Positions 1 to 64,000 of a stretch of DNA of 64,000 nucleotides are shown here, one piece after another; within the stretch, counting starts at the first letter, position 1; every line of letters begins with the position of its first letter. The stretch is from a virus: IMG/VR virus record IMGVR_UViG_3300035542_000215; one strand, given 5' to 3'. The translations under genes and the position numbers were made by a program. The notes below the pieces were generated by a model, which saw nothing but the letters and a program-made list of their open reading frames with translations, did not search any database and was not told the DNA's origin.

Positions 1-299
1 GCAAAAATGAAAAAGGTAATACCTTGAAAAAGGACAGGGTTTTAGAAAAAGATAAAAAAATGATTATAATAAATTCTTTTTTCAATGTTAATCCTTTTAA
101 CCACGGTGAAGCCTACGTTCTACTTGATCCTAAAACAAATTATACTTATAGAGTTTTAAGAAAAGATTTATATGAAAAACAGAGTCTTAAAAATTAGACT
201 CTTTTTCTTTTTTTGGAATATAAAATCTCATCCTTGCATATTATAAATTAGTTTGTTAAAAGGGAGCACTTACGTGCAGGTAAATAATAGGAGGTTTTT

Positions 300-628
300 A
301 TGGATGAAAAAAGATACTAGAAAAAGCAAAAAATACTGAATATAGACACAAACACTGGTTTAAAGAAGGTGGAAAAAGTGTTTATGAAGCTATTAAGCAT
401 TTTGTTGAATGTGGAGATTTTTACCTTGATTTTTCAAGCAGGATAAACTACGCAAGCCAAATTAAGGGATATGACGGGCTTAATAGTAGAAAGGATGTTA
501 CCGATTGGCTTATTGAAAAAAAGCGTTACAACAAGCTGATTATAAGGTATGCAGGCAAAGAAAAGGGTACTGATAGAGGAGTTTTAAAAGTTAAGACTTT
601 TCTAGCCTTAAAAAACGCCCTTAAATAA
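300..628 (+). pseudogene. Hypothetical protein with a 1-nt frameshift in an A-run (probable sequence error)
   Basis: Promoter 215, leader and SD AGGAGG precede ATG 300. One extra A in the A6 run at 307-312 opens a ~109-codon frame ending at TAA 626-628. Confidence 0.55.
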
Positions 629-655
629 TATCAGAAAAACATAGGAGGAATTATT

Positions 656-1252
656 GTGGCAGTAAAAAGATATTATTTGGATCTTGAATACAGCAAGACT
701 CCAAAAAAGGTATATGAAACATATATCGTTGCTTTTGGATTAACTGATGACGGAGAAGGATTACAAATCGGTCAAATATTAAAACCCTGGAGAAATTTTA
801 AAAAGAAAAATGTTCCAAAGTATTGCTCTATAACCGGGATAGAAAGAATCGAAGTTGAAAAGGCCCCTCTTCTTGAAGACATATATGATGAAATATTTGG
901 AAGAATGCAGAAAAAACAGCATGTGGTATATGCTTGGGGAACTGATGGTGATAAGTTTAAAGGTGTTGCAAAACAAAAAAATATAAATTGCAATCTTTTG
1001 TTTGAAGATTTTCAAAGAAGGCTTAAAAGAGAGTTTGGTCTTTTATATCAGCCTTCTCTTAAAAAAACTATGGAACTTATTCAAAAAAGACACGGTTTTA
1101 GAAATCATAATCCCCTTCATGATGCAATTATGCTTAAAAGAATTCATGATAAGTATATAAGAGATAAAGAAGGTTTGAGGTATTTAATGAGAAGAAGAGA
1201 TTATGAAATTCAGCTTAAAAACTTAAATAAGGAATATAAAGATGTGATTTAG
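656..1252 (+). CDS. DEDDh 3'-5' exonuclease (KapD/DnaQ-like)
   Basis: ExoI LDLEY, ExoII WGTDG and ExoIII HNPLHDA motifs; SD AGGAGG before the GTG start. Confidence 0.75.
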   Translation: MAVKRYYLDLEYSKTPKKVYETYIVAFGLTDDGEGLQIGQILKPWRNFKKKNVPKYCSITGIERIEVEKAPLLEDIYDEIFGRMQKKQHVVYAWGTDGDKFKGVAKQKNINCNLLFEDFQRRLKREFGLLYQPSLKKTMELIQKRHGFRNHNPLHDAIMLKRIHDKYIRDKEGLRYLMRRRDYEIQLKNLNKEYKDVI

Positions 1253-1401
1253 TACATTTCCCCCACTTGCTGGGGGTTTTTTGTATGGATATAGCAATAC
1301 ATTGAATATACTATGTATTTACAATGCCTATCTTTTATAGTATAATATATTATAACATACAGTTGATAGATATTTAGAATGTTTTTGAAAGGAGAGTTAA
1401 A

Positions 1402-1674
1402 ATGTCTGGAAAAAATATAAGTTTTAGGATTGATGAAGATTTAAAAGAAGAAGGCGAAAAGCTTTTTAAAGAATTAGGTATGAATATGACTACTGCTTTA
1501 ACTATTTTTATTAAACAGTCCGTAAGAGAGAGAAAAATTCCATTTCAAATAAACTTAGGTGTCCCAAGCATAGAAACTTTAGAGGCTATTGTTGAAGCTG
1601 AAAAAATGTTAAAGGATCCTAATACAAAAAAATATAAAAATGTTAAAGAATTGCTAGAAGAGTTGGATAGCTAA
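1402..1674 (+). CDS. dinJ: RelB/DinJ-family antitoxin
   Basis: NISFRIDEDLKEEGEKLFKELGMNMTTALTIFIKQSVRERKIPF is the RelB/DinJ pattern; overlaps the toxin start. Confidence 0.9.
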   Translation: MSGKNISFRIDEDLKEEGEKLFKELGMNMTTALTIFIKQSVRERKIPFQINLGVPSIETLEAIVEAEKMLKDPNTKKYKNVKELLEELDS

Positions 1675-1952
1675 TGAAGTATGATATTGCTAGAACTTCA
1701 AAATTTAAAAAAGATTTCAAATTGTCCCAAAAAAGAGGTTTAGATATAGAAAAATTAACAGAAGTAATTGAAATGCTTGCAGATGGAAAAACTTTACCTG
1801 AAAAATATAATGACCATCCATTAAAAGGTTATTTCAAAGACTACAGGGAATGTCATATTGAGCCTGATTGGCTGCTTATGTATAAAATCTCTCAGGATAC
1901 TTTAATCTTAACGCTTGTTAGGACTGGCACACACAGCGACTTGTTTGAGTGA
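1674..1952 (+). CDS. yafQ: YafQ-family mRNA interferase toxin
   Basis: FKKDFK...DHPLKG...RECHIEPDWLLMY...RTGTHSDLF. Confidence 0.92.
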   Translation: MKYDIARTSKFKKDFKLSQKRGLDIEKLTEVIEMLADGKTLPEKYNDHPLKGYFKDYRECHIEPDWLLMYKISQDTLILTLVRTGTHSDLFE

Positions 1953-1955
1953 GAC

Positions 1956-1988
1956 TGAAACTCCTACCACTTAAGTAGTGGGCTTTCC
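1956..1988 (-). mobile_element. Possible IS200/IS605-type single-hairpin remnant; may double as the TA terminator
   Basis: Minus strand AAGCCCACTACTTAAGTGGTAGGAGTTTCA resembles IS605-family subterminal hairpins. Confidence 0.35.
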
Positions 1989-2053
1989 ACTTTTTTTGTA
2001 AACTATCCTTAATATTGTTTCAAAATAAAGAAGACCTCATTTGAGGTCTTCTT

Positions 2054-2890
2054 TTAAACTTTAGTCCCGATTATTTGTAAATATTCTTCTTTTTCAATAT
2101 CTGTATAATGCAAATTATCTTTTAATATTTCTATAGCTTTATCAAACTCTCTATTCTTTATGTATTCTATTGCCTTTTTTTCTACGTTTTCTAGTTGATG
2201 CTGCTTGTAATATTGAATTTTTGCTTTAATTATTCCTGTTTTATCCCACTTTTGATTTTTTTCTAAGTAATCTATTGATTTAGAGTAATCATCCTCTTCT
2301 TCTATATCTTTAGCAGTAGATATAAGTTCTTCCTGCCTGTTTTTAATATTTTCAAGTATTAAATCTTGAGCATCTTTATAGTTAATGTCGTATTCCACAA
2401 CATTATCAAGGCTTTTTACAGCTTTTACATATTCTTTATTATTTAAATATTTAACCCCTTCTACATAGCTCTCTTTAGATATTTTTAAATTATCTAGATT
2501 CTCAACTAGTTTTTCTATTTCATTTTTTTCTATTTCTGTTTTTTGTATTTTTTCCAAATTTTCTTTAGCTACCAGATAATCAATATCCTCATTATTGTAA
2601 CTGTTAAAAATTTCTACTGCTTTTTCTTTGACCAGCAACTTGTATTCTTCGGTTAAAGATCCATCTTGATTTTTTGAATATAAAGATTCTACCTCATCAT
2701 AATCACCATTATTAAGTGCTGTTTTCATTTGATTGATAGGCATGGTTAACCCTATTAAGAAAAATATTATAAATGATGCTGTTATCACCGGTAGTAATAC
2801 ACGGCTGAACTTATTTTTTTTCTTTTGATCTTTTACCTTTACTTCAACTTTATTATTTTCTACTTTTGCTTCTTTTTTTTCTTTATCCAT
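2054..2890 (-). CDS. Membrane-anchored alpha-helical (TPR-like) hypothetical protein
   Basis: One hydrophobic segment at residues ~30-50 followed by helical repeats; preceded by motif promoter 2919. Confidence 0.55.
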   Translation of the reverse strand: MDKEKKEAKVENNKVEVKVKDQKKKNKFSRVLLPVITASFIIFFLIGLTMPINQMKTALNNGDYDEVESLYSKNQDGSLTEEYKLLVKEKAVEIFNSYNNEDIDYLVAKENLEKIQKTEIEKNEIEKLVENLDNLKISKESYVEGVKYLNNKEYVKAVKSLDNVVEYDINYKDAQDLILENIKNRQEELISTAKDIEEEDDYSKSIDYLEKNQKWDKTGIIKAKIQYYKQHQLENVEKKAIEYIKNREFDKAIEILKDNLHYTDIEKEEYLQIIGTKV

Positions 2891-3484
2891 TTTTTCCTCC
2901 TATTTTTACCTTTTTTTTATTATATGCATTAGCACTGGGATTTATTCCATCAAAATAGCCCCACTAATTAAAGTAGGGCTTAAGAATGGAAAATAAAAAA
3001 AACGAAAAAACTATAACAATTATATTATATGCATTAGCAACTTAAAATATTCCACCTTAACATCAAGTGTTTTAGGACTAATAGATCTGTTGTAAGGCTA
3101 AGATTTCTAATAGTGTTGTTTGTGACATCATTGAATATTATTTATAATCAAGTTGAGGTTACTGCGGTAGGACTGTATTAAAAATAAATTTCTCCGTATT
3201 ATAGTCTGTGACTAGTTTAAGTTGATTATTTTTTATAATACACTTTTGCCTCTATTTTCTAAAATAAATGCTTTTTGATAATGTCGATTTCAACATCTTT
3301 GATTTTCCGTTCTTAATACAACAACAGATCCTTCCTGCATGAAAAAATCTTTTTTAGAAAAACAAAAAAAGCGACTTTCATCGCTTTCTTAGACTTGAAT
3401 TTCAAAAATTTCTTTGTCTCGATCCATTCTAGTCAATCCTATGTAGGCTAGTCCATATTTTTTTCTAGTGTACTTATTTACTTT

Positions 3485-4711
3485 TTACAGAATTTTCCGT
3501 TCTTTATGTTTTTTTAAAAATCCTGGATTCCATTTTTTCAAACTTTCTTCTACTATTTTTAACCTTTCCATCTTCCACTCATATAGAGTTTTATCCTTCA
3601 AGTTGTATTGTTTAGATAATTTTTCTAATACTTTCGGATATAACCATATCACCTTTGCATATTCACAGTCTTCTTCGAAAGGTGCAAAGTGCTGTTCACG
3701 CATGACATAAGTGTTAGATCCTTTTCTTTTTTCAACTATTTGTTCATTTCCTATGAATTCTGGATATTTATTGATATCTAAAATTATACCACCGTGTCCC
3801 AAGCAGTCAAACCACCATATTCCGTCTAATAGTTTTCGCTGGGATTGTACTTTTCCCCACATTTGTGAAGCTAATCTCCTTGCTATATTAGCATTTTTTT
3901 TACTCATTTTTGTCCTCCTCCAAATATTCTTCTATCCATTGGGATACTTCTTGTAAGCCTTTGGCTTTTCCTTTGTAATAATTTTCCTTATCTTGACTTA
4001 AAGCTGTATTAGCCTTGGTTAGATAACTTTTACTATGTCCTTTAGTAGTATTTAATAATCGTTTTAAAAATTTTTTATCTTCCATTTTTTTCTCCTTTTT
4101 TTCTACCATTCTTTTAATTTACAATCATAATAATTTTTTAACATGTATGCATAGTAAAGGGAAATCGAATAGCTGATAACCGGATTAAATATTACTATTT
4201 CTCTTTTATCCTCATTATCTTTTATAACCTTTAGTATCCCAAATAAATTTTCAACTATTGATACGTATGGGTTTACTATGTAGTCATATCTACCCTTATC
4301 GGTTCTTACATTATTGATTATAGTTAACCTTTTATTTTCTTTTTTCAAAGGTATTAAGTCTGCAAGACTAATAGGAACTTTCATGAAATAATAAGGTTCA
4401 TTTAATGTGTCAATAATGCTAGCACCTTTCATATCTAAAATTACTCCAATTGTTTTCTTATCATAAGGGATAGTTTTTTGAAATTCGTTTATTTTTTTCA
4501 AAATCAAACCCTCTTGTTTCCCTGGATCTATCGTGTTGTATTCATTTATGATAAAAATTGGTTGCCTTAATTTTTTATTATGATAAAGTTTTAATCCCAA
4601 TTTTTCATCTGAATATTCATTCTCAACTGCAAATCCATTATTTTGCAATTTTTCTTCAAATGATTTCTTCTCTTTTTCTCCTATGTCTATTACATCATAG
4701 TTATTTATCAT
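3485..4711 (-). CDS. Cassette of three hypothetical genes (4103-4711, 3900-4109, 3485-3907)
   Basis: Overlapping ORFs with SDs downstream of promoter 4766 and its leader. Confidence 0.7.
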
Positions 4712-4837
4712 CTTTTTCCTCCTATTATTTTGTGTTTTTTAAAAACTCCTTATTTTCTCTAAATTATTATATGCATGACTACATTTTTATATTCCTTTTA
4801 AGAAAAAAAGAAACAGCCGAAGCTGCTTCTTTATAAT

Positions 4838-5814
4838 TTATATTAATCTTTCTTTTTTCAAACATTTATTTATTTTTTTTCTATTTTCTTTGGTATCTAT
4901 AAAAGGAACGCATGAATATTCCCAATCTTTCGGTAAATCCTTAATTATCTTAATCCCATCTTTTTCAGCTTGTTTTGCAGCTTTAAGATCATCTTCAAAC
5001 ATTTCTAAGCAATCAATTCTTTCAATATGTTTAGCTCTATTTGCGAAATTGCTTTCAAATATACCGTATCCCTTTTCACATTCTTCTTTACTCCATCCTT
5101 CTTCAAGTGCTTCTTGAATTTTTATATTATTCATTTATTTTCTCCTTTATTTTTCTAAACATTTATTATTTCTATTTCCTCAGTCGTTACAAATCCTATA
5201 TATTTATAAGCTGTGCATGTTATCCTTTCGGCATCTTTAGCTTTAAAGCCCTGATTTATTAACAATTGTTTAGCCTCAATCTTGTCCGTTGTAAATAACG
5301 ACACGTTATAGCCCTTATTTTTATATTCCTGTATTTGCTTTTTGAACTTATCTTCTTGGTCAGCTCTTCCTCTTAATATTTTCATATTATTTTCTCCCTT
5401 TATTTTATTCACTTTCTACATCAAATATTTGAAATCCTGAGATACCTTCTCCCATTTTTTCTTCTATCATATTGTGAATTTCTTCTTCAGATAATTCACC
5501 CTCAAAATAGATAATTAATTTTGCTTTGGTTTCTTTTTCCATTATTTTCTCCTTTATTTAAGCAGCATATTAAAACATATGCCATCTTCTTTATGATTTT
5601 CATATTCTTCAATAGTTTCAATAGTTTCAATATTAAGTGTTATCTCACCATTTTTTATCTTTATATACAGACACCTATCTCCACTATTATAAGTTGTTTT
5701 TGCTGCAACTGGCCTTATAGTCAAAAGCATTTTATCAGGCCTGCATATCGTTATTTTTTTAGCCCTTTTTAATTTCAGTATATCTACTTTTTCTAAAAAT
5801 TCTTTAACCTGCAT
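4838..5814 (-). CDS. Hypothetical genes 5554-5814, 5155-5412 and 4838-5134, co-transcribed with thyX
   Basis: Same-strand ORFs with GGAG SDs. Confidence 0.65.
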
Positions 5815-5823
5815 TTCTTCCTC

Positions 5824-6624
5824 CTATAATAATTCATATTTTTTTCTTACATCACCTATTTCACCACATGTCATATTCCCTTCTGGACAATGACCATTTA
5901 AACATCTTGGTCCGGCATTTTTAAATAATATTGGGGCAACTTCTTTTACCTGCTCAAGCATTTTTTCAGCCATCTGCCTTATTTCCCACTGTGCTCTATT
6001 ACAACATCTTAAATTAAAAAAGTGTAGTAATGTTCTGGCATTCATAGTAACCATTATTTTAGTTTCACAAGCATTAGGAAGAACATATCTTGCATCTTCT
6101 ATTGCTTTTTTCTCTGCCTTTTCTTTATCTTTTTTAATTTTTTTTTCTTTCTCAAATTTAGAAATATATTTACCAAAATCTTCGCTGTACTTTGGAAGAT
6201 ATTTTTTATAAAGCATATCTGCTAATTTATCGTAGGCTTCTTGTGCTTTTACCATCTGCTCTATATATATTTTCTTTGCTTCATAGTCGCCATTAAGCAC
6301 TGGTGGTACAATATAGTCAAATTGACCTTCTTTTACATATCTTTGAGACCTTTGAGAATAACTGGCTATTCTATGTCTTACAAGTTGATGAGTCAGCACC
6401 CTGCTTACTCCTTCAATTGAAAAACTAAAAGATATGTGCTCAAGTGGTGATTCATGTCCTAAATTTGTTAATTTTTCTATAAATCTCTCTGTTTTTTCTT
6501 TATCAAGTCCATCCATTAGATCTTTTCCTGATAGATCAGAATAACACAGCTTTGCAGCTGCTGAAACCAGTTTTTCAGGTTCTGGAGTGTAACTTAATAA
6601 TTTTACATCTAATTTTGTATGCAT
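5824..6624 (-). CDS. thyX: FAD-dependent thymidylate synthase
   Basis: ThyX signature [14 protein letters not shown], plus GHESPLEH and [11 protein letters not shown]. Confidence 0.97.
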
Positions 6625-6742
6625 TTTTTTCCTCCAATATTTTTTTTGCGTCTAAACGCTCCTTTTCTTTTATTATTTATTATATGCAGCTATTATCTTT
6701 TATATTCCATAAAAAAAAGCAGCTAAGCTGCCTTTTTTTGGG

Positions 6743-7336
6743 TTATTCGTAAAAAACATGGTCTCCAATAGTTTTGCTGTAAGTAAGTGAATTTTCCATC
6801 CATAGTAAAGCTGATGAGTCTGCAATTTTTGGATTTACAAAATACAAAGAATCGCTTTTAAGTTCTTCATCCTTACTTTCTGTGTAAACAGTTAAAATTG
6901 CTAATTCTATTTCATCTAAATACCCATCTTTAATTACGGTATCCTTTATTTTGTTAGATGGTGAAAACTGTTTTGGTTGGTAAACAACATCGTGTATATT
7001 GTTTGGAAAATTTTCACTTTCGACTCTATTAAGTATTACCCTTACCACTTCCTTTTTTCCTTCTAACGGCTCACCCTTTGCTTCAAGATAGACTATTTTT
7101 TTTAATATTTCATAGTCTTTTGTTGCTTTGAAAAAATCATATCCATCTACAGTTACAAAATTGTTTTTTACAATCCTTTCTTCTCTTACTTTTGAGGGCT
7201 CTTCTTCTACCGTTTTTGATTCAACAACGGTAAAAGATTTAGAAGAAATCAGTACAACAATCATAACTATCATCAAAATTGCTGCTAAAGTGATTACGGC
7301 TTTTTCTGTTTGTTGTCCTATTTCTTTCATTCGCAT
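6743..7336 (-). CDS. Membrane-anchored cell wall hydrolase (SleB/CwlJ, Hydrolase_2 family)
   Basis: N-terminal TM segment; IVYLEAKGEPLEGKKEVVRVILNRV, VVYQPKQFS, SLYFVNP and IGDHVFY motifs. Confidence 0.88.
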   Translation of the reverse strand: MRMKEIGQQTEKAVITLAAILMIVMIVVLISSKSFTVVESKTVEEEPSKVREERIVKNNFVTVDGYDFFKATKDYEILKKIVYLEAKGEPLEGKKEVVRVILNRVESENFPNNIHDVVYQPKQFSPSNKIKDTVIKDGYLDEIELAILTVYTESKDEELKSDSLYFVNPKIADSSALLWMENSLTYSKTIGDHVFYE

Positions 7337-7439
7337 ATAATCCTCCTTGTTTTAAAGTGACTCATACACTCCTTTATTTTATGAATTATTATATGCATGA
7401 AGTTAATTTTATATTCCTTATATTGAATAAAATTAATTT

Positions 7440-7533
7440 TTGACGTTTTTTAGTTAAAATGATAGAATTAAGTACGGAACAAAAACAAATATGTTTTTAG
7501 CGAAAAGGTGCCTGCACTTTTTCGTATTTTTTT
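7440..7533 (+). ncRNA. Candidate ~60-nt small RNA with its own sigmaA promoter and terminator
   Basis: TTGACG(7440)-17-TAGAAT(7463); terminator GCGAAAAGGTG-CCTG-CACTTTTTCGT plus T-run at 7500-7533; no ORF. Confidence 0.5.
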
Positions 7534-7547
7534 TGTAAATCAACATC

Positions 7548-7673
7548 AAAAAAAACCCCTTCCGGGGTTTAATTTTTTTGCTTACCTGAGCCTTTCGGCC
7601 TTCCGATCCAGGTAAACTATTTTAAAGGAGCGACTTTCGTCTTGTTGATAAAGGATAGGAGGTCCTTTATCTA
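7548..7673 (-). ncRNA. Anti-leader/anti-SD small RNA, copy 1 (~125 nt)
   Basis: sigmaA promoter TTGACA(7706-7701)-16-TG.TATGAT(7684-7679). Transcript: 9-bp hairpin with loop CCUCCUA, GAC-GAAA-GUC hairpin, single-stranded GCUCCUUU, UUACCUG/CAGGUAA helix with a GCC-GAAA-GGC sub-helix, then terminator AAACCCC-GGAA-GGGGUUUUUUUU. No ORF. Confidence 0.8.
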
Positions 7674-7721
7674 TATTCATCATAACACAGCTAAAAAATC
7701 TGTCAATTTCAGATGGTTTAA

Positions 7722-7768
7722 GTGAACTACCACCACTTTCACTAAAGTTTAGAAGTGGTGGCTTCTAA
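7722..7768 (-). mobile_element. Miniature IS200/IS605-type single-hairpin element
   Basis: Minus strand TTAGAAGCCACCACTTCTAAAC...GAAAGTGGTGGTAGTTCAC: one hairpin ending in TTCAC, as in IS605 right ends. Confidence 0.55.
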
Positions 7769-7828
7769 CATCTTGTGTTAGAGCTTTTCCTGTTTCAAAG
7801 AGTTGTGCCTTATAATTAAAAAAAGACC

Positions 7829-10685
7829 TCAAGTTAATGAGATCTTTTCATCCAATTCTATTTCTTCTTCTAAACTTTCATAGGTTGTTTTCCCGTAGTA
7901 TACATTGCAAATATGCTTATATCCTTCTTCTACCCCGGCATTTGTTATAAGATAATTATCATTTTTTTTGTAAAAATGCATTGCCATTGGGTACTTGATT
8001 TGAGAGACAACCTTGTCTATATATTCTTTTAATTGTTTTTTTCCTTTTAATTTAATTTCCATATTCTTCTCCTTCATATAATCTCCATACTATTTCTTCT
8101 TTAAATTTGTACCTACTGATGCACAATATTCCCTTTTGATCTAGATCGGATATAATCATAAACCTAGGAGGGATGTTATACTTCGCAACAACTGCATCAT
8201 CACTGTACTGGAAGTTTTTTATTCCTGTAGCTGTTGTTAACCAGTGAGCATAAATCTTTTCGTCTTCAGCAATTTTTAGTTCTTTTCGTATGAATTTAAG
8301 TATTCGACCAGAAAGATCTTCCCTTGAATAATTATTCTCACTTGTTTTATTTAAAGGAGTTTCAAAACCATAAAGCCTTAAATTTTTAATAATGTTGGTG
8401 TTAACAGTATTATTAAACTCTTCTTTTATATATTTATCGAAATTTTCTATCTCCAGTTCTTCTATATCAATATTTTTGTATCCATGTTTTAAAAGCGTGA
8501 GTTCATATTGAGTTTTACTTTCATTTTTTCTTTTTAGGAATGTATTAATAATAAAGGCATCTAGTGAATCACTCTTGCTTTTAGCCCAAAGGGTTAGGCA
8601 GGTCTTTAACATTAACCTGCCTAAATATGTATTTCTATTAGGCCTTAACATAAGTTTCTTCCATTTTAAACATTTTGTTGCTTAAAACTAGCACGCCACC
8701 TGTACCTAAATCACTAGCTATTAAATACTTTTTTGGCAATGAATATTCTTGTATTTCAAAATCATCATCTACAATATAGTTTTCAAGAATACCGTTCATG
8801 GTAGTTAACCATTTTGCAAATATTTTTTCATTGTTTTTAAGTCCCATTTTTTTTCTTACAAAGGACATTACCTTTTCTATTATTTCTTCCTTCATTTCTT
8901 CAAATATGTATAAGTCTTTGTAAAACTCTTCAAGAGGCATTTTAAGCCCGTAATCCTCTAGTTTTTCTAAGATATCAATGTTTCCAAGTTCATAAAGTTC
9001 AAACTCTAATATTTTTTCAAAATCAACAACACCTGAGTCTCTAAATAATTTGTTATTATATCCTTTTTTTAGATTTTTTATCTGCACAGCTGTTTCGCTT
9101 TCTGGTGTTTCCCCTTGTATTTTTTCCATCATCCAAGGTTCATTTGCTAATTTTTGAAGTTCAAGTCTAGCTGAAATACTTTTTACCTTATTGATAATAT
9201 CCTGTTCTGTTTTTCCCATGGATAATATTTTTATCACCATTTCTTCAAATTTTTCTTCCATTTTATTTCTCCTCTATCCTTTTATTCCAATTATCTTCCC
9301 TGGATAATATGATTTTTGATCAGTCGCTACATACTTGTTAAATTCAATCAATTCATCTACCAGATCTTCCTTTCTTTTACTACTTAAAAGATAGTCTTCT
9401 ACCCATCTACTCATAAGGGCTTCCTTGAACTGGTATTTTGTAAAATCAAAAATAACAAGATTAGCATTTAGATATGCTTTTACATATGTGTGTTTTCTTA
9501 TTTTTTCACAACAACAGTCTTTACAGTTGTACTCACCATTCATCATCCTGTAATCAATATACTCATCTATATTATCAATACAATTGTTACATGGATTATC
9601 ATTTGCACTATAGTCTGGATGATTATAATGTCCCCTTATGACCTTTATGTCCCATTCTTTAAAGAATTCCATTCCTTCCATTTCTTCTGCCATTTCAAAA
9701 GCGATTTCTTCGCTTATATATGGAAAATCTTCAATTCCGAAACTCTTAATGAGTTTTTCTCTTAATTTTTCATTTAGAAATTTTCTTTCTTCTTTGAAAT
9801 TTGCAATCATTTTGTTGCTCCCTTAATGGTGTTTGAAATGCCTGGATAATAGCTGTTGTAATTAGATGTCATAAAATTATTAAAGCTCATTAATTCTTCA
9901 ACTATTTGCTTTTTTACTTCTTCATTAACCACAGACTTTTTTCTTTTTAATTCATTTATCTTTAATTGAATGTCACTCATCTTGTCTATATTGAATTGAT
10001 AGTTGGTGAAATCATAAATCATAACTGCTTCATCTAAGTAAGCTTTTATGTATGTATGCTGCTGCATCTTATTACAAGTACATCCTTCACAGAGATACTT
10101 ACCATTTTTTATATTTTTCTTATAATCTTCTAAATCACCTATATCTTCTTCACATAAAAGGTCTTTATCATAATCTGGGTGGTTATAGTGTCCTCTTTCG
10201 ACTATTATTGACCAATCTTCAAAAGCTTTTAACTTTTTCATTTCTTCAGCCATTGATAAAGATATTTCATGACAGATAAATGGAAAATTTTCATGGTCAA
10301 AATTCTCTAAGAGTAATTTCCTTATTTTCTTTTTAATCAAATCTCCTGCTTCATCATATTCAAAATCTAGATTATCAGGAAAGCTTCTTTTTGAAAGTTC
10401 AGAATCTAAAACATGTGTTATTGCAGACATACAGTCGTTAACTATTTTGTATTTTTCATAATCTTTGTTTTCTCTGCTTTCATGTATTGGTGGTCTGAAA
10501 TATAAAACTGCGGTATCTCTTAAGTTTCTCAGTTCCAAAAAGTCTTTTTCTTCGATTTCGCAAGTGCTTTTAATCTTTTCTATGTTTTCTTTGCTAGCGA
10601 AACCTCTTTCAATTTTTCCCTCATTCATTTCCTTAATCCAGTACCCGTAAATTTCTTTAATCATTTCTACATTGGATTTTTTCAT
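7829..10685 (-). CDS. Five-gene cassette containing two tandem paralog pairs (9807-10685/9274-9810 and 8638-9261/8052-8651) plus 7829-8077
   Basis: First pair shares FP.I..EI...MAEEM...RGHYNHPDY...HTY.KAYL...DFT.YQF; second pair shares A.WLTT..GI. Promoter at 10742. Confidence 0.75.
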
Positions 10686-10932
10686 TTGTATCCTCCTATT
10701 TTTTTGTGTTAAAAAACAACACTCCTTTAACTAAGTAGTTTATTATATGCAAAAGTTAAAGCTTATATTCCTAAAATTTCTTTTAAAAAAGACAATATTT
10801 TGGAGTAATTTCATGGCTTTTAGCAGCATCTTTGCTACGTCGTTTTCGGGTTGATAGTATTTTTGAAATGATAAGGTAGGATTTGACATTATCGATTCTA
10901 TAAAAAATCTCATCATAGAAAAATGTATTAAA

Positions 10933-10992
10933 GTGAACCTCTCCACCTAAAGCAGTAAAAAGATTTAGATAGAGCCTTCTTGCAAGTTTTAG
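10933..10992 (-). mobile_element. 60-bp miniature IS605-type element
   Basis: Minus strand TTTAT|CTAAAACTTGCAAGAAGG-hairpin-GGTTCAC; a close relative lies at 43739-43798. Confidence 0.6.
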
Positions 10993-10994
10993 AT

Positions 10995-11118
10995 AAAAAA
11001 AAGAGCCTATGGGGTAGGCCCTTCTGTTTACCTGTGCCTTTCGGCTTTCCGGTCCAGGCAAACTATTTTAAAGGAGCGACTTTCGTCTTTTGATAAAGGA
11101 TAGGAGGTCCTTTATCTA
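10995..11118 (-). ncRNA. Anti-leader/anti-SD small RNA, copy 2
   Basis: Near-identical core and promoter (TTGACA 11151-11146, TATGAT 11129-11124) to copy 1, but a different terminator (GGGCCUA/UAGGCUC plus U8). Substitutions mostly keep the pairing. Confidence 0.8.
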
Positions 11119-11246
11119 TATTCATCATAACACAGCTAAAAAATCTGTCAATTTCAGAAGGTTGTGTTTCAATTTTCATGAAAAAACCTAGGTTATATAA
11201 CCTAGGTTTTTGCTGCGAAGCGAATATATCAATTAAATTTAGATTT

Positions 11247-12397
11247 CTATGCTAATATTTTTTTCTTTTGGGTTTCTTTGATATAATCTATATAATAATT
11301 TAAGTTTTCAAATGGGCTTAAAACATCATCATCTTCTTCAAAGATAGATTCTAACCCGCTTGCTACCCATCTATCATTTTTATTGTCAAATATTTCAGTT
11401 TCTATCCAGTTGTTATTTTGTAAAAATAAAACCTTTTTGTTTTCTTTAAGAGTTTCATTATTTATAAACTCATATTTAACAACTTCTTCTAGTTCTTTGT
11501 CATCTTTTATATAAGAACCTAATAAATCGACTAACACTTCACTATTATTCTTATCTTTTACATATTCTTTCATTTCTCCATTTTCATAATATGTTCCGTT
11601 TACATCACCATAAACAGATACAAATATCTCAAATTCTTTATAAGTGATAGTTCCGATTGTTCCACCATACCATAAGCAGTCTTGCCTATTTTCCATTATT
11701 CTTTCTTCGTCTAATTCTATTTCCATTCCTAATTTTAAAGCATTTTCTTTAATTTCCTTTATTTTTTCTCTTATTTGTTCATTATTTAAATTCATTAGTC
11801 CCTCCTATTAATAATAAAATTCCACCATTTTTTCGTTTTTGTTATTCTCTTCATTTAAAGAATAAAATCCTAAATCTTCAGCTTCATAAGGATCTTTTTC
11901 AAAAGCAAATATTTCAACTTCTTCTACTGCTTTTTCTTCTATATATTCCTCAACTACTTTTCCGTTTTCTTTTAGCATTACAACTTTTATGTTTTTCATA
12001 ACAAAACTCTCCTTTATATGTTTTTTTATAAACTTTTTTCTGTTAAAAACTTTAGTTCTTCTTCATTATTTTTTATACAGTCTTTCATAGTAAAGCTAAC
12101 ATATTCTTGATTTAACAGTTTTTTATACCCATTTAAAATATCTTTTGGTTCGTAATCATATCCACAATAATTTATATATCTCTTTATGTTTTCTTCTGCA
12201 TCTTCTTTTGTAGATATTTTTTTGCTTTTGACATTTGTTTTGGATATATTTTCTTTTGCTCCTTGTAATTCAGATAATTGATTTTGCACTAATGAAATTA
12301 TTTTCATAATTCCACAGATTCCATCTCTTGATGCATTAATTTTGCATTTTTTATCAAAATACATACATTCTTCCTTTACGCAGCTTAATGGTTCCAA
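11247..12397 (-). CDS. Hypothetical cassette (12026-12397, 11808-11999, 11247-11795)
   Basis: ORFs with SDs downstream of promoter 12462 and its leader. Confidence 0.7.
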
Positions 12398-12552
12398 TTA
12401 TTAAACCTCCTTTCTCCTATTATTTTTTGTGTTTAAAAACACTCCTTATATTTACTAAGTTATTATATGCAGTTGAATATTTTTATATTCCAAAATCACA
12501 ACAAAAAGAAATAAGACTGAAAATTTTCAGTCTTTTTTCTCTTTTTAACATG

Positions 12553-12732
12553 TTAAAAATTAATATCTGTATTTTTTTTGTTATTTTCCTTAAAATAAGT
12601 TATTAAGCTATCTCCACTTGCTGGTTTTGGATCATCACACTTGTCGCAATTAAAGATTGTGCCTTGATAATCCCATTGTTCGGTTATTTCTCCACCGCAT
12701 CTACATTCATATCTTGTTATTCCTCGTCCCAT
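12553..12732 (-). CDS. Zn-finger microprotein (59 aa), not in the ORF track
   Basis: Translated by hand: MGRGITRYECRCGGEITEQWDYQGTIFNCDKCDDPKP...; paralog of 13205-13375 and 17276-17461. Confidence 0.7.
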   Translation of the reverse strand: MGRGITRYECRCGGEITEQWDYQGTIFNCDKCDDPKPASGDSLITYFKENNKKNTDINF

Positions 12733-12760
12733 ATTTATATTCCTTTCTTTAAAAATATTT

Positions 12761-13051
12761 TTAATTTACAGTCTTTAAAAAATCCTTAACAGCTTCATCT
12801 AGATTCTCATATATAATGGGAGACATTTCCTTTTCGAAAAGCCCCATTACAGTAGTACAATTCTCATCTTTATCGATATTAATTCCTAAACTATAATTGT
12901 CTTTATACTCTTCACTCCATGAAGCTTCTGTTATATATATAAAATCAAATCCTTTTTCCAAGTATTTTTTTATGAATTCTTCTTCTATTAAATTTAAAAA
13001 ATCTTCAAATTCTACTTTATAGATGTATTTTTTTATTTTTGTATTTTTCAT
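12761..13051 (-). CDS. Hypothetical protein
   Basis: SD AAGGAG; lies within the cassette from promoter 13428. Confidence 0.65.
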   Translation of the reverse strand: MKNTKIKKYIYKVEFEDFLNLIEEEFIKKYLEKGFDFIYITEASWSEEYKDNYSLGINIDKDENCTTVMGLFEKEMSPIIYENLDEAVKDFLKTVN

Positions 13052-13204
13052 TTTTTCTCCTTATTTTTTTAAATAGGCCTGTTATATCATAATAAGCATC
13101 ATTTGCATTAATATTAGTCCCCAAATTATAAAAATAATTAATGGTACTGTTATTAAAACACAAACGGCCCTAAATATTAAATCGTTCATGACTTCCTCCT
13201 TCTT

Positions 13205-13375
13205 TTAATATGGAACTTCTACTGTATTTTCAACATCTAGTTCAAATTCTTCAACTACTGATTCTGGGTTTGGATTATTACATTCACTACATTCAATATA
13301 TCCTGTTAAATGATCCCATTCTTCAGTAATTTCTCCTCCACATTTACATACATAAAAAATTCTTCCTGATCCCAT
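13205..13375 (-). CDS. Zn-finger microprotein (56 aa), not in the ORF track
   Basis: MGSGRIFYVCKCGGEITEEWDHLTGYIECSECNNPNP...; first gene after promoter 13428 and its leader. Confidence 0.75.
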   Translation of the reverse strand: MGSGRIFYVCKCGGEITEEWDHLTGYIECSECNNPNPESVVEEFELDVENTVEVPY

Positions 13376-13485
13376 TTTTACCTCCTATGTTTTTTGCGTA
13401 TTAGACGCTCCTTTTATTTGATAGTGTATTATATGCAACTATTAAACTTTATATTCCTTTTTCATAAAAAAATAGAGGTTTCCCT

Positions 13486-14748
13486 CTATTCTTCTATTTC
13501 ATCAAATATCTTATCTATTTCACTTTTTGGAAATTCTGGAAGCTTTCCCGTTTCTCTCAAATGTTTCGCCATATTGTTATAATATTCTGCTATTGTATCA
13601 TCTGCTTGCAAAAACCATTCTCCGTATTTTTCTTTTTGATTCTCATTCCATTGTCTTGCACATTCTGCCATTATATAATCAAATTCATTATCTATCGACA
13701 TTTTTTCCTCCTATTTAAACTTCAATAACTTCAAATCCAAATTCTTTTCCAACAGCATCAATAATATGTGAAAACTGCCATTCTCCTCTTAATTCTCTAG
13801 TTACTTTTCTTACTTCTCTTTCAGCTGCTTCTTTTGATAAATCACTTTTAACTAAAGCTTCGATGTCTGTACTGTCTGTATCTTTGATTAAAAAGGTACT
13901 TGTATATAAAGGTTCATTTTTATATTGACCAATATCAATAATCTTATGCCCTAGATCAGATGCTAAATCTGCAATTTTTTCATCTAATAATCTTTCATTT
14001 TCTTTATCAAATTTTTCTTCATCTACTTCTATTATTATTTCTATTTTTTTTTCTACCTTCATTTTTATCCTCCTATTTTTTCATAAAGCTCTAATAGATC
14101 CATTGGAACTAATGCATCTATTTCCTTATATTTACCTCTTTTATTCTTTCTTTCTAAATCTTCAAAGAAGTTAATATTGACTTCATCGTTTCTTTTATCT
14201 ACAAATAATGTCCACCTTGAGTCTCTTTTAGATTTTGCTGATACAATTCCAAATTCATCTTTTGTCTTATATCCGTTTCTAAAACAGATTTCTTCAAATC
14301 TACTTATTACAATTTTCATATTTTCTCCTTTTAAGCTGAATAAAAAACTTCTTTTATATTTTCATAATGCATGGAGACAACTGTTTTTCCATCTGGTTTA
14401 AATATAAGCCTATTGTCCCTTAATTCTTGTATAGTACCTACATGAGTTTTTCCAGCATAACTTATTTTCAGCCTTGTCTTATTTGGTATGGCTATTATTT
14501 CAGTATCTCTATTTAGCCCTTCATTGTAATAACTAAACCTTATATATAGTTCTATTTTACTGGGTTTCATTATTCCCCTCCATTACATTTTTATCTGCAA
14601 GAACTTCATTACAGTCTTCACATTCAAGAGCAACATTTGCTATCCCTTCTTCTCCTGCATATGTAGCAACGGTAATATTATGCCCTACATGTTCAAGTAA
14701 ATCTTGAACACTAGCTTCTACAAACATTTTTCCGTATTTTTCATCCAT
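13486..14748 (-). CDS. Run of small hypothetical genes (14557-14748, 14331-14570, 14065-14319, 13715-14062, 13486-13701)
   Basis: Contiguous same-strand ORFs with SDs. Confidence 0.65.
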
Positions 14749-14766
14749 TTTTTTTATCTCCTTTTT

Positions 14767-16583
14767 TTATTGTAAATAACAAATATCTCCATTAGGTGCT
14801 TCTATCATAACTGCCTTTTCATCCTGATTTAAAACTTTATACAGTTCACTGAGTTTTGATCCGTTTTCTTCTTCTGTTTCTATTCGAAGATACTCATCAA
14901 ATATCCTCACCTTGCAATTTACTTCCCAACAGTCTCTTCCTTCTCCGCCGCAGAGAGTATTTTTATTTTTGATTGCTTCAAATAAATCTTTGCTGCGAGA
15001 TCCTTTTTCTAGAATGTTGTTTTTCAAATATTCATGTGAAAAATATTGTAAGTCATCATCTACTCCAGAAGTTTTAAAATTTAACCAATAGTTATAAAGT
15101 GTATGAAGTGTATTTTTTTCATCTAACAATGCATCTATCATTTCTTCTTCCCAGATATTCCCGTCTTGAACTAAACAGTCAATTTCATTTTTCCACCCTA
15201 GTTCATAAATTCTTTCGCTTAATCCTTTTTTATCTAGTTTAGATGCTTCTTCTAGTAACTTGTTCCATTCTTTTGATACTTTCTCCTGCAATTGTTCTAA
15301 TTTTTCATCCATGTTTTATCTCCTTTTATTTATATAATTTATCAATTATATCCATGTTATGAAATTTAGATAGATATTTATCAACTTTTTCATCTGAGCA
15401 TTCATCATCTCTTATCATTTCATACAAAGTGTTAAGAGAATTCGGTCTTTTTAGTAAAAAATCTATAACATTTTCTTCTTGTATGCTTACATTTTGAAAA
15501 TGACAATAAATTAGGTCTATCCATCCGATAAAATGAGCATTAATCTTCAATCTTTCAGCATTTAAGCCTGATAAATTTTCAAACAAGCTGTTTCTCTCAT
15601 TTTTCATTTTCTCTCTTAATATTCTCATTTTTTCTTTTCTTCTTTCAACTGGCATATATTTATCCTCCTATTAATTAAGCTACTAATCTTTCGCTTAAAA
15701 ATTCTGATGTAAAATATTCTAAATCACTATCTACACCGGAAGTTTCAAATTTCAACCAATAGTCATAAAGAGTGTGGAGTGCATTTTTACTATCTAGTAA
15801 AACTTTTATCATTTCTTCATCCCAGATAGCACCGTTTTGTACCAAACAATCCATTTCAGCTTTCCAACCAATTTCATAGGATTTTTCTCCAAGTCCTTCT
15901 TTGTCTAACTTAACCATTTCTTCTAAAAATTCGTTAAATTCTTTTGATATTTTTTTTTGTAATTTTTCCAATTTTTTTTCTTCCATTTTTTCCTCCTATT
16001 GTTTTTTTGCAACAAAAGTTGCTCCTTTATATTAACTAATGTATTATATGCAATCCTATATTTTTATATTCCTTTTTAACAAAAAAAAGAAACAGCCGAA
16101 GCTGCTTCTCATGTATTAAATATTTCCTAACATATCTTCTAATTCAGTTATTTTCGATTTTGTGTATTCTATTTCCTTTTTTAATGAGTTAATTCTATTT
16201 TCCTGTTTATTATCTTCTTCTAAACACTGAATTATGCTATGAAGTTTCTTTTTAGTACTGTTTTTCCCCATTATTTTACTTAATTCTTCATATATGTAGT
16301 TTAAAGTATTTTCTTCGCTACTTAAAGATTTAGCAAATTCTGGATGAAATTTCGACTTGTTTTCTTCATTAAATACTCTTGCTGCATATTGAACTATTTC
16401 TGTTTTCATATGAAGTTCATAAGCATTTTCTCTTAATTTTAATCCTTCTTCTTTAAGACTTCCTATGTAGTTCTTGTATTCTTCTTCAATTTTTTCATTT
16501 AAATTTTCAAATACATTTTCGCCTTTTATTTCTTCCATTGTTTCATTCATTGTATTTTTCATTTTTATCTCCTTTTCTAACAT
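14767..16583 (-). CDS. Tandem DUF3848-like paralogs (14767-15312, 15326-15655, 15675-15986, 16116-16583)
   Basis: 14767 and 15675 share MdEKkLE.LQ.K.SKE.N..LEE..KLDK.GL.E..YE.GWK.E.DCLVQ.G.IWdEEMI..LLD.KN.LHTLY.YWL.F.TSGVD.DL. The others are more distant. Family name from recall. Confidence 0.55.
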
Positions 16584-16642
16584 TTTTTGGCAAGAAGCCT
16601 CCTTCCTTAAAATGCATTAGCATTTAGGAGGTTGTTATTGAC
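16582..16642 (-). mobile_element. 61-bp miniature derivative of the IscB element (fused left and right ends)
   Basis: Minus strand GTCAATAACAACCTCCTAAATGCTAATGCATTTTAAGGAAGGAGGCTTCTTGCCAAAAAAT joins the left-end start (30119) to the right-end finish (31753) of the IscB element. Confidence 0.85.
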
Positions 16643-16643
16643 A

Positions 16644-17461
16644 TTAAGCCTGCTCTACTTTATTAATAAAGTCAATATCTACTTGATCTTTTATGAACAT
16701 TTCAATTTCGCTTAACACATTTTGCTTTGTTAGTCTTATCTGCCTATCAAGTTCTTTTTTAGTAGTGCTTTCTAAATCGTTTACACTCTCAATATATTCA
16801 TTTCTATATGGATGAGTATATTTATTAAACAAATACTTATTAACCTCGTAAAGTTCATCTAGTGTTTTATCAAGTTTCCAAGATAATGCAAGATGATCTG
16901 ATTTTTTCCTAGCAGAAATCTTAATTTCTTTTTTTGCCATTTGTTTTAGATTTTTTAACTCTTCTAAGCTTTTCCCCATTTTAGTTCTCTCCTTTTTCAC
17001 CAAATACTCCTAGATTTTTCTTCCTCTAATCCGTATTTAGATAATACTTTTTCTATGTTCCCTAAAGGCTGCATCAAACCCTTAAAACCAGGTCTTCCCT
17101 TTGAGGCATTTTGAATATATCTTTGTGCATATAATTTTAAAGTATCTAAATCTGCAACGGATAAATTCCCTACGGATTTGATTTTAAAAGATGATCTTTC
17201 ATCCCAATTATCTTTCTTTTTTTCGATATCTCCTATTAATTTTAACGCATTTTTTATCATATCTTTCTCCTTTTTTTAGAATGGTATATTCACATCTTCT
17301 TCTGTCTTATTTGTTTCTAAATCAGATTTTTCATCTTCTACTAATCTTTTCGGTATTGGATTGTTACAATTATCACATTCTATGAAAGTATCAAAATGTG
17401 TCCACTCTTCATGAATTGTTCCACCGCATTGGCATCCGTAATAAGTCCATCCTCTTCCCAT
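16644..17461 (-). CDS. Hypothetical genes 16644-17003 and 16997-17260, and Zn-finger microprotein 17276-17461
   Basis: ORFs with SDs downstream of promoter 17685; 17276 has the MGRG..YGCQCGG..EEW...CDNCNNP pattern. Confidence 0.7.
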
Positions 17462-17773
17462 TTTTATCCTCCTTATATTTATTTAACCAGTTTTTCTTCA
17501 TCGAAATATTCAGACATTAAGCTATCTATAACAAATAATTCTTTGTTTGAAACTCTTGTTATATGGATAACTTCCCCTTCTATATTCTTCCCAGTGTGTT
17601 TTACTATTACTCTTTGACCTGTTTTCATCTTTTTCTCCTTCCTTTTTTTTTGAGACTTTTGCCTCTCCTTTTTACTATTTATCTATTATATGCATCTATA
17701 TATTTTTATATTCCTTTTTTAAATACAAAAAAACAGCCTTGAATATGTTATAAAGCTGCTTTTAATATATACT

Positions 17774-18797
17774 TTAATTTTTTTTAAGATGTGTCTCGAA
17801 ATTTTTTGCTGTTTTTTCATCAAGTAAATAATCAGGTATCTTTTTATATTCTTTTGTTAATGAGTTTAAAAAATCTTCAACTTCTTTTTTGCTTACACTT
17901 GATTTTTTTAAATTAAAAATTTGTTTGAGACAGTCACTATCTACTTCTTCTATTTCCACTCCTTGTCCCTTCAATTTACCTAACTTGCTTCTTACTTTAA
18001 TTTTTATGTTTTTTTCTTCTTTCATCTTTTCCTCCCATATTGCTTAATGTATTATTATATGCATTCTAAAGCTTAATTATTCCTATTAAAAAAACTCTAC
18101 CCTATATTAATAAGGTAGAGAATTTTCTAAGCATTATCTAAATGACAAGGTTTTGCTTCTAAATACTTGGTCATAAGATTTTCTGTTATATCTTCATTTT
18201 CCTTCCAATTTTTTTCAGATATGTCGTGTTTAAACTTGTATAGTTCTTTTGCAAGTCCTTTTTTAATCATTAATAATTCCCAAAGATGCGGATGAGTATG
18301 CCTTAACATTTCAATATTATTTCCATCATGCTTGATGTTCATAGCACATGTGAAACAACCGGTTCTTGTATATGTAATATATTCTTCTTTTCCCGTTTTT
18401 TCATCCTTTTTCCAGTACCCAATATCATATAGTGGACTGGTAGGAACATTGTTTCTTTTAATATATTTCCAGATATCATCTTCAGAAAAATGTATAAGAG
18501 GCAGTGCTTTATGCCTTCCTTCCCCTTTTACGTAGTATATTTCCCCGTATCTTTTATAAAGCTCATTTCTTTTGACATTAGTTTTATAGTTTCTATCTCA
18601 TATTCGTTAAATTTCTCCGGCTTTATTATGTTAACGCCTTCTTTTAAAGATAGAGACTGTTTTCCGTGAACATTTTTATAGTTGCTTATTTTTATCTGCT
18701 TTAAAATTAAATTTTTCTCCTTGTTTTCACTTGTAAAGCTTAACTGTTTACAGCCCATAGCTCCTCCTTTATTACTTTGCGTATTCACGCTCCTCAT
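17774..18797 (-). CDS. Small hypothetical genes (17774-18025, 18127-18342, 18528-18797)
   Basis: Downstream of promoters 18054 and 18809. Confidence 0.55.
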
Positions 18798-19113
18798 TTT
18801 CTTAAATTATTATATGCAAATTAAAAGTTTTATATTCTGGAAAATAAAGGTTGGTGGTGATATTAGCTTAATAATGTCGATATCAACTTCTTTAAAAAAG
18901 CATTATACCCAGGGGAGGGTTATATTTATTACCCTCAAGAGGGTAAGTTTTCTACCCCTCATCTTGCTAATTTTTTAAATTTGGGTATTTTGATAATGTC
19001 AATAGCAACACTATTGATTGGTTAAAAATTTTTTGATATGTAAAGCAGGGGTTTACATATATGTAAAGTTTGGCCTATCTCATAAAAAAAACAGACCTTT
19101 CGGCCTGTTTAAC

Positions 19114-19178
19114 CTTTTTTGGCAAGAAAGTCTCCTTCTTCAAGATTTTTCCATATTATGAAGGGAGTTTTTTTCGAC
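19114..19178 (-). mobile_element. Degenerate 65-bp miniature IscB-type element overlapping the end of ORF 19140-19526
   Basis: Minus strand GTCGAAAAAAACTCCCTTCA...TGAAGAAGGAGACTTTCTTGCCAAAAAAG, followed by GTTAAAC like the parent element. Confidence 0.65.
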
Positions 19179-19526
19179 ATAATCAGGAATTGGTTTTTTT
19201 TCTACATCCTTACCCTTAATTTTTATTTTTCTTTTTTTAAGTAAATTTTCTTCGACAACTATTCTTTGACAACTTTCCATGTATTTTTGAATTTCTTTTT
19301 CATCTAAACTCTTTAAAAATTCATGATTTAAAGGGTGAAATTCTTTAAATTCAAAATCTTTAACAGGGTTACCTAAAAAATCATCGACACTTTTTACAGC
19401 TTTTTTTTCAATATGGCATTTTTCAACCTTTTTAATTACATTTTTATAAAAAAGCTCTTCTAACCTTTCTCTTCTTGTTTTTCTTTGATGTTTTTCTAAG
19501 CTTTGTTCTTTTTTCACTTTTATCAC
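19140..19526 (-). CDS. Hypothetical protein
   Basis: ORF with SD; its C-terminus comes from the mini-element. Confidence 0.55.
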   Translation of the reverse strand: MIKVKKEQSLEKHQRKTRRERLEELFYKNVIKKVEKCHIEKKAVKSVDDFLGNPVKDFEFKEFHPLNHEFLKSLDEKEIQKYMESCQRIVVEENLLKKRKIKIKGKDVEKKPIPDYVEKNSLHNMEKS

Positions 19527-19539
19527 CTCTATATTTTTT

Positions 19540-20064
19540 TTAGTTAAATTTGCTTATTTTTTCTAACTTATTAAATCCGTAAAATCCAGTTTTAACTCCT
19601 CTTCTTCTTAAGTATGGAGATAAGATCAACTCTTCTGATTGAAAACTATTTAAAATGTCAACACTTGCTATTCCGCAAATATATACCACCTTGCTGTTAC
19701 CTCTTATGTTTATTATCTGTGGATAGTAGTTCTTTTTGTAAATAACAGGAAATTTTCCGTACTCTACCGTTTTTATTCCTACCTTTTTTTCTTTTATGTC
19801 TGGATAGGCAAATTGTCTTGAATAACCTATTTCCCAGTTTATTATTTTAATTTTTAAATATTCTTCAACGGCAGCTTCCCCTAAGTATCCAGTATAGTGT
19901 CTTTTAAGCTCGTTCATTGGATCTACTTTATGATGGTTTTCTTTTCTTTTTTCTTTTACAAGCTCAACTATGAATTCTTTAATTTTATCTCTCTTTTTCT
20001 TTGGTACTGCTACCTTTATAAAGTTCTTAGAGAATGGATGAACACAGTCTTTGTAATTGATCAT
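19540..20064 (-). CDS. Possible PD-(D/E)xK nuclease-fold protein
   Basis: GYLGEAAV...YPD...GIKT spacing matches the E...PD...(D/E)xK pattern only loosely. Confidence 0.35.
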   Translation of the reverse strand: MINYKDCVHPFSKNFIKVAVPKKKRDKIKEFIVELVKEKRKENHHKVDPMNELKRHYTGYLGEAAVEEYLKIKIINWEIGYSRQFAYPDIKEKKVGIKTVEYGKFPVIYKKNYYPQIINIRGNSKVVYICGIASVDILNSFQSEELILSPYLRRRGVKTGFYGFNKLEKISKFN

Positions 20065-20455
20065 ACAATACCTCCAATTATTTACTAAGGTATTATATGC
20101 ATTCGCCTGTTAAATTATTCCAATAAAAAAAAGAATGCTTTTATCAGCTAAATTCTTAAAAACATTAAAAGTACTGTTTCTAGTAACGTTAATAGACATG
20201 TTTAAATTTCTTTATCCCCCCAGTCCTCTTTCTTGACTATTTTTAATCGAATTATATTTAAAGGATTTTTTAGTCGGACGATTATCTTTTTCGACCACTT
20301 TTTTAACTGTTTGCGTTCTACTATAAGACGAAAACTTCTTTTTTGCGTCCTTTCGTCCATTTTTAATATTCAGGAATATAAAAAGTATTAAATGCATATT
20401 ATAGTTTTAGAAAATATAAAGGAGTGCATTCGCACAATAATAAAAGGAGGAAATA

Positions 20456-21341
20456 ATGAAAAAGGAAGATTTAAAAAACAAAAAGGTATTTATGGAAAAT
20501 ATCAATGCATATGCTAAGTTATTAAAGAAAAAAGAAAAACTTGAGGAAAAGATAGAACCTGAACTTGAAAAGTTAGTCAAAGTGTATGCAATGGCTAATA
20601 ATGATCCATATGATTATATCGAAGAATTTAGTATTGAAAACGGTATAATTCAGGTGATTATACATGGTTATCGCTTTGGTGAGGTTACTAATTACTATGA
20701 TATTCCAGTGGATTATCTTTTTGACAAAAATGCTGCAAAAAAAATAAAAAAGGCTATAACAATTAAAAATGAAGAGGAAAATAAAAAATATGAAGCAAAA
20801 AAACTTCAAGAAGAAGAGTTAGAATACAGAAGATTGGTAAAGAAATTTGAGGATAAATAAAAAAAAACAGGAGGAAGAAAATGAAATTAGGAGAAATAAA
20901 AAAAATCAAAGAAAACTATCCAAAAGGTACTAAAGTTAGAGCTATTAAATTAGATGATCCTTATGTCTCTATTAACAAAGGAGACGAAGGAATTGTTGAT
21001 AGCGTAGATGACATGGGTACTGTACATATTTTATGGGATAAAGGTTTTAGGTTAGGTGCAGTTTTAGGAGTAGATGAAGTAGAAAAAATTGATAAATAAA
21101 GGAGAAAATTATGGATCTAAAAAGTTTTTTAGACAATGCTTATGAAAAAGGAGAAGAAGTTTTTATAAAAAAACATTTAAAAAATTTAAAGTCAAAAGGA
21201 TTAGATGTTAATAGCCGGTACTTAGATATAAAAGAAAATGGATTAGAATACTCTAAGGGCTTTATCGAAGGGTATGAAGCAGCTTACTCGATTTTAAACA
21301 GACTTGAAAAAGTAGCCAATGAAGAAGATAAGGAGAAATAG
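20456..21341 (+). CDS. Hypothetical 20456-20860, DUF4314-like 20881-21099, hypothetical 21111-21341
   Basis: 20881: YPKGTKVRAIKLDDPY...GDEGIVDSVDDMGTVHILWDKG..LG...GVD matches DUF4314 from recall. Confidence 0.7.
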
Positions 21342-21930
21342 TATGAACTTAGATTTTATAAAGGAATATAAAAGTTTTGATTATAATGAAGATTTATCAA
21401 AGTTTTTCTTTTTAAAATGCAAAGAGATAGAAAAAATGAATTATAGTGCTAAAGAACTTCCCTTCCCTGGAGAATTTTTATTTTTCGAATCTAAATACAT
21501 AAAGTACATAGACCATATGTTGAAAAATAAAATAGAAGGAAAAAATGTTGTAGACATAGGATGTCAATACGGATTTCAAAGCGAATTTTTCTTGGGAACC
21601 GAATATATAGGGATAGATTCATGGCCAGATATTAGGTTTTTTAATGAAGATAGAAAAGGTGTTAAATACCACCCTATTAGACTTCCTGAAGATTTTAACC
21701 TTGATATATCTGAAAGCATAGTTATTTCTTCAATGTCTCTAGGTTATTTTGAAAAAAATAAGGAAGAAAAACAGAAAAATGCAGGAATACTCTCAAAGGC
21801 TAAACATCTATATGTTGCCAGTAATGAGGAATTTATGAAAATGCTAAAACCAAATTTTAAGAAAATGGAAGTTTTAGAAAATAGAACGGTAACAAATAAA
21901 AAGTTTCCAGTTTGCTATTTTTCAAATTAA
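21319..21930 (+). CDS. Class I SAM-dependent methyltransferase-like protein
   Basis: Motif I VVDIGCQYG followed by YIGIDS; likely start is the Met at 21343. Confidence 0.5.
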   Translation: MKKIRRNSMNLDFIKEYKSFDYNEDLSKFFFLKCKEIEKMNYSAKELPFPGEFLFFESKYIKYIDHMLKNKIEGKNVVDIGCQYGFQSEFFLGTEYIGIDSWPDIRFFNEDRKGVKYHPIRLPEDFNLDISESIVISSMSLGYFEKNKEEKQKNAGILSKAKHLYVASNEEFMKMLKPNFKKMEVLENRTVTNKKFPVCYFSN

Positions 21931-21949
21931 TGTTAAAAAGGAGGAAAAA

Positions 21950-22204
21950 ATGATAGAAAATATCGTTATAGGAGAACCTATAATAGAAGTTAGAGAACTA
22001 TTGGGTGAAAATTTTATAGAAAAAACATATTTTACACAGGAGAGGTTTTTGCCTAAGATCTTAAAAGACTGTAATCTTGTAGCTTCTACAAGCTGGGTTA
22101 GGAAAAATAAACCAGAGTATTTTGCAGTTTTGGATAATGTTGGGACACTAGAAGTTTCTTTAGGTAAAAAGAAAAAACCTATATATGTAATTATAGGAGA
22201 ATGA
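21950..22204 (+). CDS. Hypothetical protein
   Basis: SD AGGAGG; terminator follows at ~22207-22235. Confidence 0.7.
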   Translation: MIENIVIGEPIIEVRELLGENFIEKTYFTQERFLPKILKDCNLVASTSWVRKNKPEYFAVLDNVGTLEVSLGKKKKPIYVIIGE

Positions 22205-22262
22205 AAAATTCAGCCTTTTTAGGCTGTTTTTTTTTGTTAAAATCTACTTAGACCTTCTGAAA

Positions 22263-22290
22263 TTGACAGATTTTTTAGCTGTGATAATCT
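22263..22290 (+). promoter_or_regulatory. sigmaA-type promoter sharing the sRNA promoter's -35 box and spacer
   Basis: TTGACAGATTTTTTAGCTGTG-A-TAATCT, in tandem upstream of motif promoter 22318. Confidence 0.7.
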
Positions 22291-22373
22291 TAAATTAGAA
22301 GCAAAACAATATTTTAAGGAATATAAAAAAGCACTAGGCATATAATAATAAAAAAATAAAAAAGGAGAAAACA

Positions 22374-22682
22374 ATGAAAACGGTAAGGTTAGAAAATGAA
22401 TCAGGTGTAGAAAAAGAAGTCAAAAAAGGTTTCAGTTGGACAGTTTTATTTTTTGGGTTGTTTGTCCCTCTAATAAGAGGAGATTTGAAATGGGCTATCA
22501 TAATGTTTGCCATACATTCTCTCTTGGCTCCCCTATCAATAATGCTATTTGGACTTCCAAATATTATTGCTGGGGTTATCTTAGCAGCAAAATACAACGA
22601 AACATATACAAGAGAACTTAGAGAAAAGGGATACTTCATCATCAATGATGAGAAAGGTAGAATTTCAAGTTCAAAAAATTAA
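22374..22682 (+). CDS. Small membrane protein (DUF2628-like)
   Basis: KEVKKGFSWTVLFFGLFVPLIRGDLKWA, followed by a hydrophobic hairpin. Confidence 0.6.
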   Translation: MKTVRLENESGVEKEVKKGFSWTVLFFGLFVPLIRGDLKWAIIMFAIHSLLAPLSIMLFGLPNIIAGVILAAKYNETYTRELREKGYFIINDEKGRISSSKN

Positions 22683-22824
22683 CAACTGTACCATGTTAAT
22701 TAAGATGCTAGTAATTTAGCATCTTTTTTTTGTTTTTTTTGGAATATAAAAACATTAAGATGCATATTATATTTTATATTGTTCAAAGGAGCATTTTGAT
22801 GCAAATAAAAAAATAGGAGGAGAC

Positions 22825-23649
22825 ATGGAAGACATTAAGAAAAAATATCTAGCCAACAGAAAAAAACACAAGGAGAAAAAAGAAATTCTTGAAAGAAAAA
22901 TTACTAAACTGCAAAAAGAACTATCTGGACTAGAATCTTATAGTTGGGTTGATGAACTTGTAGTTCCCTTAGCAAAAAAACTGTCTGATAGGTTTAAAAA
23001 AGAGTATGAAATATACGGACCTTTTGGACTTAGGGCAGATACCACTATATATTTACTTGATGATCCAAGTAAGTCTATTACAGAACAACCTGTCTTAAGG
23101 TTATCGCTAATACCAAAGGACTTAAGTCAAGGAGAACTTTTTTATGAAACTGGAGAACAGACCAACGAATATCAAAAAGGCAGCATTGGATATCTAAACG
23201 GAATGAACAATGCTGAAAAAAAATTGCCGGATGATTTTGAAGAAATTGTAAAGTTGGTAAAATAAGGAGGAAATATGGAAAATAGAGGAAATAGAAAATT
23301 ACTTTATCGTTTTGTAAGCAGTCATATTAAAAACAAGATGAATAAAAAAGGAGAAATATTTGAGAAAGATATAAATCTTTTATCAAATAACGTTGTTGTA
23401 GCTCCTAATATTGTTAATGATACAAACTGCAAAAAAGAATATAATAAACTTTGTATCATAAAAGGAGATAGTGAAATAGAACCTTATTTAGCTTTTGAAT
23501 TTCGTTACCTTCCCTATTTAGTGGCAGGATTGAAAGTTATGAAAATAAAAGAAAAGTCCCAAATATTAAAGGAGTTCACTAAAAAAGACTATGAAAAGAT
23601 TAAAAATAATGTAAGAAAAATTAACAGTTTTAAAGGTAATCCTTTTTAG
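22825..23649 (+). CDS. Two hypothetical proteins (22825-23265, 23275-23649)
   Basis: Downstream of promoter 22741 and its leader. Confidence 0.7.
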
Positions 23650-23714
23650 GATTATCTTTTTTTTTGGAATATTAATATTTCTTAATGCATATAATACTTT
23701 ATCAAATATAAGGA

Positions 23715-24884
23715 GTGCATTACTGCACAAAAATAGGAGGAGAAATAATGAAAAAAATAAAAAAAATACTTGTAATAGTTATAATTATATCTGTTATGAG
23801 TGGACTAAGCGGATTTGCCGAACCAACCAATAAAGAAACTTTAAGCAGAGAGGAATTTTGCACTCTATTTATAGATTTTTATGAAGATCTTAAAGGGATA
23901 GAGGTAGAGACAGATTGCAAAGAACCTTTTATAGACACTGTAAATGAAAGTGTTTTGAAAGCACATCAATTGGGATTAGTGAAAGGAAACAAATCAAGAA
24001 AATTCATGCCTGAGAAACTTATATCGGAAGAAGGAGCGAAATTAATATTTGAAAGAGCTTTTGATTTTAAAGAGGAAACTTTCAATTTTATATCTTCAGA
24101 CAATCTTAACGAAGAAAATCTTAGGATTTTATTTAAAAACATTAAAAAAGAAGAAAACTGGACAAGTGAAGCTTATATTGACGATTTGTACAAAGATAGA
24201 GGATTTTTGAGAATAGGATACAAGGGAGATAACGAAAAAATAAGAGTTCGAATAGAAAAAGAGAATGAAAAATATTACTATTATTTAAATTCTGAAGGAA
24301 ATCTTGTAAATTTTCCCTTACAAATGGGTGCGGGTAAATATGAGATAAGTGTATTAGTTAATATTCCTGGACAAAAATATGCATATACTACGGCTTTATC
24401 TAAAGTAGTTGAGATTAAAGATCCTGGATTAAATACTTTTTTAAATCCTGTACAACCAATTAAATGGGATGAGGAGTTAGTTTCTGTAACTAAAGAAATT
24501 ATAGGAAACGAAACAGATGAAAATAAAAAATTTGAAAAGATTCATGAATACATAATAAATAACATCAGTTATGATTATGATAAAATTGATGAATTAACCC
24601 CAGATTATGCACCGGATCCATATAGCATCTATGAAAGCAAAAAAGGAATTTGCTATGATTATGCATCCTTACTAGCTGCTATGCTTAGGATTGAAGGTAT
24701 CCCAACAAAATTGATAAAGGGATACTATACCCCTTCAGGTGTTTATCATGCTTGGAATGAGATATATTTAAACGAAGAATGGGTATTAATAGATTCAACA
24801 GCCGATGCTTATTCTATTCGTGCTGGACGTAGTGTTAACCTAGAAAAAAAGGCTTTAAACTACGACAAAACTTATGAATACTAA
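23715..24884 (+). CDS. Secreted SLH-like/transglutaminase-domain protein
   Basis: Signal peptide (likely start Met 23748), SLH-like segment AHQLGLVKG, and triad GICYDYA / YHAWNE / IDST. Confidence 0.8.
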   Translation: MHYCTKIGGEIMKKIKKILVIVIIISVMSGLSGFAEPTNKETLSREEFCTLFIDFYEDLKGIEVETDCKEPFIDTVNESVLKAHQLGLVKGNKSRKFMPEKLISEEGAKLIFERAFDFKEETFNFISSDNLNEENLRILFKNIKKEENWTSEAYIDDLYKDRGFLRIGYKGDNEKIRVRIEKENEKYYYYLNSEGNLVNFPLQMGAGKYEISVLVNIPGQKYAYTTALSKVVEIKDPGLNTFLNPVQPIKWDEELVSVTKEIIGNETDENKKFEKIHEYIINNISYDYDKIDELTPDYAPDPYSIYESKKGICYDYASLLAAMLRIEGIPTKLIKGYYTPSGVYHAWNEIYLNEEWVLIDSTADAYSIRAGRSVNLEKKALNYDKTYEY

Positions 24885-25013
24885 AAACAAGAAATAAGAT
24901 AGTGTGCGAATACACGCTATCTTTTTTTTTGGAATATAAAAAAACATAGATGCATATAATAAATTAGAAAAAATACAAAGGAGTGACTATTCACATTAAT
25001 AAAAGGAGGATAT

Positions 25014-25307
25014 ATGTTTTTTGAAAAAAATAGAAATATTTATATGAAGAAGGATAGAGAAATGCTAAAAATATATTTTCAAACATATGATATTTCGTGG
25101 AATTTAAGAACACACAAAAAATGGATAGAAAAAATCAAGAGAAAAGAAAATTTTCTTAAAAAAAAGTATGATTGTAGCGATATAATTATAAAATTAGCTG
25201 CTGGATACAAAATTGATGGACATAGTAAAACTAATACTTTTTTAATTAATAACGGCAGTATGATTAAGGAAGTATTAACAAAAAAATATTTATCTATTAA
25301 ATATTAA
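25014..25307 (+). CDS. Hypothetical protein
   Basis: First gene after promoter 24931 and its leader. Confidence 0.65.
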   Translation: MFFEKNRNIYMKKDREMLKIYFQTYDISWNLRTHKKWIEKIKRKENFLKKKYDCSDIIIKLAAGYKIDGHSKTNTFLINNGSMIKEVLTKKYLSIKY

Positions 25308-25322
25308 TGAAAGGAAAAGGTA

Positions 25323-25907
25323 ATGAGTGTAAAAAACATGGAAAATTTAAAAGCAGATTTAGCAAAAATTGGAAGATTAGATCATACGATAGGAGTAGTG
25401 GATTTTGTAGAAAAAAATATGGAAAAATATTTACAAAATCATAATAACATTGTTATAGAAGCTGCTTGGTACCATGATATAGGATACAAATTAAACGATG
25501 GATTTCATCCTATAAATGGATACAACTTGTTTAGAAATAAACTAGACGATAGAGTTTTATTTCTTATATTAAATCATAGTGATGCTACCTCTTTGTCTAA
25601 AATACTTGGGTATGAAAAAGAGTATAATGAAATTTCACGCATTTTAAGATTTAAAATTAATACAAAATATAGTACAAAAGAAAAATTACTTTTACTTAAA
25701 ATGTTAAAGCTTCTAACTATAGCCGATATGAATGTAAATCTAAAAGGAGAAAAAGTAGGATTTGAAAAACGCTTAAAAGATATTGAAGATAGACATGGGG
25801 AAGATTCTCAAGTATATGAGCACGCAAAATCATTAATTGAAAAATTAAAAAAAGGAGAAAAAAATGAATATTACAGAGGAAATCAAAAAATTAAGAGAAG
25901 AAATTGA
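25323..25907 (+). CDS. HD-domain phosphohydrolase
   Basis: RLDHTIGV...AAWYHDIGY...FHPING...HS...ADM. Confidence 0.85.
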   Translation: MSVKNMENLKADLAKIGRLDHTIGVVDFVEKNMEKYLQNHNNIVIEAAWYHDIGYKLNDGFHPINGYNLFRNKLDDRVLFLILNHSDATSLSKILGYEKEYNEISRILRFKINTKYSTKEKLLLLKMLKLLTIADMNVNLKGEKVGFEKRLKDIEDRHGEDSQVYEHAKSLIEKLKKGEKNEYYRGNQKIKRRN

Positions 25908-26724
25908 GTTTGAGCAAAATAATTGTGAACATGAATGGGAAAAACCTGAAGAAAAAACAGAAATAAAAAGAAAAACTATTTACAATGCTGATGGAACTGT
26001 TGATGATGGAGATTCATACGATTCCTATTACTGGGAAAGAAAGTGTAAAAAATGCGAAAAAATTCAAAGAACTAATACAAGAGAATGCACAAAATACAGG
26101 AGAATTTGGAAAGAACTAAAAGATGTAAGCTGGATAGACCGACTAATAAAGAAAGGATATGTTAAGGATGAATAATATTAAGGATAAGATAAAAAAACTA
26201 GAAGAATTGAAGAAAAAGCAAGAAGAACTTCAAAAAAGTTGTGAGCATAATTTTGAGATTTTAACTTATACTATACCTGAAAAAGATAGAGAAAAACATC
26301 AGGATAAAAGATACGTCTTTAGAGAATGTAAAAAATGTGGTTATCTTGAATATTCTGATGATGCTTACGAAGATATGAAAAAACCGATTTTTACTGAAGG
26401 CGATAAAAAATTTTATTTTGATGAAGAAAAAAATAAGTATGTAGAGTGGTCAAAGGATTTCTGGAAATATAAAGAAAACTGGATATAGGAGGAAAGATGT
26501 ATAAGAAAGAATATGATAAGAATGTTTTTGATGAAAAACATAAGGGAAATAAAGAAAAACTAGAAGAAACTGCAAAGTTATATTTACGAGGATTAATTAT
26601 AGCAGAACTTGCAAAAGGCTACACTCTAAAAAGTATATCTAAATGTTTAAAAGATGTCGTTGATGAATTAAAATCAGATGAACCTATTATAGACTACATA
26701 GAGCATATTGAAAAAGATAAATAA
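25864..26724 (+). CDS. Paralogous Zn-binding proteins 25864-26175 and 26159-26488, plus hypothetical 26497-26724
   Basis: The pair shares coiled-coil-CEH.(W/F)E...C.KC architecture. Confidence 0.65.
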
Positions 26725-26792
26725 AGGAATAAAAATTGAAAAAAAAGAATAATTTTAAAGAGCAGAGAAATCTGTTCTTTTTTTTGCCTTCA

Positions 26793-26820
26793 ACCTCCAC
26801 CTCCACCTCCACCTACCTAC
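26793..26820 (+). repeat. Tandem (ACCTCC)n repeat
   Basis: ACCTCCACCTCCACCTCCACCTACCTAC between a terminator and promoter 26857. Confidence 0.8.
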
Positions 26821-26941
26821 TATTTTCTCATCAATTTTATTTTATAGGATTTTTTTGGAATATAAAAACATCAAAGTGCATATGATAGTTTAGAAAAATT
26901 AAAGGAGTGCAAATGCACAATAATAAAAAAGGAGAAAACAT

Positions 26942-29408
26942 ATGAATAAAAAAACTGAAAAAGTTAAGAAGTTTAGGAGATCCCTTTGCAAACAAGGAAG
27001 AGTTGTACAGGTTATGAGATCTGCCGCTGGATACTATATAGGCACAATTGATGAGGATGAACCATATTGCAGGTTGTCAATGGAATATTTTCCTGATGAA
27101 AAAACTGCACAGTATGCTCTTGAAAACAGAGAGTTCAACGAAAGAGATTGTGTTGAGAATAACTACTGCAATGGTGGAATTGGTAGATGTTTTGTATAGG
27201 AGGTAAAAATGACTAAATTAGAGTATGCATTGGAAAAAGGAGCAATAAATAAGGATGAAAGTATCTTTGATATCATGAAAAATACTTGTGTAGTAGAAAA
27301 ATTAGAAGAATACAATGAATGTCCATATCAAAATCCAAAAGAAAAACATTGTTTAAGTTGTTGGACAAATATTTTTTACTACAAAAATAGGGTAAATAAA
27401 GGAGATAAAAAATGAAAAAAGAAATTAAATTTTTAAAAGAATTACAGGAAGAACTTAAAACTCAACCACATGACTCTCAAGCAGCTCCTAGATTTTGGGT
27501 TGTTGGAGATTACGAAGATATGATAACTGCTGAAGGACATCATGATAAAACTGTTATATATGATCCTAACTACGGCAAAGAAATTAGTTTAGAAGAAGCT
27601 GTAAAAGATCTTAGAAAAATAAGAGATAAAGATGAAGATGCAGTAATAGACGAAGGCGATATCTTAAGTTATGACGCTTTGCTAGAAACGGATTTAGATG
27701 CAGCTGATGAAGATGAAATTTTTGAACTTTATCAAGATTACATTTCAGAATGCTCAACTTTAAATTTTACGGAAAGAGTTCATAAGATTCATCCTAACAC
27801 TATGTTCTTGACAAAACAGGAAGCAAAAGACCATATAAAAGCTAATTCTTATCACTATTCCTCTGATGCTCATACATATGCTATGACAGCTTGGAGAGCA
27901 CCTAAAGTAGCAAAGCTTTTAGAAATTCTTGAAAACTTTGATTGGGATAAAATAAAGATAGAAGAAATAAAAAAAGGTGATTTAGTAAGACTTGAAAATT
28001 GTGGTGAAGCACCTTTATATAAAGATCAAATATTTAAAGTAGTAAGTGATATTTGGAATTTGGGAGAAAGTGAAGTTGTAAGACTTGAAAGCACTACTAC
28101 AGATAAAATATTCGAAGCTTTCGCAGTTGAATTTTTAAAAAAGGTAAATAAAGGAGATAGTGATGGAGAAAGAAGTTAAAAAGTATTTAATGGGAAAAGA
28201 AGTAACTATTCCTTGTGGTCCAGACATACTTGAAGGTGAAATTATAGAGGTAAGGTTTTTAAACGAAGAAATTTTTATAAATATCAGAGGAAATGATGGA
28301 TTTGAAGATTACCATATAAGCCTTGAACCTTACTATATAACCCAGTGGTTAGGAAATCCTTTTATATTTGTAGAAAAAACTACAGATTCTGGAGATTTAA
28401 TACTAGCTCAAACTGGATATTCCGACTCTAAAGGAGTTGTGGTTTCATATTTTGATAAAAAAGAAAACTGCATAAAGGAAGATTTGTACTCTAATCTTGT
28501 TAAAGCAGAGGATGAGTTAGATGTTTGATTTAGAAGACAGTTTATATTTAAACTCAAATAACGGTGCCCCAAAAGAAGAGATAGGTTTCAAAAATTGGAA
28601 TCTATATACAAAAAAAAGAAAATATAGAAAAATAGGTAGAAACGATACTTGCCCTTGTGGCAGTGGTCGAAAGTATAAGAAATGTTGCCTTGATTCAGGC
28701 AAGTTTGAAGAATATGAAAAAGGCGACATACTAAAAGATTGAGGAGATAATATGGCAGGACATTTAGATTTAAAGAAATTAAAAAATGAGAATCCATTTA
28801 AAAAAGATAAAGAGGTAAGTGAAAAAGAATTATTTAAAATTGTTAAACATAAAATAGCTGGAAAATCACTAGAAGAATTTAAGAATATTAAGATTATAGA
28901 ACTTCCTGCAAAAGAATATGTATTTAATTATGAAAAAGGCGATAAAGCTTTTGGAATTTCTAGATACCCTATGAGTGAAGAATTTAAAGGGGCTATAATT
29001 GAATATCATGTTAAGAAAAACAGTGAAGACTTAATATATATAGTTTTATAAGGAGATAATATGGCAGATTTTTTCGAAGTAAAAAGAAGAAGATCTCAAA
29101 AAGAATACAACTGCAAATTATGCAGTGAAAAAATTGAAAAGAAAGAATTTTATTTAGATGAAAAAGGAATGTTTGAGGGAGAATTTTATAATCATAAATA
29201 CCATGAAAGTTGTATGGATCACATCAATGCATATTGCGATGAATATCAAAGAGATACTTTTTCAAAAGAAGGATTGATGGATTTTCTGTATGATAATAAT
29301 TGTTATAATTGCGAAAATCAAAAAAATAAAAAATGTGTATTAAATAAGAATATATTTAGATGTGAAAAAATAATTTTTAAAAAATGCACCACCTCTCCCC
29401 CACTTTAA
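26942..29408 (+). CDS. Cassette of phage-type hypothetical genes (26942, 27209, 27412, 28160, 28752, 29061)
   Basis: Contiguous SD-led ORFs; 27412 begins [24 protein letters not shown]; 29061 has Cys/His zinc-binding motifs. Confidence 0.65.
28521..28742 (+). CDS. SEC-C motif protein
   Basis: [20 protein letters not shown]. Confidence 0.85.
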
Positions 29409-29443
29409 GAATCGGTTATATCCGGTTCTTTTTTTCTTATATT

Positions 29444-29471
29444 TTGACAGATTTTTTAGCTGTGGTATATT
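29444..29471 (+). promoter_or_regulatory. sigmaA-type promoter sharing the sRNA promoter's -35 box and spacer
   Basis: TTGACAGATTTTTTAGCTGTG-G-TATATT, in tandem upstream of motif promoter 29498. Confidence 0.7.
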
Positions 29472-30118
29472 TAATGTGAAAATATATATTAATTAATGGA
29501 ATATAAAAAACTACTTTTGCATATAATACTTTAGAAAATATAAAGGAGTATTAATTTACAAAAAAAATAAGGAGGAAATAAATGAAAGAATTAATAATTG
29601 TAGATGTAAGCAGGGTTAAAGTTGGAGAAGATATTTATGCATACAAGTTAACTTTGTTTGATGAAGATGAAGGAGAAACATTTACTGCAAGTATTGCAGA
29701 GGGAATTTTAGAAAAATAAAAAAAAGGAGATAGAAAAATGATAAAAAAGAAAAAAATGATGAAAATTTTGGACCAGATGATGTGTTTGAAATTGAAGATG
29801 ACGATGAGATCCCATTCTAGAAAAAATACTTGAAAAGATAGGTATAATGCCTATCTTTTTTTTGGAATATAATTTTTAAGATTTGCATATAATAATTAAA
29901 CGAACAAAGGATTGTTAAAAACAAAAAAAAGAAAGGAGAAAATATGAAAATATCAATGTCAAGGTTTAAGCATAAACCAAAAGAAATGGAATGCTGTAAT
30001 GAATGCAAAGATAAAGTATGTAATATCAGCCCAGTTAAGTGTATTGATTTTTTTATAGCAAATAAAAAAGTTTTAGATGAAATACGGAGTGAGTTAGATG
30101 AAAAAAATTGATTACAAT

Positions 30119-30400
30119 GTCAATAACCCCCTCCTAAATGCTAACGCATTTTGAGGAGGGAGCTTGTTACAAGAAAGCTCATATTGACTAGACTAAGCAT
30201 TTAATTGCTACGTTATAATAGCTATCACACCTTCAGATGATACCCTAGTCTGATGCACTGTGTAGGCACTGTAAACAATCCCGTGAGGTAGGGATAGTCA
30301 ACCTAGATTCTGACCTGAAAAGGCAAACTATTATAACATTGTCGAAGGGTAACTACTAGTTAGTATTCTAGAGCAGTGTAAATCGCTGCTGTAAAAATAC
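30119..30400 (+). ncRNA. omegaRNA (HEARO-type) of IscB
   Basis: Structured noncoding region upstream of iscB with typical segments (TTGACTAGACTAAG, CTACGTT, CCTAGTCTG, ACATTGTCGAAGGG); 3' boundary approximate. Confidence 0.8.
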
Positions 30401-30419
30401 AAAAATAAAAAAAGGAGTC

Positions 30420-31718
30420 TTGCTCATGAGAGTATTTGTAAAAAATATGGACAATAAAAACCTAATGCCTTGTAAGCCTAGTAAGGCTCGAAAATTACTC
30501 AAGGCTGATAGGGCGGAAATTGTAAGTTACAAACCTTTTACTATTAAGTTATTGTATAAAACATCTAATTATACTCAAAAAACAACATTAGCTGTAGATA
30601 CTGGTATGAAAAATATTGGAATAGCAGTTACAGTTAATAAAAACAAGGTTGTAGCTAAAGGAGAAATAGAATTAAGACAAGATGTAAAAACCAATATAGA
30701 CAGAAAAAGAACTTACAGAAGGTCAAGAAGAAATAGAAAAACAAGGTATAGACAACCAAGGTTTCAAAACAGAAAAAGAAATAAGGGATGGCTACCACCA
30801 AGCATCCAATCTAGGGTTGAGAGTACATTTTTTTGGATTGAAAAATTTCAAAACTTACTCCCAGATAATACATTAATTGTAGAATTAGGTAAATTTGATC
30901 CACACAAATTAATCAATCCAGAGATTGAAGGAAAAGAATATCAAATAGGACTAACAGCAGGCTATTATGATGTAAGGCATTTTGTTTTTGAAAGAGACAA
31001 TTATACCTGCCAAGTGTGCAAGAAATCAAAAAATAAGATTTTAAATACTCATCATATAGTTTATATTTCAAAAGGTGGTACTAACAGAGCAGATAATTTA
31101 ATAACAGTTTGCACAGATTGCCATACCTCTGAAAATCATAAAAAAGGTAAAATCTTGCATAAGTGGATGCTTGAAGGAAAAAAAGTTAAGAAGTATAAAG
31201 CACCAACTTTTATGAATATTGTACGCAAAAAGTTTTATCAACATTTCAAAAATATAAAAGTAACCTATGGATCAACTACAAAACCAAAACGAAAAGAAAT
31301 AGGTTTGGATAAAACCCATTTTAATGATGCTATTGCAATTGCGGATGTAAATGAAAACTTTGAAGATGAATGTTTTTCAAATTTCAAAATCAAACAATTC
31401 AGAAAAAAGAAAAGGTCTTTACATGAAGCAACTGCTAGAAAAGGACGAAAAACACCTAATAGTAATCAAAATAGAAATTCTAAAAACACCAAAAAGGTTA
31501 GTCATAAAAAATATGGGACATTTTATCTTAACGATAAGGTAAAAGTATTTGAAAAAATTGGGTTTATAAGTGGTTTTACAAGTGGTGGAGCTTACATTAA
31601 GGATATAGAAGGAAAATACTTAACAGTTCCTGATAAAGATTACAAACAAATAAGCTTGAAGCATATAACTTTTATAAACCATAGTAATAATTGGCAATTC
31701 ATCCCCTCCCTAAATTAA
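30420..31718 (+). CDS. iscB: RNA-guided endonuclease IscB
   Basis: PLMP-type N-terminus (NLMPCKPSKARKLL), RuvC-I LAVDTG, Arg-rich bridge helix, RuvC-II IVELGKFD, HNH C..C...HH...N..DNL..VC..CH, RuvC-III THFNDA. Confidence 0.93.
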   Translation: MLMRVFVKNMDNKNLMPCKPSKARKLLKADRAEIVSYKPFTIKLLYKTSNYTQKTTLAVDTGMKNIGIAVTVNKNKVVAKGEIELRQDVKTNIDRKRTYRRSRRNRKTRYRQPRFQNRKRNKGWLPPSIQSRVESTFFWIEKFQNLLPDNTLIVELGKFDPHKLINPEIEGKEYQIGLTAGYYDVRHFVFERDNYTCQVCKKSKNKILNTHHIVYISKGGTNRADNLITVCTDCHTSENHKKGKILHKWMLEGKKVKKYKAPTFMNIVRKKFYQHFKNIKVTYGSTTKPKRKEIGLDKTHFNDAIAIADVNENFEDECFSNFKIKQFRKKKRSLHEATARKGRKTPNSNQNRNSKNTKKVSHKKYGTFYLNDKVKVFEKIGFISGFTSGGAYIKDIEGKYLTVPDKDYKQISLKHITFINHSNNWQFIPSLN

Positions 31719-32021
31719 TAAATTTTGAGGAAGGAGACTTCTTGCCAAAAAATGTTAAACAAAAAAAAGAAATCGACAAGGGTGAATATAACAAGTTGAA
31801 AAAATGTATGGAGAAAAAAAATAAAAGTAAATTGAAAAACAATAGGAGTAAATTATGAAAAAATACGTATTGCTTATTAATAATAAGTTTCATATGGATG
31901 CACCTCTTCCCTATCTTATGGATGCTATTGAAGTCCATACAAAAAAAAGAGTTGAGGTTGGAGCAGATCCTTCAGAATATAAAATTCTAACCGAAAAAGA
32001 AGATGAAAAAAGGAGAAAAAA

Positions 32022-33286
32022 ATGAATATTGAAAAAGCTAAAATATTGATAAAAATTTCTAATTGTATTAATAAAGAGGATTTGAAACAGTTATTTAATA
32101 AAACTGAAGTATATGATCGTATTAATGTTTTGAAAAGTTTTATTAATGAAGGGTATGGCAATTCAAAAGAAAACAAAAAAGAATTAGAGATATATAGAGC
32201 ATTAATAGAAAAAGTTAAATAGATAGTTTTTCTACTATATGTGAATGTATCCAAGCGTTTGGATTAACAAAGGAGATTTAATATGGATAAAAAAATAGGT
32301 TTTAAATATAATTTACTAGAACTTGTAAAACAAGCACTTAAGTTGTATCTAGATAAGTATTTTACTTATAAAATAAAAGATACTTCTAGTTTATCAGCAA
32401 TGTATGAAGTTACAAAAATTATAAATGATGATGAACTTCAAAATATTTTAGAAGAATGGTCAAAACAAAATAATGATAAAACTACTTTGTTTGATGATTT
32501 AAATAAAGACTGTAAAAAAATATGGGAAATTATTAGGACAAAAAATGTTTACAAAAATCTTTTATATAAATACCAAAAAAGTGGTGAAAGTGGAACAGGT
32601 ATTTTTGATGAAACTACTAATAAATTTCATAAGTGCGATATGGGAGAACATTATATAACTATAGGAGAAATTTTAAAAGAAAATCACTTTGAACTTTTAA
32701 AAGAATATAAGAATCACAGAAACAATCCAAATTATAATACCAAAAAGTTAGATAGCTTTATTGAAAACAAATTAAAGTTTGTTCTTTCAAAAGAATTTAA
32801 TTTTTAAAGACTGATTTTTCAGTCTTTTTTTATGGAATATAATTTTTTAGTTTTGCATATAATATCTTATCAAGAATAAGGAGCACTTTGTGCAAAAAAA
32901 ATAAGGAGGATTAAATGGAAAGAATTAAAAAAAATATAACTTTAGAACAACTTTTTAAAATTGATGTAGACCAAGCAGTTTATTTATTTGAAAAGCTAGG
33001 TTCTTTAAATCAAAAAAATAGACCTCATACTGCTTTTAGAGAATTTTTTGAAGAAAAATATAAGCCAGTATTTGGAGTAGATATTGTGAAAATAAATATA
33101 CCTTTTTTAATTGAACTCTTAGGTGAAAAATTAACAACTACTACTAGGTATAAAAAATCTGGAAAATGGAATATCGGATTTGAACTAGATAGTTATACTA
33201 CTGGTATAACTGGAGATGAATTGATTGACGTTTTATGGAAGGGTGTTGTACTTTTCGTATTGCCAAAAGAAAAAGAGGAGAAATAA
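32022..33286 (+). CDS. Hypothetical genes 32022-32222, 32283-32807, 32915-33286
   Basis: SD-led ORFs; 32915 follows promoter 32834. Confidence 0.65.
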
Positions 33287-34077
33287 TGAAAGAAAAAATA
33301 ATGGATAAAATGGAAGATTATTATAATAGGATTAAATCAGATGATTATGAAGTTTTAGGTATATTTCTATATGGTTCGCAAAACTATGATTTAGCTTATG
33401 AAGAAAGCGATGTAGATACAAAGGCAATTATAGTTCCTAATTTTAATGAATTTGTTTTAAATAAAAAGCCTGTAAGTAAAACCATTGAAATGGATAAAAA
33501 AGACCAGGTTGATATCAAGGACATCAGGTTAATGTTTGATAATTTTTTAAAGCAAAACATTAATTTTGTTGAAATTCTCTTTACTGATTACATGATAATC
33601 AATCCAAAATATGAAAAGATTTTCGAACCTATGCTTAAAAATAATGAGGAAATAGCAAGGTATAATACATATAAGGCTTTAAGTTGCATTGCCGGAATGA
33701 GCGTGCAAAAGTTAAAAGCATTAGAACATCCCTACCCTGCTACTAAAGAAAGGATTGAAAAATACGGATACGATCCAAAACAGCTTCACCATATAATCAG
33801 GCTTAATGAATTTATTAAAAAATATATATGGGAGTACAGCTATAAAGATTGCTTGAAATCCAGTATGAAGGATTATTTAATAGGCATCAAAAGTCATAAC
33901 TACTACGACTTAGACACGGCAAGAGCTATGGCTAAAAATGTAGATAGAGAAACTAAATATATTAAAGATTTATATTTTAAAAACAATGAGTTGCAAATTA
34001 ACGAAAGCATTGAAAAACTTTTGAAAAATGTAACAATTAATGTTTTTAAAGAAAAATTTAAAAAAGAAATAGCTTAA
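33235..34077 (+). CDS. Pol-beta superfamily nucleotidyltransferase (Nuc-transf/RlaP-like)
   Basis: FLYGSQNYDLAYEESDVDTK (GS...DxD); HPYP and YDPKQLHH motifs. True start is probably a downstream Met. Confidence 0.75.
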   Translation: MEGCCTFRIAKRKRGEIMKEKIMDKMEDYYNRIKSDDYEVLGIFLYGSQNYDLAYEESDVDTKAIIVPNFNEFVLNKKPVSKTIEMDKKDQVDIKDIRLMFDNFLKQNINFVEILFTDYMIINPKYEKIFEPMLKNNEEIARYNTYKALSCIAGMSVQKLKALEHPYPATKERIEKYGYDPKQLHHIIRLNEFIKKYIWEYSYKDCLKSSMKDYLIGIKSHNYYDLDTARAMAKNVDRETKYIKDLYFKNNELQINESIEKLLKNVTINVFKEKFKKEIA

Positions 34078-34204
34078 ATTTAAGGTATTAGATGTTAAAG
34101 TCTAATGCCTTTTTTATTTTTTGGAATATAAAACTATGAAATTGCATATTATAATTTAGAAAATATAAAGGAGTGATTAGTCACATTAATGAATAGGAGG
34201 TAAA

Positions 34205-34883
34205 ATGCAGGAATTTTATTTTGATAAAAAAGGAAACAAAAGAAGATTAAGGTTTAAAGTAGGAGACTTTATTATCGTAAAAAGAGAAGATTTAAAAGAT
34301 AAGTGCAATATATATCAAATTGTGAAGAAAAACTATGAGGATATTAAGTTAGTTTGTCCTTTTTGCACAAAAGATGTTGTTGTAGGGTTTGAAGATAAAC
34401 AAGAACTCAAATCTTTTATCTTAGATAAGTGGATAATAAAAGAAATAATATCGAAAAGAGATTTTTACAAATTCACTCAGGAAAAATCTGAACAGAATAT
34501 TATTTTCGACTAAAATTGAAAGGAGAAAAAAAATGGGTAGAGGAAGAATACTGATTTTTGAACAAATTACGGATAGCAGATCTATGAAAAGAAAAGACTG
34601 TTTACCGGTTCTAGAAAAAAGAGTAGAAAAAATAAAAGAGCTACTTGATATTGAAGATGTTAGTGTTGACGTTAGAGAACCAAGATTATTAGAATGGGGA
34701 GATAAAAAAAGAGAAGGTACAAACTTAACTCCTTATCAAAAGAGCCATGGTTACGACAGTGATAGCTATCATATACAATATAGGGTTGAATTTTTAGTTA
34801 GAAAAAACACAAGGAAAACTACATGGAATGACATATATGGACTTGTTAACAGCGTTAAAGCTGTTCCATATACTTTCTTGTAA
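34205..34883 (+). CDS. Two hypothetical proteins (34205-34513, 34533-34883)
   Basis: Downstream of promoter 34123. Confidence 0.65.
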
Positions 34884-34941
34884 GCAAAGGAGAAAATAAT
34901 GATAAGATGGCAATCAAAAGATAAGAAAATAATTCTAAATT

Positions 34942-35706
34942 TTGAAAAAAGATATGAAACAAAGAAAGAAAAAAAAGATAAAAAGGAGAAAACAAGTGAA
35001 AAATAAACAGTATCGAGGAAGAGCAGTAAGAGATTATAAAAGCATAGGTGTTAAAAAAGGCAATTGGGTTTATGGTTACTACTGGACTAATGAAGCAGGA
35101 AACCATTTTATTAGAGTAACAAAGCTTCCAAGCAAAATAGTTTTAGAAGATGTTGAGATTGAAAAATCAACTTTAGGCAAAAATATTGGAATCAAAGATA
35201 AAATCAAAATGAGTATTTTTGAAGATGACATTGTTAAAGTTACTGATAAAAACAGCAGCTATTATAAAATTGGCCTTGTTAGATGGTTTGAAAAATTTGG
35301 AGCATTTGGTCTTAAATTTGACCAATCTTTTTCCCACTTTGTTAATATTAACCCAGATAGATTTGAAATTGAAGTTATGAACAATAGGTTTGAGAAACCA
35401 AATCTTTTATCTTTTCTTAATGAACTTAAAGATGACTATTCTTTTATATATGAAATAAAATTAAAAAAGAAAAAAGAAAATGGAGATGATTTTTACATTC
35501 AAAACAGAGAAGAGCTTATAGATGCCATGGATACCGTAAGAAGACTTTCTGAAGAAGTATTTACCGAAGAAGAAATAGATTTTGAAATAGAAAAAATAAG
35601 AGAATTAGAAAGAGAAAAGATTATAGATTTTCATATGTTTGAAAAAATTATGAATTTTTGTAAAATCAATGTTGAATCTGAAGAAAAAAATCGTGGAGAA
35701 TTTTAA
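34942..35706 (+). CDS. YopX-family protein with C-terminal extension
   Basis: YRG...NWVYGYY...LGKNIGIKDK...IFEDDIV...IEVMNNRFE. Confidence 0.75.
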   Translation: MKKDMKQRKKKKIKRRKQVKNKQYRGRAVRDYKSIGVKKGNWVYGYYWTNEAGNHFIRVTKLPSKIVLEDVEIEKSTLGKNIGIKDKIKMSIFEDDIVKVTDKNSSYYKIGLVRWFEKFGAFGLKFDQSFSHFVNINPDRFEIEVMNNRFEKPNLLSFLNELKDDYSFIYEIKLKKKKENGDDFYIQNREELIDAMDTVRRLSEEVFTEEEIDFEIEKIRELEREKIIDFHMFEKIMNFCKINVESEEKNRGEF

Positions 35707-35812
35707 TTTTGAAGTATATGTAAAGAAGATTGCAGAAATGCAGTCTTTTTTTTGTGTTTATGGAATATAAAATTAAGCAAATGCATATAATAGCTTTAGA
35801 AAATATAAAGGA

Positions 35813-36253
35813 GTGCTTTGCACAATAATAAAAGGAGGAAAAATGGATTTTATAAAGTATCGTGGGAAGATTGTTGGGAGCAATCAATGGGTGTATGGCT
35901 ATTACATGCACAATGAGTATTTAGATAAACACTATATAGTAAATTTTAAAAAGGACAATACTATTGAGATGGTAGAAATTTTTAAAGATACCATAGGTAT
36001 GTTTACTGGTTTATTTGATAAAAACAAAAAACCAATTTATACCGGAGACATCCTAAGATTTACTAGAAATTGTGGTCCAATTTATGATCCTAGCATTATA
36101 ATTGATACAGTTTTAGTTAAATACTGTAGGGACAGAGCTAGTTTTAGAATTTGCTACAGAACCCAGGAACAAAAGATGAGAAAGGGTTACGAATCTCATT
36201 ATGAAAAAATTGGAAATATCTTTGACAATAAAGATATTGAACTAAGGGTTTAA
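35813..36253 (+). CDS. YopX-family protein
   Basis: IKYRGK...QWVYGYY...GMFTGLFDKNKKPIYTGDIL...KIGNIFDN; likely start is the Met at 35832. Confidence 0.85.
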   Translation: MLCTIIKGGKMDFIKYRGKIVGSNQWVYGYYMHNEYLDKHYIVNFKKDNTIEMVEIFKDTIGMFTGLFDKNKKPIYTGDILRFTRNCGPIYDPSIIIDTVLVKYCRDRASFRICYRTQEQKMRKGYESHYEKIGNIFDNKDIELRV

Positions 36254-36255
36254 AT

Positions 36256-36829
36256 ATGGAAGTAGTAAATAAAGAAACTATGACAGATTTTGCTCAAAAT
36301 CACGGGGTAGAACTATACCAAGAATTTACATGTAAGCATGGTCCTTGGTCTGATGAAATTTTAAAATATAGGTTGAGTGAACATGGATTAGAATTTTTTC
36401 ATATGAATGATTGGTATGTCACTGATGGTCTTGAGAATTTAGAAAATGGCATTATGAAAGTAGACAAATTGATAAAGCCAAAGGTGAGTTTTATTGGGAA
36501 AATAAAAAATATATTAAAAAGGAGATAATATGAATAAACTAAAGAAAAAATTAGAGGAAAAAGTAAATGAGGAATTAACTGAATATGCAAAATGGATTTC
36601 TAACTTAAATCACAAGCTTATTATAAAAGAGTTATATAAGAGTGGAATGATGGGAGAATTAGCTTTAATGTGTGAAAAAATTGAAGATGAAGAAGTTATC
36701 AAAAAAATGTTAAAAAAAGAAAGAATCCTTGATGAACTTTATTTTCACTGGTTAAACACTGATAAATCTCTTATCCAAGAAGAATATGATTCTTTTGTTT
36801 ACACTATTGAAAATAATATTTTTAAATAA
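36256..36829 (+). CDS. Hypothetical 36256-36528 and DUF3848-like 36530-36829
   Basis: 36530 resembles the 14.8-16.6 kb paralogs (LEEKVNEEL.EY...LDELYFHWL). Confidence 0.55.
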
Positions 36830-36843
36830 GGGTGTATTGAAAT

Positions 36844-37053
36844 ATGAAAAAGAAATTTTGTGAATATTGTAGAGATTTAGTTGATTTCAAAGTTATTGAA
36901 ATTGTAAAGGTTGATACAATTAAAGATGTCAAAATTAGATATAAAGAAAAAAGAGCTATATGTTCTAAGTGTGGAAATTGGTTTATTCCTTCTCATATCA
37001 TGGATCAAAACTTAGAAAGAAGAAGTACTGCTTATCATAAATCAAAAAAATAA
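36844..37053 (+). CDS. Standalone YgiT/MqsA-type zinc finger
   Basis: FCEYC...AICSKCG; no HTH domain. Confidence 0.65.
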   Translation: MKKKFCEYCRDLVDFKVIEIVKVDTIKDVKIRYKEKRAICSKCGNWFIPSHIMDQNLERRSTAYHKSKK

Positions 37054-37170
37054 AAAACTTAAAAAGAGGCAAGGCCTCTTTTTTTTTGGAATATAAAAGC
37101 TTTTAGGTGCATATAATAACTCAAGAAATAAAGGAGTGCCTTATGCACAAAATACAAATAGGAGGATACT

Positions 37171-37854
37171 ATGAAAGAAAAATTAAAGGAGAAATTAACT
37201 TTTAAAGAATTTGAGAAAGAAGTAGAGCCGTTTTTATGCGTAAAGGGAGACAGATTAAAAGTCCTTTTTGACTATCTTGATATTGAGAATAAGGAAATTG
37301 GTGAGGTTGATTTTATATCAATTATAAATAAGTATTCTCATTTAGACAGCATAAGTGAAATTAATGAATATAAAGGGTATGACTATAAAAATGTACTTGG
37401 CTTATCTCAAGTTTTTGAAGTAATCGAAGTTGGGGATGGTTCCTTTTGGACTGATGCAGTTGATAAATGTGAATACATACCATTTTAGGAGGAAAACATG
37501 TGTAAATATTGTGATGAAAAAATTGAAATAAATGGGAAAAAAATAGAACAAAAATTTTGTTTTAATTGTGGTTCAAGAGCAGACGGAGTTTCTAACTCCC
37601 TCCCTGCTTTTGTAATGCATGACCTTTTAAGAAATGATCTAGACTATGAATATTTAGAATTATCAACTTCAGAGTTAGATATTCTTGAGGATGTGGTAGA
37701 AGGTGCTTGTAACACCAAAGAAATTCAAGACAAGATGAAGACAAAACTTATTGAGTTTGGTTGTTATTTTGACACTGATGAAAGTGTTTGGGTTAGGTCA
37801 GGATTAAAACAAGGAGTGAAAAATGGAGAAACAAATCAAAAAAGAATTTTCTAA
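37171..37854 (+). CDS. Two hypothetical proteins (37171-37488, 37498-37854 with a zinc ribbon)
   Basis: Downstream of promoter 37088. Confidence 0.65.
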
Positions 37855-38620
37855 AGAGGCTCTTGATTGGGCTAAGGATTATGAAGAAGAACGAAATAGA
37901 GAACTTGCTGAGGTTAACGAAGATTTAGAAACTTATAAGGAATGTGTTCTTTGTGGTGAAGAAATAAAAGGATACGGCTTAGATTTAGAGTATTTTAAAT
38001 ATTTTGACGCTGATCCTAAACACAAAGAAATCCATAGCAAACTATCTAAAAAAGATGGTTGCATTTGTTCGTCTTGTTATTTAAAGGAATTTAAGGTAGA
38101 GAAACTCTACCATGTAAGCATTGATCCACATGCTATAGATTGGTTTGGATTTAGAATTCCAGAAAGTAGGCTTGATGAAGAAGATCCATATATTGGTAGA
38201 ATTTGCTTATCAGACAGTATCTCTGGTGCTATAAGTGCTTTTCCATTTGTTAAGCAAATAGTTTACCCCGTTGATTTTGGAGATTGTTACATAAGGGTTT
38301 ATGAGTTTGATGTAAAAGACCTACCTATAGATCAAGTAATCTCTCCGGAATATCTTTATCAAAAAGATTTAGTTAGTGATAGCGTTATAACAAGAGAATT
38401 TTGGATAGCTGAAAAATTATTTGAAGATGAAGTTATTGAGCCTTCAAGAAGCTACTTAATTAATGTAAAAGATACTAGAGTTAAAAGGCACGATAATATT
38501 AAATATAAGGATAAGCTGCAAAGTATTAAGAATAATCAAGATTGTAAAGATTTGATTTTAGGACAAGTATTTAAAGTTAAAGCTGTTTATGAAAAAATAA
38601 AGGAGAAAATATATGAATAA
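37823..38620 (+). CDS. Zn-binding plus possible ADP-ribosyltransferase-fold protein
   Basis: LYHVS...FRIP...ED...RICLSDSISGA...EFW pattern recalled from phage ART-like proteins. Confidence 0.4.
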   Translation: MEKQIKKEFSKEALDWAKDYEEERNRELAEVNEDLETYKECVLCGEEIKGYGLDLEYFKYFDADPKHKEIHSKLSKKDGCICSSCYLKEFKVEKLYHVSIDPHAIDWFGFRIPESRLDEEDPYIGRICLSDSISGAISAFPFVKQIVYPVDFGDCYIRVYEFDVKDLPIDQVISPEYLYQKDLVSDSVITREFWIAEKLFEDEVIEPSRSYLINVKDTRVKRHDNIKYKDKLQSIKNNQDCKDLILGQVFKVKAVYEKIKEKIYE

Positions 38621-40007
38621 ATTAAAGGAAATATCTTTACACAGATATGTATGTGATAATTGTGGAGAAGAATTTAAGATTGAGTATGAAAACAGTTTAA
38701 AAAATATAGGTTTTTGTCCTTTTTGCGGAACTAAAAGAGATGATGAAATAGGAAATATCATTTATGACGGAGAGTTTAACGGAGAAATAAAATATTTAGA
38801 TACTATAGGGAAACCTACAAATCCAAAAGAAATAGTATTTAAAGAAAAACTTTTTGAAACTATACTAAAGAATATAAAAGTAAGTTTAAAAAACTGTATG
38901 GAAAGTGACTTTGAAAGATTTTTAATTCAAAGAGATGAGATTGTTTACAGTACTTTAGTTGCAGAATTTGAAAATTATGAAAATATTTTTAGTGACGAAA
39001 CTAAAGAAAAAATAGAACAATCAATAGTAGATAAATTAAATTTTATTCTTCACGATGGAAAGATACAATGGAAATAACACTTTATAGATATATTTGCGAA
39101 TGCGGCAAAGAATTTAAGATTAACTACAAAGAAGAATCTGAAAACATAGACTTTTGTCCATTTTGCGGAAGAAATAAAAATGATGGATTTGAAGTTGTAA
39201 TATGTAATGGAGAGTTTAAGGCGAAATTGATTGAAGATAAAAAAGGAGAAGAAAAAATGGAAATACGAGAGAAAATAATTGAAAAATATCCAAAAACTAT
39301 GAGAAAACATGTGAAATGTGAGAATTGTTTACATACTAGTAAAGATATTGATGGAGATTTATACTGCAATGTAGAAGGAACTTCATTATTTGATAGAAAT
39401 CTTTGTTCTAAATTTGAGATGAAATCAAAGATAAAAATAGCACTTCCTATTTTAAAAAAAGCAAATGAAAAAGCACAGGAACTATCTAATATTTTAGCAG
39501 AAGCTGAAGAACTAGGTGCTTATGAAGCTTATGAACTTTTAAATGAGTCAAAATATTTAACTGATAAAATAAGGTCTAGTGTTTTTATAAACGAAGAAGC
39601 TATTGAAGATGGAGATTATGAAGAATAATTGAAATAATAAACAGGAGGAAACAGATATGTTTTATGAAGAAGAGTTAGAGATTAATGGAGATAAATTCAT
39701 CAGGGCAGATAAAGCCGTTGAACATGTAAAAAAAATGGAAAAAGAATCTGGAGAAAAGATTCTCAATAATATTATTGATGACAATTACAAAATGACAGAA
39801 GAAGAATATTACAGTGTTTCAGATTTGTTCGATTATGACATCGGCGATAGAAAATTTATCGAAATAGAAAATGCGACAGTTCATGTTTTAAATAAAGAAC
39901 AATTTAGAAAAATTAATAAGATATTAAATTGTTATTATGACCTAGCTTTTACAAGGCTGTACAAAGATTCTAATCCAGAAAATAATGGTGATAAGGGTGA
40001 AAGTTAA
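38613..40007 (+). CDS. Paralogous zinc-ribbon proteins 38613-39077 and 39068-39628, plus hypothetical 39657-40007
   Basis: Shared N-terminus EI.L.RY.C..CG.EFKI.Y.....I.FCPFCG......I..GEF. Confidence 0.7.
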
Positions 40008-40403
40008 AACAGAAAAAACACATAGAGATTCCTAAAGAAATGCTAGAAGAATTAGACCAAGTTTTTTTATAATAGTTTTCACTGTAAACAACATCCTAAG
40101 GAAGTTATTAAAATAATCAAACAAGAAGAATCTTTATCTAAAAAAGATAAGGTAAATGTATAATGGTCTCTTGCTTATAGCTTGTGACCAGCAAAGGTTT
40201 AGCCACTGCACCAGAAAGCAGTGGTTTTTTGTTTTTTTGACAAGTTTTATATTTGTGATGAAAGGATGCTGTATGTTTCACCCAAAAATGTGACTATTAA
40301 CATCTTCGACATTTCATTGGAAGTACTTTGCTTCATATGGAATATTTTCTGCTGTAAATGCATATTATAAGTTAAGAGATAAAAAAAGAGAAAGGAGCTT
40401 TTT

Positions 40404-40598
40404 ATGATGTTGCCAATATGCGGCAGATGTGGAGAAGAAGCAGAATATTTTACTCAAAAAGACACAATTAGAGTTGTTAAAAACGGAGTATCTTTTTATA
40501 TGGAAGTAGAGGCTGCTCATTGCTCTAAATGTGGTTCAAGATTATTTGTAGAAAAACTTAAACAAAATAATGAAAATAAATATATAGCTTATAAATAA
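40404..40598 (+). CDS. YgiT-type zinc finger microprotein
   Basis: CGRCG...AHCSKCG; downstream of promoter 40339. Confidence 0.65.
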   Translation: MMLPICGRCGEEAEYFTQKDTIRVVKNGVSFYMEVEAAHCSKCGSRLFVEKLKQNNENKYIAYK

Positions 40599-40630
40599 CA
40601 AAAAAACCCGATTAATCGGGTTTTTATCTT

Positions 40631-40942
40631 TTATTTTTCTAATATTTCTAGATATTCTTCTATTCTTTCTTTTCTTAACTCTTTTTTCAATTTTCTTATC
40701 TCAAGTATTTTCTCAAGCATTTTTTCGATATTTTGTCCTATTATCATATTCATAACCGGTTCATCTTTATTAGGACCTAATGTTGTAAAAAATACCTGGT
40801 ATGCATTTTTCTTTGTGTATGCTGTTATTACAAGCTCATAATCTTCTTCTAACCTTGTTATCTTATAATTTTCTCTAAGACTATCGCAGTAATTTTCAGC
40901 ATCTTCCCTATCGTCAAATTCAATTAATCCAAGCTCTTTCAT
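40631..40942 (-). CDS. Hypothetical protein, paralog of 41966-42289
   Basis: Shared I.F....A..Y...L...VITA.....YQV.F...G.NIEK.L.KILEIR. Confidence 0.7.
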   Translation of the reverse strand: MKELGLIEFDDREDAENYCDSLRENYKITRLEEDYELVITAYTKKNAYQVFFTTLGPNKDEPVMNMIIGQNIEKMLEKILEIRKLKKELRKERIEEYLEILEK

Positions 40943-41430
40943 TATTTTTCTCCTTTTAAATTTACTCCATATTTTTCAATAGTTTTTATCACTTCTTTAA
41001 ATGAATTGCTCCCTAAATTTCTTATTTGTTTTAATTCATGGGGATATAGTTTTGTGATATCTCCTAATGTTTCTATATCTGCTCTTCTTAAACAATTATA
41101 AGTTCTTGTAGACAATCCTAGTGCTTCTAAGGGATTAGAAAGTACAGAATCAATTGTTTCATAATCTAGTGCTTGTATCACATTGGGGATATCATAGTCA
41201 TACATTTTAGCTTGTTGTAAAAAATATGCTGCTCCTCCCAAACTAGAACTTAAAGTTTCTCCTTTTCCAGTATTTTCTATGCATTTATTAGCCAAATCCC
41301 GATTTATTGCAGCTGATTCTTTGCAATACTTCATAATGTCTGACACTTTAACATAATACTCTTTATATTTTACCATTATTTTCTCCTTTGTTTTGAAAAT
41401 TAACTTGCAAACTTGATATTTGTCCTCCAA
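40942..41430 (-). CDS. Protein with a C-terminal RNA polymerase alpha-CTD-like domain
   Basis: PLEALGLSTRTYNCLRRADIETLGDI...ELKQIRNLGSNSFKEV matches the RpoA CTD HhH pattern; no alpha-NTD. Confidence 0.8.
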   Translation of the reverse strand: MEDKYQVCKLIFKTKEKIMVKYKEYYVKVSDIMKYCKESAAINRDLANKCIENTGKGETLSSSLGGAAYFLQQAKMYDYDIPNVIQALDYETIDSVLSNPLEALGLSTRTYNCLRRADIETLGDITKLYPHELKQIRNLGSNSFKEVIKTIEKYGVNLKGEK

Positions 41431-42492
41431 CCTAGTTCATCAAAGTTACTTATTTCTTCTTCTCTTAAAATTTTATAATCATCATAATATTTAATATTTT
41501 CAGACTTTAAAGACTGTACTTTTTCTAAAGCTTCAGCCTTATTTTCACATACTCCATATAGTATCCATAGTCTTTCTGTCTCAAGAGTCATAAGGACAGC
41601 TATATAATGTTCTTTATTTTCTTCTTCTTGAAGTCTTATCTCTATCTCTTCTTCTAAAGCTTGTATAGTGTCTAAATACTGCTTTTTAGTCTCATCTCTA
41701 TGAGGTCTAATGTATTCAATAATTTCAAACATTTCTTCTATCATTTCTCCAATATCTTCGCCTTCAATTATATAGCTACATGTGTAGTCCTTATCTGTTG
41801 TATTATAAGCTGTAAAATGCAGCATATAATTTTTTTCTTTATCTACTCCAGCTACAATATGAAAAGCGTCGTAATCTTCCAGATAAACCGTATCATAATG
41901 ATCTAATTTTGATTTTAATTTTTCTCTTATTTCTCCTAAATTTCCTTTTGTTATTTTAAATTCTCTCATTTGCTTTCTCCTTCAAATATTTTCAAATACT
42001 CTTTTTTTATGCTTTCCCTAAATCTTTGTTCTACATTTCTAATCTCAAGTATTTTATCAAGTATTTTTTCAATGTTTTTCCCCTTGATTAGATAATCATA
42101 GATTTCAAAAGAAGTTTCTGATTCGTCAGTAAAATATACTTGGTAGTTACTATCCTTGATAAAGGCAGTGATAACTATGTGATAGTATTCTTCAATGATA
42201 ATTTTTTCAGAATCTTTTTTTAATTTTTCTACATAATCAATAGCTTCATCCTCTGTCTTGAATTTGATGACTTCTAAATTATCCGTCATCTTATTATTTC
42301 CATTTTCAAAGTTTCTTTTTCAACTGGATACCAGTATTTTAAAATTGTATATTCTTCATTTACTTCTATAAAATCTCCAACTATATATGGATCTTCATCT
42401 TTATAAACCAAGTTACCAGTTACCCATTGACCTTCTTTCATATTAAGTTCTTCAAAATCTCTTGTTATTTGTCCTCTGAATTGATAAATCAT
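41400..42492 (-). CDS. Hypothetical genes 41400-41969 and 41966-42289, and a YopX-N-like microprotein 42286-42492
   Basis: Leader and SD after promoter 42548 place the start of the last ORF at MIYQFRGQ rather than at 42585. Confidence 0.65.
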
Positions 42493-42787
42493 TTTTACCT
42501 CCTGTTTTATTTTGTATTTTTTTATACTCCTTATTGTTTGTTTCCTTATAATATGCAAAATGGAGTTTTTATATTCCTTTTTCAAAAAATCTTTTTTGGC
42601 AAAAACGTCTGTATCCTATATTAAAACATAATTTCAGCGATTTTTTTTACATAGAAATATGCAACGGTTGCATATATTGCTTTTTTGTAATATTTTGTCT
42701 TATGATTTGGTTTCATTTCTACATGTTTTTGATAAGTTAATCTTACCATTTTAAAAATTCTTGTCAAAATATTAGATTTTTGACAAA

Positions 42788-43084
42788 ATGAGAGATGAAA
42801 GGATAGTGAAAATAGTGGAAAAAGTAAAAGTAATGGCAGCTTTTTATCATAATAGGAAAAATAATAGATTAAAAAAAGACGGAAAAACTGGAGAAGTTAT
42901 TCCTCTTAAAATTAAATATAAAAACAAAACTGTTAATGTTATTATGTCTAATCGGTATTATGAAAAAGAAAATAAAGAGAAAATTATTGTTTTTCGTTGT
43001 TTTTATAAAGAAAGAGGTTTTTTTTATAAACTCTATTTTTACACTGAATCTCTTGATTGGTTTATAGCTTTTGAACAGAATTAA
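42788..43084 (+). CDS. Small hypothetical protein resembling clostridial Y-family-polymerase accessory proteins
   Basis: V.VMAAF...GEVIPLKIKY...IVFRC...YKLYF....DW; resemblance from recall only. Confidence 0.35.
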   Translation: MRDERIVKIVEKVKVMAAFYHNRKNNRLKKDGKTGEVIPLKIKYKNKTVNVIMSNRYYEKENKEKIIVFRCFYKERGFFYKLYFYTESLDWFIAFEQN

Positions 43085-43156
43085 TTGATTAGCAATATTG
43101 ACGTACTTGTTTGAGTACGATACAATAGAGTTATAAATAAATAGGAGGGATGTAAG

Positions 43157-43420
43157 ATGGTTGGAAATACTATGAATCCAAGTAATGCGAGAAAAAAATT
43201 CTATCAACTTTTAAAAGATGTCAATAAAGACCATAAAGAAATTCAAATAATCAGTGAAGTCACTGGCAACAATGCTGTGCTTATTAGTTTAAAAGATTGG
43301 CAATCAATAAAAGAGACTCTATTGCTTGAACAAACAGGAGTACTTGATAAAGTTAGAAAGCGAGCAAAAGATGATAGTGGCTTTACAAATATTGATGAAA
43401 TAGATTGGGATAAAATTTAA
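43157..43420 (+). CDS. yefM: Phd/YefM-family antitoxin
   Basis: NPSNARKKFYQLLKDV...NAVLISLKDWQSIKETL; promoter TTGACG-17-TACAAT containing GTAC repeats. Confidence 0.9.
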   Translation: MVGNTMNPSNARKKFYQLLKDVNKDHKEIQIISEVTGNNAVLISLKDWQSIKETLLLEQTGVLDKVRKRAKDDSGFTNIDEIDWDKI

Positions 43421-43686
43421 TGAATTCCTACGAAGTATTCATTAAAAATTCTGCTAAAAAAGATTTAAGAAAAATAAAACAATCTCATTTAATAGATAAT
43501 TTTAATGAAATTGTTAAAGTATTAAAAGAAGATCCATTTGAACCTACCCAATCTTTTGAAAAACTACAGCCTAAATCAGCTGGATTATATTCAAGAAGGA
43601 TTAACCAGCAGCACCGTGTTGTTTATAAAGTAGATGAAGATGCACGACGTGTCGAAATTTATTCAACATGGACACATTATGAATAA
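43420..43686 (+). CDS. yoeB: Txe/YoeB-family toxin
   Basis: AKKDLRKIK...FEKLQP...YSRRINQQHRVVY...WTHYE. Confidence 0.92.
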   Translation: MNSYEVFIKNSAKKDLRKIKQSHLIDNFNEIVKVLKEDPFEPTQSFEKLQPKSAGLYSRRINQQHRVVYKVDEDARRVEIYSTWTHYE

Positions 43687-43738
43687 GAACCCTTAACGAT
43701 TTTTTTTGAAATTCGCAGGGGGTTCTTTTATATTGCAA

Positions 43739-43798
43739 GTGAACTTCTCCACCTAAATAAAAACCAAGATTTAGATGGAGTCTTCTTGTAAGTCTTAG
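43739..43798 (-). mobile_element. 60-bp miniature IS605-type element
   Basis: Minus strand TTTAT|CTAAGACTTACAAGAAG-hairpin-AGTTCAC; same length and ends as 10933-10992. Confidence 0.6.
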
Positions 43799-43824
43799 AT
43801 AAAAAAAGGGCCGAAGCCCTCAAT

Positions 43825-44343
43825 TTAAAACTTTTTAAAAATTAATGTTTTATTATTATCTGTTTCTACTATATAATCATAATCTTCTTTCCTAAAATAT
43901 TCCTTATCTTCCTCTTTTATTAAATAAGCTATGCCTTTTATTTTTGAGCTTGAAAGTGGTGATTTTGCAAATACTTCTATATTTTCTGCAATAATCTTTT
44001 TTATTTCTTTATAGTTAAAGCCTAGTCTTATTCTAATTTCTTCTATTACAAATACTTCTTCACCTTTTTTAAGGAGATCTTGAGGAATTTGTTCTTTTCT
44101 TAAAACATGAACTTTTTTGTCTCCAACATATGCTCTTGGCATTTCTGATATTTTATAACCTATAATTTTTCCAAATCTAACAAGTTTTCCTTCTTTATTA
44201 TTCATAGGTTTAAATAGATCAAGGTTGTAATTTAAAATTGTTGGGTTTACAAACTCCGAATATTCTTCAAATTCTCCATTTTCGTTTCTTTCTAAAACTG
44301 TATTGTCTAATATCTTTGGCTTGATTATTATTTTATCAATCAT
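43825..44343 (-). CDS. Hypothetical protein
   Basis: SD-led ORF downstream of ligA. Confidence 0.65.
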   Translation of the reverse strand: MIDKIIIKPKILDNTVLERNENGEFEEYSEFVNPTILNYNLDLFKPMNNKEGKLVRFGKIIGYKISEMPRAYVGDKKVHVLRKEQIPQDLLKKGEEVFVIEEIRIRLGFNYKEIKKIIAENIEVFAKSPLSSSKIKGIAYLIKEEDKEYFRKEDYDYIVETDNNKTLIFKKF

Positions 44344-44354
44344 TTTTTCTCCTT

Positions 44355-46358
44355 TTACGCTATCAAATTCAAAAATTCATCTTCTGAAATTATTGAAATA
44401 CCCAGTTTCTTTGCTTTCTTATTTTTAGAAGAATTGCTTTCTCTATCATTGTTTATAAGATAGTCGGTGTTGCCTGATACGCTCTTTGAAACTTTTCCAC
44501 CTAGTTTTTCAATTTTTTCTTGTAGTTGTTTTCTATTTTCAAATTTAAAAACTTTTCCTGTAACTACAAATACTTTTCCTAGGATAGAACTATCTTTAAC
44601 AATTACCTTTTCTTCTTGAACTTCACTGTTTAATCCTAAATCCATCAATGTTTTAATAATCTCTCTATTACTATCTTCTGAAAGAAAATCTATTAAGTTT
44701 TGACTCATCACTTCTCCAAATATTTTTATTTCAAGGAGTTTTTCCTTAAAACTTTCTTCATCTTCAGAAGCTTTTAATATATTTTCCATTGATTTAAACT
44801 CGTTAGCTAAATCTTTAGAAGCACTTCTTCCAATATTTTTAATAGATAGTCCGTAAATAAAGTGTCTTAACTCTCTGTTTTTAGAATATTCTATTCCTTT
44901 TAACATTTTTTCGAACTTTTTTTCTCCAAATCCTTCAAGATTAAGAATCTCTTCTTTTTTATCTTGAATATGATAGATATCAATTATTGAAGTGATAATG
45001 TTCTTATCAAAAAACTCTTCAATTGTTTTTTCTCCAAATCCGTCAATATTCATTGCATCTCTTTTAACAAAATGTTTAATCTTCCCTTCTAACTGCGGTG
45101 TGCAGTTAATACCAGTGCAGTAAAGATTAGAACCTTCAAATTTCGTAACAGAACCACAAATTGGACAGTTTTTAGGTGGTGACTTGATAATTTCACTACC
45201 AACTCTTAAATCCTTCATAGATTTAACTATTTGAGGGATAACATCATTTGCCCTTTCAACTAATACAGTATCTCCTACTCTAATATCTTTACTTTTAACA
45301 TTATCATAGTTATGTAAAGTTGCACGAGATATATTAACTCCATCAATATTAACTGTTTCTAATTCTGCCACTGGTGTTATCTGGCCTGTTTTCCCGACTT
45401 GATCAGTAATATCTACTAATTTAGTTGTCGCATCTAATGATTTAAACTTATAGGCCGTAGCCCATCTTGGGAACTTTGAAGTAGATCCTAATTTCTTTCT
45501 AATTTCTAAATCATCAAATTTTAAAACCATTCCATCAATCATATGATCTAATTTTTCTCTAGTAACATTTTCATATTCATTGATGTAATCACTTATAGCT
45601 TCTACACTAGTAGAACTAAAAGTAATTGTATTAACAACTTCAAAACCTAATATGTTTAAGAAATCAAGTTTTTCTGAATCTGTTGAAAACTCTTTTCCTT
45701 CAGCTAAAATTAAATCAAAAGCAATCGCTTTAAAACCCTTTCCGGCAACCTTACTACTATCAAGCTGTCTAAGGGAACCAGATACAAGGTTTCTAGGATT
45801 AGAATATTTACCATCTACATTTATTTTTTCAAAATCTTTAAAAGGTAAAACTGCTTCTGCTCTTACTTCCATTTTTCCAAAAAATTGTATTTCTTTTGGT
45901 ACAGATTCAAGATGAATGATATTGTGGTACAAATCTTCTCCTACTTCACCATTGCCTCTAGATAAAGCTTCTATTAGTTTTCCATCATTATATTTTAAAA
46001 TAATGGTTATTCCGTCAAGTTTTTCTTGTATCAAGACATCTTTACTGCCTTTTTCAAGAAACTTCAAAGCTTCTTCCATGCTGTTAATTTTTTGTTGAGA
46101 CAGCATAGGCTCTGTATGTTTTACTTTTTTTAGACTATCTACTATAGTAGTAACAATCTTTTGTGTAGGTGAATTTGGATCTTGAAATTCTGGATGTTCT
46201 TTTTCAAGATTAACTAGTCTTGAGTAAATCTCATCATATTTAGAATCTGTAATTACCGGCTTGTTTTCACTGTAAAGTTTGTCGTGTTTAATTACTTCTT
46301 TTCTCAATTTTTCAATTTGCTCTTTGATAATTATGTCCTCTTTTTTTAATCTTTTCAT
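44355..46358 (-). CDS. ligA: NAD-dependent DNA ligase
   Basis: EKLDG adenylation motif, NPRNL, PRWATAYKF, OB fold, C4 zinc finger, HhH repeats and C-terminal BRCT. Confidence 0.97.
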   Translation of the reverse strand: MKRLKKEDIIIKEQIEKLRKEVIKHDKLYSENKPVITDSKYDEIYSRLVNLEKEHPEFQDPNSPTQKIVTTIVDSLKKVKHTEPMLSQQKINSMEEALKFLEKGSKDVLIQEKLDGITIILKYNDGKLIEALSRGNGEVGEDLYHNIIHLESVPKEIQFFGKMEVRAEAVLPFKDFEKINVDGKYSNPRNLVSGSLRQLDSSKVAGKGFKAIAFDLILAEGKEFSTDSEKLDFLNILGFEVVNTITFSSTSVEAISDYINEYENVTREKLDHMIDGMVLKFDDLEIRKKLGSTSKFPRWATAYKFKSLDATTKLVDITDQVGKTGQITPVAELETVNIDGVNISRATLHNYDNVKSKDIRVGDTVLVERANDVIPQIVKSMKDLRVGSEIIKSPPKNCPICGSVTKFEGSNLYCTGINCTPQLEGKIKHFVKRDAMNIDGFGEKTIEEFFDKNIITSIIDIYHIQDKKEEILNLEGFGEKKFEKMLKGIEYSKNRELRHFIYGLSIKNIGRSASKDLANEFKSMENILKASEDEESFKEKLLEIKIFGEVMSQNLIDFLSEDSNREIIKTLMDLGLNSEVQEEKVIVKDSSILGKVFVVTGKVFKFENRKQLQEKIEKLGGKVSKSVSGNTDYLINNDRESNSSKNKKAKKLGISIISEDEFLNLIA

Positions 46359-46397
46359 ATATTTATCTCCTTTATATTTTTTAATACTCCTATTTTT

Positions 46398-46742
46398 TGG
46401 TGGAGCTGGTGGGATTTGAACCCACGTCCAAAAATATTTCCACAGGACTTTCTACGAACATAGTTCTCTTTATTCTTTAACTACATATATCAAAGAAAAC
46501 AAATCTATATGCAGCTATCTCAAGTTCTTTTGTATAGGGTCTGAGAGTCTCTAATACAGTTTTTTCGCAGTTAATGATACTCAATGTTGACAAGCGAAAA
46601 ATATCAACGTGAGCAGTCGTTTTTGAAGCGACAGTTTGTTTTTATACTATGCGTTTAGTTTAGTTTGTTAGTTTTTATGTTGACTAACTCAACAATTCGC
46701 TTATCCTGTTTTTATATCCTCGTCGAAACCATTTTCAACCCC
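46398..46742 (-). ncRNA. ssrA: tmRNA (345 nt) with a one-codon tag ORF
   Basis: 5' GGGGUUG pairs with CAGCUCC-ACCA including the G3-U alanine wobble; GGUUUCGAC near the 5' end; T-arm GUGGG-UUCAAAU-CCCAC; pk1 GUUGA/UCAAC plus GUUAG/CUAAC; UAAAC then GCA UAG at 46652-46647. Confidence 0.92.
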
Positions 46743-46923
46743 AATTTATTTCTTTTAAATCCTCATCTTTTCATAATCATACTCTCCTTTTTTTTATTTA
46801 CACATAAGTGCTCCTTAAACATCTAATCTATTATATGCAAATATTACTTTTTATATTCGTTTTTTGAAAATAAAAAAAACACCCCTTTGAAAAAAATCAA
46901 AAAGGTGTTTAAAAATTTGATTA

Positions 46924-48580
46924 TTAATATAATTTTTTGAAAACTATATAACCTTCGAAATATGAATCTTCTATTACTTCGAATCCTTTTTCTGCATAAA
47001 AACTTAAGTTTTCTTCTTCTACATATATCATTACTCCACCAATATCGTTACTCATAAATGCTGTATCTACAATTGAGTTCAAGTTTTCTACTATAGCTTT
47101 TTTTATTATCCTACCATCATACTCTTCATTTATTTCAATGTCTTCTAAAACATATATGCTTTCCATATCATCAACAAGATCAAAATCTTCATCTATAATA
47201 ATACTAGCTATAACTTCTTTGAACCCGGATTCTGCATCCATTTCAAATAGAAATTTAGTTAAATTGCGAATTAGACATTTAGGTGCAATTTTATAACCCG
47301 TCATACCCCCAATGGTTTCATTTTCTTCACCTTTCATAACATCAATTACAAAATTAAAATCTAAGCTATGATCTGATCTTTGTTCCTCTGGAGTCTCATA
47401 TACTCCATCTTCTTCTCCAAATATCATTATTGGATTATTAGCTACTGGGCTAATTAAAAATCCATCCATTTCTTTTTTTCATATTATTTATCTCCTTTGT
47501 TTTTTTACAGCTTCAAAACTGCTCCTTATTTTGAACTAATTTATTATATACATCTCACTAGATTCATATTCCTACTTTTTATTTTTTGTCGATATACTCA
47601 ATTATTTTATAGAGATATGTAGTTTTCCTTATTTTATAAAAAGCTAATCTTATAATATCTTTTTGTGTTTTCAATCCTATTTTCATATCTATTTCTCTTT
47701 CAGCATTTTCATCTAAGGCTTCTTTTATTACTTCTTTTTCTTTACTATTCCATTTTTCAAGCTTTTTTCCTTCCATTTCGTTTTTCAATAATTGGGATAA
47801 GTTTAAAAATTTTTTTATTGTCATTTTCGACCAATTTTTTTTTAAATGCCATTTTTGATCTAAACAAATCATATATGCCGATAACCATACCAGGGCTGTT
47901 TTTTCAGAATTGTTTTGTGTTTTTTTTAAAAGTTTCATAGTATGCAGCATGCCAGGTTTTATATTTCTACTTAACCCATGACATACACATGCTTCATGAT
48001 ACAATGTTTTTTTTTCTTCGAAAATTAATTCTTTGTATTCTTGTATATATTCTTTTTTCCACCAGTCAAAATCTTTAACATTATAATAAGAGTTTTTGTT
48101 TTCAATTTCAATTGTTTCTATTTCTGTTTTAAAATTTTCTCCAAATTCTTCTTTCCACATTTCATAAATATCTTTCCAATTTAAATTATTTTCTTGCATT
48201 TTTTTCTCCTTTTATTTTTATAATGCTTCTCACAAAGCACTTGTAAATGTCCTTTGTTTCTTAATTTTCCTTTTTCTCCACATATTTCACAGGTTTTTCT
48301 ACTTAAAGCAGCATATTTACCTGTTATTTCTTCAATTTTTTTCATTTAAACAATTTGTGTAGATATTAAGCACTCCGTATTTTTCTTTAACTTGAAAGAT
48401 GTATAAGTCTTTTTTCTCTTTTTTGCTTAACACCTTTTCTATTTCTTTAGCCCAACCATAAATTAATTTAGACCATCCATCTCCACATTCTACAAATAAT
48501 CCATTATTTGCCTTAATAAACCATGGAAAATCTTTTTTTATTTTTTTCTCTATTTTTTTATCCATATCTACCCTCTTCAA
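46924..48580 (-). CDS. Hypothetical genes 46924-47469, 47579-48199 and 48332-48580 (the last frameshifted in a homopolymer)
   Basis: SD-led ORFs; 48332 continues in another frame as ...CEICGEKG...LCEKH. Confidence 0.6.
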
Positions 48581-49195
48581 TATTAAAAAATTTGACTCTG
48601 TTAGTTTCTACTTCTTCTTGATAAAAATTATCTAAAATTTTATTTTGTTTTCCGTTTTTCATCTCCTCATTTTTAAAACAGCATTCACACTAAACATGGT
48701 AAATGTCGTAAACCAAATTAATACAATTACCATACCTCTTAAAAACATTAACTCTATATCAACATTCCCTTTTTTACTGTTAAAATATTTTATATGAACT
48801 CTTCTTCATTATTGAATCCAGTGTTTTCTATAGATCTTCTGTTTGAAAATCTGAAATTCACTTGCCCACATAGCTAACAACTAAGCATCCCGGTTACAAG
48901 TTGCCTGTTTTAAGAGTCTAGTATGAGATAATTGCAATTTTTAATAAACTGTCATCCAAAGAGTTGTCTTAGAAATAAAATCGGCTAAATCTTAATTTAA
49001 GAGCTGTTTTGCCCCTTGAATTGACATCTTTAAATCCATGAATGCATTACCCCTTTACCTAGAAAAACTTCTAAAACTCTTTTAAATATATCAGCTATAA
49101 TTAACTTACATTCATTATACACTCTTATCTCCTTTCTTTTTAGGTTTTTCTATTTTAAACAAACATCTATAATGAACTATTTTTCATTTTATATT

Positions 49196-50460
49196 TTATG
49201 ACCTTATGGTGTTTATGATTTCTACAACTCTAATTTTTAAAAGTATTACTGCCAAAACTTCAAATAGCATTATGTTAAGGGCTGTTATAAGAGCTTTTTT
49301 ATCTTCAAGAATTAATCCTGAAATTATCAAAATCATGCTTATTACTGCTCCAATGAACAATATCCAGTGTATAGTAGCCATGCTTCCTAAACTTTCTATA
49401 TTTTCTAAATTCATAACTATTTTCTCCTTTTTTTTATTATATGCATTTGACTGTTAAATTATTCCAATCAAATAAAAAAAGAAGATCTCTAAGATCTTCT
49501 AATTTTGTTTATATCTTATTTTCTCTTTTTTCATGTTTTTCTACGTAGTATTTAAATATTTTTTTTAAGCTTTTTATTAAATCAGGTAAGTTTTTAGGTT
49601 TATCTTCAAAGCTTTTTTCATCAAAAGTACCTACAAAACCATTGGGACAGTAAGAATAAGCAGTGTTAAACCATGTATTCTTGCCTACGGTTCTAGTTGA
49701 TATGTAAGCAGCATCTTCACCTAACAGTAGAGTAGCGAATATGTTCTTGCTATCAACAAATTTTGATTCGTCCCATTTTTTATCGAAAGCCTTAATTATG
49801 TCTTTGTGAATATGGACTTCCAACTTTAAACCTTCGCATTTCATTTTACCTGATATTAATATTTTTTTACTTTTGTCTAGTCCTTTGATATCTTCCTTGT
49901 CAACTGGTCCTAAAATAAAATTGTCACAAAATTTTATATTGAATTCATCCTCTAAATAAAACTTTCCCTCTTTTTTTCTAACTAAACCTTCCAAATTTGC
50001 AACTTTTTTTACAGACATGAATTTTCCTGTTAGCAATCCTTGAGAAAATTTAAAATAATTCTCTCTTTTTTCTGTTATATTAAACTTGCTGGCTGCATTT
50101 TTGTAGGTAGGAGCACTTTTAATTTTTTGTTCAGAAGCTATTATTTCTTTTAACGCTGCTTTGTAAACGTCTTTATACTCCTTCATGAATCTCTTCCTCT
50201 TCTACAACTGCATATGCATGGACCATACCTTCTTCGTCTAGCTTAATTAACATGTCATTATCCATTTTCTTATATAGTCTGCCTAGAAGTTTTAAAGTAT
50301 TGCTTACAGATGAGTTAATGACTATATCGTCTATGTATTCACCAAAACATAGGTCTTGTTTAATATAATCTTTTTCAATCACTTCTATTGCTGCTTCTAT
50401 CTGTTTAGTTTTTACAATTTCGTCTCCATTTGAATATACTAATATTTTTTCTTTATTCAT
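49196..50460 (-). CDS. Small membrane protein 49196-49414 and hypothetical genes 49509-50186, 50173-50460
   Basis: Downstream of promoters 49436 and 50519. Confidence 0.65.
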
Positions 50461-50843
50461 TTTTTCCTCCTATTTTTTTCATTGAACAAATATTTGCTCT
50501 CCTAATTTTTCATAGTTTATTCTATGCATTTTAGGTTGTTTATATTCCTTAACGACAAAATTTGGCAAATTAGAATTTTTTTTATTTTTTTGGAATATAT
50601 TAATTAAAAAGTGCATATAATAGAACATCACAATAAAGGAGTGTTCTTGCACTGCTAAAAATACAGGAGGAAGATAATGCTAAAAAAAAATAGTTTTAAC
50701 AATTGAGGTACCAGATGAATTTGATCAATATGATGAGGCTGAACTAGATTTAAGAATTTCAGAAACAGTTTCAGAATTTGACTATGAATTAATTAATTCT
50801 GACGAATATATCGAAGTATAAAAATAAAAAAAGGAGATTAGAC

Positions 50844-51449
50844 ATGAAGACAGGACAGAAGTTTAAATTAAAAAATAAGGAACTAGAAGGAATCCATTTG
50901 TACAGTTATCAGGATAAAGTATTCTTTTTATCCAAAAACAGGGTTTATGAAACATCAAAATCCAATATTAAAGAAATTTTAGAAGAAGTTGTAGATCCCA
51001 CAACTCTTAAGTACCCACTAATGCCAACCCAGGAACAGGTAATAAATAGCGAACCAAAAGAACTAATAAATATTGCTTTAGCTAATTTTAAACATTCTAC
51101 CTTGGAAGATGCTTTAGGAGAGGATATTTATTTAAAAGTAAAAAAAGTTGGAAGGCTGGTAAAGGGAAATGTTTACAGTCATGAAACAAAAAGAGTGTAC
51201 CCCATTATAAGTTTAGAAGTCGAAGCTGATTTAAAATATAGTTTTCAAGATAAAGCAGTTAAAACAGTTGGACTACTTCCACTATATTCACTTTTAAACA
51301 ACGTTGTGAATCCAACATATTTTCTATGTGAGCTTAACAAATTCAATGAGGAAAAATTTAAAAATGGATGTGGAGACTATGTTAAGGTGACTAGTGTTTG
51401 CGGAGATTATTCTAACTTAAAAATTGACTTTGAAAAATATAGTATATAA
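50844..51449 (+). CDS. Hypothetical protein
   Basis: SD AAGGAG; second gene after promoter 50592. Confidence 0.7.
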   Translation: MKTGQKFKLKNKELEGIHLYSYQDKVFFLSKNRVYETSKSNIKEILEEVVDPTTLKYPLMPTQEQVINSEPKELINIALANFKHSTLEDALGEDIYLKVKKVGRLVKGNVYSHETKRVYPIISLEVEADLKYSFQDKAVKTVGLLPLYSLLNNVVNPTYFLCELNKFNEEKFKNGCGDYVKVTSVCGDYSNLKIDFEKYSI

Positions 51450-51762
51450 AAAAGATACGGGCACTTTAAGCCCTTCTTTTTTTTGTTTATTTTCTAATAA
51501 TGTTATATATGACTCTATTAACAGTTCATTGGATTTTTTCACTCTGAAGAGATAGCGTATGTTCTGACATTATTGTTGTTGTCTTAAAGCAACATTGGTC
51601 AACATGTCACATTTGTTTATATTGCAGTATTTTCTAAGGTTTACCTTGGCATTAAAATTAATAAAAAGTTTTGCAGAAGTTGATAATGTCGATATCAACC
51701 ATAATGATTTTTTATGATTTGAGGCAAAAAAAGAGGTCCTGGCAATTCAGGACCAATCCTTT

Positions 51763-52311
51763 TTATTCACATATAAGAGTTTTATCAAATACCTTTATTG
51801 GGACAGACCAGTCGGTTAAAACGTGATCAGTCAACAAGGCTTTCTCCTGTTTTAATTTCTCTTTAGGTATAATTTCTACAAATATTTTGTAAATACCTTT
51901 AGATTTAACACCAGGTATTATCTCAAATTTACCTGATTGAAAATCTTCATAAGAAATATTAGCTCCTGCGGCTTTAGAGATTTCAATAAAATTTTCCTTC
52001 CCAAAGAAAACTTTTACAGTTTCATTTTTTAAAAGTGTTTTTTTTGCTTTTAAATAATCGAAGGAGGTTTTTTGTGTGAAGTCTTTTACTACATACCCAT
52101 CCTCTCTAGAGTAATCTACTACTTCTCCGATTCTTATTACTCCTATTTTATCTTCATAATTTTGCTGTGCTTCTTTTTCGGTATCTCCCTTGATCCAATA
52201 GATTGAATATCTTATCGTTTCGTCTTCAATCGTATCAACTGCATTACTAGATAAAAGAGTTCCACCAGTAACAAGCACAATAACAACAAAAACTACTAAA
52301 AATTTTTTCAT
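51763..52311 (-). CDS. Secreted hypothetical protein
   Basis: Signal peptide MKKFLVVFVVIVLVTGG; promoter 52405. Confidence 0.7.
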   Translation of the reverse strand: MKKFLVVFVVIVLVTGGTLLSSNAVDTIEDETIRYSIYWIKGDTEKEAQQNYEDKIGVIRIGEVVDYSREDGYVVKDFTQKTSFDYLKAKKTLLKNETVKVFFGKENFIEISKAAGANISYEDFQSGKFEIIPGVKSKGIYKIFVEIIPKEKLKQEKALLTDHVLTDWSVPIKVFDKTLICE

Positions 52312-52504
52312 ACTCTACTCCTTTTTTTCTTTTTTTAGTCCTAAAGTTAACAACTTTTCCTAATTTTTTATGTGAATAAAATCACTCCTTATTTAACATA
52401 TAATATTATATGCATTATTATTTTTTTATATTCCCAAACATCTAAATATTTTAAAATACTCAAATAAGTGGTAAGATATATAAAAGCTGTTTAAAGGAGA
52501 GCTC

Positions 52505-52897
52505 ATGTATTTGAAGAATATTTTTATTGAAAATCAAGGGATAAACATTGAAGAAATAAAATCTTCTTATTTAGGGAAAACCGGTGTTTTTAAGTTAAGA
52601 GACCTTATTTTATGCTTGGAAAATACTGGTAGAATATATGGACTTTCTTTAAATGTAGTTTGTCCTGTGAATTCTAAACCTCAAATATCTTATGAGTTTT
52701 TTGAGACAACTTTACAAAATAAAATATCCTCTAAAATAGAAAAAATGGATGACATAATTTATGAAAAAAGATCAACTATCTTCATGCTATCTTGTAAAAA
52801 AACACCTGGAAAAACTTGTGAAATGATTGAAAAAATTCTTATAGCAAATTTTAACAGACAAAACATAGTCGATTTAGTTTCTAAAGTTGAGCTCTAA
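52505..52897 (+). CDS. Hypothetical protein
   Basis: SD AAAGGAG; lone plus-strand gene in this block. Confidence 0.6.
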   Translation: MYLKNIFIENQGINIEEIKSSYLGKTGVFKLRDLILCLENTGRIYGLSLNVVCPVNSKPQISYEFFETTLQNKISSKIEKMDDIIYEKRSTIFMLSCKKTPGKTCEMIEKILIANFNRQNIVDLVSKVEL

Positions 52898-53020
52898 TAT
52901 AAAAAGATCCACCAATAACTGGCAGATCTTAATTTATTTTTATTTATTTTTTTTTGTTAACGACTTTAATTTGTTAACGACTTTATTTCCCGTTTTCATC
53001 AAAAATTTATATTTTAAAGC

Positions 53021-55372
53021 CTATCTGATAGGGCAAACTCCTGATTCACACGATTCGTTTCCTATGTCAAGTTCTGTTTCAACTTTTTCATATTTTCCAA
53101 GTAGGGAAGGTATAAAAGGCTTCATTTCAGAAGACATTTTTTCATACTTTTCTTTAGAAATTGATTCGTATGGCAGCAACTCATAAAAATTATCATCTAG
53201 TGATAAAAATGAAAGTGCTACAACATCATTCCAATTATCCCATACCCACTGTTCAACTTTATCCCACTCATCATCTCTTACATGAACTGTAATTGAGCAG
53301 TTATGGTCTACATAATTTTCCATAAACATTTTATAATTTTCAAGTTGTTCTATAGCTGAAACATCATATTTTGTTTTCCCTTCAGGTGATTTTACTGGGA
53401 ATTCAATTACTTTCGTAGTACAAGTTTTTTCGTCCTGTCCAACTTCAGAAAATATATTATATTCTAACTCTTCACAAACTTTTACTAATGGATCGTTAGC
53501 ATTTATTCTAACCCTTCTTATATAGTAAGGCGAATGTGAATAATGTACGCCACTAGATACTGTTGGAAGTTGAGATAATGTTCCCTCAGGTTTTACTGTC
53601 GTTACTAGTATAGGCGTTTTTTCTCCTAATGATTTAGCATATTTTTCAGCTTCCTCATTAGCAGCTATTTTTAATTTTTTAAGTATTTTTGCCTGTTCTT
53701 TTTTGTCAAGATTACAAGCATTTACCATGTCTTGCCATCCAGTTAAAGAACAACCAGTTAATTTATCTCTTTGCTGTACAGCATTCCATTCAGGAATTTC
53801 AAGTTCAACGCAAGTCATTCTGTATGCTGCTCTGACTGATAATTTTTGTGCTTGTTCTAAACCTTCTAGGTCAAGAGTACCGTCTTTTTTAACAAAAGAG
53901 TGTACGTTTATTGTAGTTAAGTTGCACAAACCATTAGAATCAAGTAATATTTCACCACAAGGATTTACCCCGTTCATATTATCTCTTCTTTTCTTACCGG
54001 CCTCTTCATTTACCCAACCAGGTTCACCGGAGTATCTCATTTGTTCTATTTGCCAATGAAGCTGCTCTCTTGTTGGCTTTTCTTTATAATAGATAGAATT
54101 GTTACTCATTTGTCTATGTATAATGTCCTTATCTACTTTCCATTGCTCGTCAATTTTTTTATAAAGATTATTTTTTGCACCGATTGCTTCTTCATCATCA
54201 GCGTCTACAAGGGCAATTTCTGCCGTTCTTCTAACTCCGCCAACTACAACATTTTCACCAATTATGTTTGCTACATCTAAGCAATCTATTGGTTTAAGTT
54301 TTACCTTGTCACTATCAGAAATGCTTCCTCTCTTTTTTAAGACTTTATCAATTTTTAAAAACATATTTTTAATGCTTTCGTGACCACTTGCAGTTCCTCC
54401 AAATGTTTTAAGAGGCTCTCCTTTAGGCCTAACATTATCATAATTGATTCTTATAGTTTTTACATTTCTATATTCATTACTGTGTAGGAGTTCAAAGAAA
54501 TAACCGATTGACTGAACCCAACCTTCTTTACTATCTCCAACTCTTAATCTTGCAGTTGTATTATTTGAGAAAGTTAAAGAAGTATTATCTTCTCTTTTTT
54601 CTTTTTCTACGGGAGTATAATCTTCATGTATTACTTCAAATTGACTTCTGATTTTTGGTAATTTTTTTACATCATCTTTTAAAATTCTTATTCCAACTCC
54701 AGATCCTACCATCAACAGGTAAAATAGATCTCTAAATGCTTTAAACCTATCAACTACTGTAAAAGCACAATTGTAATTTGCCATAGGATAGTTTTTAGCA
54801 ACTGGTGTTCCTCCTACCCAAAATGTTCTTCCTGATAGAAATTGTCTCAAGTTAAAAATATTATCGTAAAGAGTTTCTGCTTCAGCTTTTGTTGTGGGAA
54901 CTAGATTGCAGTTATATTCAACTGCTCTTTTTACCGTTTCCCACCAGTATTCTCTTCTTTTTTCTTCGGGCAACCATCTTGAATAAGTTCTGTAATATAC
55001 AAAACTACCAAGCTGCTTCATTGGAGGTTGCTTATGTTTATATCTAGAAAGAAATTCATCAGTTAACAAAGAGCTTTCTTTTTTAGCTTTTCTGGTAGGT
55101 CTTGACTTATCTCTTTCATATCTGTAAACAATATATCTTTTAGCAACATCTTTTCTTACACTTTCCATAAGCTGGTCTTCTACCATATCTTGGATTTCAT
55201 CAACGGAAATATCATAAGGTGTTTCTTTGATTTTTTCTTCAATTTTACCAGCTATATCTTCAGCTATTTCAATATCCAAGCCTTCTTTTGTTTCATTCAT
55301 GGCATTAGATATCGCTTTTACAATTTTCTCTTTTTTAAATTCTACTTTTTCTCCACTTCTTTTTACAATCAT
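53021..55372 (-). CDS. nrdJ: Class II (adenosylcobalamin-dependent) ribonucleotide reductase with N-terminal ATP cone
   Basis: ATP cone VKRSGEKVEFKKEKIVKAI; NPCGEILL; TTVKPEGTLS; C-terminal CESGVCPIR; no NrdB partner nearby. Confidence 0.93.
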   Translation of the reverse strand: MIVKRSGEKVEFKKEKIVKAISNAMNETKEGLDIEIAEDIAGKIEEKIKETPYDISVDEIQDMVEDQLMESVRKDVAKRYIVYRYERDKSRPTRKAKKESSLLTDEFLSRYKHKQPPMKQLGSFVYYRTYSRWLPEEKRREYWWETVKRAVEYNCNLVPTTKAEAETLYDNIFNLRQFLSGRTFWVGGTPVAKNYPMANYNCAFTVVDRFKAFRDLFYLLMVGSGVGIRILKDDVKKLPKIRSQFEVIHEDYTPVEKEKREDNTSLTFSNNTTARLRVGDSKEGWVQSIGYFFELLHSNEYRNVKTIRINYDNVRPKGEPLKTFGGTASGHESIKNMFLKIDKVLKKRGSISDSDKVKLKPIDCLDVANIIGENVVVGGVRRTAEIALVDADDEEAIGAKNNLYKKIDEQWKVDKDIIHRQMSNNSIYYKEKPTREQLHWQIEQMRYSGEPGWVNEEAGKKRRDNMNGVNPCGEILLDSNGLCNLTTINVHSFVKKDGTLDLEGLEQAQKLSVRAAYRMTCVELEIPEWNAVQQRDKLTGCSLTGWQDMVNACNLDKKEQAKILKKLKIAANEEAEKYAKSLGEKTPILVTTVKPEGTLSQLPTVSSGVHYSHSPYYIRRVRINANDPLVKVCEELEYNIFSEVGQDEKTCTTKVIEFPVKSPEGKTKYDVSAIEQLENYKMFMENYVDHNCSITVHVRDDEWDKVEQWVWDNWNDVVALSFLSLDDNFYELLPYESISKEKYEKMSSEMKPFIPSLLGKYEKVETELDIGNESCESGVCPIR

Positions 55373-55386
55373 TTTTTATCTCCTTT

Positions 55387-55608
55387 TTAGTTTAGCTTAT
55401 CTTCTTCTGTTATTTCCCAAATATATATTTCTTTTTCAGGATGCTTTTCTCTCATTATTTTAAATGCTTTATTTCTAGCTTCAACTGTATCTTTAGCTTT
55501 TACAACTCCCTGGTCCACACTAATATTTTTTCCCCAGTCTTTAGATACATCAGCTGCAAATTCATATTCGTTAAGTTTTTCTTTTATTTGTGTAAAGCAT
55601 CTTCCCAT
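55387..55608 (-). CDS. Hypothetical protein leading the nrdJ operon
   Basis: First gene after promoter 55666 and its leader. Confidence 0.7.
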   Translation of the reverse strand: MGRCFTQIKEKLNEYEFAADVSKDWGKNISVDQGVVKAKDTVEARNKAFKIMREKHPEKEIYIWEITEEDKLN

Positions 55609-55762
55609 TTTTTCCTCCTTTATGTTTTTAGCGTAAAATAACGCTCCTTTATTTACCTCAAAACTATACTATGCATTTATGTGCTTTTATATTCCATGTT
55701 TTTCAAAAAAAAGCATAAAAAAAAGAAAGCCTTGTAAATTTTCAAAGACTTTCTTTATTTTT

Positions 55763-56146
55763 TTAATTTTTCTTTTTTATAATTTTAACATTTTTCATAT
55801 AGCTTCTCAATGCTTTATTTACTATATCACTATATGACAATTTAGTTTTCTTTTTTAAATCATCTAAATCATTAGACACATCCATTTCAAAGTAAATAGT
55901 CCTTCTCTTTTTTTCTACTTCTTCTTCAACTTCTACAATGAAATCTTCTTTTACTGGATCTTCCGTGCTTTGATTTATAGGTTTTTCTTTATCTTTATTT
56001 TTTTTAGGGGTTATTGATTTGTTGTTATTTTTATTTTTTTTAAGGGGTGCTGATTTGTTGTTATTTTCACTTTCTTTTTTTCCCTCTTCTTCTTCTTCTA
56101 AGATGTCATCAGATATTGAAAAACCTCCTCCTATTTTAACACTCAT
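55763..56146 (-). CDS. Probable ribbon-helix-helix centromere-binding partner of ParA (type Ib)
   Basis: Disordered N-terminus plus RRTIYFEMDVSNDLDDLKKKTKLSYSDIVNKALRSY; overlaps the parA stop. Confidence 0.7.
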   Translation of the reverse strand: MSVKIGGGFSISDDILEEEEEGKKESENNNKSAPLKKNKNNNKSITPKKNKDKEKPINQSTEDPVKEDFIVEVEEEVEKKRRTIYFEMDVSNDLDDLKKKTKLSYSDIVNKALRSYMKNVKIIKKKN

Positions 56147-56915
56147 AACTTAACACCTCTTTTGCCAAATTTGTATAATCTTCGAAAGCTTTGCAAGTAT
56201 ATCTTAAGCTATCATTATATTCTTTTAAACTCATTTGAGTTTCCTGTACTTTTTCTATATCAGTATTTGTTCTAATAGATGTTTTAAATACATTGTTTTT
56301 AAGTTTATCAACTATCATTTTTTCATAAGTGTTTGACACAGTTTTTCTTGCATCTACATTGTTGATTAGAACCTTATATTTAAGTTTAAAGCCAGTTTTA
56401 TTCCTAATGGCCTTCATGGTCCCTAATATATCCATAAGCCCTTTAACGGCATATCTGCTTGGTAAAACAGGTATGATAGTCAGATCACTGGATAAAACTG
56501 CACTTATTGACATCGAACCAAAGTTAGGAGGGGTATCTACCACTATATAGTCATACTCTTTTTTCAGACCTATTATTAAATCTTCAAACAACCCTTCTCC
56601 CCTTTCTTCAAATATATCTTCTATTTTTTTTAATATTTTTCTAGCAGGTATTAAATCAAGGTTTTTACCAATATTTTGCACACAATCTTTTATATTTGCC
56701 TTGCCTGTTGCTACGTGATACAAATTAAACCCATTTTCATTTCCTAAATTATCGGTTGCAGTCCTTTGTGGATCGAAATCTATTAGTAAAACTTTTTTCC
56801 TTTCTTCTGCTAAACTAAATGAAAGATGAATTGATACAGTTGTTTTTCCTACTCCACCTTTTTGATTAGCCAGCGTAATTACTCTTGCATTTTTAGTCTT
56901 GTTTTTATTTTTCAT
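56136..56915 (-). CDS. parA: ParA/Soj partition ATPase
   Basis: Deviant Walker A NQKGGVGKTT, IDFDPQ, VVDTPP. Confidence 0.95.
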   Translation of the reverse strand: MKNKNKTKNARVITLANQKGGVGKTTVSIHLSFSLAEERKKVLLIDFDPQRTATDNLGNENGFNLYHVATGKANIKDCVQNIGKNLDLIPARKILKKIEDIFEERGEGLFEDLIIGLKKEYDYIVVDTPPNFGSMSISAVLSSDLTIIPVLPSRYAVKGLMDILGTMKAIRNKTGFKLKYKVLINNVDARKTVSNTYEKMIVDKLKNNVFKTSIRTNTDIEKVQETQMSLKEYNDSLRYTCKAFEDYTNLAKEVLSYEC

Positions 56916-56934
56916 AAAAGCCCTCCAGTATACT

Positions 56935-57215
56935 TTGTTATTATCGTTTTTATTAACGTTTTTTTAATGTTAGCGTTAACGTTAGCGTTGTTGTTATATT
57001 TAATTTTATTGTTAGCCATATCGTTATCATTATATACAATTTTACTGTTACAGTTAACTTTAATGTTATTGCTAACCTTATTATTAATGTTAGCATTACA
57101 CTTCTAATTAACATTAATTTTAACTATACCATTATAATTAACATTGCTTTTAACTTGTTTGTTATGTTTTACATAACGTTAACGTTTATGTTTTAGTTAA
57201 AACTATCACTAACCT
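56935..57215. repeat. 6-bp-period degenerate array (ANNGTT/ANNNTT), probable centromere
   Basis: aatgtt agcgtt aacgtt agcgtt ... actgtt acagtt aacttt aatgtt ... continues in register for roughly 40 units directly upstream of parA; noncoding. Confidence 0.7.
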
Positions 57216-57329
57216 TTTATTACTTATATATTTTACGATAATGTTTTTATTTTTACAAGGAAATTATTTTTTACTAAAGACAAATAATTCCTTTAATGTA
57301 AAATTGTAAATAATTTGAGTTAGATAGGT

Positions 57330-58481
57330 ATGGCTCCTGTTCTGGGGATTGGTGGAACAACAGAGGCAAGGGCTGAAACAACTAATGATCTGCTAATTGA
57401 ATTTAACAAAACATATGGTGGGAGTTTATCTGATTACGCCAGATATATTATCCAAACTTCCGATGGTGGATACGCTGTTGCAGGTTATTTATTTTCTTCA
57501 GATGGAGATGTAACTAGTGGAAATAACGGTAGTGTAGACTTCTGGATTGTAAAATTATCCTTGCCAATTACATCTTTTAATGTGAGTTTTGATTCTAACG
57601 GTGGTTCTTTAGTCGAAAGCATAACTTTAGAAGAACCTAGCACTATAACAAGGCCAGTAGATCCAACTAAAACTGATTTTAATTTTAATGGATGGTATGA
57701 AGATTCAGTTTTAACAATACCTTTTGATTTTAGCCAAACAGTAAGCGAATCAATGACGCTTTATGCTAAATGGTCTGAAGTTGTAAAAGATCAATACACT
57801 GGTTCTGAAGACATAGCAGTAGATTATACAGAAGAAAAGACTGATATAGATAGAACAGTTACTGTTACTGCTACTCCAGTTGAGGGAACTGAAATAAGAA
57901 GTATTTCTTTATACATGGATGGAAATAGAGTAGCTAGAAATATTTATACTAACACTTTAACTGCTACTATTTCTAAAGAAGGAGATTATGAAGTAGTTGT
58001 AGCAAATTCTCAGTATGAATCAGGAACTTTAAGTGTTTATGATTTAACTGAGCCTGTTGTTGAAGAAGAAACTCCTCTTGAAGAAATTGTTAATGTAGTA
58101 AGTGACAGTATTGATTATACTGCTACTGATATGTTAAGAAGTATTAAACTTTTAGATTCTAATGGAAAGAGGGTTAAGAGCGTAATATTAACAAATACTT
58201 TTAACTATACTCCAAAAGAAGGTGGAGACTACACTTTAAAAACTACTACTTTAGATAGACAGGTAACTGAGCACAGCATAACTATTGCCGGGGAAGATGC
58301 ACCGGTTATAGATAATCCTAATCAAATAGTAGATGCCAACTTCACTTCTAATAGAGACGATTTTACTATAACAGTTAATGTTACTCCTTCTGATTTAGCA
58401 AGTACTAGAAGTATTGAACTATTTAAAGATGGTAGAAGAATTAAAAGAGCTATCTTTAGCGACACTTTAAGTGTTCAGTAA
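57330..58481 (+). CDS. Surface-protein fragment with an InlB B-repeat (Listeria-Bacteroides repeat) domain
   Basis: One KTYGGS..D...QTSDGGY...DFWIVKL repeat, then VSFDSNGGS...PTKTDFNFNGWY...LYAKW; no complete signal peptide. Confidence 0.65.
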   Translation: MAPVLGIGGTTEARAETTNDLLIEFNKTYGGSLSDYARYIIQTSDGGYAVAGYLFSSDGDVTSGNNGSVDFWIVKLSLPITSFNVSFDSNGGSLVESITLEEPSTITRPVDPTKTDFNFNGWYEDSVLTIPFDFSQTVSESMTLYAKWSEVVKDQYTGSEDIAVDYTEEKTDIDRTVTVTATPVEGTEIRSISLYMDGNRVARNIYTNTLTATISKEGDYEVVVANSQYESGTLSVYDLTEPVVEEETPLEEIVNVVSDSIDYTATDMLRSIKLLDSNGKRVKSVILTNTFNYTPKEGGDYTLKTTTLDRQVTEHSITIAGEDAPVIDNPNQIVDANFTSNRDDFTITVNVTPSDLASTRSIELFKDGRRIKRAIFSDTLSVQ

Positions 58482-59005
58482 AGTTAATAATAACTATATT
58501 AAGAGCTGAGTTTTTCGGCTCTTTTTTCATATATAAATAATAATCTCTTGTTTTTACAGTTGTTTTACCAAAAATTATTTTTTTGAAATATCTCTAAAAG
58601 CCTCATTATTACTTGATTACAGCTATTTTTTTGACCGTCCATATGCACCGGGTGCAACTATTACATTTTTGTAACATTAGTATTTTCCATATCTATATAT
58701 TTTCTCTGCAATTTATCCTGCTACTTATTTTTTCAATTATTTTATCGAACTTTTTTATATTTCTTCCAAATATTTTCTCAAAGTTTAAACAAACTTATAA
58801 TACTTTTCCTTCCAACTTTTTTTTAAATTATCACCAACTTTTTAAAAATAATATTTTGATAAACAGGTCAAAGCATTCTTTTTCCAATCTTATGTTGACT
58901 TTTATACATTTTAGCTGTAATATATAAATAAATTGATATGTTTTTTTATATATCTTTACTGTCCATTATAGCATAGGTAAAATAAATAGTATATGGAGGT
59001 TTTCT

Positions 59006-60019
59006 ATGGGAGAGTCAAAAGTTTTTTACAAAAGATTTAAACAGGCAAGAACTGATCTTGATTTAACTCAAAAAGAATTAGCAGATCGTGCTGGAGTAAC
59101 TGAAAATATTATAAAATATATTGAAACTGGAAGAGGCGGGACTTCTTTAGAAAATTTTAAATCTTTGGCCGTTAGTTTAAATGTTCCAGTAGAAGAAATA
59201 TACAGAGAAGAATATCGGGAAACCTTTGCAATGCCTATTTTAAACAGCAAGGGAGGTTGCTCTAAAACTACCATCTGTCAAAATTTATCCTATGAATTAA
59301 GCTCAAAGGGATTCAAGGTTTTAATGGTTGACTCTGACTTGCAGTGTAATTTATCCTATACTTATAATTTTGATTTTAGCAGTCCTTATAATTTATACAA
59401 TGCTATTGTGAAGTCAACAAACGAAGAGCCAGTTAATATTTTCGAATATATACAAAAAACCGAATATGAAAACTTGGATATAATAGGGAATGTTTTCGAT
59501 ATGGCTAACATAGATGATAAATTTTGGATTAAAAGCTTTAAAGAAGTTATTATGAAAAATATGTTTACTCCTTTAATTGAAGAAGGTTTGTATGATTTCA
59601 TTATTTTTGATTGTAATCCAAATTTAGGCATAACAAATATGAATATATTACTTTTTGCAGATACAATTATCATTCCTGTTGAATTAAGTTCCTTTGGAGT
59701 TATGGGAATGACTGTTTTAATGAAATTTATAGAAAAGTGTAAAAAATCTAATGCTAAACTTTCTGTACTAGGTCTTTTAAGAGCTAATGTAGATAAAAGA
59801 TATAGCATTAATAAAACAACATCAGGCCAACTGTCTTATCTATGTAAAGAATATGATGTTAAACTATTTAAAAATTATATTTCTACAGATAGTAATGTAG
59901 GTAAATCTCAAATGGAACAAGTTCCTTTAGGAAAATATATTAAAAAAAGTAGAGCTAAAGAAGATTTTGTTAGGTTTGCCAATGAGGTAGCAGAAAGGCT
60001 AGGTAAAATAAGTGAGTAA
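59006..60019 (+). CDS. parA: XRE-HTH/ParA fusion ATPase
   Basis: N-terminal FKQARTDLDLTQKELADRAGV...IETG (XRE HTH); NSKGGCSKTT, VDSDLQ, IFDCNP; promoter TTGACT-17-TAATAT near 58895. Confidence 0.88.
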   Translation: MGESKVFYKRFKQARTDLDLTQKELADRAGVTENIIKYIETGRGGTSLENFKSLAVSLNVPVEEIYREEYRETFAMPILNSKGGCSKTTICQNLSYELSSKGFKVLMVDSDLQCNLSYTYNFDFSSPYNLYNAIVKSTNEEPVNIFEYIQKTEYENLDIIGNVFDMANIDDKFWIKSFKEVIMKNMFTPLIEEGLYDFIIFDCNPNLGITNMNILLFADTIIIPVELSSFGVMGMTVLMKFIEKCKKSNAKLSVLGLLRANVDKRYSINKTTSGQLSYLCKEYDVKLFKNYISTDSNVGKSQMEQVPLGKYIKKSRAKEDFVRFANEVAERLGKISE

Positions 60020-61016
60020 AGAGAATAAAAAAACAAATCCTGATGGTGAACAGGAAGAATTATTTAAAGAAGAAGACTTAAATAACATTCCCATTCCAAA
60101 AGGTATGCAAGCTATTAGAGAATTTGCAAAAGACAAGACTTTTGATGAGGATAAAATTGAGTCAATACTTGATTCTTTAATTACAGATACAACAATAAAA
60201 TATATAGATGTAAATTTATTAGAAAAATCTCCAAAGGATTGGAACTTTTTTAAACCGTTAGATCCTAGCAAGTTTTTAATATTAAAAAAATCAATAAAAT
60301 CAGAAGGACTTTTACATCCTATACATGTTTGGAATTATAAAGATCGATTTATAATTTTATCTGGACACAATAGGGTAAAGGCTTTTAAAGAGCTATATGA
60401 AGAAACCAATAATGATGTATATAAAAAAATACCTGCAAAAATAAACAAAGTTGATGAATTAAATAAAGATAAGGCTAGAATGATAGTTGCAATAGGAAAT
60501 ACTCAAAGAGCTGTTACTCTTATTGAAGAATATGAAACTATTAAAAGATTTTTTGATTATAATAAAAATTACAGAGGTATTGATTCTTATCTGGAAAACT
60601 ACGCTGAAATAGAAAAAGCTACAGGAAAAAAATTAAGAACAATACAAAAAGCTATTAATTTAAATGCTTTAATTCCAGAACTATTAAATATGATAGGAAA
60701 TAAAAAACCTTCTATAAGCACAAAAACAGGTGAAATCCTATCAAAATTTAGCGAATCAGATCAAAAATTTTTATATGATGAATTTAGATATGATTTGTCT
60801 TATAATTTAGTAAGAAAAATATCTCCAGATATGAAGAGAGAAGAGATAAGAAATATCTTTAAAAAATATTTAAAAATAAAGAATATAAAAAAGAAAAAAC
60901 TATCATATACTGTTCCAGAAGAAATTGAAGAAAAAGTTAAAGAAAAATTTGAAGATATCATAAAAGAAGAAATATCAAAATGGGAAGAAGAACATGGTAT
61001 TAAATGGAAAATATAA
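60012..61016 (+). CDS. parB: ParB/Srx-family partition protein
   Basis: LKKSIKSEGLLHPIHV...ILSGHNRVKA; overlaps the parA stop. Confidence 0.85.
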   Translation: MSKENKKTNPDGEQEELFKEEDLNNIPIPKGMQAIREFAKDKTFDEDKIESILDSLITDTTIKYIDVNLLEKSPKDWNFFKPLDPSKFLILKKSIKSEGLLHPIHVWNYKDRFIILSGHNRVKAFKELYEETNNDVYKKIPAKINKVDELNKDKARMIVAIGNTQRAVTLIEEYETIKRFFDYNKNYRGIDSYLENYAEIEKATGKKLRTIQKAINLNALIPELLNMIGNKKPSISTKTGEILSKFSESDQKFLYDEFRYDLSYNLVRKISPDMKREEIRNIFKKYLKIKNIKKKKLSYTVPEEIEEKVKEKFEDIIKEEISKWEEEHGIKWKI

Positions 61017-61031
61017 TTTTTTAAAATATGA

Positions 61032-61060
61032 TTGAAAAATAATGACATTACCTATACTAT
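61032..61060 (+). promoter_or_regulatory. Probable sigmaA promoter for the long replication-gene leader
   Basis: TTGAAA-17-TACTAT about 590 bp upstream of ATG 61649. Confidence 0.55.
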
Positions 61061-61086
61061 ATATAATAGATGTAATTTAAATAAAT

Positions 61087-61206
61087 AAAAAAGGACCTTT
61101 TAGGCCCTATACAAGTTAATATTAATTTTGTTGGAAAAAATGATTCTTAATTTTAGCCCCGCCAAGAGTTAATAAATTAAGAATTAGCCGTTCCCTCTTT
61201 TTAATT
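61087..61206 (-). ncRNA. Antisense (countertranscript) RNA 1 in the rep leader
   Basis: TTGACT(61241)-17-TAAAAT(61218); AUUCUUAA/UUAAGAAU helix; terminator GGGCC/GGUCC plus U6. Confidence 0.65.
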
Positions 61207-61372
61207 AAGCTAATTTTAACATATACAAAAATAAGAGTCAATAAAAAAGGTTAAAAAATAAGTAAAAAAACCCTTTAAAGTAAAAAAATCTATAAAAAAA
61301 AGGAGGATAGATCTTTAAGCAGCAAACTGGGGTTTTATATAAATTATTTCTAAAATTAATTTTTTAGACATG

Positions 61373-61511
61373 AAAAAAGGAAGCTTGCAGGCTTCCTATA
61401 CAATTTAATATTTAGTTTAAAAGAAATTCTCATTCTTAAATTTTACAACTTTGACCGGTTCAAAATTTAAGAATCCAGGTTCTTTATCTTTAGTTTTGTC
61501 TATTTGACGTT
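61373..61511 (-). ncRNA. Antisense (countertranscript) RNA 2 in the rep leader, paralog of RNA 1
   Basis: TTGACA(61546)-17-TATTAT(61523); same AUUCUUAA/UUAAGAAU helix and AAUAUUAA.UUGUAUAGG segment; terminator GGAAGC/GCUUCC plus U6. Confidence 0.65.
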
Positions 61512-61648
61512 ATTAAAATAATATCATAGACAAAAAAAAGTGTCAATATTTTATGCAGAAAAAAATAAAAAAATCGGCATTTTTTAACAAATACAAAGAT
61601 AAAGGCGACCATTTTTAATTTTCTTTTAAACAAAAAAAAGAAATACAA

Positions 61649-63367
61649 ATGGAGGTTTTTATGAAAAAGAACATTTTAAGAGAAGAGAACAGAAAAAGAT
61701 ATATCAAAATAAGCAATGACTATTTGTATGATAAAAATTTAAGTTGGAGAAGTAAAGGTCTTAACTCATATATTTTATCTAAGCAAGACAACTGGGAAGT
61801 AGTTGTAAAACATATTATGAACAAGCATGAAAAAGGAGAGGTATATGTAAGAAGCTCAAGAGATGAACTTATTAAGTCAGGCTATTGGTTTTATAGGAGA
61901 TTAAGAAAAAAGACTGGAGAATGTGAAAAATCAGTTACCCTGGTTTATGATCAAAAGAGAGAAAAGGTAGAGGACGAATGCTTTAAGAAAAAAAAGAAAA
62001 TATATAGAACAATTGAAGATAAAAATTACACCTTCTTAACCTGTTATCATTTAGACGATAATAGGTTAAGTTTAGAAGCAAAAGGCATTCATTCATATAT
62101 TTTATCAAGACCTAATGAATGGGAAGTTAATGTTGACCACCTTGTAAAAATGGGAACGGAAGGAGAATCAGTTGTAAAAAAGGCTGTAAATGAGTTAATA
62201 AATTATGGATACATCCAAAGATATCGCATTTTTAGAAATGGTAGAGTGTCTAAATTTAAAAAAATTGCTTCGGAAAAACCTTTTAGTGAAGATGAAAGAA
62301 TTAAATCTATCATATATTCAGAAAATAAAAAGAAAATCAATTATGTTACAGGTCATGTAGTTATAGAAGCTATTAATAAAAAAGCAAACCAGAATAATAA
62401 GCCAACAAAAGAAATTGGTGAAAGTGAAATAAGCAACAGTAATATAAAACAAGACAAAGATAAGGCTCAATGTGAAAAACAACCATCTGTTGAACTTTTT
62501 AAAAATCAAGATGAAGTAAATCAAAAAGAAGAAAATAAAGAACAAATAAATCAAGAACTATCTAATACTATTTATTTAAATAATACAAAAAAGAATAATC
62601 TATCACTCTTAAAAGACGATAAGATAGATATAAATATATTTAAGAGTAAAGATGACATTAAAAAACAAATAGAATACTCTATACTAGTAGAAGAATACGG
62701 ACCGGAAATTTTAGATCCTCTAGTTAATGTTATATATAAAGTTTTAAACTGGCCTAAAGAATACATATCTATATCAAATGTTTTGTATCCATCTCAAGAA
62801 GTTAAGAATGTGTATGAATCATTAAACTCTATAAACGTAATAGATACAATCAATTCTGTTTTAAGTATAAAAACTGTAATTAAAAACTTAAGCTCTTATC
62901 TACAAACAACTTTATATAACAACTTTATAAACAACGATTTAGACATAAAAAACAAGTTTAATGCTACCAATGAAAATATTGATGATGCTTTATTTGATGA
63001 AAATGTAGAAGATGAAACTGAAGAATTCTATATACTATCAACTTACGAAGACTTTCTAAAAGAAATTAAAAACGGAGATTTTGATGATAAAAAAAATGAG
63101 GGCATGGAGGACAAAGAGCTGGAAGAGTTTGAAGACATAGGAGAAGTATCAATTAGAGAACTTTCAATAAGTGATTTTACTAATAATCTACCAAGAGATA
63201 AAAAATCTCTTTTACAGCAGCATATTAAGAAAATCTTGCTAAAAAAAGACAAGATACAAATAGAAGCAAAATCTTCTTTTAGCAAGACTGTATTAGAAAA
63301 GAGATACTTAGATTTAATATTTGAAGTTTTTAAAGATGAAGATTTAGAAATAGTTTTTACATGTTGA
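61649..63367 (+). CDS. Replication-initiator-like protein with two winged-HTH repeats and C-terminal DUF6017-like and DnaA-N-like regions
   Basis: Two copies of the phage replisome-organizer pattern (D..LS...KG..SYILS....WEV.V.H....E..V.....ELI..GY). C-terminal domain calls are from recall. Confidence 0.65.
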   Translation: MEVFMKKNILREENRKRYIKISNDYLYDKNLSWRSKGLNSYILSKQDNWEVVVKHIMNKHEKGEVYVRSSRDELIKSGYWFYRRLRKKTGECEKSVTLVYDQKREKVEDECFKKKKKIYRTIEDKNYTFLTCYHLDDNRLSLEAKGIHSYILSRPNEWEVNVDHLVKMGTEGESVVKKAVNELINYGYIQRYRIFRNGRVSKFKKIASEKPFSEDERIKSIIYSENKKKINYVTGHVVIEAINKKANQNNKPTKEIGESEISNSNIKQDKDKAQCEKQPSVELFKNQDEVNQKEENKEQINQELSNTIYLNNTKKNNLSLLKDDKIDINIFKSKDDIKKQIEYSILVEEYGPEILDPLVNVIYKVLNWPKEYISISNVLYPSQEVKNVYESLNSINVIDTINSVLSIKTVIKNLSSYLQTTLYNNFINNDLDIKNKFNATNENIDDALFDENVEDETEEFYILSTYEDFLKEIKNGDFDDKKNEGMEDKELEEFEDIGEVSIRELSISDFTNNLPRDKKSLLQQHIKKILLKKDKIQIEAKSSFSKTVLEKRYLDLIFEVFKDEDLEIVFTC

Positions 63368-63585
63368 CTTTATATAAAGGTTGACATGTATAAAAAAATA
63401 AAATAACATTCAATTGTACTTTTAATTAATAAGCTAAGGATTATTTATTGCAGTTTCTGAATAAAGATTAATCATTATGCCAAATAATATGTTTAAGGAA
63501 TAAAATGGCTTAAAATCTAAATATGAGCGACTGGGAAATAATAAATTTTATGAAAAACAAAAAGCAATAATCCAGGAGGAAATAT

Positions 63586-64000
63586 ATGAAACAAAGCAAA
63601 AAGAAAGATAACTGCGAACTAGTAGTTAAATCTAACAATTTAATAGAGGCAAAATACAATCTAACTCTAAATGAGCAAAAAATATTAATGCATTCAGTCT
63701 CTAAGATAGATAGAAATAAAGAAAAATTCAATCTAGTACAAACAGAAGTACGGGATTTTGCAAGGCTAATAGGGACTACAACAGATAGGTACGTTGAATT
63801 TAGAGAGCTAGTAAAAAGTTTGAGATCTAAAGAGCTTATTTTTATAAATGAAGAAGGAAAAGAAATTATAACTGGATGGCTTTCGTCTATATCCTATGAA
63901 GGAGATGGAGTAATTGAGTTGGAATTTTCTGAAAAACTAGCTCCAGAATTATTAAAGTTAAGAGAAAAATTCACAAAATACCAATTGCAAAATATTTTAT
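63586..64000 (+). CDS. repB: Rep_3-family plasmid replication initiator (truncated by the window end; not in the ORF track)
   Basis: SD AGGAGG; MKQSKKKDNCELVVKSNNLIEAKYNLTLNEQKIL...WLSSISY...IELEFSEKLAPELLKLREKFTKYQLQNIL. Confidence 0.9.
   Translation, partial: MKQSKKKDNCELVVKSNNLIEAKYNLTLNEQKILMHSVSKIDRNKEKFNLVQTEVRDFARLIGTTTDRYVEFRELVKSLRSKELIFINEEGKEIITGWLSSISYEGDGVIELEFSEKLAPELLKLREKFTKYQLQNIL

Follow-up and report, generated by a model that had tools for sequence, protein, structure and literature searches.

The window analysed here, a 64-kb (64,000 nucleotides) stretch of a ~100–110-kb plasmid, raises the question of which form of RNA polymerase reads a bipartite motif that recurs ahead of its genes. 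The host is an uncultured member of the Bacillota, and the nearest named homologues are those of HPF (50%, Sedimentibacter/Tissierellia), the ligase (~50%, Bacillaceae) and Rep3 (37%, Clostridium plasmids). The window contains 32 exact matches to GGAATA-N14/15-GCATA where dinucleotide shuffles predict 0.05, and a position weight matrix (PWM) scan adds one-mismatch variants at 18838-, 46859- and 47572-. The resulting total of 35, in which the single N14 site (22318+) is counted, agrees with the membership given in a preliminary description of this DNA. PWM scores are ~25–39 bits in 34 sites and 16 bits in the remaining one; no other position in the window reaches more than 8 bits, intermediate scores are absent, and scans of shuffled sequence gave 0–1 matches. 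The 35 sites are one discrete class of predicted bipartite promoters. About 14 further copies lie in the plasmid flanks, which brings the whole plasmid to ~50. One near-identical, sigmaE-like promoter appears to head nearly every accessory cassette of this Firmicute plasmid.

The conserved sequence is longer than previously described and forms a 31-base promoter. Its -35 side reads GGAATA-T-A-A-A-A (GGAATAWWWWW) and is followed by nine variable bases and a nearly invariant -10 side, T-G-C-A-T-A-T-(A/T)-A-T-A. The nine spacer bases and the stems of the leader vary freely while both blocks are invariant, which argues for selection and not for recent copying. Every one of the 35 sites is co-oriented with a downstream gene. 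The earlier statement that the motif opens almost every cassette on both strands holds, and the back-to-back pairs were recovered at 20121-/20373+ and 50548-/50592+. The usual order is the terminator of the previous cassette, the promoter and then a standard leader; the 58 nt upstream of the sites fold with a median of -11.5 kcal/mol, compared with -4.5 for random stretches of the window. An ORF preceded by a Shine-Dalgarno (SD) sequence follows in 31 of the 35 sites, starting a median of 53 nt past the -10 block. The leader begins a few bases downstream of the promoter and comprises, in ~45 nt, AAGGAG, a 5' hairpin of variable stem sequence, an A-run and the true ribosome-binding site. In the ~28 long-leader sites AAGGAG lies 13–17 nt past the -10 block, the hairpin after it reaches -2 kcal/mol or lower in 23, and the real SD is found ~25 nt beyond AAGGAG. 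Being SD-like, near the predicted mRNA 5' end and not a translation start, this element has the sequence features of a STAB-SD-type 5' stabiliser. We infer from these arrangements that the motif acts as a promoter, and likewise where transcription starts. The repeats do mark cassette boundaries and are nearly identical, as targets of site-specific recombination are, yet it is hardly credible that they are recombination or boundary sites instead of promoters, given that they always point towards the downstream gene at a fixed distance from its start codon, contain a perfect -10 hexamer, come after terminators and, on other elements too, lie upstream of co-oriented genes.

Table 1. Predicted regulon promoters of the window, a candidate accessory transcription factor and two contrasting promoters
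Position	Strand	Feature	Downstream gene or remark
215..245	+	Regulon promoter	32.5 bits; leader, short ORF, then 198-aa ORF (656-1252)
2918..2948	-	Regulon promoter, short-leader subclass	278-aa ORF (2054-2890)
3023..3053	-	Regulon promoter without ORF	Short predicted transcript to hairpin before site 2948
4765..4795	-	Regulon promoter	202-aa ORF and DUF7007 operon
6678..6708	-	Regulon promoter	ThyX (5824-6624)
7387..7417	-	Regulon promoter	SleB/CwlJ-type cell-wall hydrolase (6743-7336)
10741..10771	-	Regulon promoter	292-aa ORF and three more ORFs
12461..12491	-	Regulon promoter	123-aa ORF
13427..13457	-	Regulon promoter	Small ORFs
16042..16072	-	Regulon promoter	Operon including DUF3848 protein
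17684..17714	-	Regulon promoter, top score (39 bits)	Small ORFs
18053..18083	-	Regulon promoter, short-leader subclass	83-aa ORF
18808..18838	-	Variant AGAATA promoter, standard leader	PWM 24.8 bits
20091..20121	-	Regulon promoter, short leader	174-aa ORF; divergent partner of 20373+
20373..20403	+	Regulon promoter	134-aa ORF and operon
22318..22347	+	Sole site with 14-nt gap, short leader	102-aa ORF
22741..22771	+	Regulon promoter	146-aa ORF
23666..23696	+	Regulon promoter	Transglutaminase-like protein
24931..24961	+	Regulon promoter	Operon including HD-domain protein
26857..26887	+	Regulon promoter	Small-ORF operon
29498..29528	+	Regulon promoter	45-aa ORF
29864..29894	+	Regulon promoter	Small ORF directly upstream of IscB/HEARO element
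32834..32864	+	Regulon promoter	Nucleotidyltransferase operon
34123..34153	+	Regulon promoter	Operon including YopX protein
35762..35792	+	Regulon promoter	136-aa ORF and operon
37088..37118	+	Regulon promoter	Six-gene operon
40339..40369	+	Regulon promoter, short leader	64-aa zinc-ribbon ORF
42547..42577	-	Regulon promoter	Five-gene operon including alpha-CTD protein
46829..46859	-	Variant CGAATA promoter with leader	tmRNA gene of the element (46398-46742), ~85 nt downstream
47542..47572	-	Weakest variant (GTATA in -10 block, 16 bits), leader	181-aa ORF
49435..49465	-	Regulon promoter, short leader	72-aa ORF
50518..50548	-	Regulon promoter	95- and 225-aa ORFs; divergent partner of 50592+
50592..50622	+	Regulon promoter	Leader, then 201-aa ORF (50844-51449)
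52404..52434	-	Regulon promoter	182-aa secreted-looking ORF
55665..55695	-	Regulon promoter	73-aa ORF and class II ribonucleotide reductase (53021-55372)
40942..41430	-	Candidate accessory transcription factor	162-aa protein, RNA polymerase alpha C-terminal domain (PF03118, E 1.5e-18)
1290..1401	+	Contrast: sigmaA-type promoter of relB-yafQ	TTTACA-17-TATAAT, read by eye
43050..43156	+	Contrast: sigmaA-type promoter of yefM-yoeB	TTGACG-17-TACAAT, dyad in spacer

The sites were scored against the consensus of sigmaE, the sigma factor of the mother cell in sporulation, KMATAWW-N13-15-CATAYAHT, which is said to be that of the 1995 review by Haldenwang. The -35 block GGAATATA fits KMATAWW, with the ATA core present at all 35 sites, as GGAATAT/A and, in two variants, as AGAATA (18838-) and CGAATA (46859-). 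The -10 block GCATATAAT fits CATAYAHT; CATA(C/T)A-n-T is represented by GCATA-T-(A/T)-A-T, and a T at -9 puts a site outside the strict pattern. No exact-core site (32) departs from C-14 or A-13, and the variant 47572- has GTATA. All 15 specified positions of the full consensus are matched at 25 of the 35 sites, nowhere else in the window and 0.4 times in shuffles; as the consensus is AT-rich, base composition could account for some of the fit. In 34 sites the blocks start 20 nt apart and the gap from ATA to CATA is 16. The sigmaE logo of B. subtilis has 8-nt and 10-nt blocks with 12 ± 1 nt between them and an optimum of 20 nt start-to-start (PMC517825), and seven mapped sigmaE promoters of C. 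difficile have, by a count made by eye, an ATA-to-CATA gap of 15–18 (PMC3789822 Table S7). Mapped promoters of that species also contain GGAATA (cwlD, CD2445) and GCATATAAT (CD2833; PMC3789822). None of the 35 sites fits the sigmaK pattern AC-16–17 nt-CATAnnnTA, of which the -10 part is present and the AC is missing, nor the sigmaF and sigmaG patterns GYATR-N15-GGnRAnAHTR and GHATR-N17-18-CATnHTA, nor that of sigmaH. The results support a promoter signature of the sporulation-sigma type that is specifically sigmaE-like; from the earlier assignment to a sigmaE/sigmaG class the sigmaE half is retained and the sigmaG half lacks support.

Comparison with sigmaA gives a mixed picture. The match to a TTGACA -35 at 17 ± 1 nt is 2/6 at all 35 sites, and the -10 hexamer is TATAAT or TATTAT in 31 of the 32 exact-core sites. 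The perfect sigmaA TATAAT within the -10 block is a point against a sigmaE-like reader. Pattern and PWM scans found no motif site in the par/rep region (55696–64000) or at either toxin-antitoxin (TA) module, as had been reported. Besides the TA promoters in Table 1, TTGAC-type promoters at the expected spacing lie upstream of both parA genes, and the co-resident element L083 has TTGACT-17-TATCAT. With canonical TTGAC-N17 promoters ahead of relB, yefM and the two parA genes, host sigmaA looks ordinary. The preliminary description was thus right on sigmaA promoters for par and yefM-yoeB; rep is less clear, since sigmaA-like sites in a consensus scan of that region are at chance level (51 vs 47).

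The perfect hexamer, together with an A/T-rich upstream tract that could serve as an UP element and the use of the promoter elsewhere for replication, partition and repressor genes needed in growing cells, would suit strong constitutive promoters read by sigmaA alone, their invariant flanks being operators of a global repressor (cf. the IncP kor regulon) or a fixed standard part. We consider this decidedly unlikely. A usable -35 is absent, the TG would have to lie one base further downstream to form an extended -10 (TGn), the same DNA has canonical TTGAC promoters for other genes, the blocks are non-palindromic, unlike most operators, and the cost to the host of some fifty strong constitutive promoters would be high.

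It is also unlikely, to a somewhat lesser degree, that sigmaA reads the TATAAT while a separate DNA-binding protein at GGAATATAAAA replaces the -35 contact, as in the middle promoters of phage T4 (MotA/AsiA) and with p4 of phi29. A perfect -10 beside a 2/6 -35 is consistent with such a protein, and the candidates are the alpha-CTD protein, whose operon is itself under a regulon promoter, and a 124+715-aa protein. The latter has no Pfam match of its own, and an in-frame TGA interrupts its gene in every copy; among its full-length homologues, which match the 715-aa part with E 1e-98 to 1e-14, some have RNA_pol_A_CTD or HHH_5 and others Sigma70_r4, several combining the two. In the relative L082, a 216-aa protein contains region 4 together with an HhH motif recognised by eye. 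Against this reading, a sigmaA -10 has no need of T-16, G-15, C-14 and A-13, yet these four bases do not vary among the 32 exact-core sites, and the fetched DNA of other motif-bearing elements has no homologue of either candidate.

A sigma factor could also be supplied by the element. Phages that have a sigma or polymerase of their own typically show one uniform promoter throughout the element, and sporulation-like sigmas occur in phages that infect spore-formers (PMC9429907). Most of these phage sigmas are of the sigmaF/G type, neither of which the motif fits. The search for a sigma70-family gene suggested earlier returned none: no Sigma70 domain was found among ~105 ORFs of the window and the scanned ORFs of the flanks, drawn from ~90 kb of the 101–110-kb element. 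A sigmaE-like sigma of its own in the remaining 10–20 kb, as in phages such as SPO1, is therefore improbable. The same promoter occurs on at least five unrelated mobile elements from other metagenome samples, and a ~23-kb plasmid and several small elements that use it show no sigma, their samples being without the present plasmid. Since no sigma is seen in the scanned ORFs and the motif is common to unrelated elements, a host-encoded reader is favoured, and the reader is probably host-encoded. On the unrelated elements the genes predicted to be under this promoter and leader are those of a Rep_O initiator together with a primase-helicase, a ParA-like protein and cI-like HTH-S24 repressors. Such functions are expected in growing cells and not only in the sporulating mother cell. 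This use for replication, partition and repressor genes fits mother-cell-only expression poorly, and the reader is perhaps not limited to sporulation.

The explanation we tentatively prefer, with somewhat less than even confidence, is that RNA polymerase with a sigma of sigmaE/sigmaK-like DNA specificity, supplied in trans, reads all sites; it is the most likely because the blocks and spacing fit sigmaE and the -35 block is not that of sigmaA. The host chromosome would be its most probable source. In that case the accessory, nucleotide-metabolism and RNA genes of the plasmid would, with few exceptions, be turned on at the same time, with partition and TA genes, and probably replication genes, running on ordinary sigmaA promoters. 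The earlier proposal that accessory and DNA-metabolism genes fire together stands insofar as they share one class distinct from the par and TA promoters; for rep the distinction is less clear. A long shot is that mobile elements of uncultured spore-forming Bacillota have standardised on sigmaE-type promoters, with replication, nucleotide-supply and accessory programmes firing in the sporulating mother cell. Because lysis awaits that cell in any case, amplification and escape from it would do no harm to the spore, which would carry the element onward.

Among known systems, the middle promoters of T4 (MotA box with a sigma70 -10) and the IncP kor regulon are similar in having a conserved box that replaces or overlaps the -35 and in element-wide co-regulation, but no homologue of MotA/AsiA or KorA/KorB was identified here, and the box is non-palindromic and fits a sigma -35 consensus. 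The sigma classes of phage SPO1 (gp28, gp33/34, gp2.21) likewise place a uniform non-sigmaA promoter over many units of one element, and sigmaK-like promoters or sporulation-like specificity have been proposed for gp2.21 (PMC9429907). Unlike SPO1, the plasmid has par/rep, no sigma gene in the ORFs scanned, no capsid, tail or terminase genes in ~90 kb, and a motif common to unrelated elements. The plasmid-borne cry genes of B. thuringiensis are also accessory genes behind mother-cell-type (sigmaE/sigmaK) promoters with strong 3' terminators, and their SD-like sequence near the mRNA 5' end (STAB-SD) is held to block RNase J1 (PMC4113751); the leader described here similarly opens with AAGGAG and a hairpin. 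The cry genes differ in being a few toxin genes, with STAB-SD documented on the sigmaA-driven cry3A, whereas here one module heads almost every cassette. The sigmaE promoters of B. subtilis and C. difficile share with the motif a -35 ATA in G-K-M-ATA-W-W, a -10 CATA-Y-A-n-T and 20 nt start-to-start, to which the plasmid motif adds further invariant bases, namely G at -26, a T and a G ahead of CATA and an A following TATAAT. Natural sigmaE regulons serve spore morphogenesis, while the plasmid sites would drive nucleotide metabolism, tmRNA and, elsewhere, replication genes. Those regulons are also degenerate and chromosomal, in contrast to the ~50 near-identical copies carried by one plasmid and the further copies on other mobile elements.

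The 64-kb window contains 32 matches to the pattern GGAATA-N14/15-GCATA, where 0.05 would be expected. Alignment of the sites gave a longer motif consisting of a T-rich tract, GGAATATAAAA, nine variable bases and a nearly invariant T-G-C-A-T-A-T-(A/T)-A-T-A block. The preliminary description had claimed a 35-member set and had proposed a scan with a position weight matrix. The set is confirmed and extended: a site-derived matrix run on the window added three one-mismatch variants (18838-, 46859- and 47572-), which together with the single N14 site (22318+) bring the total to 35. By this matrix 34 of the 35 sites score 25–39 bits and the weakest 16 bits, the rest of the window does not exceed 8 bits, and shuffled sequences yield 0–1 matches. 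The sites are a discrete class rather than the upper end of a continuum. In all 35 sites, 8 of 11 positions agree between the -35 block (GGAATATAAAA) and the -10 block (TGCATATAATA); with starts 20 bp apart, the two blocks form an imperfect direct repeat, which could be a product of chance in AT-rich DNA.

All sites (35/35) face a downstream gene, and at 31 of them an SD-preceded ORF starts at a median of 53 nt past the -10 block. The 58 nt 5' of the sites have a median folding energy of -11.5 kcal/mol, compared with -4.5 kcal/mol for random stretches, and these segments end in terminator-like T-runs. About 28 sites lead into a standard leader, in which AAGGAG starts 13–17 nt past the -10 block. 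A hairpin begins at the last G of AAGGAG (23 with a distinct stem sequence, at or below -2 kcal/mol) and is followed by an A-run and then by the real ribosome-binding site. At six or seven sites a short leader takes the place of the standard one. Since the spacer and the leader stems vary freely, the two blocks are kept by selection and do not reflect recent duplication. The tmRNA gene of the element sits about 85 nt 3' of a regulon promoter and leader, so that the regulon includes a non-coding RNA. The transcript from site 3053 would be about 70–90 nt long and end at a hairpin before the next promoter, and is a candidate small RNA because of that hairpin and the missing leader and ORF.

Positions of individual features in the window and on one flanking contig
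Feature	Location	Strand	Remark
Stand-alone RNA polymerase alpha C-terminal domain protein, 162 aa (PF03118, E 1.5e-18)	window 40942-41430	-	
124+715-aa gene pair	L046:4536-7103, ~9-11 kb past the right end of the window	-	in-frame TGA split
IscB gene (RRXRR + HNH, 432 aa) with 5' HEARO/omega RNA (Rfam RF02033, 127 bits)	window 30119-31718	+	
tmRNA gene (Rfam RF00023, 138.7 bits)	window 46398-46742	-	promoter 46829-46859 (-)
Promoter without leader or ORF (site 3053)	window 2950-3053	-	

The window encodes ParA/ParB and a DnaD-like Rep, and a Rep3 gene begins in it. It further contains two TA pairs and genes for NAD-ligase, ThyX, class II ribonucleotide reductase, YopX and DUF3848 proteins and a SleB/CwlJ-type hydrolase, together with tmRNA and an IscB element plus HEARO RNA. 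DNA identical to the element was found in metagenomes from oil fields, the subsurface, aquatic sites and wastewater; the JGI/Logan contigs that carry it are as long as 101-110 kb. Extension past both window ends gave about 26 kb of additional sequence with about 14 further sites, and the genes behind these encode a hibernation factor, NT5C, guanylate kinase, PcfJ and an HD protein, among others. The element is treated as a plasmid because no capsid, tail or terminase gene occurs in the ~90 kb seen. The left flank (contigs L034/L041) carries, just beyond the window, Type III restriction-modification genes (N6_N4_Mtase and ResIII) and a second N6 methylase, and the genes on the methylase side also have regulon promoters upstream. 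Every assembly ends about 1.1 kb past the N6 methylase. A divergent promoter pair is present at L041:16878-17151, about 10 kb beyond window position 1; its + copy is followed by a GC-richer, structured-looking RNA with GUGCG, where all assemblies break. This RNA had no Rfam match and may represent a group II intron's 5' end.

The hibernation factor shares 50% identity with Sedimentibacter/Tissierellia proteins, the ligase about 50% with Bacillaceae ligases and 37% with that of phage c-st, and Rep3 37% with Clostridium plasmid initiators. Judging by protein sequence, the host is likely a member of the Bacillota. IscB has no close relative among 185,579 species genomes, and host assignment through its transposon was dropped because the best match, in a Planctomycetota MAG, is only 44% identical.

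The perfect TATAAT inside the -10 block would suit transcription by sigmaA alone with operators. A TTGACA at 16–18 nt is matched at best in 2 of 6 positions at 35/35 sites, the TG of the motif would have to stand one base further downstream to form an extended -10 element, and this explanation appears distinctly unlikely. TTGAC-type promoters with 17-nt spacers are found on the same DNA upstream of relB, yefM and both parA genes, as well as on L083, a 30-kb element co-resident in the sample. Their assignment to ordinary host sigmaA rests on position and quality and not on counts; sigmaA-like sites were no more frequent than chance in a blind consensus scan of the par/rep region. Of the sigmaA-type promoters previously proposed for par, rep and yefM-yoeB, those of both parA genes and yefM are seen, and the one for rep is less clear.

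The sigmaE consensus in Haldenwang's 1995 review is reportedly KMATAWW-N13-15-CATAYAHT, where the fifth -10 position may be C or T. Its 15 specified positions are all matched at 25/35 sites, at 0 places elsewhere in the window and 0.4 times in shuffles. Patterns for sigmaK, sigmaG, sigmaF and sigmaH matched none of the 35 sites, and sigmaH was ruled out by this check; sigma54, sigmaD, sigmaB, ECF and TcdR-type factors were ruled out on spacing or sequence by comparison with their consensuses. In the B. subtilis sigmaE logo, a -35 block of 8 nt and a -10 block of 10 nt are separated by a gap of 12 +/- 1 (PMC517825); in the motif the block starts lie exactly 20 nt from each other. SigmaE and sigmaK promoters of C. 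difficile have a common -10 element and differ in the -35 element, ATA versus AC (PMC3789822). The published C. difficile promoters were compared by eye and with consensus patterns: GGAATA (cwlD, CD2445) and GCATATAAT (CD2833) are present among the mapped sigmaE promoters, and the ATA-to-CATA gap, counted by eye, is 15-18 there and 16 in the motif. Given the consensus, spacing and C. difficile matches, the preliminary label of sporulation-sigma-like (sigmaE/sigmaG) is correct in its sigmaE half and not supported for sigmaG; at the sequence level, a sigmaE-like reading is supported.

A metagenome scan revealed the same promoter and leader on contigs without nucleotide similarity to the window. 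On a ~23-kb plasmid the motif lies ahead of a Rep_O initiator with primase-helicase and of a ParA-like operon. There, three tandem promoters at intervals of about 200-390 nt stand ahead of a 41-aa ORF and the Rep_O gene (L078/L079:4300-5100), and two of these units are ~196-bp duplicates. On small elements the motif precedes HTH-Peptidase_S24 repressors, and a further element carries six copies. These other motif-bearing elements come from samples where the large plasmid was not seen. Hits on 12 non-element contigs (L004, L006-L009, L012, L014, L022, L023, L025, L027 and L028) were set aside as chance because a downstream gene or leader was lacking. The strict 22-base motif had no match in the 185,579 species genomes or IMG/VR, and the relaxed motif had one match in IMG/VR, a chance hit within coding sequence of a phage with 40% GC. 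No relative was found when the window was compared by Megablast with plasmids and phages, and a literature search found no paper with the motif or sample ids. A related large element, the 103-kb ENA contig L082, has a ligase 67% identical, no regulon motif and, instead, repeated promoters with a TTGACTATAG-type -35 region; some of its genes retain the AAGG-hairpin leader, and one of its proteins, of 216 aa, combines sigma region 4 with an HhH motif.

One uniform promoter across an element is familiar in phages with their own polymerase or sigma, and a sigma encoded in the unseen 10-20 kb of the element would fit that pattern. No polymerase or sigma gene of its own is visible among the ORFs scanned in the ~90 kb seen, no Sigma70 domain was detected in the ~105 window ORFs, the scanned flank ORFs or the other motif-bearing contigs, and such a factor also appears distinctly unlikely. 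Recognition by sigmaA with an accessory -35 binder is also unlikely, and two proteins of the element bear on it. The gene of the alpha-CTD protein lies in a five-gene operon under a regulon promoter; this operon also has three paralogous small domains (107 aa, 103 aa and the N-terminus of a 189-aa protein). The 124+715-aa gene has its own non-regulon upstream region, and in all copies seen its TGA coincides with the glycine in the 'PGVG' of a helix-hairpin-helix. Distant full-length homologues have RNA_pol_A_CTD (alpha-CTD-like) and Sigma70_r4 domains, and sigma region 2 was absent from their Pfam scans. Though no sigma factor itself, the protein could bind -35-like DNA.

Occurrence of the motif on at least five elements speaks for a reader encoded by the host, and its position before genes for replication and repressors speaks for a reader present in growing cells, unless the elements time their activity to sporulation. 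The earlier functional reading (sporulation, or a sigma encoded by the element beyond the window) is unproven, and comparative evidence is partly against it. A sigmaE/K-like sigma supplied in trans is tentatively preferred as the reader.

Overall, about 50 transcription units with one promoter and one leader amount to a natural standard expression cassette, and we know of no plasmid with such a uniform pair across its units. Single sporulation-linked cases are already known, such as cry genes, skin and the SPbeta excision genes; if the reader is host sigmaE, entire mobile elements would be tied to the sporulation programme. If it is another factor, the motif would be a promoter class, so far undescribed, from an uncultured lineage of subsurface Firmicutes. 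The module, which is short and discrete, lends itself to reporter tests and is possibly useful as an expression part for clostridia. Among the nearest described parallels to the motif set is the sigmaE regulon itself. The promoter and leader together have a near parallel in the cry genes of B. thuringiensis plasmids, with their sigmaE/K promoters and STAB-SD (PMC4113751), and the motif has one in the sigmaK-like promoters proposed for SPO1 with gp2.21 (PMC9429907).

Follow-up and report, generated by a model that had tools for sequence, protein, structure and literature searches.

A repeated two-box 5′ leader with a covarying hairpin in a large plasmid- or phage-like element and its complementarity to a small RNA of the same element

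Promoters, leaders and the genes behind them

The window (the whole 64,000 nt stretch of DNA that was analysed) belongs to a large plasmid- or phage-like element, the host of which is probably an uncultured, low-GC and probably spore-forming member of the Bacillota from an oil field. It carries 35 copies of a promoter of the form GGAATAT-N14-GCATATAAT (counted as GAATAT-N14-GCATATAAT), which matches the pattern ATA-N16-CATATAAT of clostridial sigma-E promoters. Directly upstream of these promoters lie intrinsic terminators, and the sequence that follows each promoter is therefore taken as the 5′ end of a primary transcript. A leader with two purine-rich boxes was found at 27 of the 35 copies, in agreement with the original prediction of about 27 AGGAG-hairpin leaders. 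Box 1 ([A/G]GGAG) lies 14–18 nt downstream of the −10 box in all 27 leaders; judged from promoter geometry, transcription would start about 7 nt past the −10 box, which would place box 1 at about +8 to +15. The 5′ end of a small hairpin coincides with the last G of AGGAG; its stems are 3–6 bp long and always in this register, and its loops (3–7 nt, mostly 4) are not conserved in sequence. The A-rich linker and real Shine–Dalgarno (SD) sequence that had been predicted behind the hairpin were recovered, the true SD being 25–36 nt 3′ of box 1. Box 1 and its hairpin are most likely the front half of a standard 5′ untranslated region of about 50 nt, which is joined to the sigma-E-type promoter and repeated 27 times. 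At six promoters without the leader, an SD takes the corresponding position relative to the −10 box and is used directly. Partner switching at cassette positions was observed in contigs from other samples.

Box 1 is preceded by A (AAGGAG) unless indicated otherwise. On the plus strand, the stem GTGC/GCAC occurs at 20412–20458, 26895–26944, 37124–37173 and 35801–35845 (YopX-like gene), GTGA/TCAC at 24971–25016 and 34161–34207, GCAC/GTGC at 32871–32917, GCAT/ATGC at 22779–22827, GTGCA/TGCAC at 23703–23750 (transglutaminase-like gene), GTGT/GCAC with one G–U pair at 50629–50679, and the weak stem GTA/TAC at 29536–29584. The first plus-strand leader (254–302) has GGGAG instead of AGGAG (at 262), followed by the stem GCAC/GTGC with the loop UUAC, linker, SD and ATG; its first open reading frame (ORF) has only 6 codons. 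A degenerate 28th member, outside the 27, lies at 29900–29946 (plus strand; promoter at 29865) and consists of AAGGAT and the stem TTGTT/AACAA.

On the minus strand, GCGT/ACGC is found at 6622–6671 (thyX), 13373–13420, 18756–18802 (box GAGGAG) and 55606–55656, where a 73-aa ORF and then ribonucleotide reductase come behind the leader. The other stems are GTTTT/AAAAC (4709–4758), the weak GTG/CAC (7334–7381; SleB/CwlJ-type cell-wall hydrolase gene), GTGTTG/TAACAC (10683–10734), GTGTT/AACAC (12395–12454), GCAAC/GTTGC (15984–16034), GAGGC/GTCTC (17626–17677), GTAT/ATAC (42490–42539), GCAC/GTGT (46778–46823; followed by a 5-codon ORF and the tmRNA gene at 46398–46742), GCAGTT/AGCTGT (47480–47534), GAGCAA/TTGTTC behind TAGGAG (50458–50511) and GTGA/TCAC (52351–52397; weak second box, leader above the usual length). 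All positions and stems named in the original prediction are present in the sequence, and its corrections of start codons were borne out: ATG 42492 rather than TTG 42585 follows the promoter, and likewise 23748 (ATG) replaces 23715 and 35843 replaces 35813.

A search of the window against Rfam identified only tmRNA and HEARO; at the leaders and at the small RNAs described below no match reached the gathering score, and E values up to 1 gave only sub-threshold chance hits.

The covarying stem and the character of box 1

Stems of at least 4 bp in the exact register were found in 25 of the 27 leaders, compared with a mean of 3.2 (maximum 10) after shuffling of the downstream 22 nt (2000 trials) and with 32 of 223 other AGGAG sites of the window. 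It had been claimed that the stem sequence varies while its pairing is kept, and this was confirmed: all 12 distinct 4-bp stems pair, whereas with permuted 3′ arms 2.2 paired on average and never more than 8 (20 000 trials). In a model-fitted alignment of leader copies from the window and from relatives, 97 % of the cells were paired versus 73 % in shuffles. The covariation score of this alignment was 0.717 versus 0.243 in shuffles, and none of 500 shuffles reached the observed value; sliding the register left 7–72 % paired. Seven G–U pairs occur in the leader stems, and these are workable on the sense strand only. Both arms change with pairing kept, in two divergent elements, and the proposal of a cis-acting RNA module with a covarying stem in the 5′ untranslated region is upheld. 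The flanks AGGAG-Y-R … R-C-A are conserved beyond the requirement of a bare stem. Folding predicts both boxes to be open (mean unpaired probability 0.87 at box 1, 0.76 at the true SD) and the hairpin to be formed (mean pair probability 0.67).

In sequence, box 1 differs from an ordinary SD. Of the 27 leaders, 25 have C or T directly after AGGAG (p about 3 × 10−6) and none has G, whereas 21 of 26 true SDs continue with G after GGAG (Fisher p = 2 × 10−10 versus box 1); GGAGG thus occurs at 0/27 box 1 sites and at 21/26 true SDs. At the second position after AGGAG, 18 of the 27 box 1 copies have G. Pairing to a 16S tail of the canonical Bacillota sequence, rather than that of the host itself, was calculated as −9.2 kcal mol−1 for box 1 and −11.1 kcal mol−1 for the true SD. 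The region in which a start codon of box 1 would fall is inside the hairpin. It had been claimed that box 1 lacks a start codon at SD distance, and this is mostly correct: in 16 leaders no start-like codon is present 4–12 nt past box 1, and the other 11 have a start-like triplet (ATG in four) that opens just 1–32 codons in no conserved frame. Coupling through a leader peptide or a bicistronic arrangement was rejected, since start, frame and length of the short ORF are not conserved.

A predicted anti-SD small RNA and its possible target

Two copies of a predicted anti-SD small RNA (sRNA) are encoded on the minus strand. In the first (7548–7672), a TTGACA-N17-TATGAT promoter is combined with a 9-bp hairpin, whose loop is CCUCCUA, the single-stranded segment CGCUCCUUUA, a third helix and a terminator; the second (10995–11117) shares the seeds of the first but ends in another terminator. 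Folding predicts the seed CGCUCCUUUA to be unpaired, and it is complementary to UAAAGGAGYG of the leader, that is, past the SD core, the extra match amounting at the consensus level to only about three positions. The Y and G after AGGAG are required for pairing with 5′-CG-3′ of the sRNA, unlike pairing with the 16S tail. Box 1 pairs with the seed at −13.7 kcal mol−1 versus −9.2 kcal mol−1 with the canonical (not the host) 16S tail (better in 27/27, p = 6 × 10−6), and the same seed reaches −9.8 kcal mol−1 against 60 true SD control regions (p = 1 × 10−8 versus box 1), statistics that largely test one consensus against one sRNA because the 27 leaders are paralogues. On cofolding, the intermolecular helix falls on box 1 in most leaders. 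The two sRNA seeds are arranged in antiparallel order to the two leader boxes and about 25 nt apart, so that the spacing matches, and the complement of the sRNA aligns with the leader model from end to end with both boxes in place.

Homologues of the sRNA were found in two other metagenome contigs with the same promoter (L011, 84.5 bits; L010, 72.7 bits). CGCUCCUU and CUCCUA are conserved in them, and the third helix shows compensatory changes. L011 contains two leaders with AAGAG boxes and a poor seed match; in L010 the sRNA lies beside a single-box leader. At least 11 further leaders with different stems are present in a Tissierellia metagenome-assembled genome (MAG), where AGGAG-Y-G and the hairpin are kept and the gap from box 1 to the true SD, counted by eye in three leaders, is 23–28 nt. 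BLAST and a covariance model detected no sRNA homologue in this MAG, the bin of which is fragmentary.

We tentatively favour a reading, to which we give somewhat less than an even chance, in which box 1 and the true SD form a two-site landing pad for the sRNA of the element. Docking of an sRNA was among three functions offered in the original prediction, and it is the one that gains from the complementarity beyond the SD core, from the order and spacing of the seeds and from the homologues in two contigs. Box 1 would be held single-stranded near the 5′ end, with the hairpin directly 3′ of it, and would resemble an SD site while being kept nonfunctional, its last G forming the first base pair of the hairpin and being followed by C or U. 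The putative ligand, a sigma-A-driven sRNA about 125 nt in length that the element carries twice, would mirror the leader: the single-stranded CGCUCCUUUA would pair with UAAAGGAGYG, that is, with box 1 and the first stem bases, and the hairpin loop CCUCCUA with UAGGAGG, the true SD. By occupying both sites the sRNA could tell the mRNAs of the cassettes from all others that bear an SD and block their translation, and it may in this way keep leaky transcripts silent until the regulon comes on; alternatively, cover of the 5′ end by the sRNA might protect the mRNA. We infer both the binding to the leader and the direction of the effect. In this reading the hairpin would prevent ribosomes from settling on box 1 and fix the spacing between the sites. 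Its selection is not obviously explained by sRNA binding, since full pairing of seed B would melt three of the four hairpin pairs; the poor seed match of two L011 leaders, the single-box leader of L010 and the lack of an sRNA homologue in the fragmentary MAG also count against the reading. As far as can be judged from sequence, a common leader would most likely place all 27 gene units under joint control, by one small RNA or by the ribosome.

Competing explanations and known systems

The main rival, possible if somewhat unlikely, is a 5′ stabiliser of the STAB-SD type that would act in cis without the sRNA; stabilisation had also been proposed originally and stays plausible by this analogy. 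A 30S subunit would dock on AAGGAG, would be unable to initiate (hairpin in the P-site region, no start codon) and would shield the 5′ end from 5′-to-3′ decay of the RNase J1 type, the hairpin serving as a second block. The cry3A STAB-SD of Bacillus thuringiensis has been linked with RNase J1 (PMC4113751), and occlusion of the 5′ end, or a strong SD that lacks a start codon, is a common means of stabilisation (PMC3997798), which provides precedents in the Bacillota. A single-stranded SD look-alike at about +8 to +15, as placed by promoter geometry, with no conserved start codon, would suit such a role, as would its location at a primary 5′ end, given the terminators just upstream, and the persistence of the leaders in the Tissierellia MAG, where the sRNA was not found. 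Against it, box 1 seems selected against maximal 16S pairing (GGAGG in 0/27, last G in the stem, −9.2 versus −11.1 kcal mol−1 with the canonical tail), the strong preference for C or U after AGGAG is not accounted for, and about 14 unpaired nt before the hairpin are too many for a classical 5′-terminal stem-loop block.

It is unlikely that the leader is instead the two-site target of a GGA-recognising RNA-binding protein, for example a CsrA-like dimer that spans from box 1 to the true SD, or of another host or element protein that needs a hairpin next to the box. Two GGA boxes with one over the SD are the classical layout of a CsrA target, as in hag of B. subtilis, and here two such boxes lie 25–36 nt apart in the window and 23–28 nt apart in the three MAG leaders, one of them overlapping the SD; the conserved flanks point in the same direction. 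However, GGA is usually located in the hairpin loop at CsrA sites, whereas here it is 5′ of the stem and the loops are not conserved. No gene resembling csrA turned up among the few proteins scanned.

A ribosome standby site or translation enhancer, at which the 30S subunit would be held at box 1 before sliding to the true SD, is improbable. Two SD-like boxes on one short open leader would fit, but standby sites serve structured start regions; this function, also among those proposed originally, is disfavoured because the true SD is already predicted to be open (0.76), and it is also strong (AGGAGG). The hairpin between the two sites would, moreover, hinder sliding. Very improbable is the absence of any RNA function, with a promoter cassette and its built-in SD copied before genes that already have an SD, and with the small palindrome as a DNA-level scar or protein operator: the six leaderless promoters that use their SD directly, the cassette before the tmRNA gene and the switching of partners in other samples would agree with it, but at least 12 different stems keep their pairing with both arms changing in two divergent elements, the seven G–U pairs fit the sense strand only, and an operator would conserve sequence and not just pairing.

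In the lambda nut site (boxA and boxB), too, a short linear box is conserved and a small hairpin comes next, close to the beginning of a phage transcript. The loop and stem of boxB are conserved and read by N protein, whereas here both vary freely from copy to copy, and each of the 27 copies heads a unit with its own terminator; an antitermination site of the nut type was rejected because of this free variation of loops and stems.

The STAB-SD of cry3A, the SP82 polypurine element and the aprE and hbs leaders have a non-initiating, SD-like purine box near the 5′ end of a Bacillota mRNA, as the present leader is predicted to have, and STAB-SD systems are tied to expression in stationary phase or sporulation (PMC4113751, PMC3997798). 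Unlike these, the box described here appears sub-optimal for 16S pairing (AGGAG-Y, never GGAGG), is joined to a covarying mini-hairpin in fixed register and to a real SD at a fixed distance, and occurs in 27 copies with its promoter and a matching, putatively dedicated anti-SD sRNA.

RoxS/RsaE of the Bacillota are also trans-acting sRNAs with C-rich single-stranded or loop seeds that pair with SD regions, and RoxS, the C-rich seeds of which target SDs and a 5′ end (PMC5419742), is a precedent. In contrast to their scattered host targets, the sRNA proposed here would act on one common leader with two cognate sites, and it is present in two copies on the same mobile element. The c4 antisense RNA of P1 pairs through two sites. 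As an sRNA of a mobile element, c4 of P1/P7 silences a lytic-type function through short sites around the ribosome-binding site and provides a precedent from a phage-plasmid (PMC8198154). It acts on one operon, the one that encodes it, whereas up to 27 separate units would be addressed here by an sRNA that is encoded elsewhere.

Anatomy and covariation of the leader module

Pairs of AGGAG boxes about 25–30 nt apart are seen in the window, and 27 of the 35 copies of a shared promoter carry [A/G]GGAG (box 1) 14–18 nt past the −10 box, matching the original prediction of about 27 AGGAG-hairpin leaders. The true Shine–Dalgarno sequence (SD) lies 25–36 nt past box 1 and the start codon 7–14 nt further on. 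The intervening stem is 3–6 bp long and always opens with the last G of box 1; its loop is mostly 4 nt and unconserved, and an A-rich linker comes after its closing C.

Stems of at least 4 bp in this exact register were present in 25 of 27 leaders (downstream 22 nt shuffled, 2000 trials: mean 3.2, maximum 10), and 4 bp could be formed at 32 of 223 non-leader AGGAG sites in the window. Pair 1 is G-C in 25 leaders and G-U in 2; pair 2 is U-A in 15, C-G in 10 and A-U in 2; pair 3 is G-C in 17 and A-U in 8; and pair 4 is C-G in 9, U-A in 9 and A-U in 4, with others besides. All 12 distinct 4-bp stems pair; when the 3′ arms are permuted (20000 trials), 2.2 do so on average and 8 at most. Seven G-U pairs in the stems become A-C mismatches on the opposite strand, which assigns the structure to the sense RNA.

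A covariance model scored the 27 leaders at 26–50 bits; the next match was a degenerate copy at 29900 with an AGGAT box (23.6 bits), and scanning with the model for leaders away from promoters found none. A model-fitted alignment of 34 copies from the window and a Tissierellia MAG, which is biased towards the model and includes a probably false match inside a coding region (L003:638-670, on a related metagenome contig), had 97% of its cells paired (73% in shuffles) and a covariation score of 0.717 against 0.243, a value reached in 0/500 shuffles; both sides change in three of the four pairs, and slid registers were 7–72% paired. The register-fixed script used for the stem counts, shuffles and permutations is free of such bias. 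The predicted covarying stem, with its pairing kept, was thus borne out. An Rfam search, proposed along with it, returned no match at the leaders or the small RNAs, either at gathering thresholds or with E up to 1. With about 40 examples spread over two divergent elements, the leader is a genuine, uncatalogued 5′ UTR module whose stem covaries strongly.

Box 1 differs from an ordinary SD. Its AGGAG is followed by C or U in 25/27 leaders (p about 3e-6) and by G in 0/27, whereas the base 3′ of GGAG in the true SD is G in 21/26 (Fisher p 2e-10 vs. box 1); the second base past the box-1 AGGAG is G in 18/27. By eye, AGGAG in the MAG leaders is followed by a pyrimidine in 11/11 and then by G in 9/11. 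The first box had also been said to lack a start codon at SD distance, which holds for 16 leaders; the start-like codons of the others open 1–32 codons in no conserved frame, and a leader peptide was rejected on this ground. In predicted folds box 1 is unpaired with probability 0.87 and the true SD with 0.76, and the hairpin has a mean pair probability of 0.67 at 37 °C and 0.64 at 55 °C. With energies of 0 to −5 kcal/mol the stems are weak, and so are probably stabilised or used by some other factor.

Promoter, transcripts and the element that carries them

The promoter GGAATAT-N14-GCATATAAT occurs in 35 copies (window 215-55695), all with identical internal spacing. Its layout, GA-ATA-T, 14 nt and G-CATATAAT, corresponds to ATA-N16-CATATAAT. 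A mapped sigma-E promoter of Clostridioides difficile is written ATA-N16-CATATATA; CATATAAT is given there as one mother-cell −10 box, and the −35 ATA motif tells sigma-E from sigma-K (PMC3789822). The cassette promoter is equal in layout to reported clostridial sigma-E promoters (PMC3789822). Intrinsic terminators lie immediately 5′ of cassette promoters (20 in 18 kb vs. 4.4 expected), and the leader appears to be the 5′ end of primary transcripts. TTAG is conserved 4–8 nt past the −10 box; transcription probably starts there, in which case box 1 would span about +8 to +15 and the hairpin would begin near +15. In six promoter copies the SD put to use lies at the box-1 position itself, and hairpin and second box are absent; the copy at 3024 (−) has no SD or ORF behind it.

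Genes of the regulon include thyX, the reductase operon, a transglutaminase-like protein, a SleB/CwlJ-type cell-wall hydrolase (PF07486; window 6743-7336, −), a YopX-like protein (window 35843-36253, +), many small unknown ORFs and tmRNA. A full cassette, comprising promoter, two-box leader and a 5-codon ORF (MIMKR), stands directly 5′ of the tmRNA gene (window 46398-46823, −), so the module also drives a non-coding RNA. The C-terminal domain of RNA polymerase alpha (PF03118, E 1.5e-18) occurs in a stand-alone protein whose gene (window 40942-41430, −) is a member or neighbour of the regulon. At window 47450-47482 (−) the start set by the leader opens 10 codons only, and a run of seven A precedes a 181-aa ORF that begins 13 nt beyond that start in a different frame; a frameshift, an error in the sequence or a wrongly set start may lie behind this.

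The window has a GC content of 28% and numerous small genes; it encodes ParA/ParB, a DnaD-like replication protein, a class II ribonucleotide reductase, ThyX and an NAD-dependent ligase, in addition to the tmRNA gene and an IscB/HEARO element. The latter, a HEARO RNA (127 bits) followed by an IscB-type protein with RRXRR and HNH domains, is located amid cassettes (window 30119-31718, +). Flanking contigs carry a Rep3 initiator, a RelB/YafQ pair, and a restriction-modification-type methylase and helicase; one window protein was also found on a 110-kb contig. DNA of the window was present in oil-field, subsurface, aquatic and wastewater metagenomes, and a match to it was found in none of the RNA runs. 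DNA comparison with phage and plasmid collections gave no close record, and the only match to a 292-aa cassette gene in a homologue search was the gene itself. An uncultured low-GC member of the Bacillota is the presumed host of the element, which is read as a large plasmid or phage-plasmid. Contigs from four other metagenomes, compared over 4600-24599, link different cassette positions (10705 to 16032, 10706 to 22724 and 16005 to 22725, among the matches listed); the many joints of this kind could mean that relatives have shuffled genes at cassette boundaries, or could be an assembly effect at the repeat.

Small RNAs and relatives of the cassette

Two copies of an anti-SD small RNA (sRNA) of about 125 nt are predicted at window 7548-7672 (−) and 10995-11117 (−), each with a TTGACA-N17-TATGAT promoter of sigma-A type and a terminator at its end. 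The predicted parts are a 9-bp hairpin with the loop CCUCCUA, a GAC-GAAA-GUC hairpin, single-stranded GCUCCUUUAAAA, a third helix and the terminator. The loop and GCUCCUUUAAAA, proposed partners of the true SD and of box 1, respectively, are about 25 nt apart and antiparallel in order to the two leader boxes; the sRNA complement aligned end to end with the leader model, at 8.6 bits only. Duplexes of box 1 with the sRNA seed gave −13.7 kcal/mol, compared with −9.2 kcal/mol for the 16S tail, assumed from general knowledge to be canonical, and the seed was the better partner in 27/27 leaders (p 6e-6). Sixty true SD regions gave −9.8 kcal/mol with the same seed (p 1e-8 vs. box 1). Pairing of box 1 is stronger because the U before AAAGGAG and the Y-G after it pair with the A and CG of the sRNA.

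Covariance-model searching identified sRNA homologues on two related metagenome contigs, L011 (8591-8679, +; 84.5 bits) and L010 (3754-3842, −; 72.7 bits), each of which bears a cassette promoter. CGCUCCUU and CUCCUA are conserved in both, and helix 3 shows compensatory changes. A 96% identical copy of the sRNA promoter segment, with unrelated sequence downstream, was noted at L010:3601-3628; the promoter itself therefore seems to be reused. No homologue was detected in the fragmentary Tissierellia MAG, in which the matches were antisense to an ordinary ribosome-binding site and, in one case, inside a coding region; a pattern scan of viral contigs likewise did not find the sRNA.

The exact promoter-plus-box pattern was absent from viral contigs, in which pattern scans gave single chance matches only and no cassette relatives; it had only 2 single matches in 185,579 species genomes and occurred on 11 metagenome contigs. 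On three of the related contigs (L003, L006 and L009) AAAGGAG is accompanied by a 7-bp stem, GCUUUCY/GGAAAGC, in which U-G in one copy is C-G in another. L011 carries three leader-like copies, five cassette promoters and integrases; a search for longer contigs of it yielded nothing new. At least 11 cassettes were found in the Tissierellia MAG (G001) on short contigs of 34–39% GC (C216, C187, C100, C217, C218 and C139; loci L146-L156), which probably belong to a related mobile element and were binned together with the MAG. Their −35 box, TTTGGAATAT, is that of the window and their −10 box is the variant CGTATTAT. The leader order is also that of the window (AGGAG, a stem from its last G, CA, linker, AGGAGG, ATG), with the stems GCGTT/AACGC, GTGTT/AACAC, GTGTC/GACAC, GTGCTT/AAGCAC and others.

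Candidate mechanisms

We tentatively favour the leader as a landing pad for the sRNA, at somewhat less than even confidence; that the two together form a regulon-wide two-point RNA lock is suggested more cautiously still. In such a lock, about 27 transcription units would share an identical pad, made up of a hairpin-capped, inactivated look-alike of the SD and the true SD, and the two sRNA copies on the same mobile element would be its mirror image. One sigma-A-driven RNA could then gate the whole sigma-E-type, sporulation-coupled programme of the element post-transcriptionally, and the hairpin-capped box would act as an address label sparing host mRNAs. The avoidance of GGAGG, the last G held in the stem and the pyrimidine next to it fit a box that is invisible to ribosomes and visible to a partner offering G and C, as the sRNA does. 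C-rich seeds of an sRNA of Bacillota, RoxS, act on SDs and on a 5′ end (PMC5419742), and the phage-plasmid P1 provides a precedent for an sRNA gate with c4 (PMC8198154). Three points weigh against the sRNA: because the leaders are paralogues, the pairing statistics are largely a test of a single consensus; the hairpin, though selected, would be melted if the seed paired in full; and no sRNA was detected alongside the MAG leaders.

A cis-acting 5′ stabiliser of the STAB-SD kind, in which a non-initiating SD near the 5′ end binds the 30S subunit and blocks RNase J1 (PMC4113751; PMC3997798), is possible by analogy, if rather unlikely; it fits the position of box 1 and the missing start codon but leaves the avoidance of GGAGG, the stem-locked last G and the obligatory pyrimidine unexplained. 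The landing pad and the stabiliser are not mutually exclusive. Recognition by a GGA-binding protein is improbable. A standby site was placed among the rejected readings and keeps a slightly smaller likelihood, and a leader devoid of RNA function is the least credible of these. A nut-like site was rejected for the leader, as were an antisense terminator (4-bp stems are too weak) and recombination hairpins of IS200/605 or integron type (stems are too short and differ between copies).

Should the sRNA reading be true, the system would be a natural and compact way of placing dozens of genes under joint post-transcriptional control, with one shared leader address label replacing many independently evolved target sites, and a plasmid or phage programme would be tied to the host sporulation sigma factor. 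Should the stabiliser reading be true, it would follow that STAB-SD-type elements can belong to promoter cassettes as standard components, copyable and equipped with a defined hairpin partner, which is of practical value for expression design in Bacillota. On either reading a new RNA motif is defined, with about 40 examples, that can be modelled and searched for, and several gene starts are corrected by the module, as had been anticipated. The nearest known kinds are decoy-SD stabilisers and the targets of anti-SD sRNAs, of which the leader module is a variant.

Follow-up and report, generated by a model that had tools for sequence, protein, structure and literature searches.

The minus strand of the window, by which we mean the whole 64,000-nucleotide stretch of DNA analysed in this study, very likely contains a real small RNA (sRNA) gene of a new family, which is present in two copies. 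On the nucleotide sequence, from which its transcription, its action in trans and the sign of its effect are all deduced, there is about an even chance that the predicted RNA is a trans-acting regulator, which would act through anti-Shine-Dalgarno (anti-SD) sequences on mRNAs of the plasmid that encodes it.

Transcription of the first copy (copy A) would start from a promoter module at 7679..7713 on the minus strand. The conserved module begins with CTGAAA (7713) and comprises the -35 box TTGACA (7706-7701), a 16-nt spacer ending in TGT and the -10 box TATGAT (7684-7679). With 11 of 12 consensus matches and an extended TG, it ranked top in a local scan for sigmaA-type promoters, and a scan of the whole window found a perfect -35 box elsewhere only at 29444 (plus strand) and 61546 (minus strand). 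From the predicted 5' end (~7672), folding gives helix 1 (7647..7672), a 9-bp stem with the 7-nt loop CCUCCUA (7662-7656), designated box 1. It is followed on the same strand by helix 2 (7632..7641), a mini-hairpin GAC-GAAA-GUC which mirrors the position of the leader hairpin described below, and by the single-stranded stretch GCUCCUUUAAAAUAG (7618..7631). Box 2, which is GCUCCUUUA at 7631-7624, belongs to this stretch and is the complement of the leader 5' box UAAAGGAG(C/U). Helix 3 (7580..7617), composed of UUUACCUGG...CCAGGUAA with an inner GCC-GAAA-GGC, appears to be structural and faster-evolving, and the intrinsic terminator (7545..7570, stem 7570-7553) has a 7-bp GC-rich stem followed by eight U and can work bidirectionally. 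The predicted RNA is ~125 nt long, and the fold of 7672-7548 has a minimum free energy (MFE) of -40.9 kcal/mol (z = -4.2), which none of 200 shuffled sequences equalled. The box 2 stretch is unpaired in both the MFE and the centroid structures of both copies. The initial annotation had described a discrete, terminated, noncoding minus-strand unit with a sigmaA promoter, a 9-bp hairpin displaying CCUCCUA at 7656-7662 and a second box at 7624-7631, about 25 nt 3' of the loop. All of this agrees with the near-consensus promoter, the terminator and the folding, the spacing from loop end to box 2 being 24 nt by our count.

The lone ORF of the minus strand has 33 codons and encodes a hydrophilic product. 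Since its ATG lies over the -10 box and its frame is broken in copy B by a 1-nt indel, the RNA is taken to be non-coding. A small protein was rejected as the product because this ORF is unconserved between the copies, and a type I toxin-antitoxin system of the par/Fst-like kind because of the hydrophilic product, the overlap with the -10 box and the frameshift between the copies. A type I toxin on the plus strand was likewise rejected, the only candidate being a 15-aa ORF without SD in a unit that is missing at copy B. Mimicry of the 16S 3' domain was also considered, since AUCGGAAGG and CUGGAUC are common to copy A and the 16S rRNA end. Apart from the two anti-SD boxes, this mimicry was rejected: copy B has lost both matches, and the local alignment with the 16S tail lacks significance, as 24 of 500 and 138 of 500 shuffled sequences aligned equally well. 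At the sequence level both copies possess a promoter and a terminator and have no conserved ORF, as would an independent transcription unit of the trans-acting anti-SD sRNA class. The anti-SD sequences are accessible as in that class, with the boxes unpaired and the predicted pairing to start sites favourable.

Two further features were found next to copy A. The first is a convergent mini-unit on the plus strand (7440-7535), which reads TTGACG-17-TGaTAGAAT and, after a further ~30 nt, has an 11-bp hairpin and a T-run (7500-7535). It encodes just a 15-codon ORF without SD, adjoins the two-way terminator of copy A and is missing at copy B, and its -10 box reads TATAAT in a diverged allele. The other is a 100-nt two-hairpin segment (7718-7817) between the upstream terminator and the sRNA promoter, which is swapped for 16 other letters in variant contigs (L014, runs X12 and X13). 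No similarity to this segment was found elsewhere in the window, and a comparison with miniature IscB-derived elements, of which it could have been a copy, gave no similarity.

The second copy (copy B) is located at 10993..11158 on the minus strand and scores 107.5 bits with the covariance model. It consists of the promoter (11151-11124), helix 1 with its loop at 11107-11101, helix 2, box 2 (11077-11070), a variant helix 3 and an unrelated 11-bp terminator followed by eight U. The conserved region of the two copies begins 8 nt before the -35 box and ends with helix 3; the flanks and terminators are unrelated. From the promoter through box 2, the copies are identical save for one 1-nt indel. 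A 19-mer surrounding the loop has exactly two occurrences in the window, compared with 0.02 in shuffled sequences. The 95 nt that make up the promoter, helices 1 and 2 and box 2 contain no substitution, versus five in the 36 nt of helix 3 (Fisher p = 0.0013), one of the five being a change from A-U to G-U. This distribution points to sequence constraint on the promoter, helices 1 and 2 and box 2, with helix 3 keeping only its shape; part of the identity could come from recent duplication or gene conversion. When the window and 12 related loci were searched with the covariance model built from the sRNA copies, no additional copy was detected. The terminator region of copy B (10931-10995) is 83% identical to an intergenic region between convergent genes (43737-43801) and resembles a reused terminator module.

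The sequence was present in no RNA run, and natural variation was analyzed by a population comparison of metagenome DNA contigs only. In a diverged allele from an aquatic metagenome, 7419-7581 differs by 11 substitutions and 2 indels, and 7582-7643 is unchanged (p = 0.04). A relative, L014, whose neighbouring protein is 89% identical, retains the promoter and the RNA start directly after the upstream terminator. One natural contig (L011) has the loop variant CAUCCUA, which weakens box 1. Several assemblies break within the sRNA, as is expected of a repeat. A third copy of the promoter module is present on the plus strand at 29444-29471, 27 nt upstream of a cassette promoter. In metagenome contigs the module has 5-10x the coverage of the sequences flanking it and continues into other downstream sequences, which suggests several further copies driving unrelated sequences. 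The promoter spacer contains a palindrome, ACAG-N9-CTGT, and L014 retains its arms but differs in its centre; from this we infer that the sRNA promoter probably carries an operator.

The putative targets belong to ~35 units, on both strands between 215 and 55695, which have near-identical promoters of the form T-run-GGAATATAAAA-N11-TGCATATAATA. Read as GAATATA-N14-CATATAAT, these promoters would fit the type of the mother-cell sporulation sigma factors (sigmaE/K), and the N14 spacing is that of the Bacillus subtilis sigmaE consensus. In Clostridioides difficile, ATA is found at -35 of sigmaE promoters, and a -10 box resembling CATATAAT is common to sigmaE and sigmaK (PMC3789822). About 28 of the ~35 units continue into a ~50-nt leader with two boxes, in the order TTAG near the likely start, (U)AAAGGAG(C/U), a hairpin, an A-rich stretch, (U/A)AGGAGG and ATG. 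The hairpin is 3-6 bp long, mostly 4; its sequence varies between leaders with the pairing kept, and it begins at the last G of the 5' box in all 23 leaders attached to called genes. The distance from box to SD is 20-31 nt, compared with 27 nt in the sRNA complement, and the two sRNA boxes are antiparallel to the two leader boxes in the order first noticed. An example is the cassette promoter (7417-7387) and two-box leader of a cell-wall hydrolase gene (7337..7417, minus strand), directly downstream of copy A. In another unit (46745-46859, minus strand), the plasmid tmRNA gene (46742-46398) comes after a cassette promoter, a two-box leader and a mini-ORF of five codons (ATGATTATGAAAAGATGA), so that the tmRNA would form the 3' portion of a transcript bearing the leader.

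In 25 of the 28 two-box leaders, GGAG is followed by C or U; two have A instead, and the remaining one is aberrant. This preference had been attributed to pairing with a G of the sRNA. The counts agree, but no such pairing is needed, as the C/U is the second base of the conserved leader hairpin (G-Y-G...C-R-C) and its conservation is explicable without the sRNA. The 5' box AAAGGAG is found ~17-24 nt past the -10 element and ~10-15 nt from the predicted start. A comparable element is the STAB-SD of cry3A in Bacillus thuringiensis, a 5' SD-like sequence unused for initiation, at which a bound 30S subunit blocks RNase J1 (PMC4113751). The leader 5' box is likewise near the 5' end, complementary to CUCCUUU of the Tissierellaceae 16S tail and without a start codon following, and it is best read, by analogy, as a STAB-SD-type stabiliser. 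This likeness concerns the target leader and not the sRNA; unlike STAB-SD, the leader box of the plasmid is fused to a conserved hairpin and repeated in ~28 leaders.

Pairing of the sRNA was predicted for the 23 two-box leaders on called genes and for 77 internal (leaderless) start sites, and the leaders scored better throughout, in a contrast which is partly circular since leaders are defined by the box. The accessibility-corrected duplex energy of the loop with the SD is -6.5 kcal/mol in leaders and -3.7 kcal/mol at internal sites (Mann-Whitney p = 2.7e-5), and that of box 2 with the 5' box is -7.6 and -2.3 kcal/mol, respectively (p = 7.6e-12). The predicted sum of the two sites is ~-14 kcal/mol for leaders versus ~-6 kcal/mol for internal start sites. 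Cofolding gave a ddG of -10.7 and -7.6, respectively (p = 1e-6), with both sites used in six of the 23 leaders despite the cost of opening helix 1. The comparison of leader-bearing with leaderless genes, proposed beforehand as a check, thus came out on the side of the leaders in energy, but exclusive targeting did not hold: in the cofolds, single-stranded box 2 also pairs with the SD of 74 of the 77 leaderless start sites. Both sRNA boxes are sub-strings of the ordinary 16S anti-SD (ACCUCCU, CUCCUUU; Tissierellaceae 16S tail GGAUCACCUCCUUUCU). Being generic anti-SD sequences that pair with most ordinary SDs, they imply a modest specificity. The complement of CCUCCUA, UAGGAGG, is not specific to the leaders: among GGAGG-type SDs, UA precedes GGAGG in 9 of 20 leaders versus 10 of 20 internal genes.

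The comparison with the 16S tail separates the two boxes. At the true SD, the mean duplex energy of the sRNA loop equals that of the 16S tail (both -11.6), while at the leader 5' box it is -12.9 for box 2 versus -8.9 for the 16S tail. The advantage arises because the flanking G of box 2 pairs with the C/U after GGAG and its A with the U before AAAGGAG. Box 2 is nearer the leader consensus than 19 of the 23 real leader antisenses, and box 1 is average as an antisense of leader SDs, with 17 of 23 pseudo-antisenses better. Since the sRNA outperforms the 16S tail at the 5' box only, this box is the main predicted contact and the loop a second, weaker one. A preference of the sRNA for leaders would follow from these modelled energies.

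The generic character of the boxes also suits a general SD competitor, that is, a free anti-SD mimic which damps any strong-SD mRNA of plasmid or host. Such an RNA would be expected to have both boxes within the 16S tail and to pair with leaderless start sites as box 2 does (74 of 77), and UA before GGAGG is as common in internal genes. We consider it unlikely, because the flanking G and A of box 2 extend the 16S-type match just as the leader 5' box requires, at -12.9 against -8.9, and because leaders score ~3-8 kcal/mol better. The locus could also be debris, an inverted leader fragment with an acquired mobile promoter and terminator, perhaps transcribed and without regulatory role. Its plus strand does read like a leader, with a terminator, a 44-nt stretch in the place of the promoter, AAAGGAGC, a hairpin and AUAGGAGG; the promoter module recurs in front of other sequences; and the sRNA is not known beyond this plasmid lineage. 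The initial annotation had also pictured the gene as an inverted leader. The stem presenting the anti-SD loop is a derived feature absent from leaders. This stem, together with two copies having independent terminators, the uneven constraint (0 of 95 versus 5 of 36 substitutions) and the lack of changes in the diverged allele, makes debris quite unlikely.

An action in cis is suggested by the neighbourhood of the copies. Copy A ends ~130 nt and copy B ~220 nt upstream of same-strand cassette promoters, the third promoter module (29444-29471) lies 27 nt from another, UAAAGGAGU is found in both downstream leaders, and AUAGGAGG in the leader downstream of copy B. Read-through transcripts from the sigmaA promoter would then carry the anti-SD boxes and the downstream leader in one molecule and silence the adjoining cassette only. 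Strong intrinsic terminators at both copies (7-bp and 11-bp GC-rich stems, then eight U) and an equally good complementarity to more than 20 distant leaders render this very unlikely. Finally, the RNA might be a decoy which titrates a GGA- or SD-like-binding protein or a factor of the 16S 3' end, or one half of an antisense pair with the plus-strand mini-transcript at 7440-7535. The former is in line with GGA motifs in the internal loop of helix 3 in both copies, and the latter with the use of the same terminator region by copy A and the convergent sigmaA-type unit. We judge either to be highly improbable: the plus-strand unit is missing at copy B, where the helix 3 match to the 16S h45 loop (AUCGGAAGG) is also lost, the 16S-tail alignment is not significant, and there is no hydrophobic peptide or conserved ORF.

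A trans-acting anti-SD regulator, the preferred reading, has relatives in function among known RNAs. RsaE/RoxS, RNAIII and the P1 c4 RNA are close functional analogues of the plasmid sRNA. RsaE/RoxS and the hairpins of Staphylococcus aureus RNAIII present C-rich motifs in loops or single strands, which pair with the G-rich SD of several mRNAs, often with two motifs per target; these RNAs are chromosomal and target metabolic or virulence genes. The plasmid sRNA differs from them in having no sequence or covariance-model similarity and in matching a leader common to the plasmid's own cassettes. The c4 antisense RNA of phages P1/P7 and the CI RNA of P4 are small RNAs of mobile elements in which two short boxes pair with two boxes of the target leader and cover the ribosome-binding site, serving as immunity or master switch. 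The c4 RNA has a single operon target (icd-ant) and is processed from the same transcript. By contrast, the plasmid sRNA is a separate sigmaA-driven gene, with SD-like boxes recurring in ~28 leaders. To our knowledge, no antagonist RNA of STAB-SD is known.

The assertion that nothing equivalent had been described is contradicted by the streptococcal csRNAs, which have anti-SD and anti-AUG sequences in unpaired regions and are thought to block translation initiation (PMC3091779). The csRNAs, from Firmicutes, exist in several copies, are ~90-150 nt long and end in a terminator, and one of them is plasmid-borne (pSt0). The plasmid sRNA differs in that it has no CAU anti-AUG beside either box and no Rfam match, and in having one box in a hairpin loop and a second box matching a 5'-proximal SD-like leader box. 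A CiaR-type direct repeat was not seen in the sRNA promoter TTGACA-16-TGnTATGAT. An Rfam 15 scan of the window at gathering thresholds reported tmRNA and HEARO only, with no family at the sRNA locus, so the proposed check for a known family of other function produced none at threshold. A permissive scan (E up to 10) gave no csRNA match, and its best match at the locus was Atu_C8 (RF02502), an sRNA of Rhizobiales, scoring 32.3 bits with copy A and 20.4 bits with copy B against a gathering score of 50. Atu_C8 resembles the sRNA in helix 3, with its GAAA tetraloop, and in the terminator. The match leaves helix 1 and the loop box uncovered, the aligned 5' part with box 2 has little identity, and the phylum is unrelated; it is treated as a chance resemblance in shape.

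Searches in sequence collections were similarly negative. Blastn against phages and plasmids gave nothing relevant, and exact-pattern scans of IMG/VR, GTDB genomes and JGI metagenomes gave chance matches only, unrelated and mostly in high-GC or coding contexts. No diverged relative of the sRNA was found across the blastn, pattern and covariance-model searches. The cassette promoter pattern is absent from IMG/VR, and the promoter/leader system is absent from the plasmids with 50-59% identical Rep_3 (L025-L028).

The window has a GC content of 28%, and sequences bearing the element were seen in oil-field, subsurface, aquatic and wastewater metagenomes. ParA/ParB genes (59006-61016) and a RelB/YafQ pair (1402-1952, inside the left end) are found in the window, together with ThyX, LigA, a class II ribonucleotide reductase, a SleB-type cell-wall hydrolase, an alpha-CTD protein, tmRNA and an IscB/HEARO element. 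All matches of LigA are at most ~50% identical, with no close plasmid or phage relative. A Rep_3 replication initiator is encoded just past the right end of the window (L020 6973-7941), and a restriction-modification system composed of a ResIII helicase and an N6/N4 methyltransferase past the left end (L022 193-4304); these genes identify the element as a plasmid. In the metagenome runs bearing it, the longest contigs are ~110 kb. Rep_3 homologues with 50-59% identity are named from Senegalia, Tissierella and Tepidibacter, so that the host, among the uncultured low-GC Clostridia, is probably a spore-forming member of Tissierellales or Peptostreptococcales. The par, rep and toxin-antitoxin genes carry sigmaA-type promoters, unlike the cassettes. 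Two strong sigmaA-type promoters (61241 and 61546, minus strand) were also noticed within the long intergenic stretch 61032-61649, facing a 572-aa gene and the rep region, and may drive antisense RNAs for replication control.

In the proposed mechanism, the strong sigmaA-type and probably operator-controlled promoter would make the ~125-nt RNA, which would act in trans by pairing with SD-like sequences in mRNAs of the plasmid; the ~28 transcripts with the common leader are the predicted targets that score best. Box 2 would pair with the 5'-proximal UAAAGGAG(C/U) and out-compete the 16S tail by ~4 kcal/mol, and the loop CCUCCUA would additionally cover the true SD. Production of the sRNA would then lead to less translation, faster decay, or both, of the cassette transcripts with sporulation-sigma-type promoters. 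In a more specific form, which we hold to be doubtful though possible, the duplicated sRNA would bind both boxes of the common leader as a dual clamp resembling a four-way junction, blocking translation and exposing the mRNA to RNase J, and would serve as a regulon-wide off-switch. Together with the ~35 sporulation-sigma-type promoters, it would give the plasmid control in two layers over the majority of its cargo.

Anti-SD RNAs and two-box antisense RNAs are already known. The novelty would lie in the match to a leader used throughout the regulon of the plasmid and in the competition predicted at a STAB-SD-like box, and if the RNA is merely a generic anti-SD RNA, it is another member of a well-known class. 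The parts (promoter, 50-nt leader and 95-nt RNA) are short and modular, and could be reused as an expression switch in Bacillus or Clostridium. If true, the dual clamp would provide the first example of an RNA that antagonises a STAB-SD-type stabiliser, as well as a plasmid-borne, regulon-wide post-transcriptional off-switch. If the pairing is real, ribosome-dependent 5' stabilisers can be countered by RNA, a mode of control not described so far, and one small RNA would control a whole plasmid regulon post-transcriptionally through the leader of ~28 transcripts. A vegetative (sigmaA) signal would thereby be linked to the silencing of genes apparently wired to sporulation sigma factors, in a host among the uncultured subsurface Clostridia.

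Follow-up and report, generated by a model that had tools for sequence, protein, structure and literature searches.

What does the minus strand at positions 10995-11151 of this viral element encode, and, if it carries the second copy of a gene for a small RNA (sRNA), what would two such RNAs do for the element? We addressed these questions from the anatomy of the locus, from its variation between copies and relatives, and from its complementarity to the other transcripts of the window, i.e., the whole stretch of 64,000 nucleotides that was analysed (IMG/VR record IMGVR_UViG_3300035542_000215). The element is low in GC (28%) and phage-plasmid-like. Its Rep3 protein is nearest to those of Clostridium and Bacillus plasmids, it has YopX and other genes common to SPbeta-like phages, and its ligase shares 37% identity with the one of Clostridium phage c-st, which together make a Firmicute-type host plausible. 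To the left (L020) and to the right (L018) of the window, the element further has genes for a RelB/YafQ toxin-antitoxin pair, a type III-like methylase with a helicase-nuclease, two ParA, one ParB, and a Rep3 initiator. It thus replicates as a plasmid, with genes in common with SPbeta-like and c-st-like phages. Metagenomes of oil fields, the subsurface, wastewater, and aquatic habitats contain the element, across about 15 studies.

Anatomy of the two predicted sRNA genes

The locus has the layout of a complete and insulated sRNA gene, with a promoter, three predicted helices, and its own terminator (Table 1). The near-consensus promoter, of the sigma-70 type, is identical to the one of the other copy (hereafter copy 1) at 7679-7706 (-), with which it ties as the best promoter-like site of the region 7300-11400. 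We placed the transcription start (~11117) 7-8 nt past the -10 and the 3' end at the U-tract. The predicted fold has a free energy of -42.0 kcal/mol, compared with -26.3 in shuffled sequences (z -4.3); copy 1 is predicted to form the same three hairpins and terminator with -41.7 kcal/mol (z about -4.3). Two pyrimidine boxes, the CCUCCUA loop of hairpin 1 and, 23-24 nt further 3', GCUCCUUU, are predicted to be unpaired in both copies, with probabilities between 0.85 and 1.00 (for GCUCCUUU, 0.85 in copy 2 and 0.93 in copy 1). Upstream of the promoter, the preceding gene ends in a palindromic hairpin with A and T runs on its flanks (11182-11211), which would shield copy 2 from read-through.

Table 1. 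Positions of the sRNA genes and of the features discussed with them.
Feature	Position	Strand	Description
sRNA copy 1	7548-7706	-	Promoter, RNA, own terminator
sRNA copy 2, promoter	11124-11151	-	TTGACA, 16-nt spacer, TG-n-TATGAT; 11 of 12 consensus positions
sRNA copy 2, transcript	10995-11117	-	Predicted, ~120 nt; approximate ends
Hairpin 1	11092-11116	-	9-bp stem, 7-nt loop CCUCCUA; near predicted 5' end
Loop of hairpin 1	11101-11107	-	TAGGAGG on the plus strand; predicted unpaired probability 1.00
Hairpin 2	11078-11087	-	GAC-GAAA-GUC
Single-stranded box	11070-11077	-	GCUCCUUU, complement of AAAGGAGC
Helix 3	11026-11063	-	9-bp outer stem, internal loop, inner GCC-GAAA-GGC hairpin
Intrinsic terminator of copy 2	10995-11025	-	11-pair stem, then U8
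Palindromic hairpin	11182-11211		A/T runs on flanks; self-complementary, matches on both strands
Regulon leader nearest downstream of copy 2	10689-10733	-	AAGGAG(U), hairpin, A-rich tract, UAGGAGG
Regulon leader with strongest predicted pairing to the sRNA	15989-16033	-	-35.6 kcal/mol
TTGACAGATTTTTTAGCTGTG, promoter of copy 1	7686-7706	-	
TTGACAGATTTTTTAGCTGTG, promoter of copy 2	11131-11151	-	
TTGACAGATTTTTTAGCTGTG, third occurrence	22263-22283	+	~35 nt upstream of a regulon promoter
TTGACAGATTTTTTAGCTGTG, fourth occurrence	29444-29464	+	~35 nt upstream of a regulon promoter

The only open reading frames overlapping copy 2 are one of 92 aa from 11061 and a 38-aa gene call, neither of which is kept in copy 1. 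We rejected a coding role because the plus-strand TTG frame over the hairpin and the minus-strand 92-aa frame from helix 3 are not conserved between copies and run across terminators. A type I toxin-antitoxin was also rejected, as the one mini-ORF close by (15 aa on the plus strand, near 7491) lacks a Shine-Dalgarno sequence (SD). The locus thus shows the generic features of an independent sRNA gene, namely its own promoter and terminator, no conserved ORF, and a stable predicted fold, and we consider it very probable that both loci are genuine sRNA genes. The sequencing runs found to hold the locus included no RNA run. A further mini-unit converges on copy 1 at 7440-7535 (+), with TTGACG-17-TAGAAT plus a TG and, after about 55 nt, a terminator of 11 pairs. 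This unit is possibly a further small RNA gene, and the several changes that it shows in relatives indicate weak conservation.

Variation between copies and recombination at the locus

According to the pairwise alignment of the two copies, identity begins about 9 nt upstream of the -35. The original prediction held that the promoter, the anti-SD hairpin, the GAAA hairpin, and GCUCCUUU were essentially the same in both copies, and the alignment agrees: there is no substitution through the promoter, hairpins 1 and 2, and GCUCCUUU, and the sole difference across the promoter and the first 55 nt is a 1-nt indel, one C missing from the linker that joins hairpins 1 and 2. The 25-mer of hairpin 1 occurs exactly twice in the window (7647-7671 and 11092-11116), when shuffles lead one to expect none. 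All six substitutions lie within helix 3, where the differences had been said to cluster. In its outer stem, the change from UUUACCUG in copy 1 to UUUGCCUG in copy 2 turns an A-U pair into G-U, and a second change turns U-G into U-A; the inner GCC-GAAA-GGC is kept in both, and a possible fourth pair (G-U in copy 1) is absent from copy 2. If substitutions fell uniformly, finding six of six in the 38 helix-3 columns of the ~142 aligned would have a probability of ~4e-4, a value to be read with the region having been picked post hoc. Beyond helix 3, the terminators and flanks are unrelated and cannot be aligned, so the earlier statement that the two terminators have nothing in common also stands, as does every other detail of that description open to checking. 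The two promoters are identical over 45 nt, which makes it unlikely that the siblings are differentially regulated.

A third natural variant comes from L012, a Logan contig of a relative that spans the whole sRNA gene. The gene upstream of its sRNA is the one preceding copy 1, and the adjoining upstream flank resembles copy 1 as well. From the body of the RNA through the terminator to the downstream cassette, it resembles copy 2. Within the RNA, a single change sets it apart from copy 2, a C in place of U in the 3' arm of helix 3. One pair of this helix is consequently A-U in copy 1, G-U in copy 2, and G-C in L012, and another is U-G, U-A, and U-A, respectively, with hairpin 2 and both boxes, the CCUCCUA loop being one of them, invariant in the three sequences. 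The A-U/G-U/G-C series suggests that the fold is being kept, with the little power that three sequences afford: one pair changed on both sides and one on a single side. Helices 1-3 are paired in every cell of this comparison, and 340 of 500 shuffles reach the observed covariation score. All three stem changes are transitions, which keep pairing by chance in half or more of the cases. The check for structural conservation among homologues, set with the original prediction, has the compensatory series at one pair in its favour, with a covariation that is not statistically significant in three sequences. A stronger argument for a kept structure than covariation is the distribution of the changes, since all six substitutions fall within 38 columns and the remaining ~100 have none.

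Both copy types are found in relatives from several studies, in which the neighbouring coding DNA differs by 2-10%. In one of them (L023, 90% identical), both promoter boxes (-35 and -10) are kept, as is the RNA over its first 10 nt, there are two changes in the promoter spacer, and the contig ends at the repeat. We found no sRNA homologues beyond relatives that are near-identical in the sRNA, and no further copy in the 5.4 kb to the left and 0.8 kb to the right of the window (the element is of at least 110 kb).

The locus also recombines. Hybrid junctions of the L012 type (11162/3 joined to 7815/8) recur on contigs from three more sequencing runs, which belong to different studies, and short-read assemblies regularly break at the sRNA repeat. 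These observations indicate that the copies exchange sequence, or that they enclose a block which is duplicated or reordered in relatives. The perfect identity of their 5' halves could therefore rest partly on gene conversion and not on purifying selection alone. The proposal that both copies are under selection as RNAs holds in part: copy 2 is complete and apparently functional and its changes spare the fold, but the 5' identity may stem from recombination. One could go further and regard the second copy as a by-product of cassette recombination, without selection for two, in which the sRNA gene, located at cassette boundaries, was duplicated together with a 3.4-kb block and gene conversion maintains the likeness. 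The hybrid arrangement with the upstream gene of copy 1 and a copy-2-type body and downstream cassette, seen in L012 and in three other metagenomes, speaks for this, as do the assembly breaks and the nature of the stretch past terminator 2, which is a dispersed repeat. Yet, both copies keep a perfect promoter, boxes, fold, and strong terminator despite six changes in helix 3 and unrelated terminators and flanks, and both types persist in relatives from several studies, so we regard the by-product as rather improbable. It concerns the copy number and not the role of the RNA, and can be compatible with an action of the RNA on leaders as discussed below.

A non-coding module of ~70 nt ending in GGTGGAGAGGTTCACTT lies at 10931-11001 (-) and 43737-43807 (-), with a weaker version at 7722-7815 (-). 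It sits right after three different terminators, two of its copies are 84-90% identical, and an 84-nt piece of the one upstream of copy 1 is missing from L012. This module could be a site of inter-cassette recombination or a regulatory site.

Database searches returned no family for the RNA. With Rfam 15 at gathering thresholds, the whole window gave only the transfer-messenger RNA (tmRNA) and HEARO. A permissive Rfam search of 7400-11400 gave nothing for copy 2 and, for copy 1, only a sub-threshold Atu_C8 match (32 bits vs. a threshold of 50) that falls mostly on the terminator. The HEARO/omega RNA (127 bits) adjoins its own intact IscB (RRXRR and HNH, 432 aa) at 30119-31718 (+), in a region of regulon cassettes. 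Phage and plasmid collections contained no BLASTN match to 7400-11400, and in IMG/VR neither the exact-core sRNA patterns nor the pattern of the regulon promoter (see below) had any. A neighbouring protein has no relative in IMG/VR, and the neighbouring 292-aa protein matches only itself among 5.8 billion sequences. The two-box pattern had eight matches in JGI metagenome contigs and two in GTDB genomes, all of them set aside as chance hits in GC-rich or coding DNA. The sRNA belongs to no catalogued family and is so far known from a single rare lineage of elements.

A bipartite match to the leaders of a regulon

The boxes of the sRNA acquire a possible meaning when they are set beside a family of cassettes that extends over most of the window (215-55695, both strands). 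At least 26 of these cassettes have in common the promoter GGAATATAAA-N10-TGCATATAATA and a leader of stereotyped layout with, in order, AAGGAG(C/U), a hairpin, an A-rich tract, AGGAGG, and the start codon. The first box lies 12-16 nt past the -10 in the 26 leaders, a few nt from the predicted 5' end of the mRNA, and its last 1-2 nt fall inside the leader hairpin. In 25 of 26 leaders, as compared with 4.5 of 26 in shuffles, this hairpin (at least 4 bp) begins 0-2 nt from the last G of GGAG, and in 24 it begins exactly there; its arms have 16 different sequences. By these predicted pairs, the leader is a conserved structured element in its own right, with covarying hairpin arms. It is a candidate for, e.g., a 5' stabiliser or a protein-binding site.

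The regulon includes genes for ThyX, a cell-wall hydrolase, ribonucleotide reductase, the tmRNA, and many ORFans. The tmRNA of the element is at 46398-46859 (-) (Rfam, 138.7 bits), with a regulon promoter and a regulon-type leader at 46780-46859; it would thus be co-regulated with the cassette genes and might carry a target of the sRNA. The leader with the strongest predicted pairing precedes the gene 15675-15986, within a region (14767-16583, -) that holds three neighbouring paralogous DUF3848 genes; these include a direct repeat of 280 nt (15026-15305 and 15697-15976, 74% identity). The regulon promoter has no TTGACA-type -35, and therefore probably needs a factor encoded by the element. Pfam scans of ~60 ORFs of the window gave no sigma factor and no Hfq or other RNA chaperone. 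At 40942-41430 (-), the window encodes a 162-aa protein whose N-terminal part has no assignment and which ends in an RNA polymerase alpha C-terminal domain (Pfam E = 1.5e-18), a candidate, by its domain, for a modifier of host transcription that is possibly tied to the regulon promoters.

The sRNA genes and the regulon also share a promoter-associated element. The 21-mer TTGACAGATTTTTTAGCTGTG, which covers the -35 and the whole spacer of the sRNA promoters, occurs exactly four times in the window (Table 1). The two occurrences outside the sRNA genes precede the regulon promoters of a phrog_4915 gene and of a 45-aa ORF. The conservation of the spacer, with its short inverted repeats (TCTG..CAGA..CTGT), suggests a putative shared operator.

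A strict form of the leader grammar, AAGGAG[CT]-N14-30-AGGAGG, matches 20 times in the window when 0.03 matches are expected under a first-order Markov model. Eighteen of these are regulon leaders (the relaxed pattern gives 26), and the remaining two fall on the sRNA genes themselves, read on the plus strand (7625-7662 and 11071-11107). The plus strands were rejected as leaders themselves, since no regulon promoter precedes them and no start codon follows their AGGAGG. At the level of sequence, the sRNA boxes are then the exact antisense of the leader grammar, in the same order and with comparable spacing: AAAGGAG(C/U) and UAGGAGG are 19-30 nt apart in the leaders, and their complements 23-24 nt in the sRNA. 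Part of this match is generic, since any CU-rich RNA complements SD sequences. We compared the predicted pairing of the first 60 nt of the sRNA between 21 regulon starts and the 68 other SD-bearing starts of the window. The medians are -26.1 and -17.75 kcal/mol, respectively (Mann-Whitney p = 6e-7), for duplex energies that leave out the cost of opening structures and the geometry of a contact between a loop and a strand.

This comparison bears on the possibility that the RNA is a general mimic of the 3' end of 16S rRNA. The two boxes, which are 7-mers of the Firmicute 16S 3' end, would then be partial anti-SD copies (ACCUCCU, CUCCUUU) that titrate SDs broadly, including those of host mRNAs, for host shut-off or as a global damper. 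Both boxes do resemble the anti-SD, the CCUCCUA loop is fully exposed in the predicted fold, and two gene copies with a near-consensus promoter suggest high abundance. However, a mimic predicts no preference for the leaders of the element, whereas ordinary SD-bearing starts pair much less well, and the order and spacing of the boxes match a bipartite grammar that the window contains only in the element's own leaders. The A at the end of the loop pairs with the U of UAGGAGG, present in 10 of 26 leaders, where 16S has a U. Moreover, the strong SDs of the element itself would be the first victims, and it is implausible that one sRNA titrates all cellular SDs stoichiometrically. The mimic is for these reasons less likely than an action on the leaders, and we consider it unlikely in absolute terms.

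The RNA might instead pair with no leader at all, and be a protein-binding or sponge RNA, or act in cis on antitermination into the downstream cassettes. The put RNAs of phage HK022, which are also in two copies behind early promoters, act in this way on the transcribing polymerase. Here too, there are two copies, each straight behind a strong promoter and upstream of co-oriented genes, and the RNA has two GAAA tetraloops and a conserved scaffold helix of unexplained role. Against this, a strong intrinsic terminator with U8 closes each copy, separate regulon promoters serve the downstream genes, and there is no resemblance to put or to other antitermination RNAs in Rfam. A role of either kind would also leave the exact bipartite complementarity unexplained, and we judge it quite unlikely.

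Known systems and a possible mode of action

In kind, the sRNA pair would belong with the trans-acting sRNAs directed against ribosome-binding sites. The functionally closest system is c4 of phages P1 and P7 (RF01695), to which the CI RNA of the satellite phage P4 may be added. The c4 RNA is a trans-acting RNA of a plasmid-prophage in which two exposed segments pair with two sites of a leader, one of them over the ribosome-binding site, and thereby hold down lytic functions; it arises by processing of a longer transcript and has a single operon (icd-ant) under its control. The RNAs described here likewise have two exposed segments complementary to two sites of a leader, one at the ribosome-binding site. 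This is a functional analogy only, and the c4 model gives no match even at E <= 10. Unlike c4, the sRNA is encoded by stand-alone genes with promoter and terminator, in two copies, faces at least 26 separate target transcripts, and belongs to a Firmicute-like instead of an enterobacterial type of host.

Firmicutes have comparable regulators. LhrC1-5 of Listeria, RsaE/RoxS, and RNAIII of Staphylococcus aureus use C/U-rich motifs in loops or single strands to bind SD regions; there are several sibling copies of LhrC, and RNAIII contacts the rot mRNA at two sites at once. Their motifs are UCCC or CCCC, and their targets are scattered host genes without a common leader architecture. The motifs of the pair described here, CCUCCUA and GCUCCUUU, are in contrast to those of LhrC and RsaE full anti-SD heptamers, and, unlike in all three systems, a mobile element encodes the RNAs, which match its own stereotyped leaders. 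The Rfam models of the LhrC and RsaE type do not match the sRNA. Paralogous sRNAs with identical seeds and diverged scaffolds or terminators are known from Qrr1-5, PrrF1/2, and OmrA/B, in which they serve dosage or differential regulation. These are chromosomal and Hfq-dependent RNAs of Proteobacteria, whereas the present pair is borne by an element and has its 45 nt of promoter identity.

On the target side, the leaders recall the STAB-SD of cry3A in Bacillus thuringiensis, where a 30S subunit bound at a 5'-proximal SD-like box blocks RNase J1 (PMC4113751). The regulon leaders also carry a non-initiating SD-like box near the 5' end of the mRNA. In contrast to cry3A, a covarying hairpin comes after this box, which is shared by at least 26 leaders, where a stabilising function is presumed. 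We know of no sRNA that competes at a STAB-SD.

If these parallels hold, one sRNA molecule would pair simultaneously with both purine boxes of one leader. At UAGGAGG, the true SD, it would compete with the 30S subunit and block translation; at the 5'-proximal box, it would likewise compete with the 30S. By analogy with STAB-SDs, this second box may guard the mRNA from 5'-to-3' decay, in which case binding of the sRNA would also lower mRNA stability. The host polymerase would read the strong sigma-A-like promoters of the sRNA genes, either while the element is a plasmid or prophage or as soon as it has entered the cell, and the RNA so made would keep the transcripts of the regulon silent. The identity of the targeting modules, with differences confined to the scaffold helix and the terminator, indicates that the copies are redundant in specificity, and the two would most likely supply enough RNA for dozens of abundant targets. 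Stoichiometric action on many targets creates a need for dosage, which two copies with near-consensus promoters would fit. We give about even chances to the proposal as a whole, that these are sibling trans-acting sRNAs against the leaders, alike in their targeting modules, which were duplicated for dosage and recombine with each other, and consider the bipartite anti-leader mechanism, as read from the complementarity, equally open to either outcome. A more ambitious proposal, that the pair is a master post-transcriptional repressor or 'RNA immunity factor' silencing at least 26 cassette transcripts through both SD-like boxes and stripping them of STAB-SD-type protection, is tentative and has, in our view, somewhat more against it than for it.

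A recent review of phage sRNAs describes regulators that act on one or a few targets (PMC12197685). The regulon leaders analysed here would be at odds with such a narrow range. To our knowledge, a phage-plasmid that controls a whole regulon with one family of anti-leader RNAs has not been described among elements of Firmicutes. Copy 2 provides the sole comparative evidence for the sRNA: it reveals that promoter, pyrimidine boxes, and hairpins 1 and 2 are untouched, and that helix 3 is a scaffold that may drift with its pairs kept. If the anti-leader mechanism is true, it would be a compact and portable one, by which a leader of 45 nt and an RNA of 120 nt switch dozens of genes off together. 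It would also provide a natural test of whether RNA can regulate SD-like stabilisers close to the 5' end of mRNAs.

Follow-up and report, generated by a model that had tools for sequence, protein, structure and literature searches.

tmRNA has two jobs, the release of the ribosome and the labelling of the unfinished protein for degradation. Work with laboratory mutants has established that these two jobs are separable. H. pylori cells survive with the engineered SsrA-STOP molecule, in which tag codons 2-3 are stops, but not with a molecule whose resume codon is itself a stop (PMC2584231). The viability of SsrA-STOP implies that one round of translation suffices for rescue (PMC2584231). It was also observed that the short-tag mutant loses competence and stress tolerance, and that mutants of G19-A20-C21 and of the G-U wobble define the SmpB and AlaRS determinants (PMC2584231). 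In E. coli, the 5 nt upstream of the resume codon set the frame; the A at -4 matters most, a U is conserved at -5, and mutations upstream shift the frame (PMC2481249). The last codons of the tag frame are also known to help recruit RNase R in E. coli (PMC4176180).

Phages are documented carriers of tmRNA genes, and plasmids of second copies (PMC4131195, PMC7162821, PMC9004378). The phage carriers include the mycobacteriophage Bxz1 group, Bacillus phage G, a pelagiphage and the OM43 phage Melnitz (PMC4131195, PMC9004378, PMC7162821). Another mycobacteriophage, DS6A, has a tmRNA that consists of the tRNA-like domain (TLD) only, and strong inhibition of E. coli tmRNA was seen with a DS6A-like molecule, which perhaps titrates SmpB (PMC4131195, PMC11915505). 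A tmRNA database paper of 2025 describes 25 bacterial tmRNAs with two-residue Ala-Ala tags, mainly from Fermentibacterota, along with CDS-less forms in organelles (PMC11915505). Thus, phage and plasmid tmRNAs and two-residue bacterial tags are already known; what is new in the locus described here is a one-codon tag on a mobile element, a finding of moderate novelty.

The locus lies in the IMG/VR virus record IMGVR_UViG_3300035542_000215, and the whole 64,000-nucleotide stretch that was analysed is called the window. No match to the window DNA was found in a phage collection (INPHARED) or a plasmid collection (PLSDB). The source DNA, large and AT-rich (28% G+C), comes from environmental Firmicute-like bacteria, in which it is a plasmid or phage-plasmid. 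The genes for replication and partition encode a Rep_3 initiator, a DnaD-like protein, two ParA and one ParB, and the other plasmid genes include ThyX, a class II RNR, LigA, a SleB-type cell-wall hydrolase and a YopX protein. There are also two toxin-antitoxin pairs of the RelE superfamily, namely RelB/YafQ (1402-1952) and YefM/YoeB (43157-43686). Toxins of the YoeB and YafQ type (RelE family) cut mRNA on the ribosome, and the stalled complexes that follow are substrates of tmRNA. A gene for SmpB is absent from the ~71 kb made up of the window and its extensions. The initial annotation, made from the letters of the window alone, had called the tmRNA element-encoded, and the Rep_3, DnaD-like and ParA/ParB proteins, together with the toxin-antitoxin modules, bear this out.

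Some further genes of this DNA are recorded here in their own right. A free-standing RpoA C-terminal domain protein is encoded at 40942-41430 on the minus strand (PF03118, E 1.5e-18), and a protein of the same kind occurs in a distant plasmid relative (contig L004, 4207-4668). An intact IscB (RRXRR + HNH) with its HEARO/omega RNA (127 bits) lies at 30119-31718 on the plus strand, and a HEARO RNA is also present on the contig of a relative (L005, 9967-10205). Around 1-5 kb past the left end of the window are genes for a ResIII/DEAD helicase and an N6/N4 DNA methyltransferase (L104, 193-4304), which probably form a restriction-modification or defence unit.

The tmRNA gene is read from 46742 to 46398 on the minus strand. 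This stretch matches RF00023 of Rfam over model positions 1-374 of 374, with 138.7 bits (E 3.3e-54) against a gathering score of 47 bits. The chromosomal tmRNA of a Eubacterium MAG, used as the control, reached 141.5 bits in the same search, so the plasmid tmRNA scores like a working gene. ARAGORN and Infernal had been proposed as a check. The full-length RF00023 match supports the gene; ARAGORN called no tmRNA in the window under default settings and, once its thresholds were lowered, returned gene ends identical to those of Rfam (46398, 46742) along with a wrong tag. That tag, AYRFVFFDICS, is an artefact that sits inside pk4. The parts of the gene are listed below.

46398..46742, minus strand: complete one-piece tmRNA gene, 345 nt, with the CCA encoded (Rfam RF00023; ARAGORN with lowered thresholds)
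46722..46742, minus strand: 5' half of the tRNA-like domain, with acceptor GGGGUUG and a D-loop analogue ending in GAC (direct reading)
46667..46694, minus strand: pseudoknot pk1, stems 49-53/61-65 (5 bp) and 55-60/71-76 (6 bp) (Rfam alignment and manual pairing)
46653..46662, minus strand: tandem UAAAC-UAAAC frame-setting motif, whose second copy gives U at -5 and A at -4 of GCA (direct reading)
46647..46652, minus strand: entire tag frame, resume codon GCA and then stop UAG (direct reading)
46616..46632, minus strand: helix 5 hairpin GUCG-CUUCAAAAA-CGAC, RNA 111-127, the usual stop site (Rfam alignment)
46472..46613, minus strand: pseudoknots pk2, pk3 and pk4 (Rfam alignment; second stems located by eye)
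46398..46464, minus strand: 3' strand of helix 2, T-arm GUGGG-UUCAAAU-CCCAC, acceptor CAGCUCC, discriminator A and CCA (direct reading and Rfam)

In the numbering of the RNA, position 1 is the 5' G at 46742. On direct reading, the acceptor stem GGGGUUG/CAGCUCC includes the G3-U339 wobble, and the discriminator A342 and the CCA are encoded. The GAC at RNA 19-21 of the D-loop analogue is the predicted region of SmpB contact, a role taken from the H. pylori mutants (PMC2584231). Both stems of pk1 pair, and so the earlier statement that the tRNA-like domain and pk1 are intact holds, in line with the full-length RF00023 match. In pk2-pk4, both stems are present where they can be traced, for example UUUUUCGC at 142-149 with GCGAAAAA at 174-181. 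The helix 5 hairpin was also flagged by a terminator scan of the opposite strand. Compared with each of eight bacterial tmRNAs, the plasmid tmRNA is 48-51% identical and has 35% G+C, with all helices retained; its final 35 nt are identical in tmRNAs of unrelated bacteria. At such a level of identity to every one of the eight, no donor lineage can be named.

The unusual part is the tag. The two copies of UAAAC occupy RNA 81-85 (46662-46658) and 86-90 (46657-46653), with A-A-A-C between pk1 and the first copy. Directly behind the second copy stands GCA (RNA 91-93, 46652-46650), which is followed by UAG (RNA 94-96, 46649-46647) with no codon in between. Frame 0 therefore reads one alanine and then stops, frame -1 reads R-I-V and then stops, and frame +1 runs for 15 codons to a UGA, passing through helix 5; the codon directly after the first UAAAC is UAA. 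In none of the three frames is there a hydrophobic-Ala-Ala-stop end, and the GCA frame has no stop within the hairpin or loop of helix 5 (CUUCAAAAA). Thus, a canonical tag of roughly 8-35 codons, with a hydrophobic/Ala-Ala degron and a stop in or near helix 5, is absent, and GCA-UAG instead has the form of a minimal tag, in which alanine codon(s) and a stop follow each other in an otherwise standard tmRNA. The frame-0 read-through (..KNKLSL..) resembles the B. cereus-group tag GKQNNLSLAA, a likeness too weak to be used.

In the eight extracted bacterial tmRNAs, UAANU or UAANC stands directly before the resume codon, and the resume positions are 89-93. Judged by the E. coli frame rule (PMC2481249) and these eight controls, UAAAC before a GCA at 91 is the canonical arrangement. 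The rule puts the resume codon at GCA, so that the appended peptide would be Ala-Ala. Direct reading thus confirmed what the initial annotation had seen here, that is, GCA (46652-46650) immediately before UAG, a register after the first UAAAC that opens with UAA, and a downstream hairpin (helix 5, 46632-46616) without an in-frame stop, while its proposal that only Ala-Ala is added gains support from the frame rule (PMC2481249). Its premise that tmRNA tags are always of ~10 residues is, on the other hand, out of date, given the 25 bacterial Ala-Ala tags of two residues (PMC11915505).

The early-stop tmRNA is a real observation and not an artefact. The tmRNA is present in runs from 14 studies, and the tag region is identical in Logan contigs of four independent studies, from aquatic, soil, wastewater and oil-field samples. 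This identity rules out an assembly error and disposes of the earlier concern that the UAG might be a sequencing error. Across 601 nt of these four-study contigs, the sole variant is 46537 G>A (plus strand), which is C206U of the RNA; it lies in pk3 opposite A191 or G192, so that pairing is kept or improved. The U form was seen in three of the four other samples.

It was also considered whether TAG might be recoded in this DNA, and the idea was rejected. RNR ends with TAG at its natural C-terminus, ThyX ends with TAG too, 14 conserved genes of the window contain no in-frame TAG, and neither an ordinary nor a suppressor tRNA gene was found in the window and its ~7 kb of extensions (~71 kb in total). 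LigA, RNR, IscB and other conserved genes are intact under the standard genetic code. Three long read-throughs of TAG were merely the next gene, the TAG being a part of its SD, TAGGAGG. At these junctions (5814/5824, 9261/9274 and 37488/37498), the upstream stop TAG is the start of the SD of the following gene, which continues in the same frame. On this evidence, the UAG of the plasmid tmRNA tag is a true stop.

Relatives of the tmRNA were searched for in several collections. By blastn, no homologue was found among the INPHARED phages and the PLSDB plasmids, and none among 401 genomes from the phylum of the Eubacterium MAG, where nearly all matches were to the 3' tRNA-like end only. The exact 3' 32-nt end does not occur in IMG/VR. 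In GTDB genomes and JGI metagenomes, the same 32-mer hit 23 loci, all of them unrelated bacterial tmRNAs that share only the last 32-36 nt. A relaxed search with the 3' 73 nt gave no homologue either, but only ssrA fragments at the ends of Listeria prophages and chromosomal ssrA loci. The tmRNA matches in PLSDB were rejected as chromosomal ssrA loci filed as plasmids. Three of the PLSDB records (NZ_CP151868.1, NZ_CP140268.1 and NZ_CP093325.1), one of them 5.5 Mb long, carry the chromosomal rnr-smpB-ssrA locus and are probably chromosomes, or pieces of chromosomes, mislabelled as plasmids. In six relatives whose LigA is 63-73% identical, no tmRNA was found near ligA in the 768 nt to 10 kb of upstream DNA. 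IMG/VR was also surveyed with a pattern in which the resume codon is followed at once by a stop. All of the 1 + 55 matches were the ends of full-length tags, and no second early-stop tmRNA was seen among the viral contigs in that survey.

The position of the gene is explained by comparison with a close relative, the metagenome contig L042. Between the window and L042, identity is 92% over the 5' part of ligA and 86% over the gene that lies ahead of the tmRNA; L042 has no tmRNA, even by a permissive Rfam search. In that contig a cassette-type promoter and a leader, followed by an SD and the start codon, lead into ligA, whereas the window has this promoter and leader (46878-46769) ahead of the tmRNA. 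The features of this region are as follows.

46877..46910, minus strand: intrinsic terminator of the upstream gene, the start boundary of the tmRNA-ligA unit
46830..46859, minus strand: predicted cassette-type promoter, GAATA, 16 nt, CATATAAT (alignment with the L042 ligA leader)
46763..46780, minus strand: relic ORF of five codons (M-I-M-K-R-stop) behind a good SD, being the displaced former start of ligA (L042 alignment)
46382..46768, minus strand: ~387-nt insert with the tmRNA; a ~30-nt stretch of the ligA leader (A-run, SD, start) stands on either side
44355..46358, minus strand: NAD-dependent DNA ligase gene ligA, 40 nt downstream of the tmRNA

When L042 was aligned with the window by blastn, its stretch 2333-2362 hit both flanks of the insert, and an exact 11-nt repeat, TATGAAAAGAT, is found at 46775-46765 and again at 46359-46349. 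The leader piece being duplicated on both sides of the tmRNA, the latter lies on an insert of ~387 nt within the ligA leader. A longer flank duplication reaching into the ligA codons, which would date the insertion, was dismissed: tested against random windows, it did not reach significance (p about 0.2). No terminator separates the tmRNA from ligA. The predicted cassette promoter (46830..46859), which belongs to ligA in L042, would drive both the tmRNA and ligA here, and the tmRNA is probably transcribed as the first part of the ligA transcript, from which it would then be cut out.

The promoter-leader unit (46769-46878) is itself a recurrent element, since blastn with the L042 leader places it before many genes on both strands. 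Similar leaders lie near 199, 4746, 12411, 15970, 20361, 22729, 23654, 29482, 32825, 37062 and 42489. The cassette -10, CATATAAT, with GAATA upstream, resembles a promoter of a sporulation sigma factor. Gene order differs between L042 1-2868 and window 45847-50551: in L042, genes of 227 aa and 92 aa stand between a 189-aa gene and ligA, while in the window their homologue is ~3 kb distant. It seems that cassettes are moved around among leaders.

What, then, could such an RNA do? The explanation that we favour, and to which we give an even chance of being right, is that the plasmid tmRNA is a working rescue-only tmRNA that adds Ala-Ala and no degradation tag. It would be co-transcribed with ligA from the cassette promoter and excised by processing of the tRNA type, whereupon the host AlaRS would recognise the G3-U pair and add alanine. 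SmpB and EF-Tu of the host would deliver the charged RNA to a stalled ribosome with an empty A site, and the nascent chain would move onto the alanine of the RNA. The second UAAAC would then set GCA in the A site, one alanine would be added, and RF1 would read the UAG, so that the ribosome is freed. The released protein would end in Ala-Ala only, without the recognition elements of the full tag. ClpX contacts the ssrA tag mainly through its terminal Ala-Ala and free carboxylate, and it is reasonable to suppose that a C-terminal Ala-Ala might still act as a weak ClpXP signal. For the plasmid, the benefit could lie in extra rescue capacity, possibly against non-stop complexes made by its own YoeB- and YafQ-type toxins, or in competition with the host tmRNA.

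Several lines of evidence argue for rescue without tagging. The scaffold is complete and paired despite the divergence of the sequence and its low G+C, the frame signal is canonical with the resume position at 91, and the sole SNP, C206U, keeps or improves the pairing of pk3. The GCA-UAG design matches H. pylori SsrA-STOP, which is known to rescue, and natural two-residue tags exist (PMC11915505). Furthermore, the gene stands behind a promoter with no terminator before ligA, the UAG is identical in four studies, TAG reads as a true stop, and the YefM/YoeB and RelB/YafQ modules are on the same plasmid. Release of ribosomes by this RNA with no degradation tag is thus plausible from its sequence.

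The same data can be read in other ways. A decaying passenger is one of them: a tmRNA gained by illegitimate recombination into the ligA leader, its message broken and its function gone, which persists because all sampled copies belong to one recent clone. The insertion is indeed missing from the close relative L042 and from six more distant ligA neighbourhoods, the sampled copies are nearly identical, no homologue was found, and every phage tmRNA matched by the IMG/VR pattern survey has a full tag. These points weigh against the rescue-only reading as well. A set of nearly identical copies, absent from the relative with a 92% identical ligA, could be a recent and dispensable passenger; the lineage is single and nearly clonal, with no tmRNA homologue found; and an outlier beside full-tag phage tmRNAs is possibly a defect. 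We nevertheless consider a passenger unlikely, as all the structural elements score like those of a working chromosomal tmRNA and the damage is limited to the tag frame. Nor can one nonsense mutation account for the tag, since no frame keeps a canonical tag end; if the ancestor was canonical, this points to long relaxed selection on the tag with the structure kept. The gene, moreover, appears to hold a transcribed position directly before a ligA that has been kept.

Alternatively, the tRNA-like domain might tie up host SmpB, perhaps with AlaRS and EF-Tu, so that plasmid products are tagged and degraded less; the tag frame would then be irrelevant and would have decayed. Such a decoy has a model in the TLD-only tmRNA of DS6A, a similar molecule inhibiting E. 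coli tmRNA (PMC4131195, PMC11915505), and it would suit a plasmid with no SmpB of its own in ~71 kb, a point that also counts against the rescue-only reading, and with the canonical tag end in no frame. A decoy, however, needs the TLD only, yet pk1, the frame motif, a canonical GCA, helix 5 and three more pseudoknots have been kept, and it is just this order, resume codon and then stop, that still rescues (PMC2584231); it is accordingly given a small probability. That the real tag is longer is improbable, and strongly so. It would have to come from frame -1 (Ala-Arg-Ile-Val), from frame +1 (15 residues, UGA) or from read-through of the UAG by a suppressor tRNA encoded elsewhere. Upstream mutations do shift the frame of E. 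coli tmRNA (PMC2481249), an A run at -4 to -2 and a second UAAAC could make the choice of frame less sharp, and the window is a part of the element only. Against this, U at -5, A at -4 and GCA at 91 form the canonical arrangement, and none of the alternative products has the end of a degradation tag; frame +1 and the read-through frame cross helix 5 into pk2. The TAG ends of RNR and ThyX, the 14 genes without an in-frame TAG and the lack of any tRNA in ~71 kb likewise speak against read-through. The tandem motif has one more consequence for the rescue-only tmRNA, which is that it leaves a register that opens with UAA; by the H. pylori result, there would be no rescue in that register.

A fuller proposal can be put forward only tentatively, and we hold it to be doubtful: the plasmid may keep a rescue-only tmRNA, made with ligA, that clears the non-stop ribosomes of toxin or replication stress, spares ClpXP and competes for SmpB. 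The link of the YoeB- and YafQ-type toxins to the tmRNA is speculation. If the proposal is true, a mobile element has split ribosome rescue from protein degradation to its own advantage. The plasmid tmRNA looks like a natural split of the two jobs, placed beside a presumably normal host tmRNA. Should it work, it would offer a simple system for studying what is gained by rescue without tagging, how a second tmRNA competes over SmpB, and how toxin-antitoxin modules that make non-stop complexes are linked in function to rescue RNAs. Tag-poor tmRNAs on mobile elements may also be under-counted, because ARAGORN at its defaults misses the plasmid tmRNA and published phage and plasmid surveys (PMC7162821, PMC9004378) relied on this program. 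By analogy with the recruitment of RNase R in E. coli, a one-codon frame might also weaken the decay of the faulty mRNA.

Compared with the canonical one-piece SsrA, such as that of B. thuringiensis (tag GKQNNLSLAA) or E. coli, the plasmid tmRNA is of the same length class and architecture. It shares the G3-U pair, the CCA, helix 2, pk1, a UA-containing frame signal, a resume position of ~90, helix 5 and pk2-pk4. The differences lie in the tag, of one codon as against ~10, in the loop of helix 5, which is without a stop, and in the location, which is on a plasmid and does not adjoin smpB/rnr. The two-residue-tag tmRNAs of Fermentibacter daniensis and other Fermentibacterota (PMC11915505) similarly have a frame reduced to alanine codon(s); compared by description, theirs has two codons and belongs to bacterial genomes, whereas here it is one codon on a mobile element. 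The engineered H. pylori SsrA-STOP is alike in that the resume codon is followed by a stop, the addition being the charged Ala plus one residue. It was, however, a laboratory replacement of the sole tmRNA, while the plasmid version occurs in nature, probably next to a normal tmRNA of the host. As in the known phage and plasmid cases, the gene is carried by a mobile element; the phage tmRNAs matched in the IMG/VR pattern survey keep full tags, for example ANDNFAPSGFALAA, as against the one codon of the plasmid tmRNA. Nor does the latter belong to the TLD-only class, since its 345 nt include pk1-pk4 and helix 5. Thus, where DS6A keeps the TLD alone, the plasmid tmRNA keeps the whole scaffold and loses only the tag.
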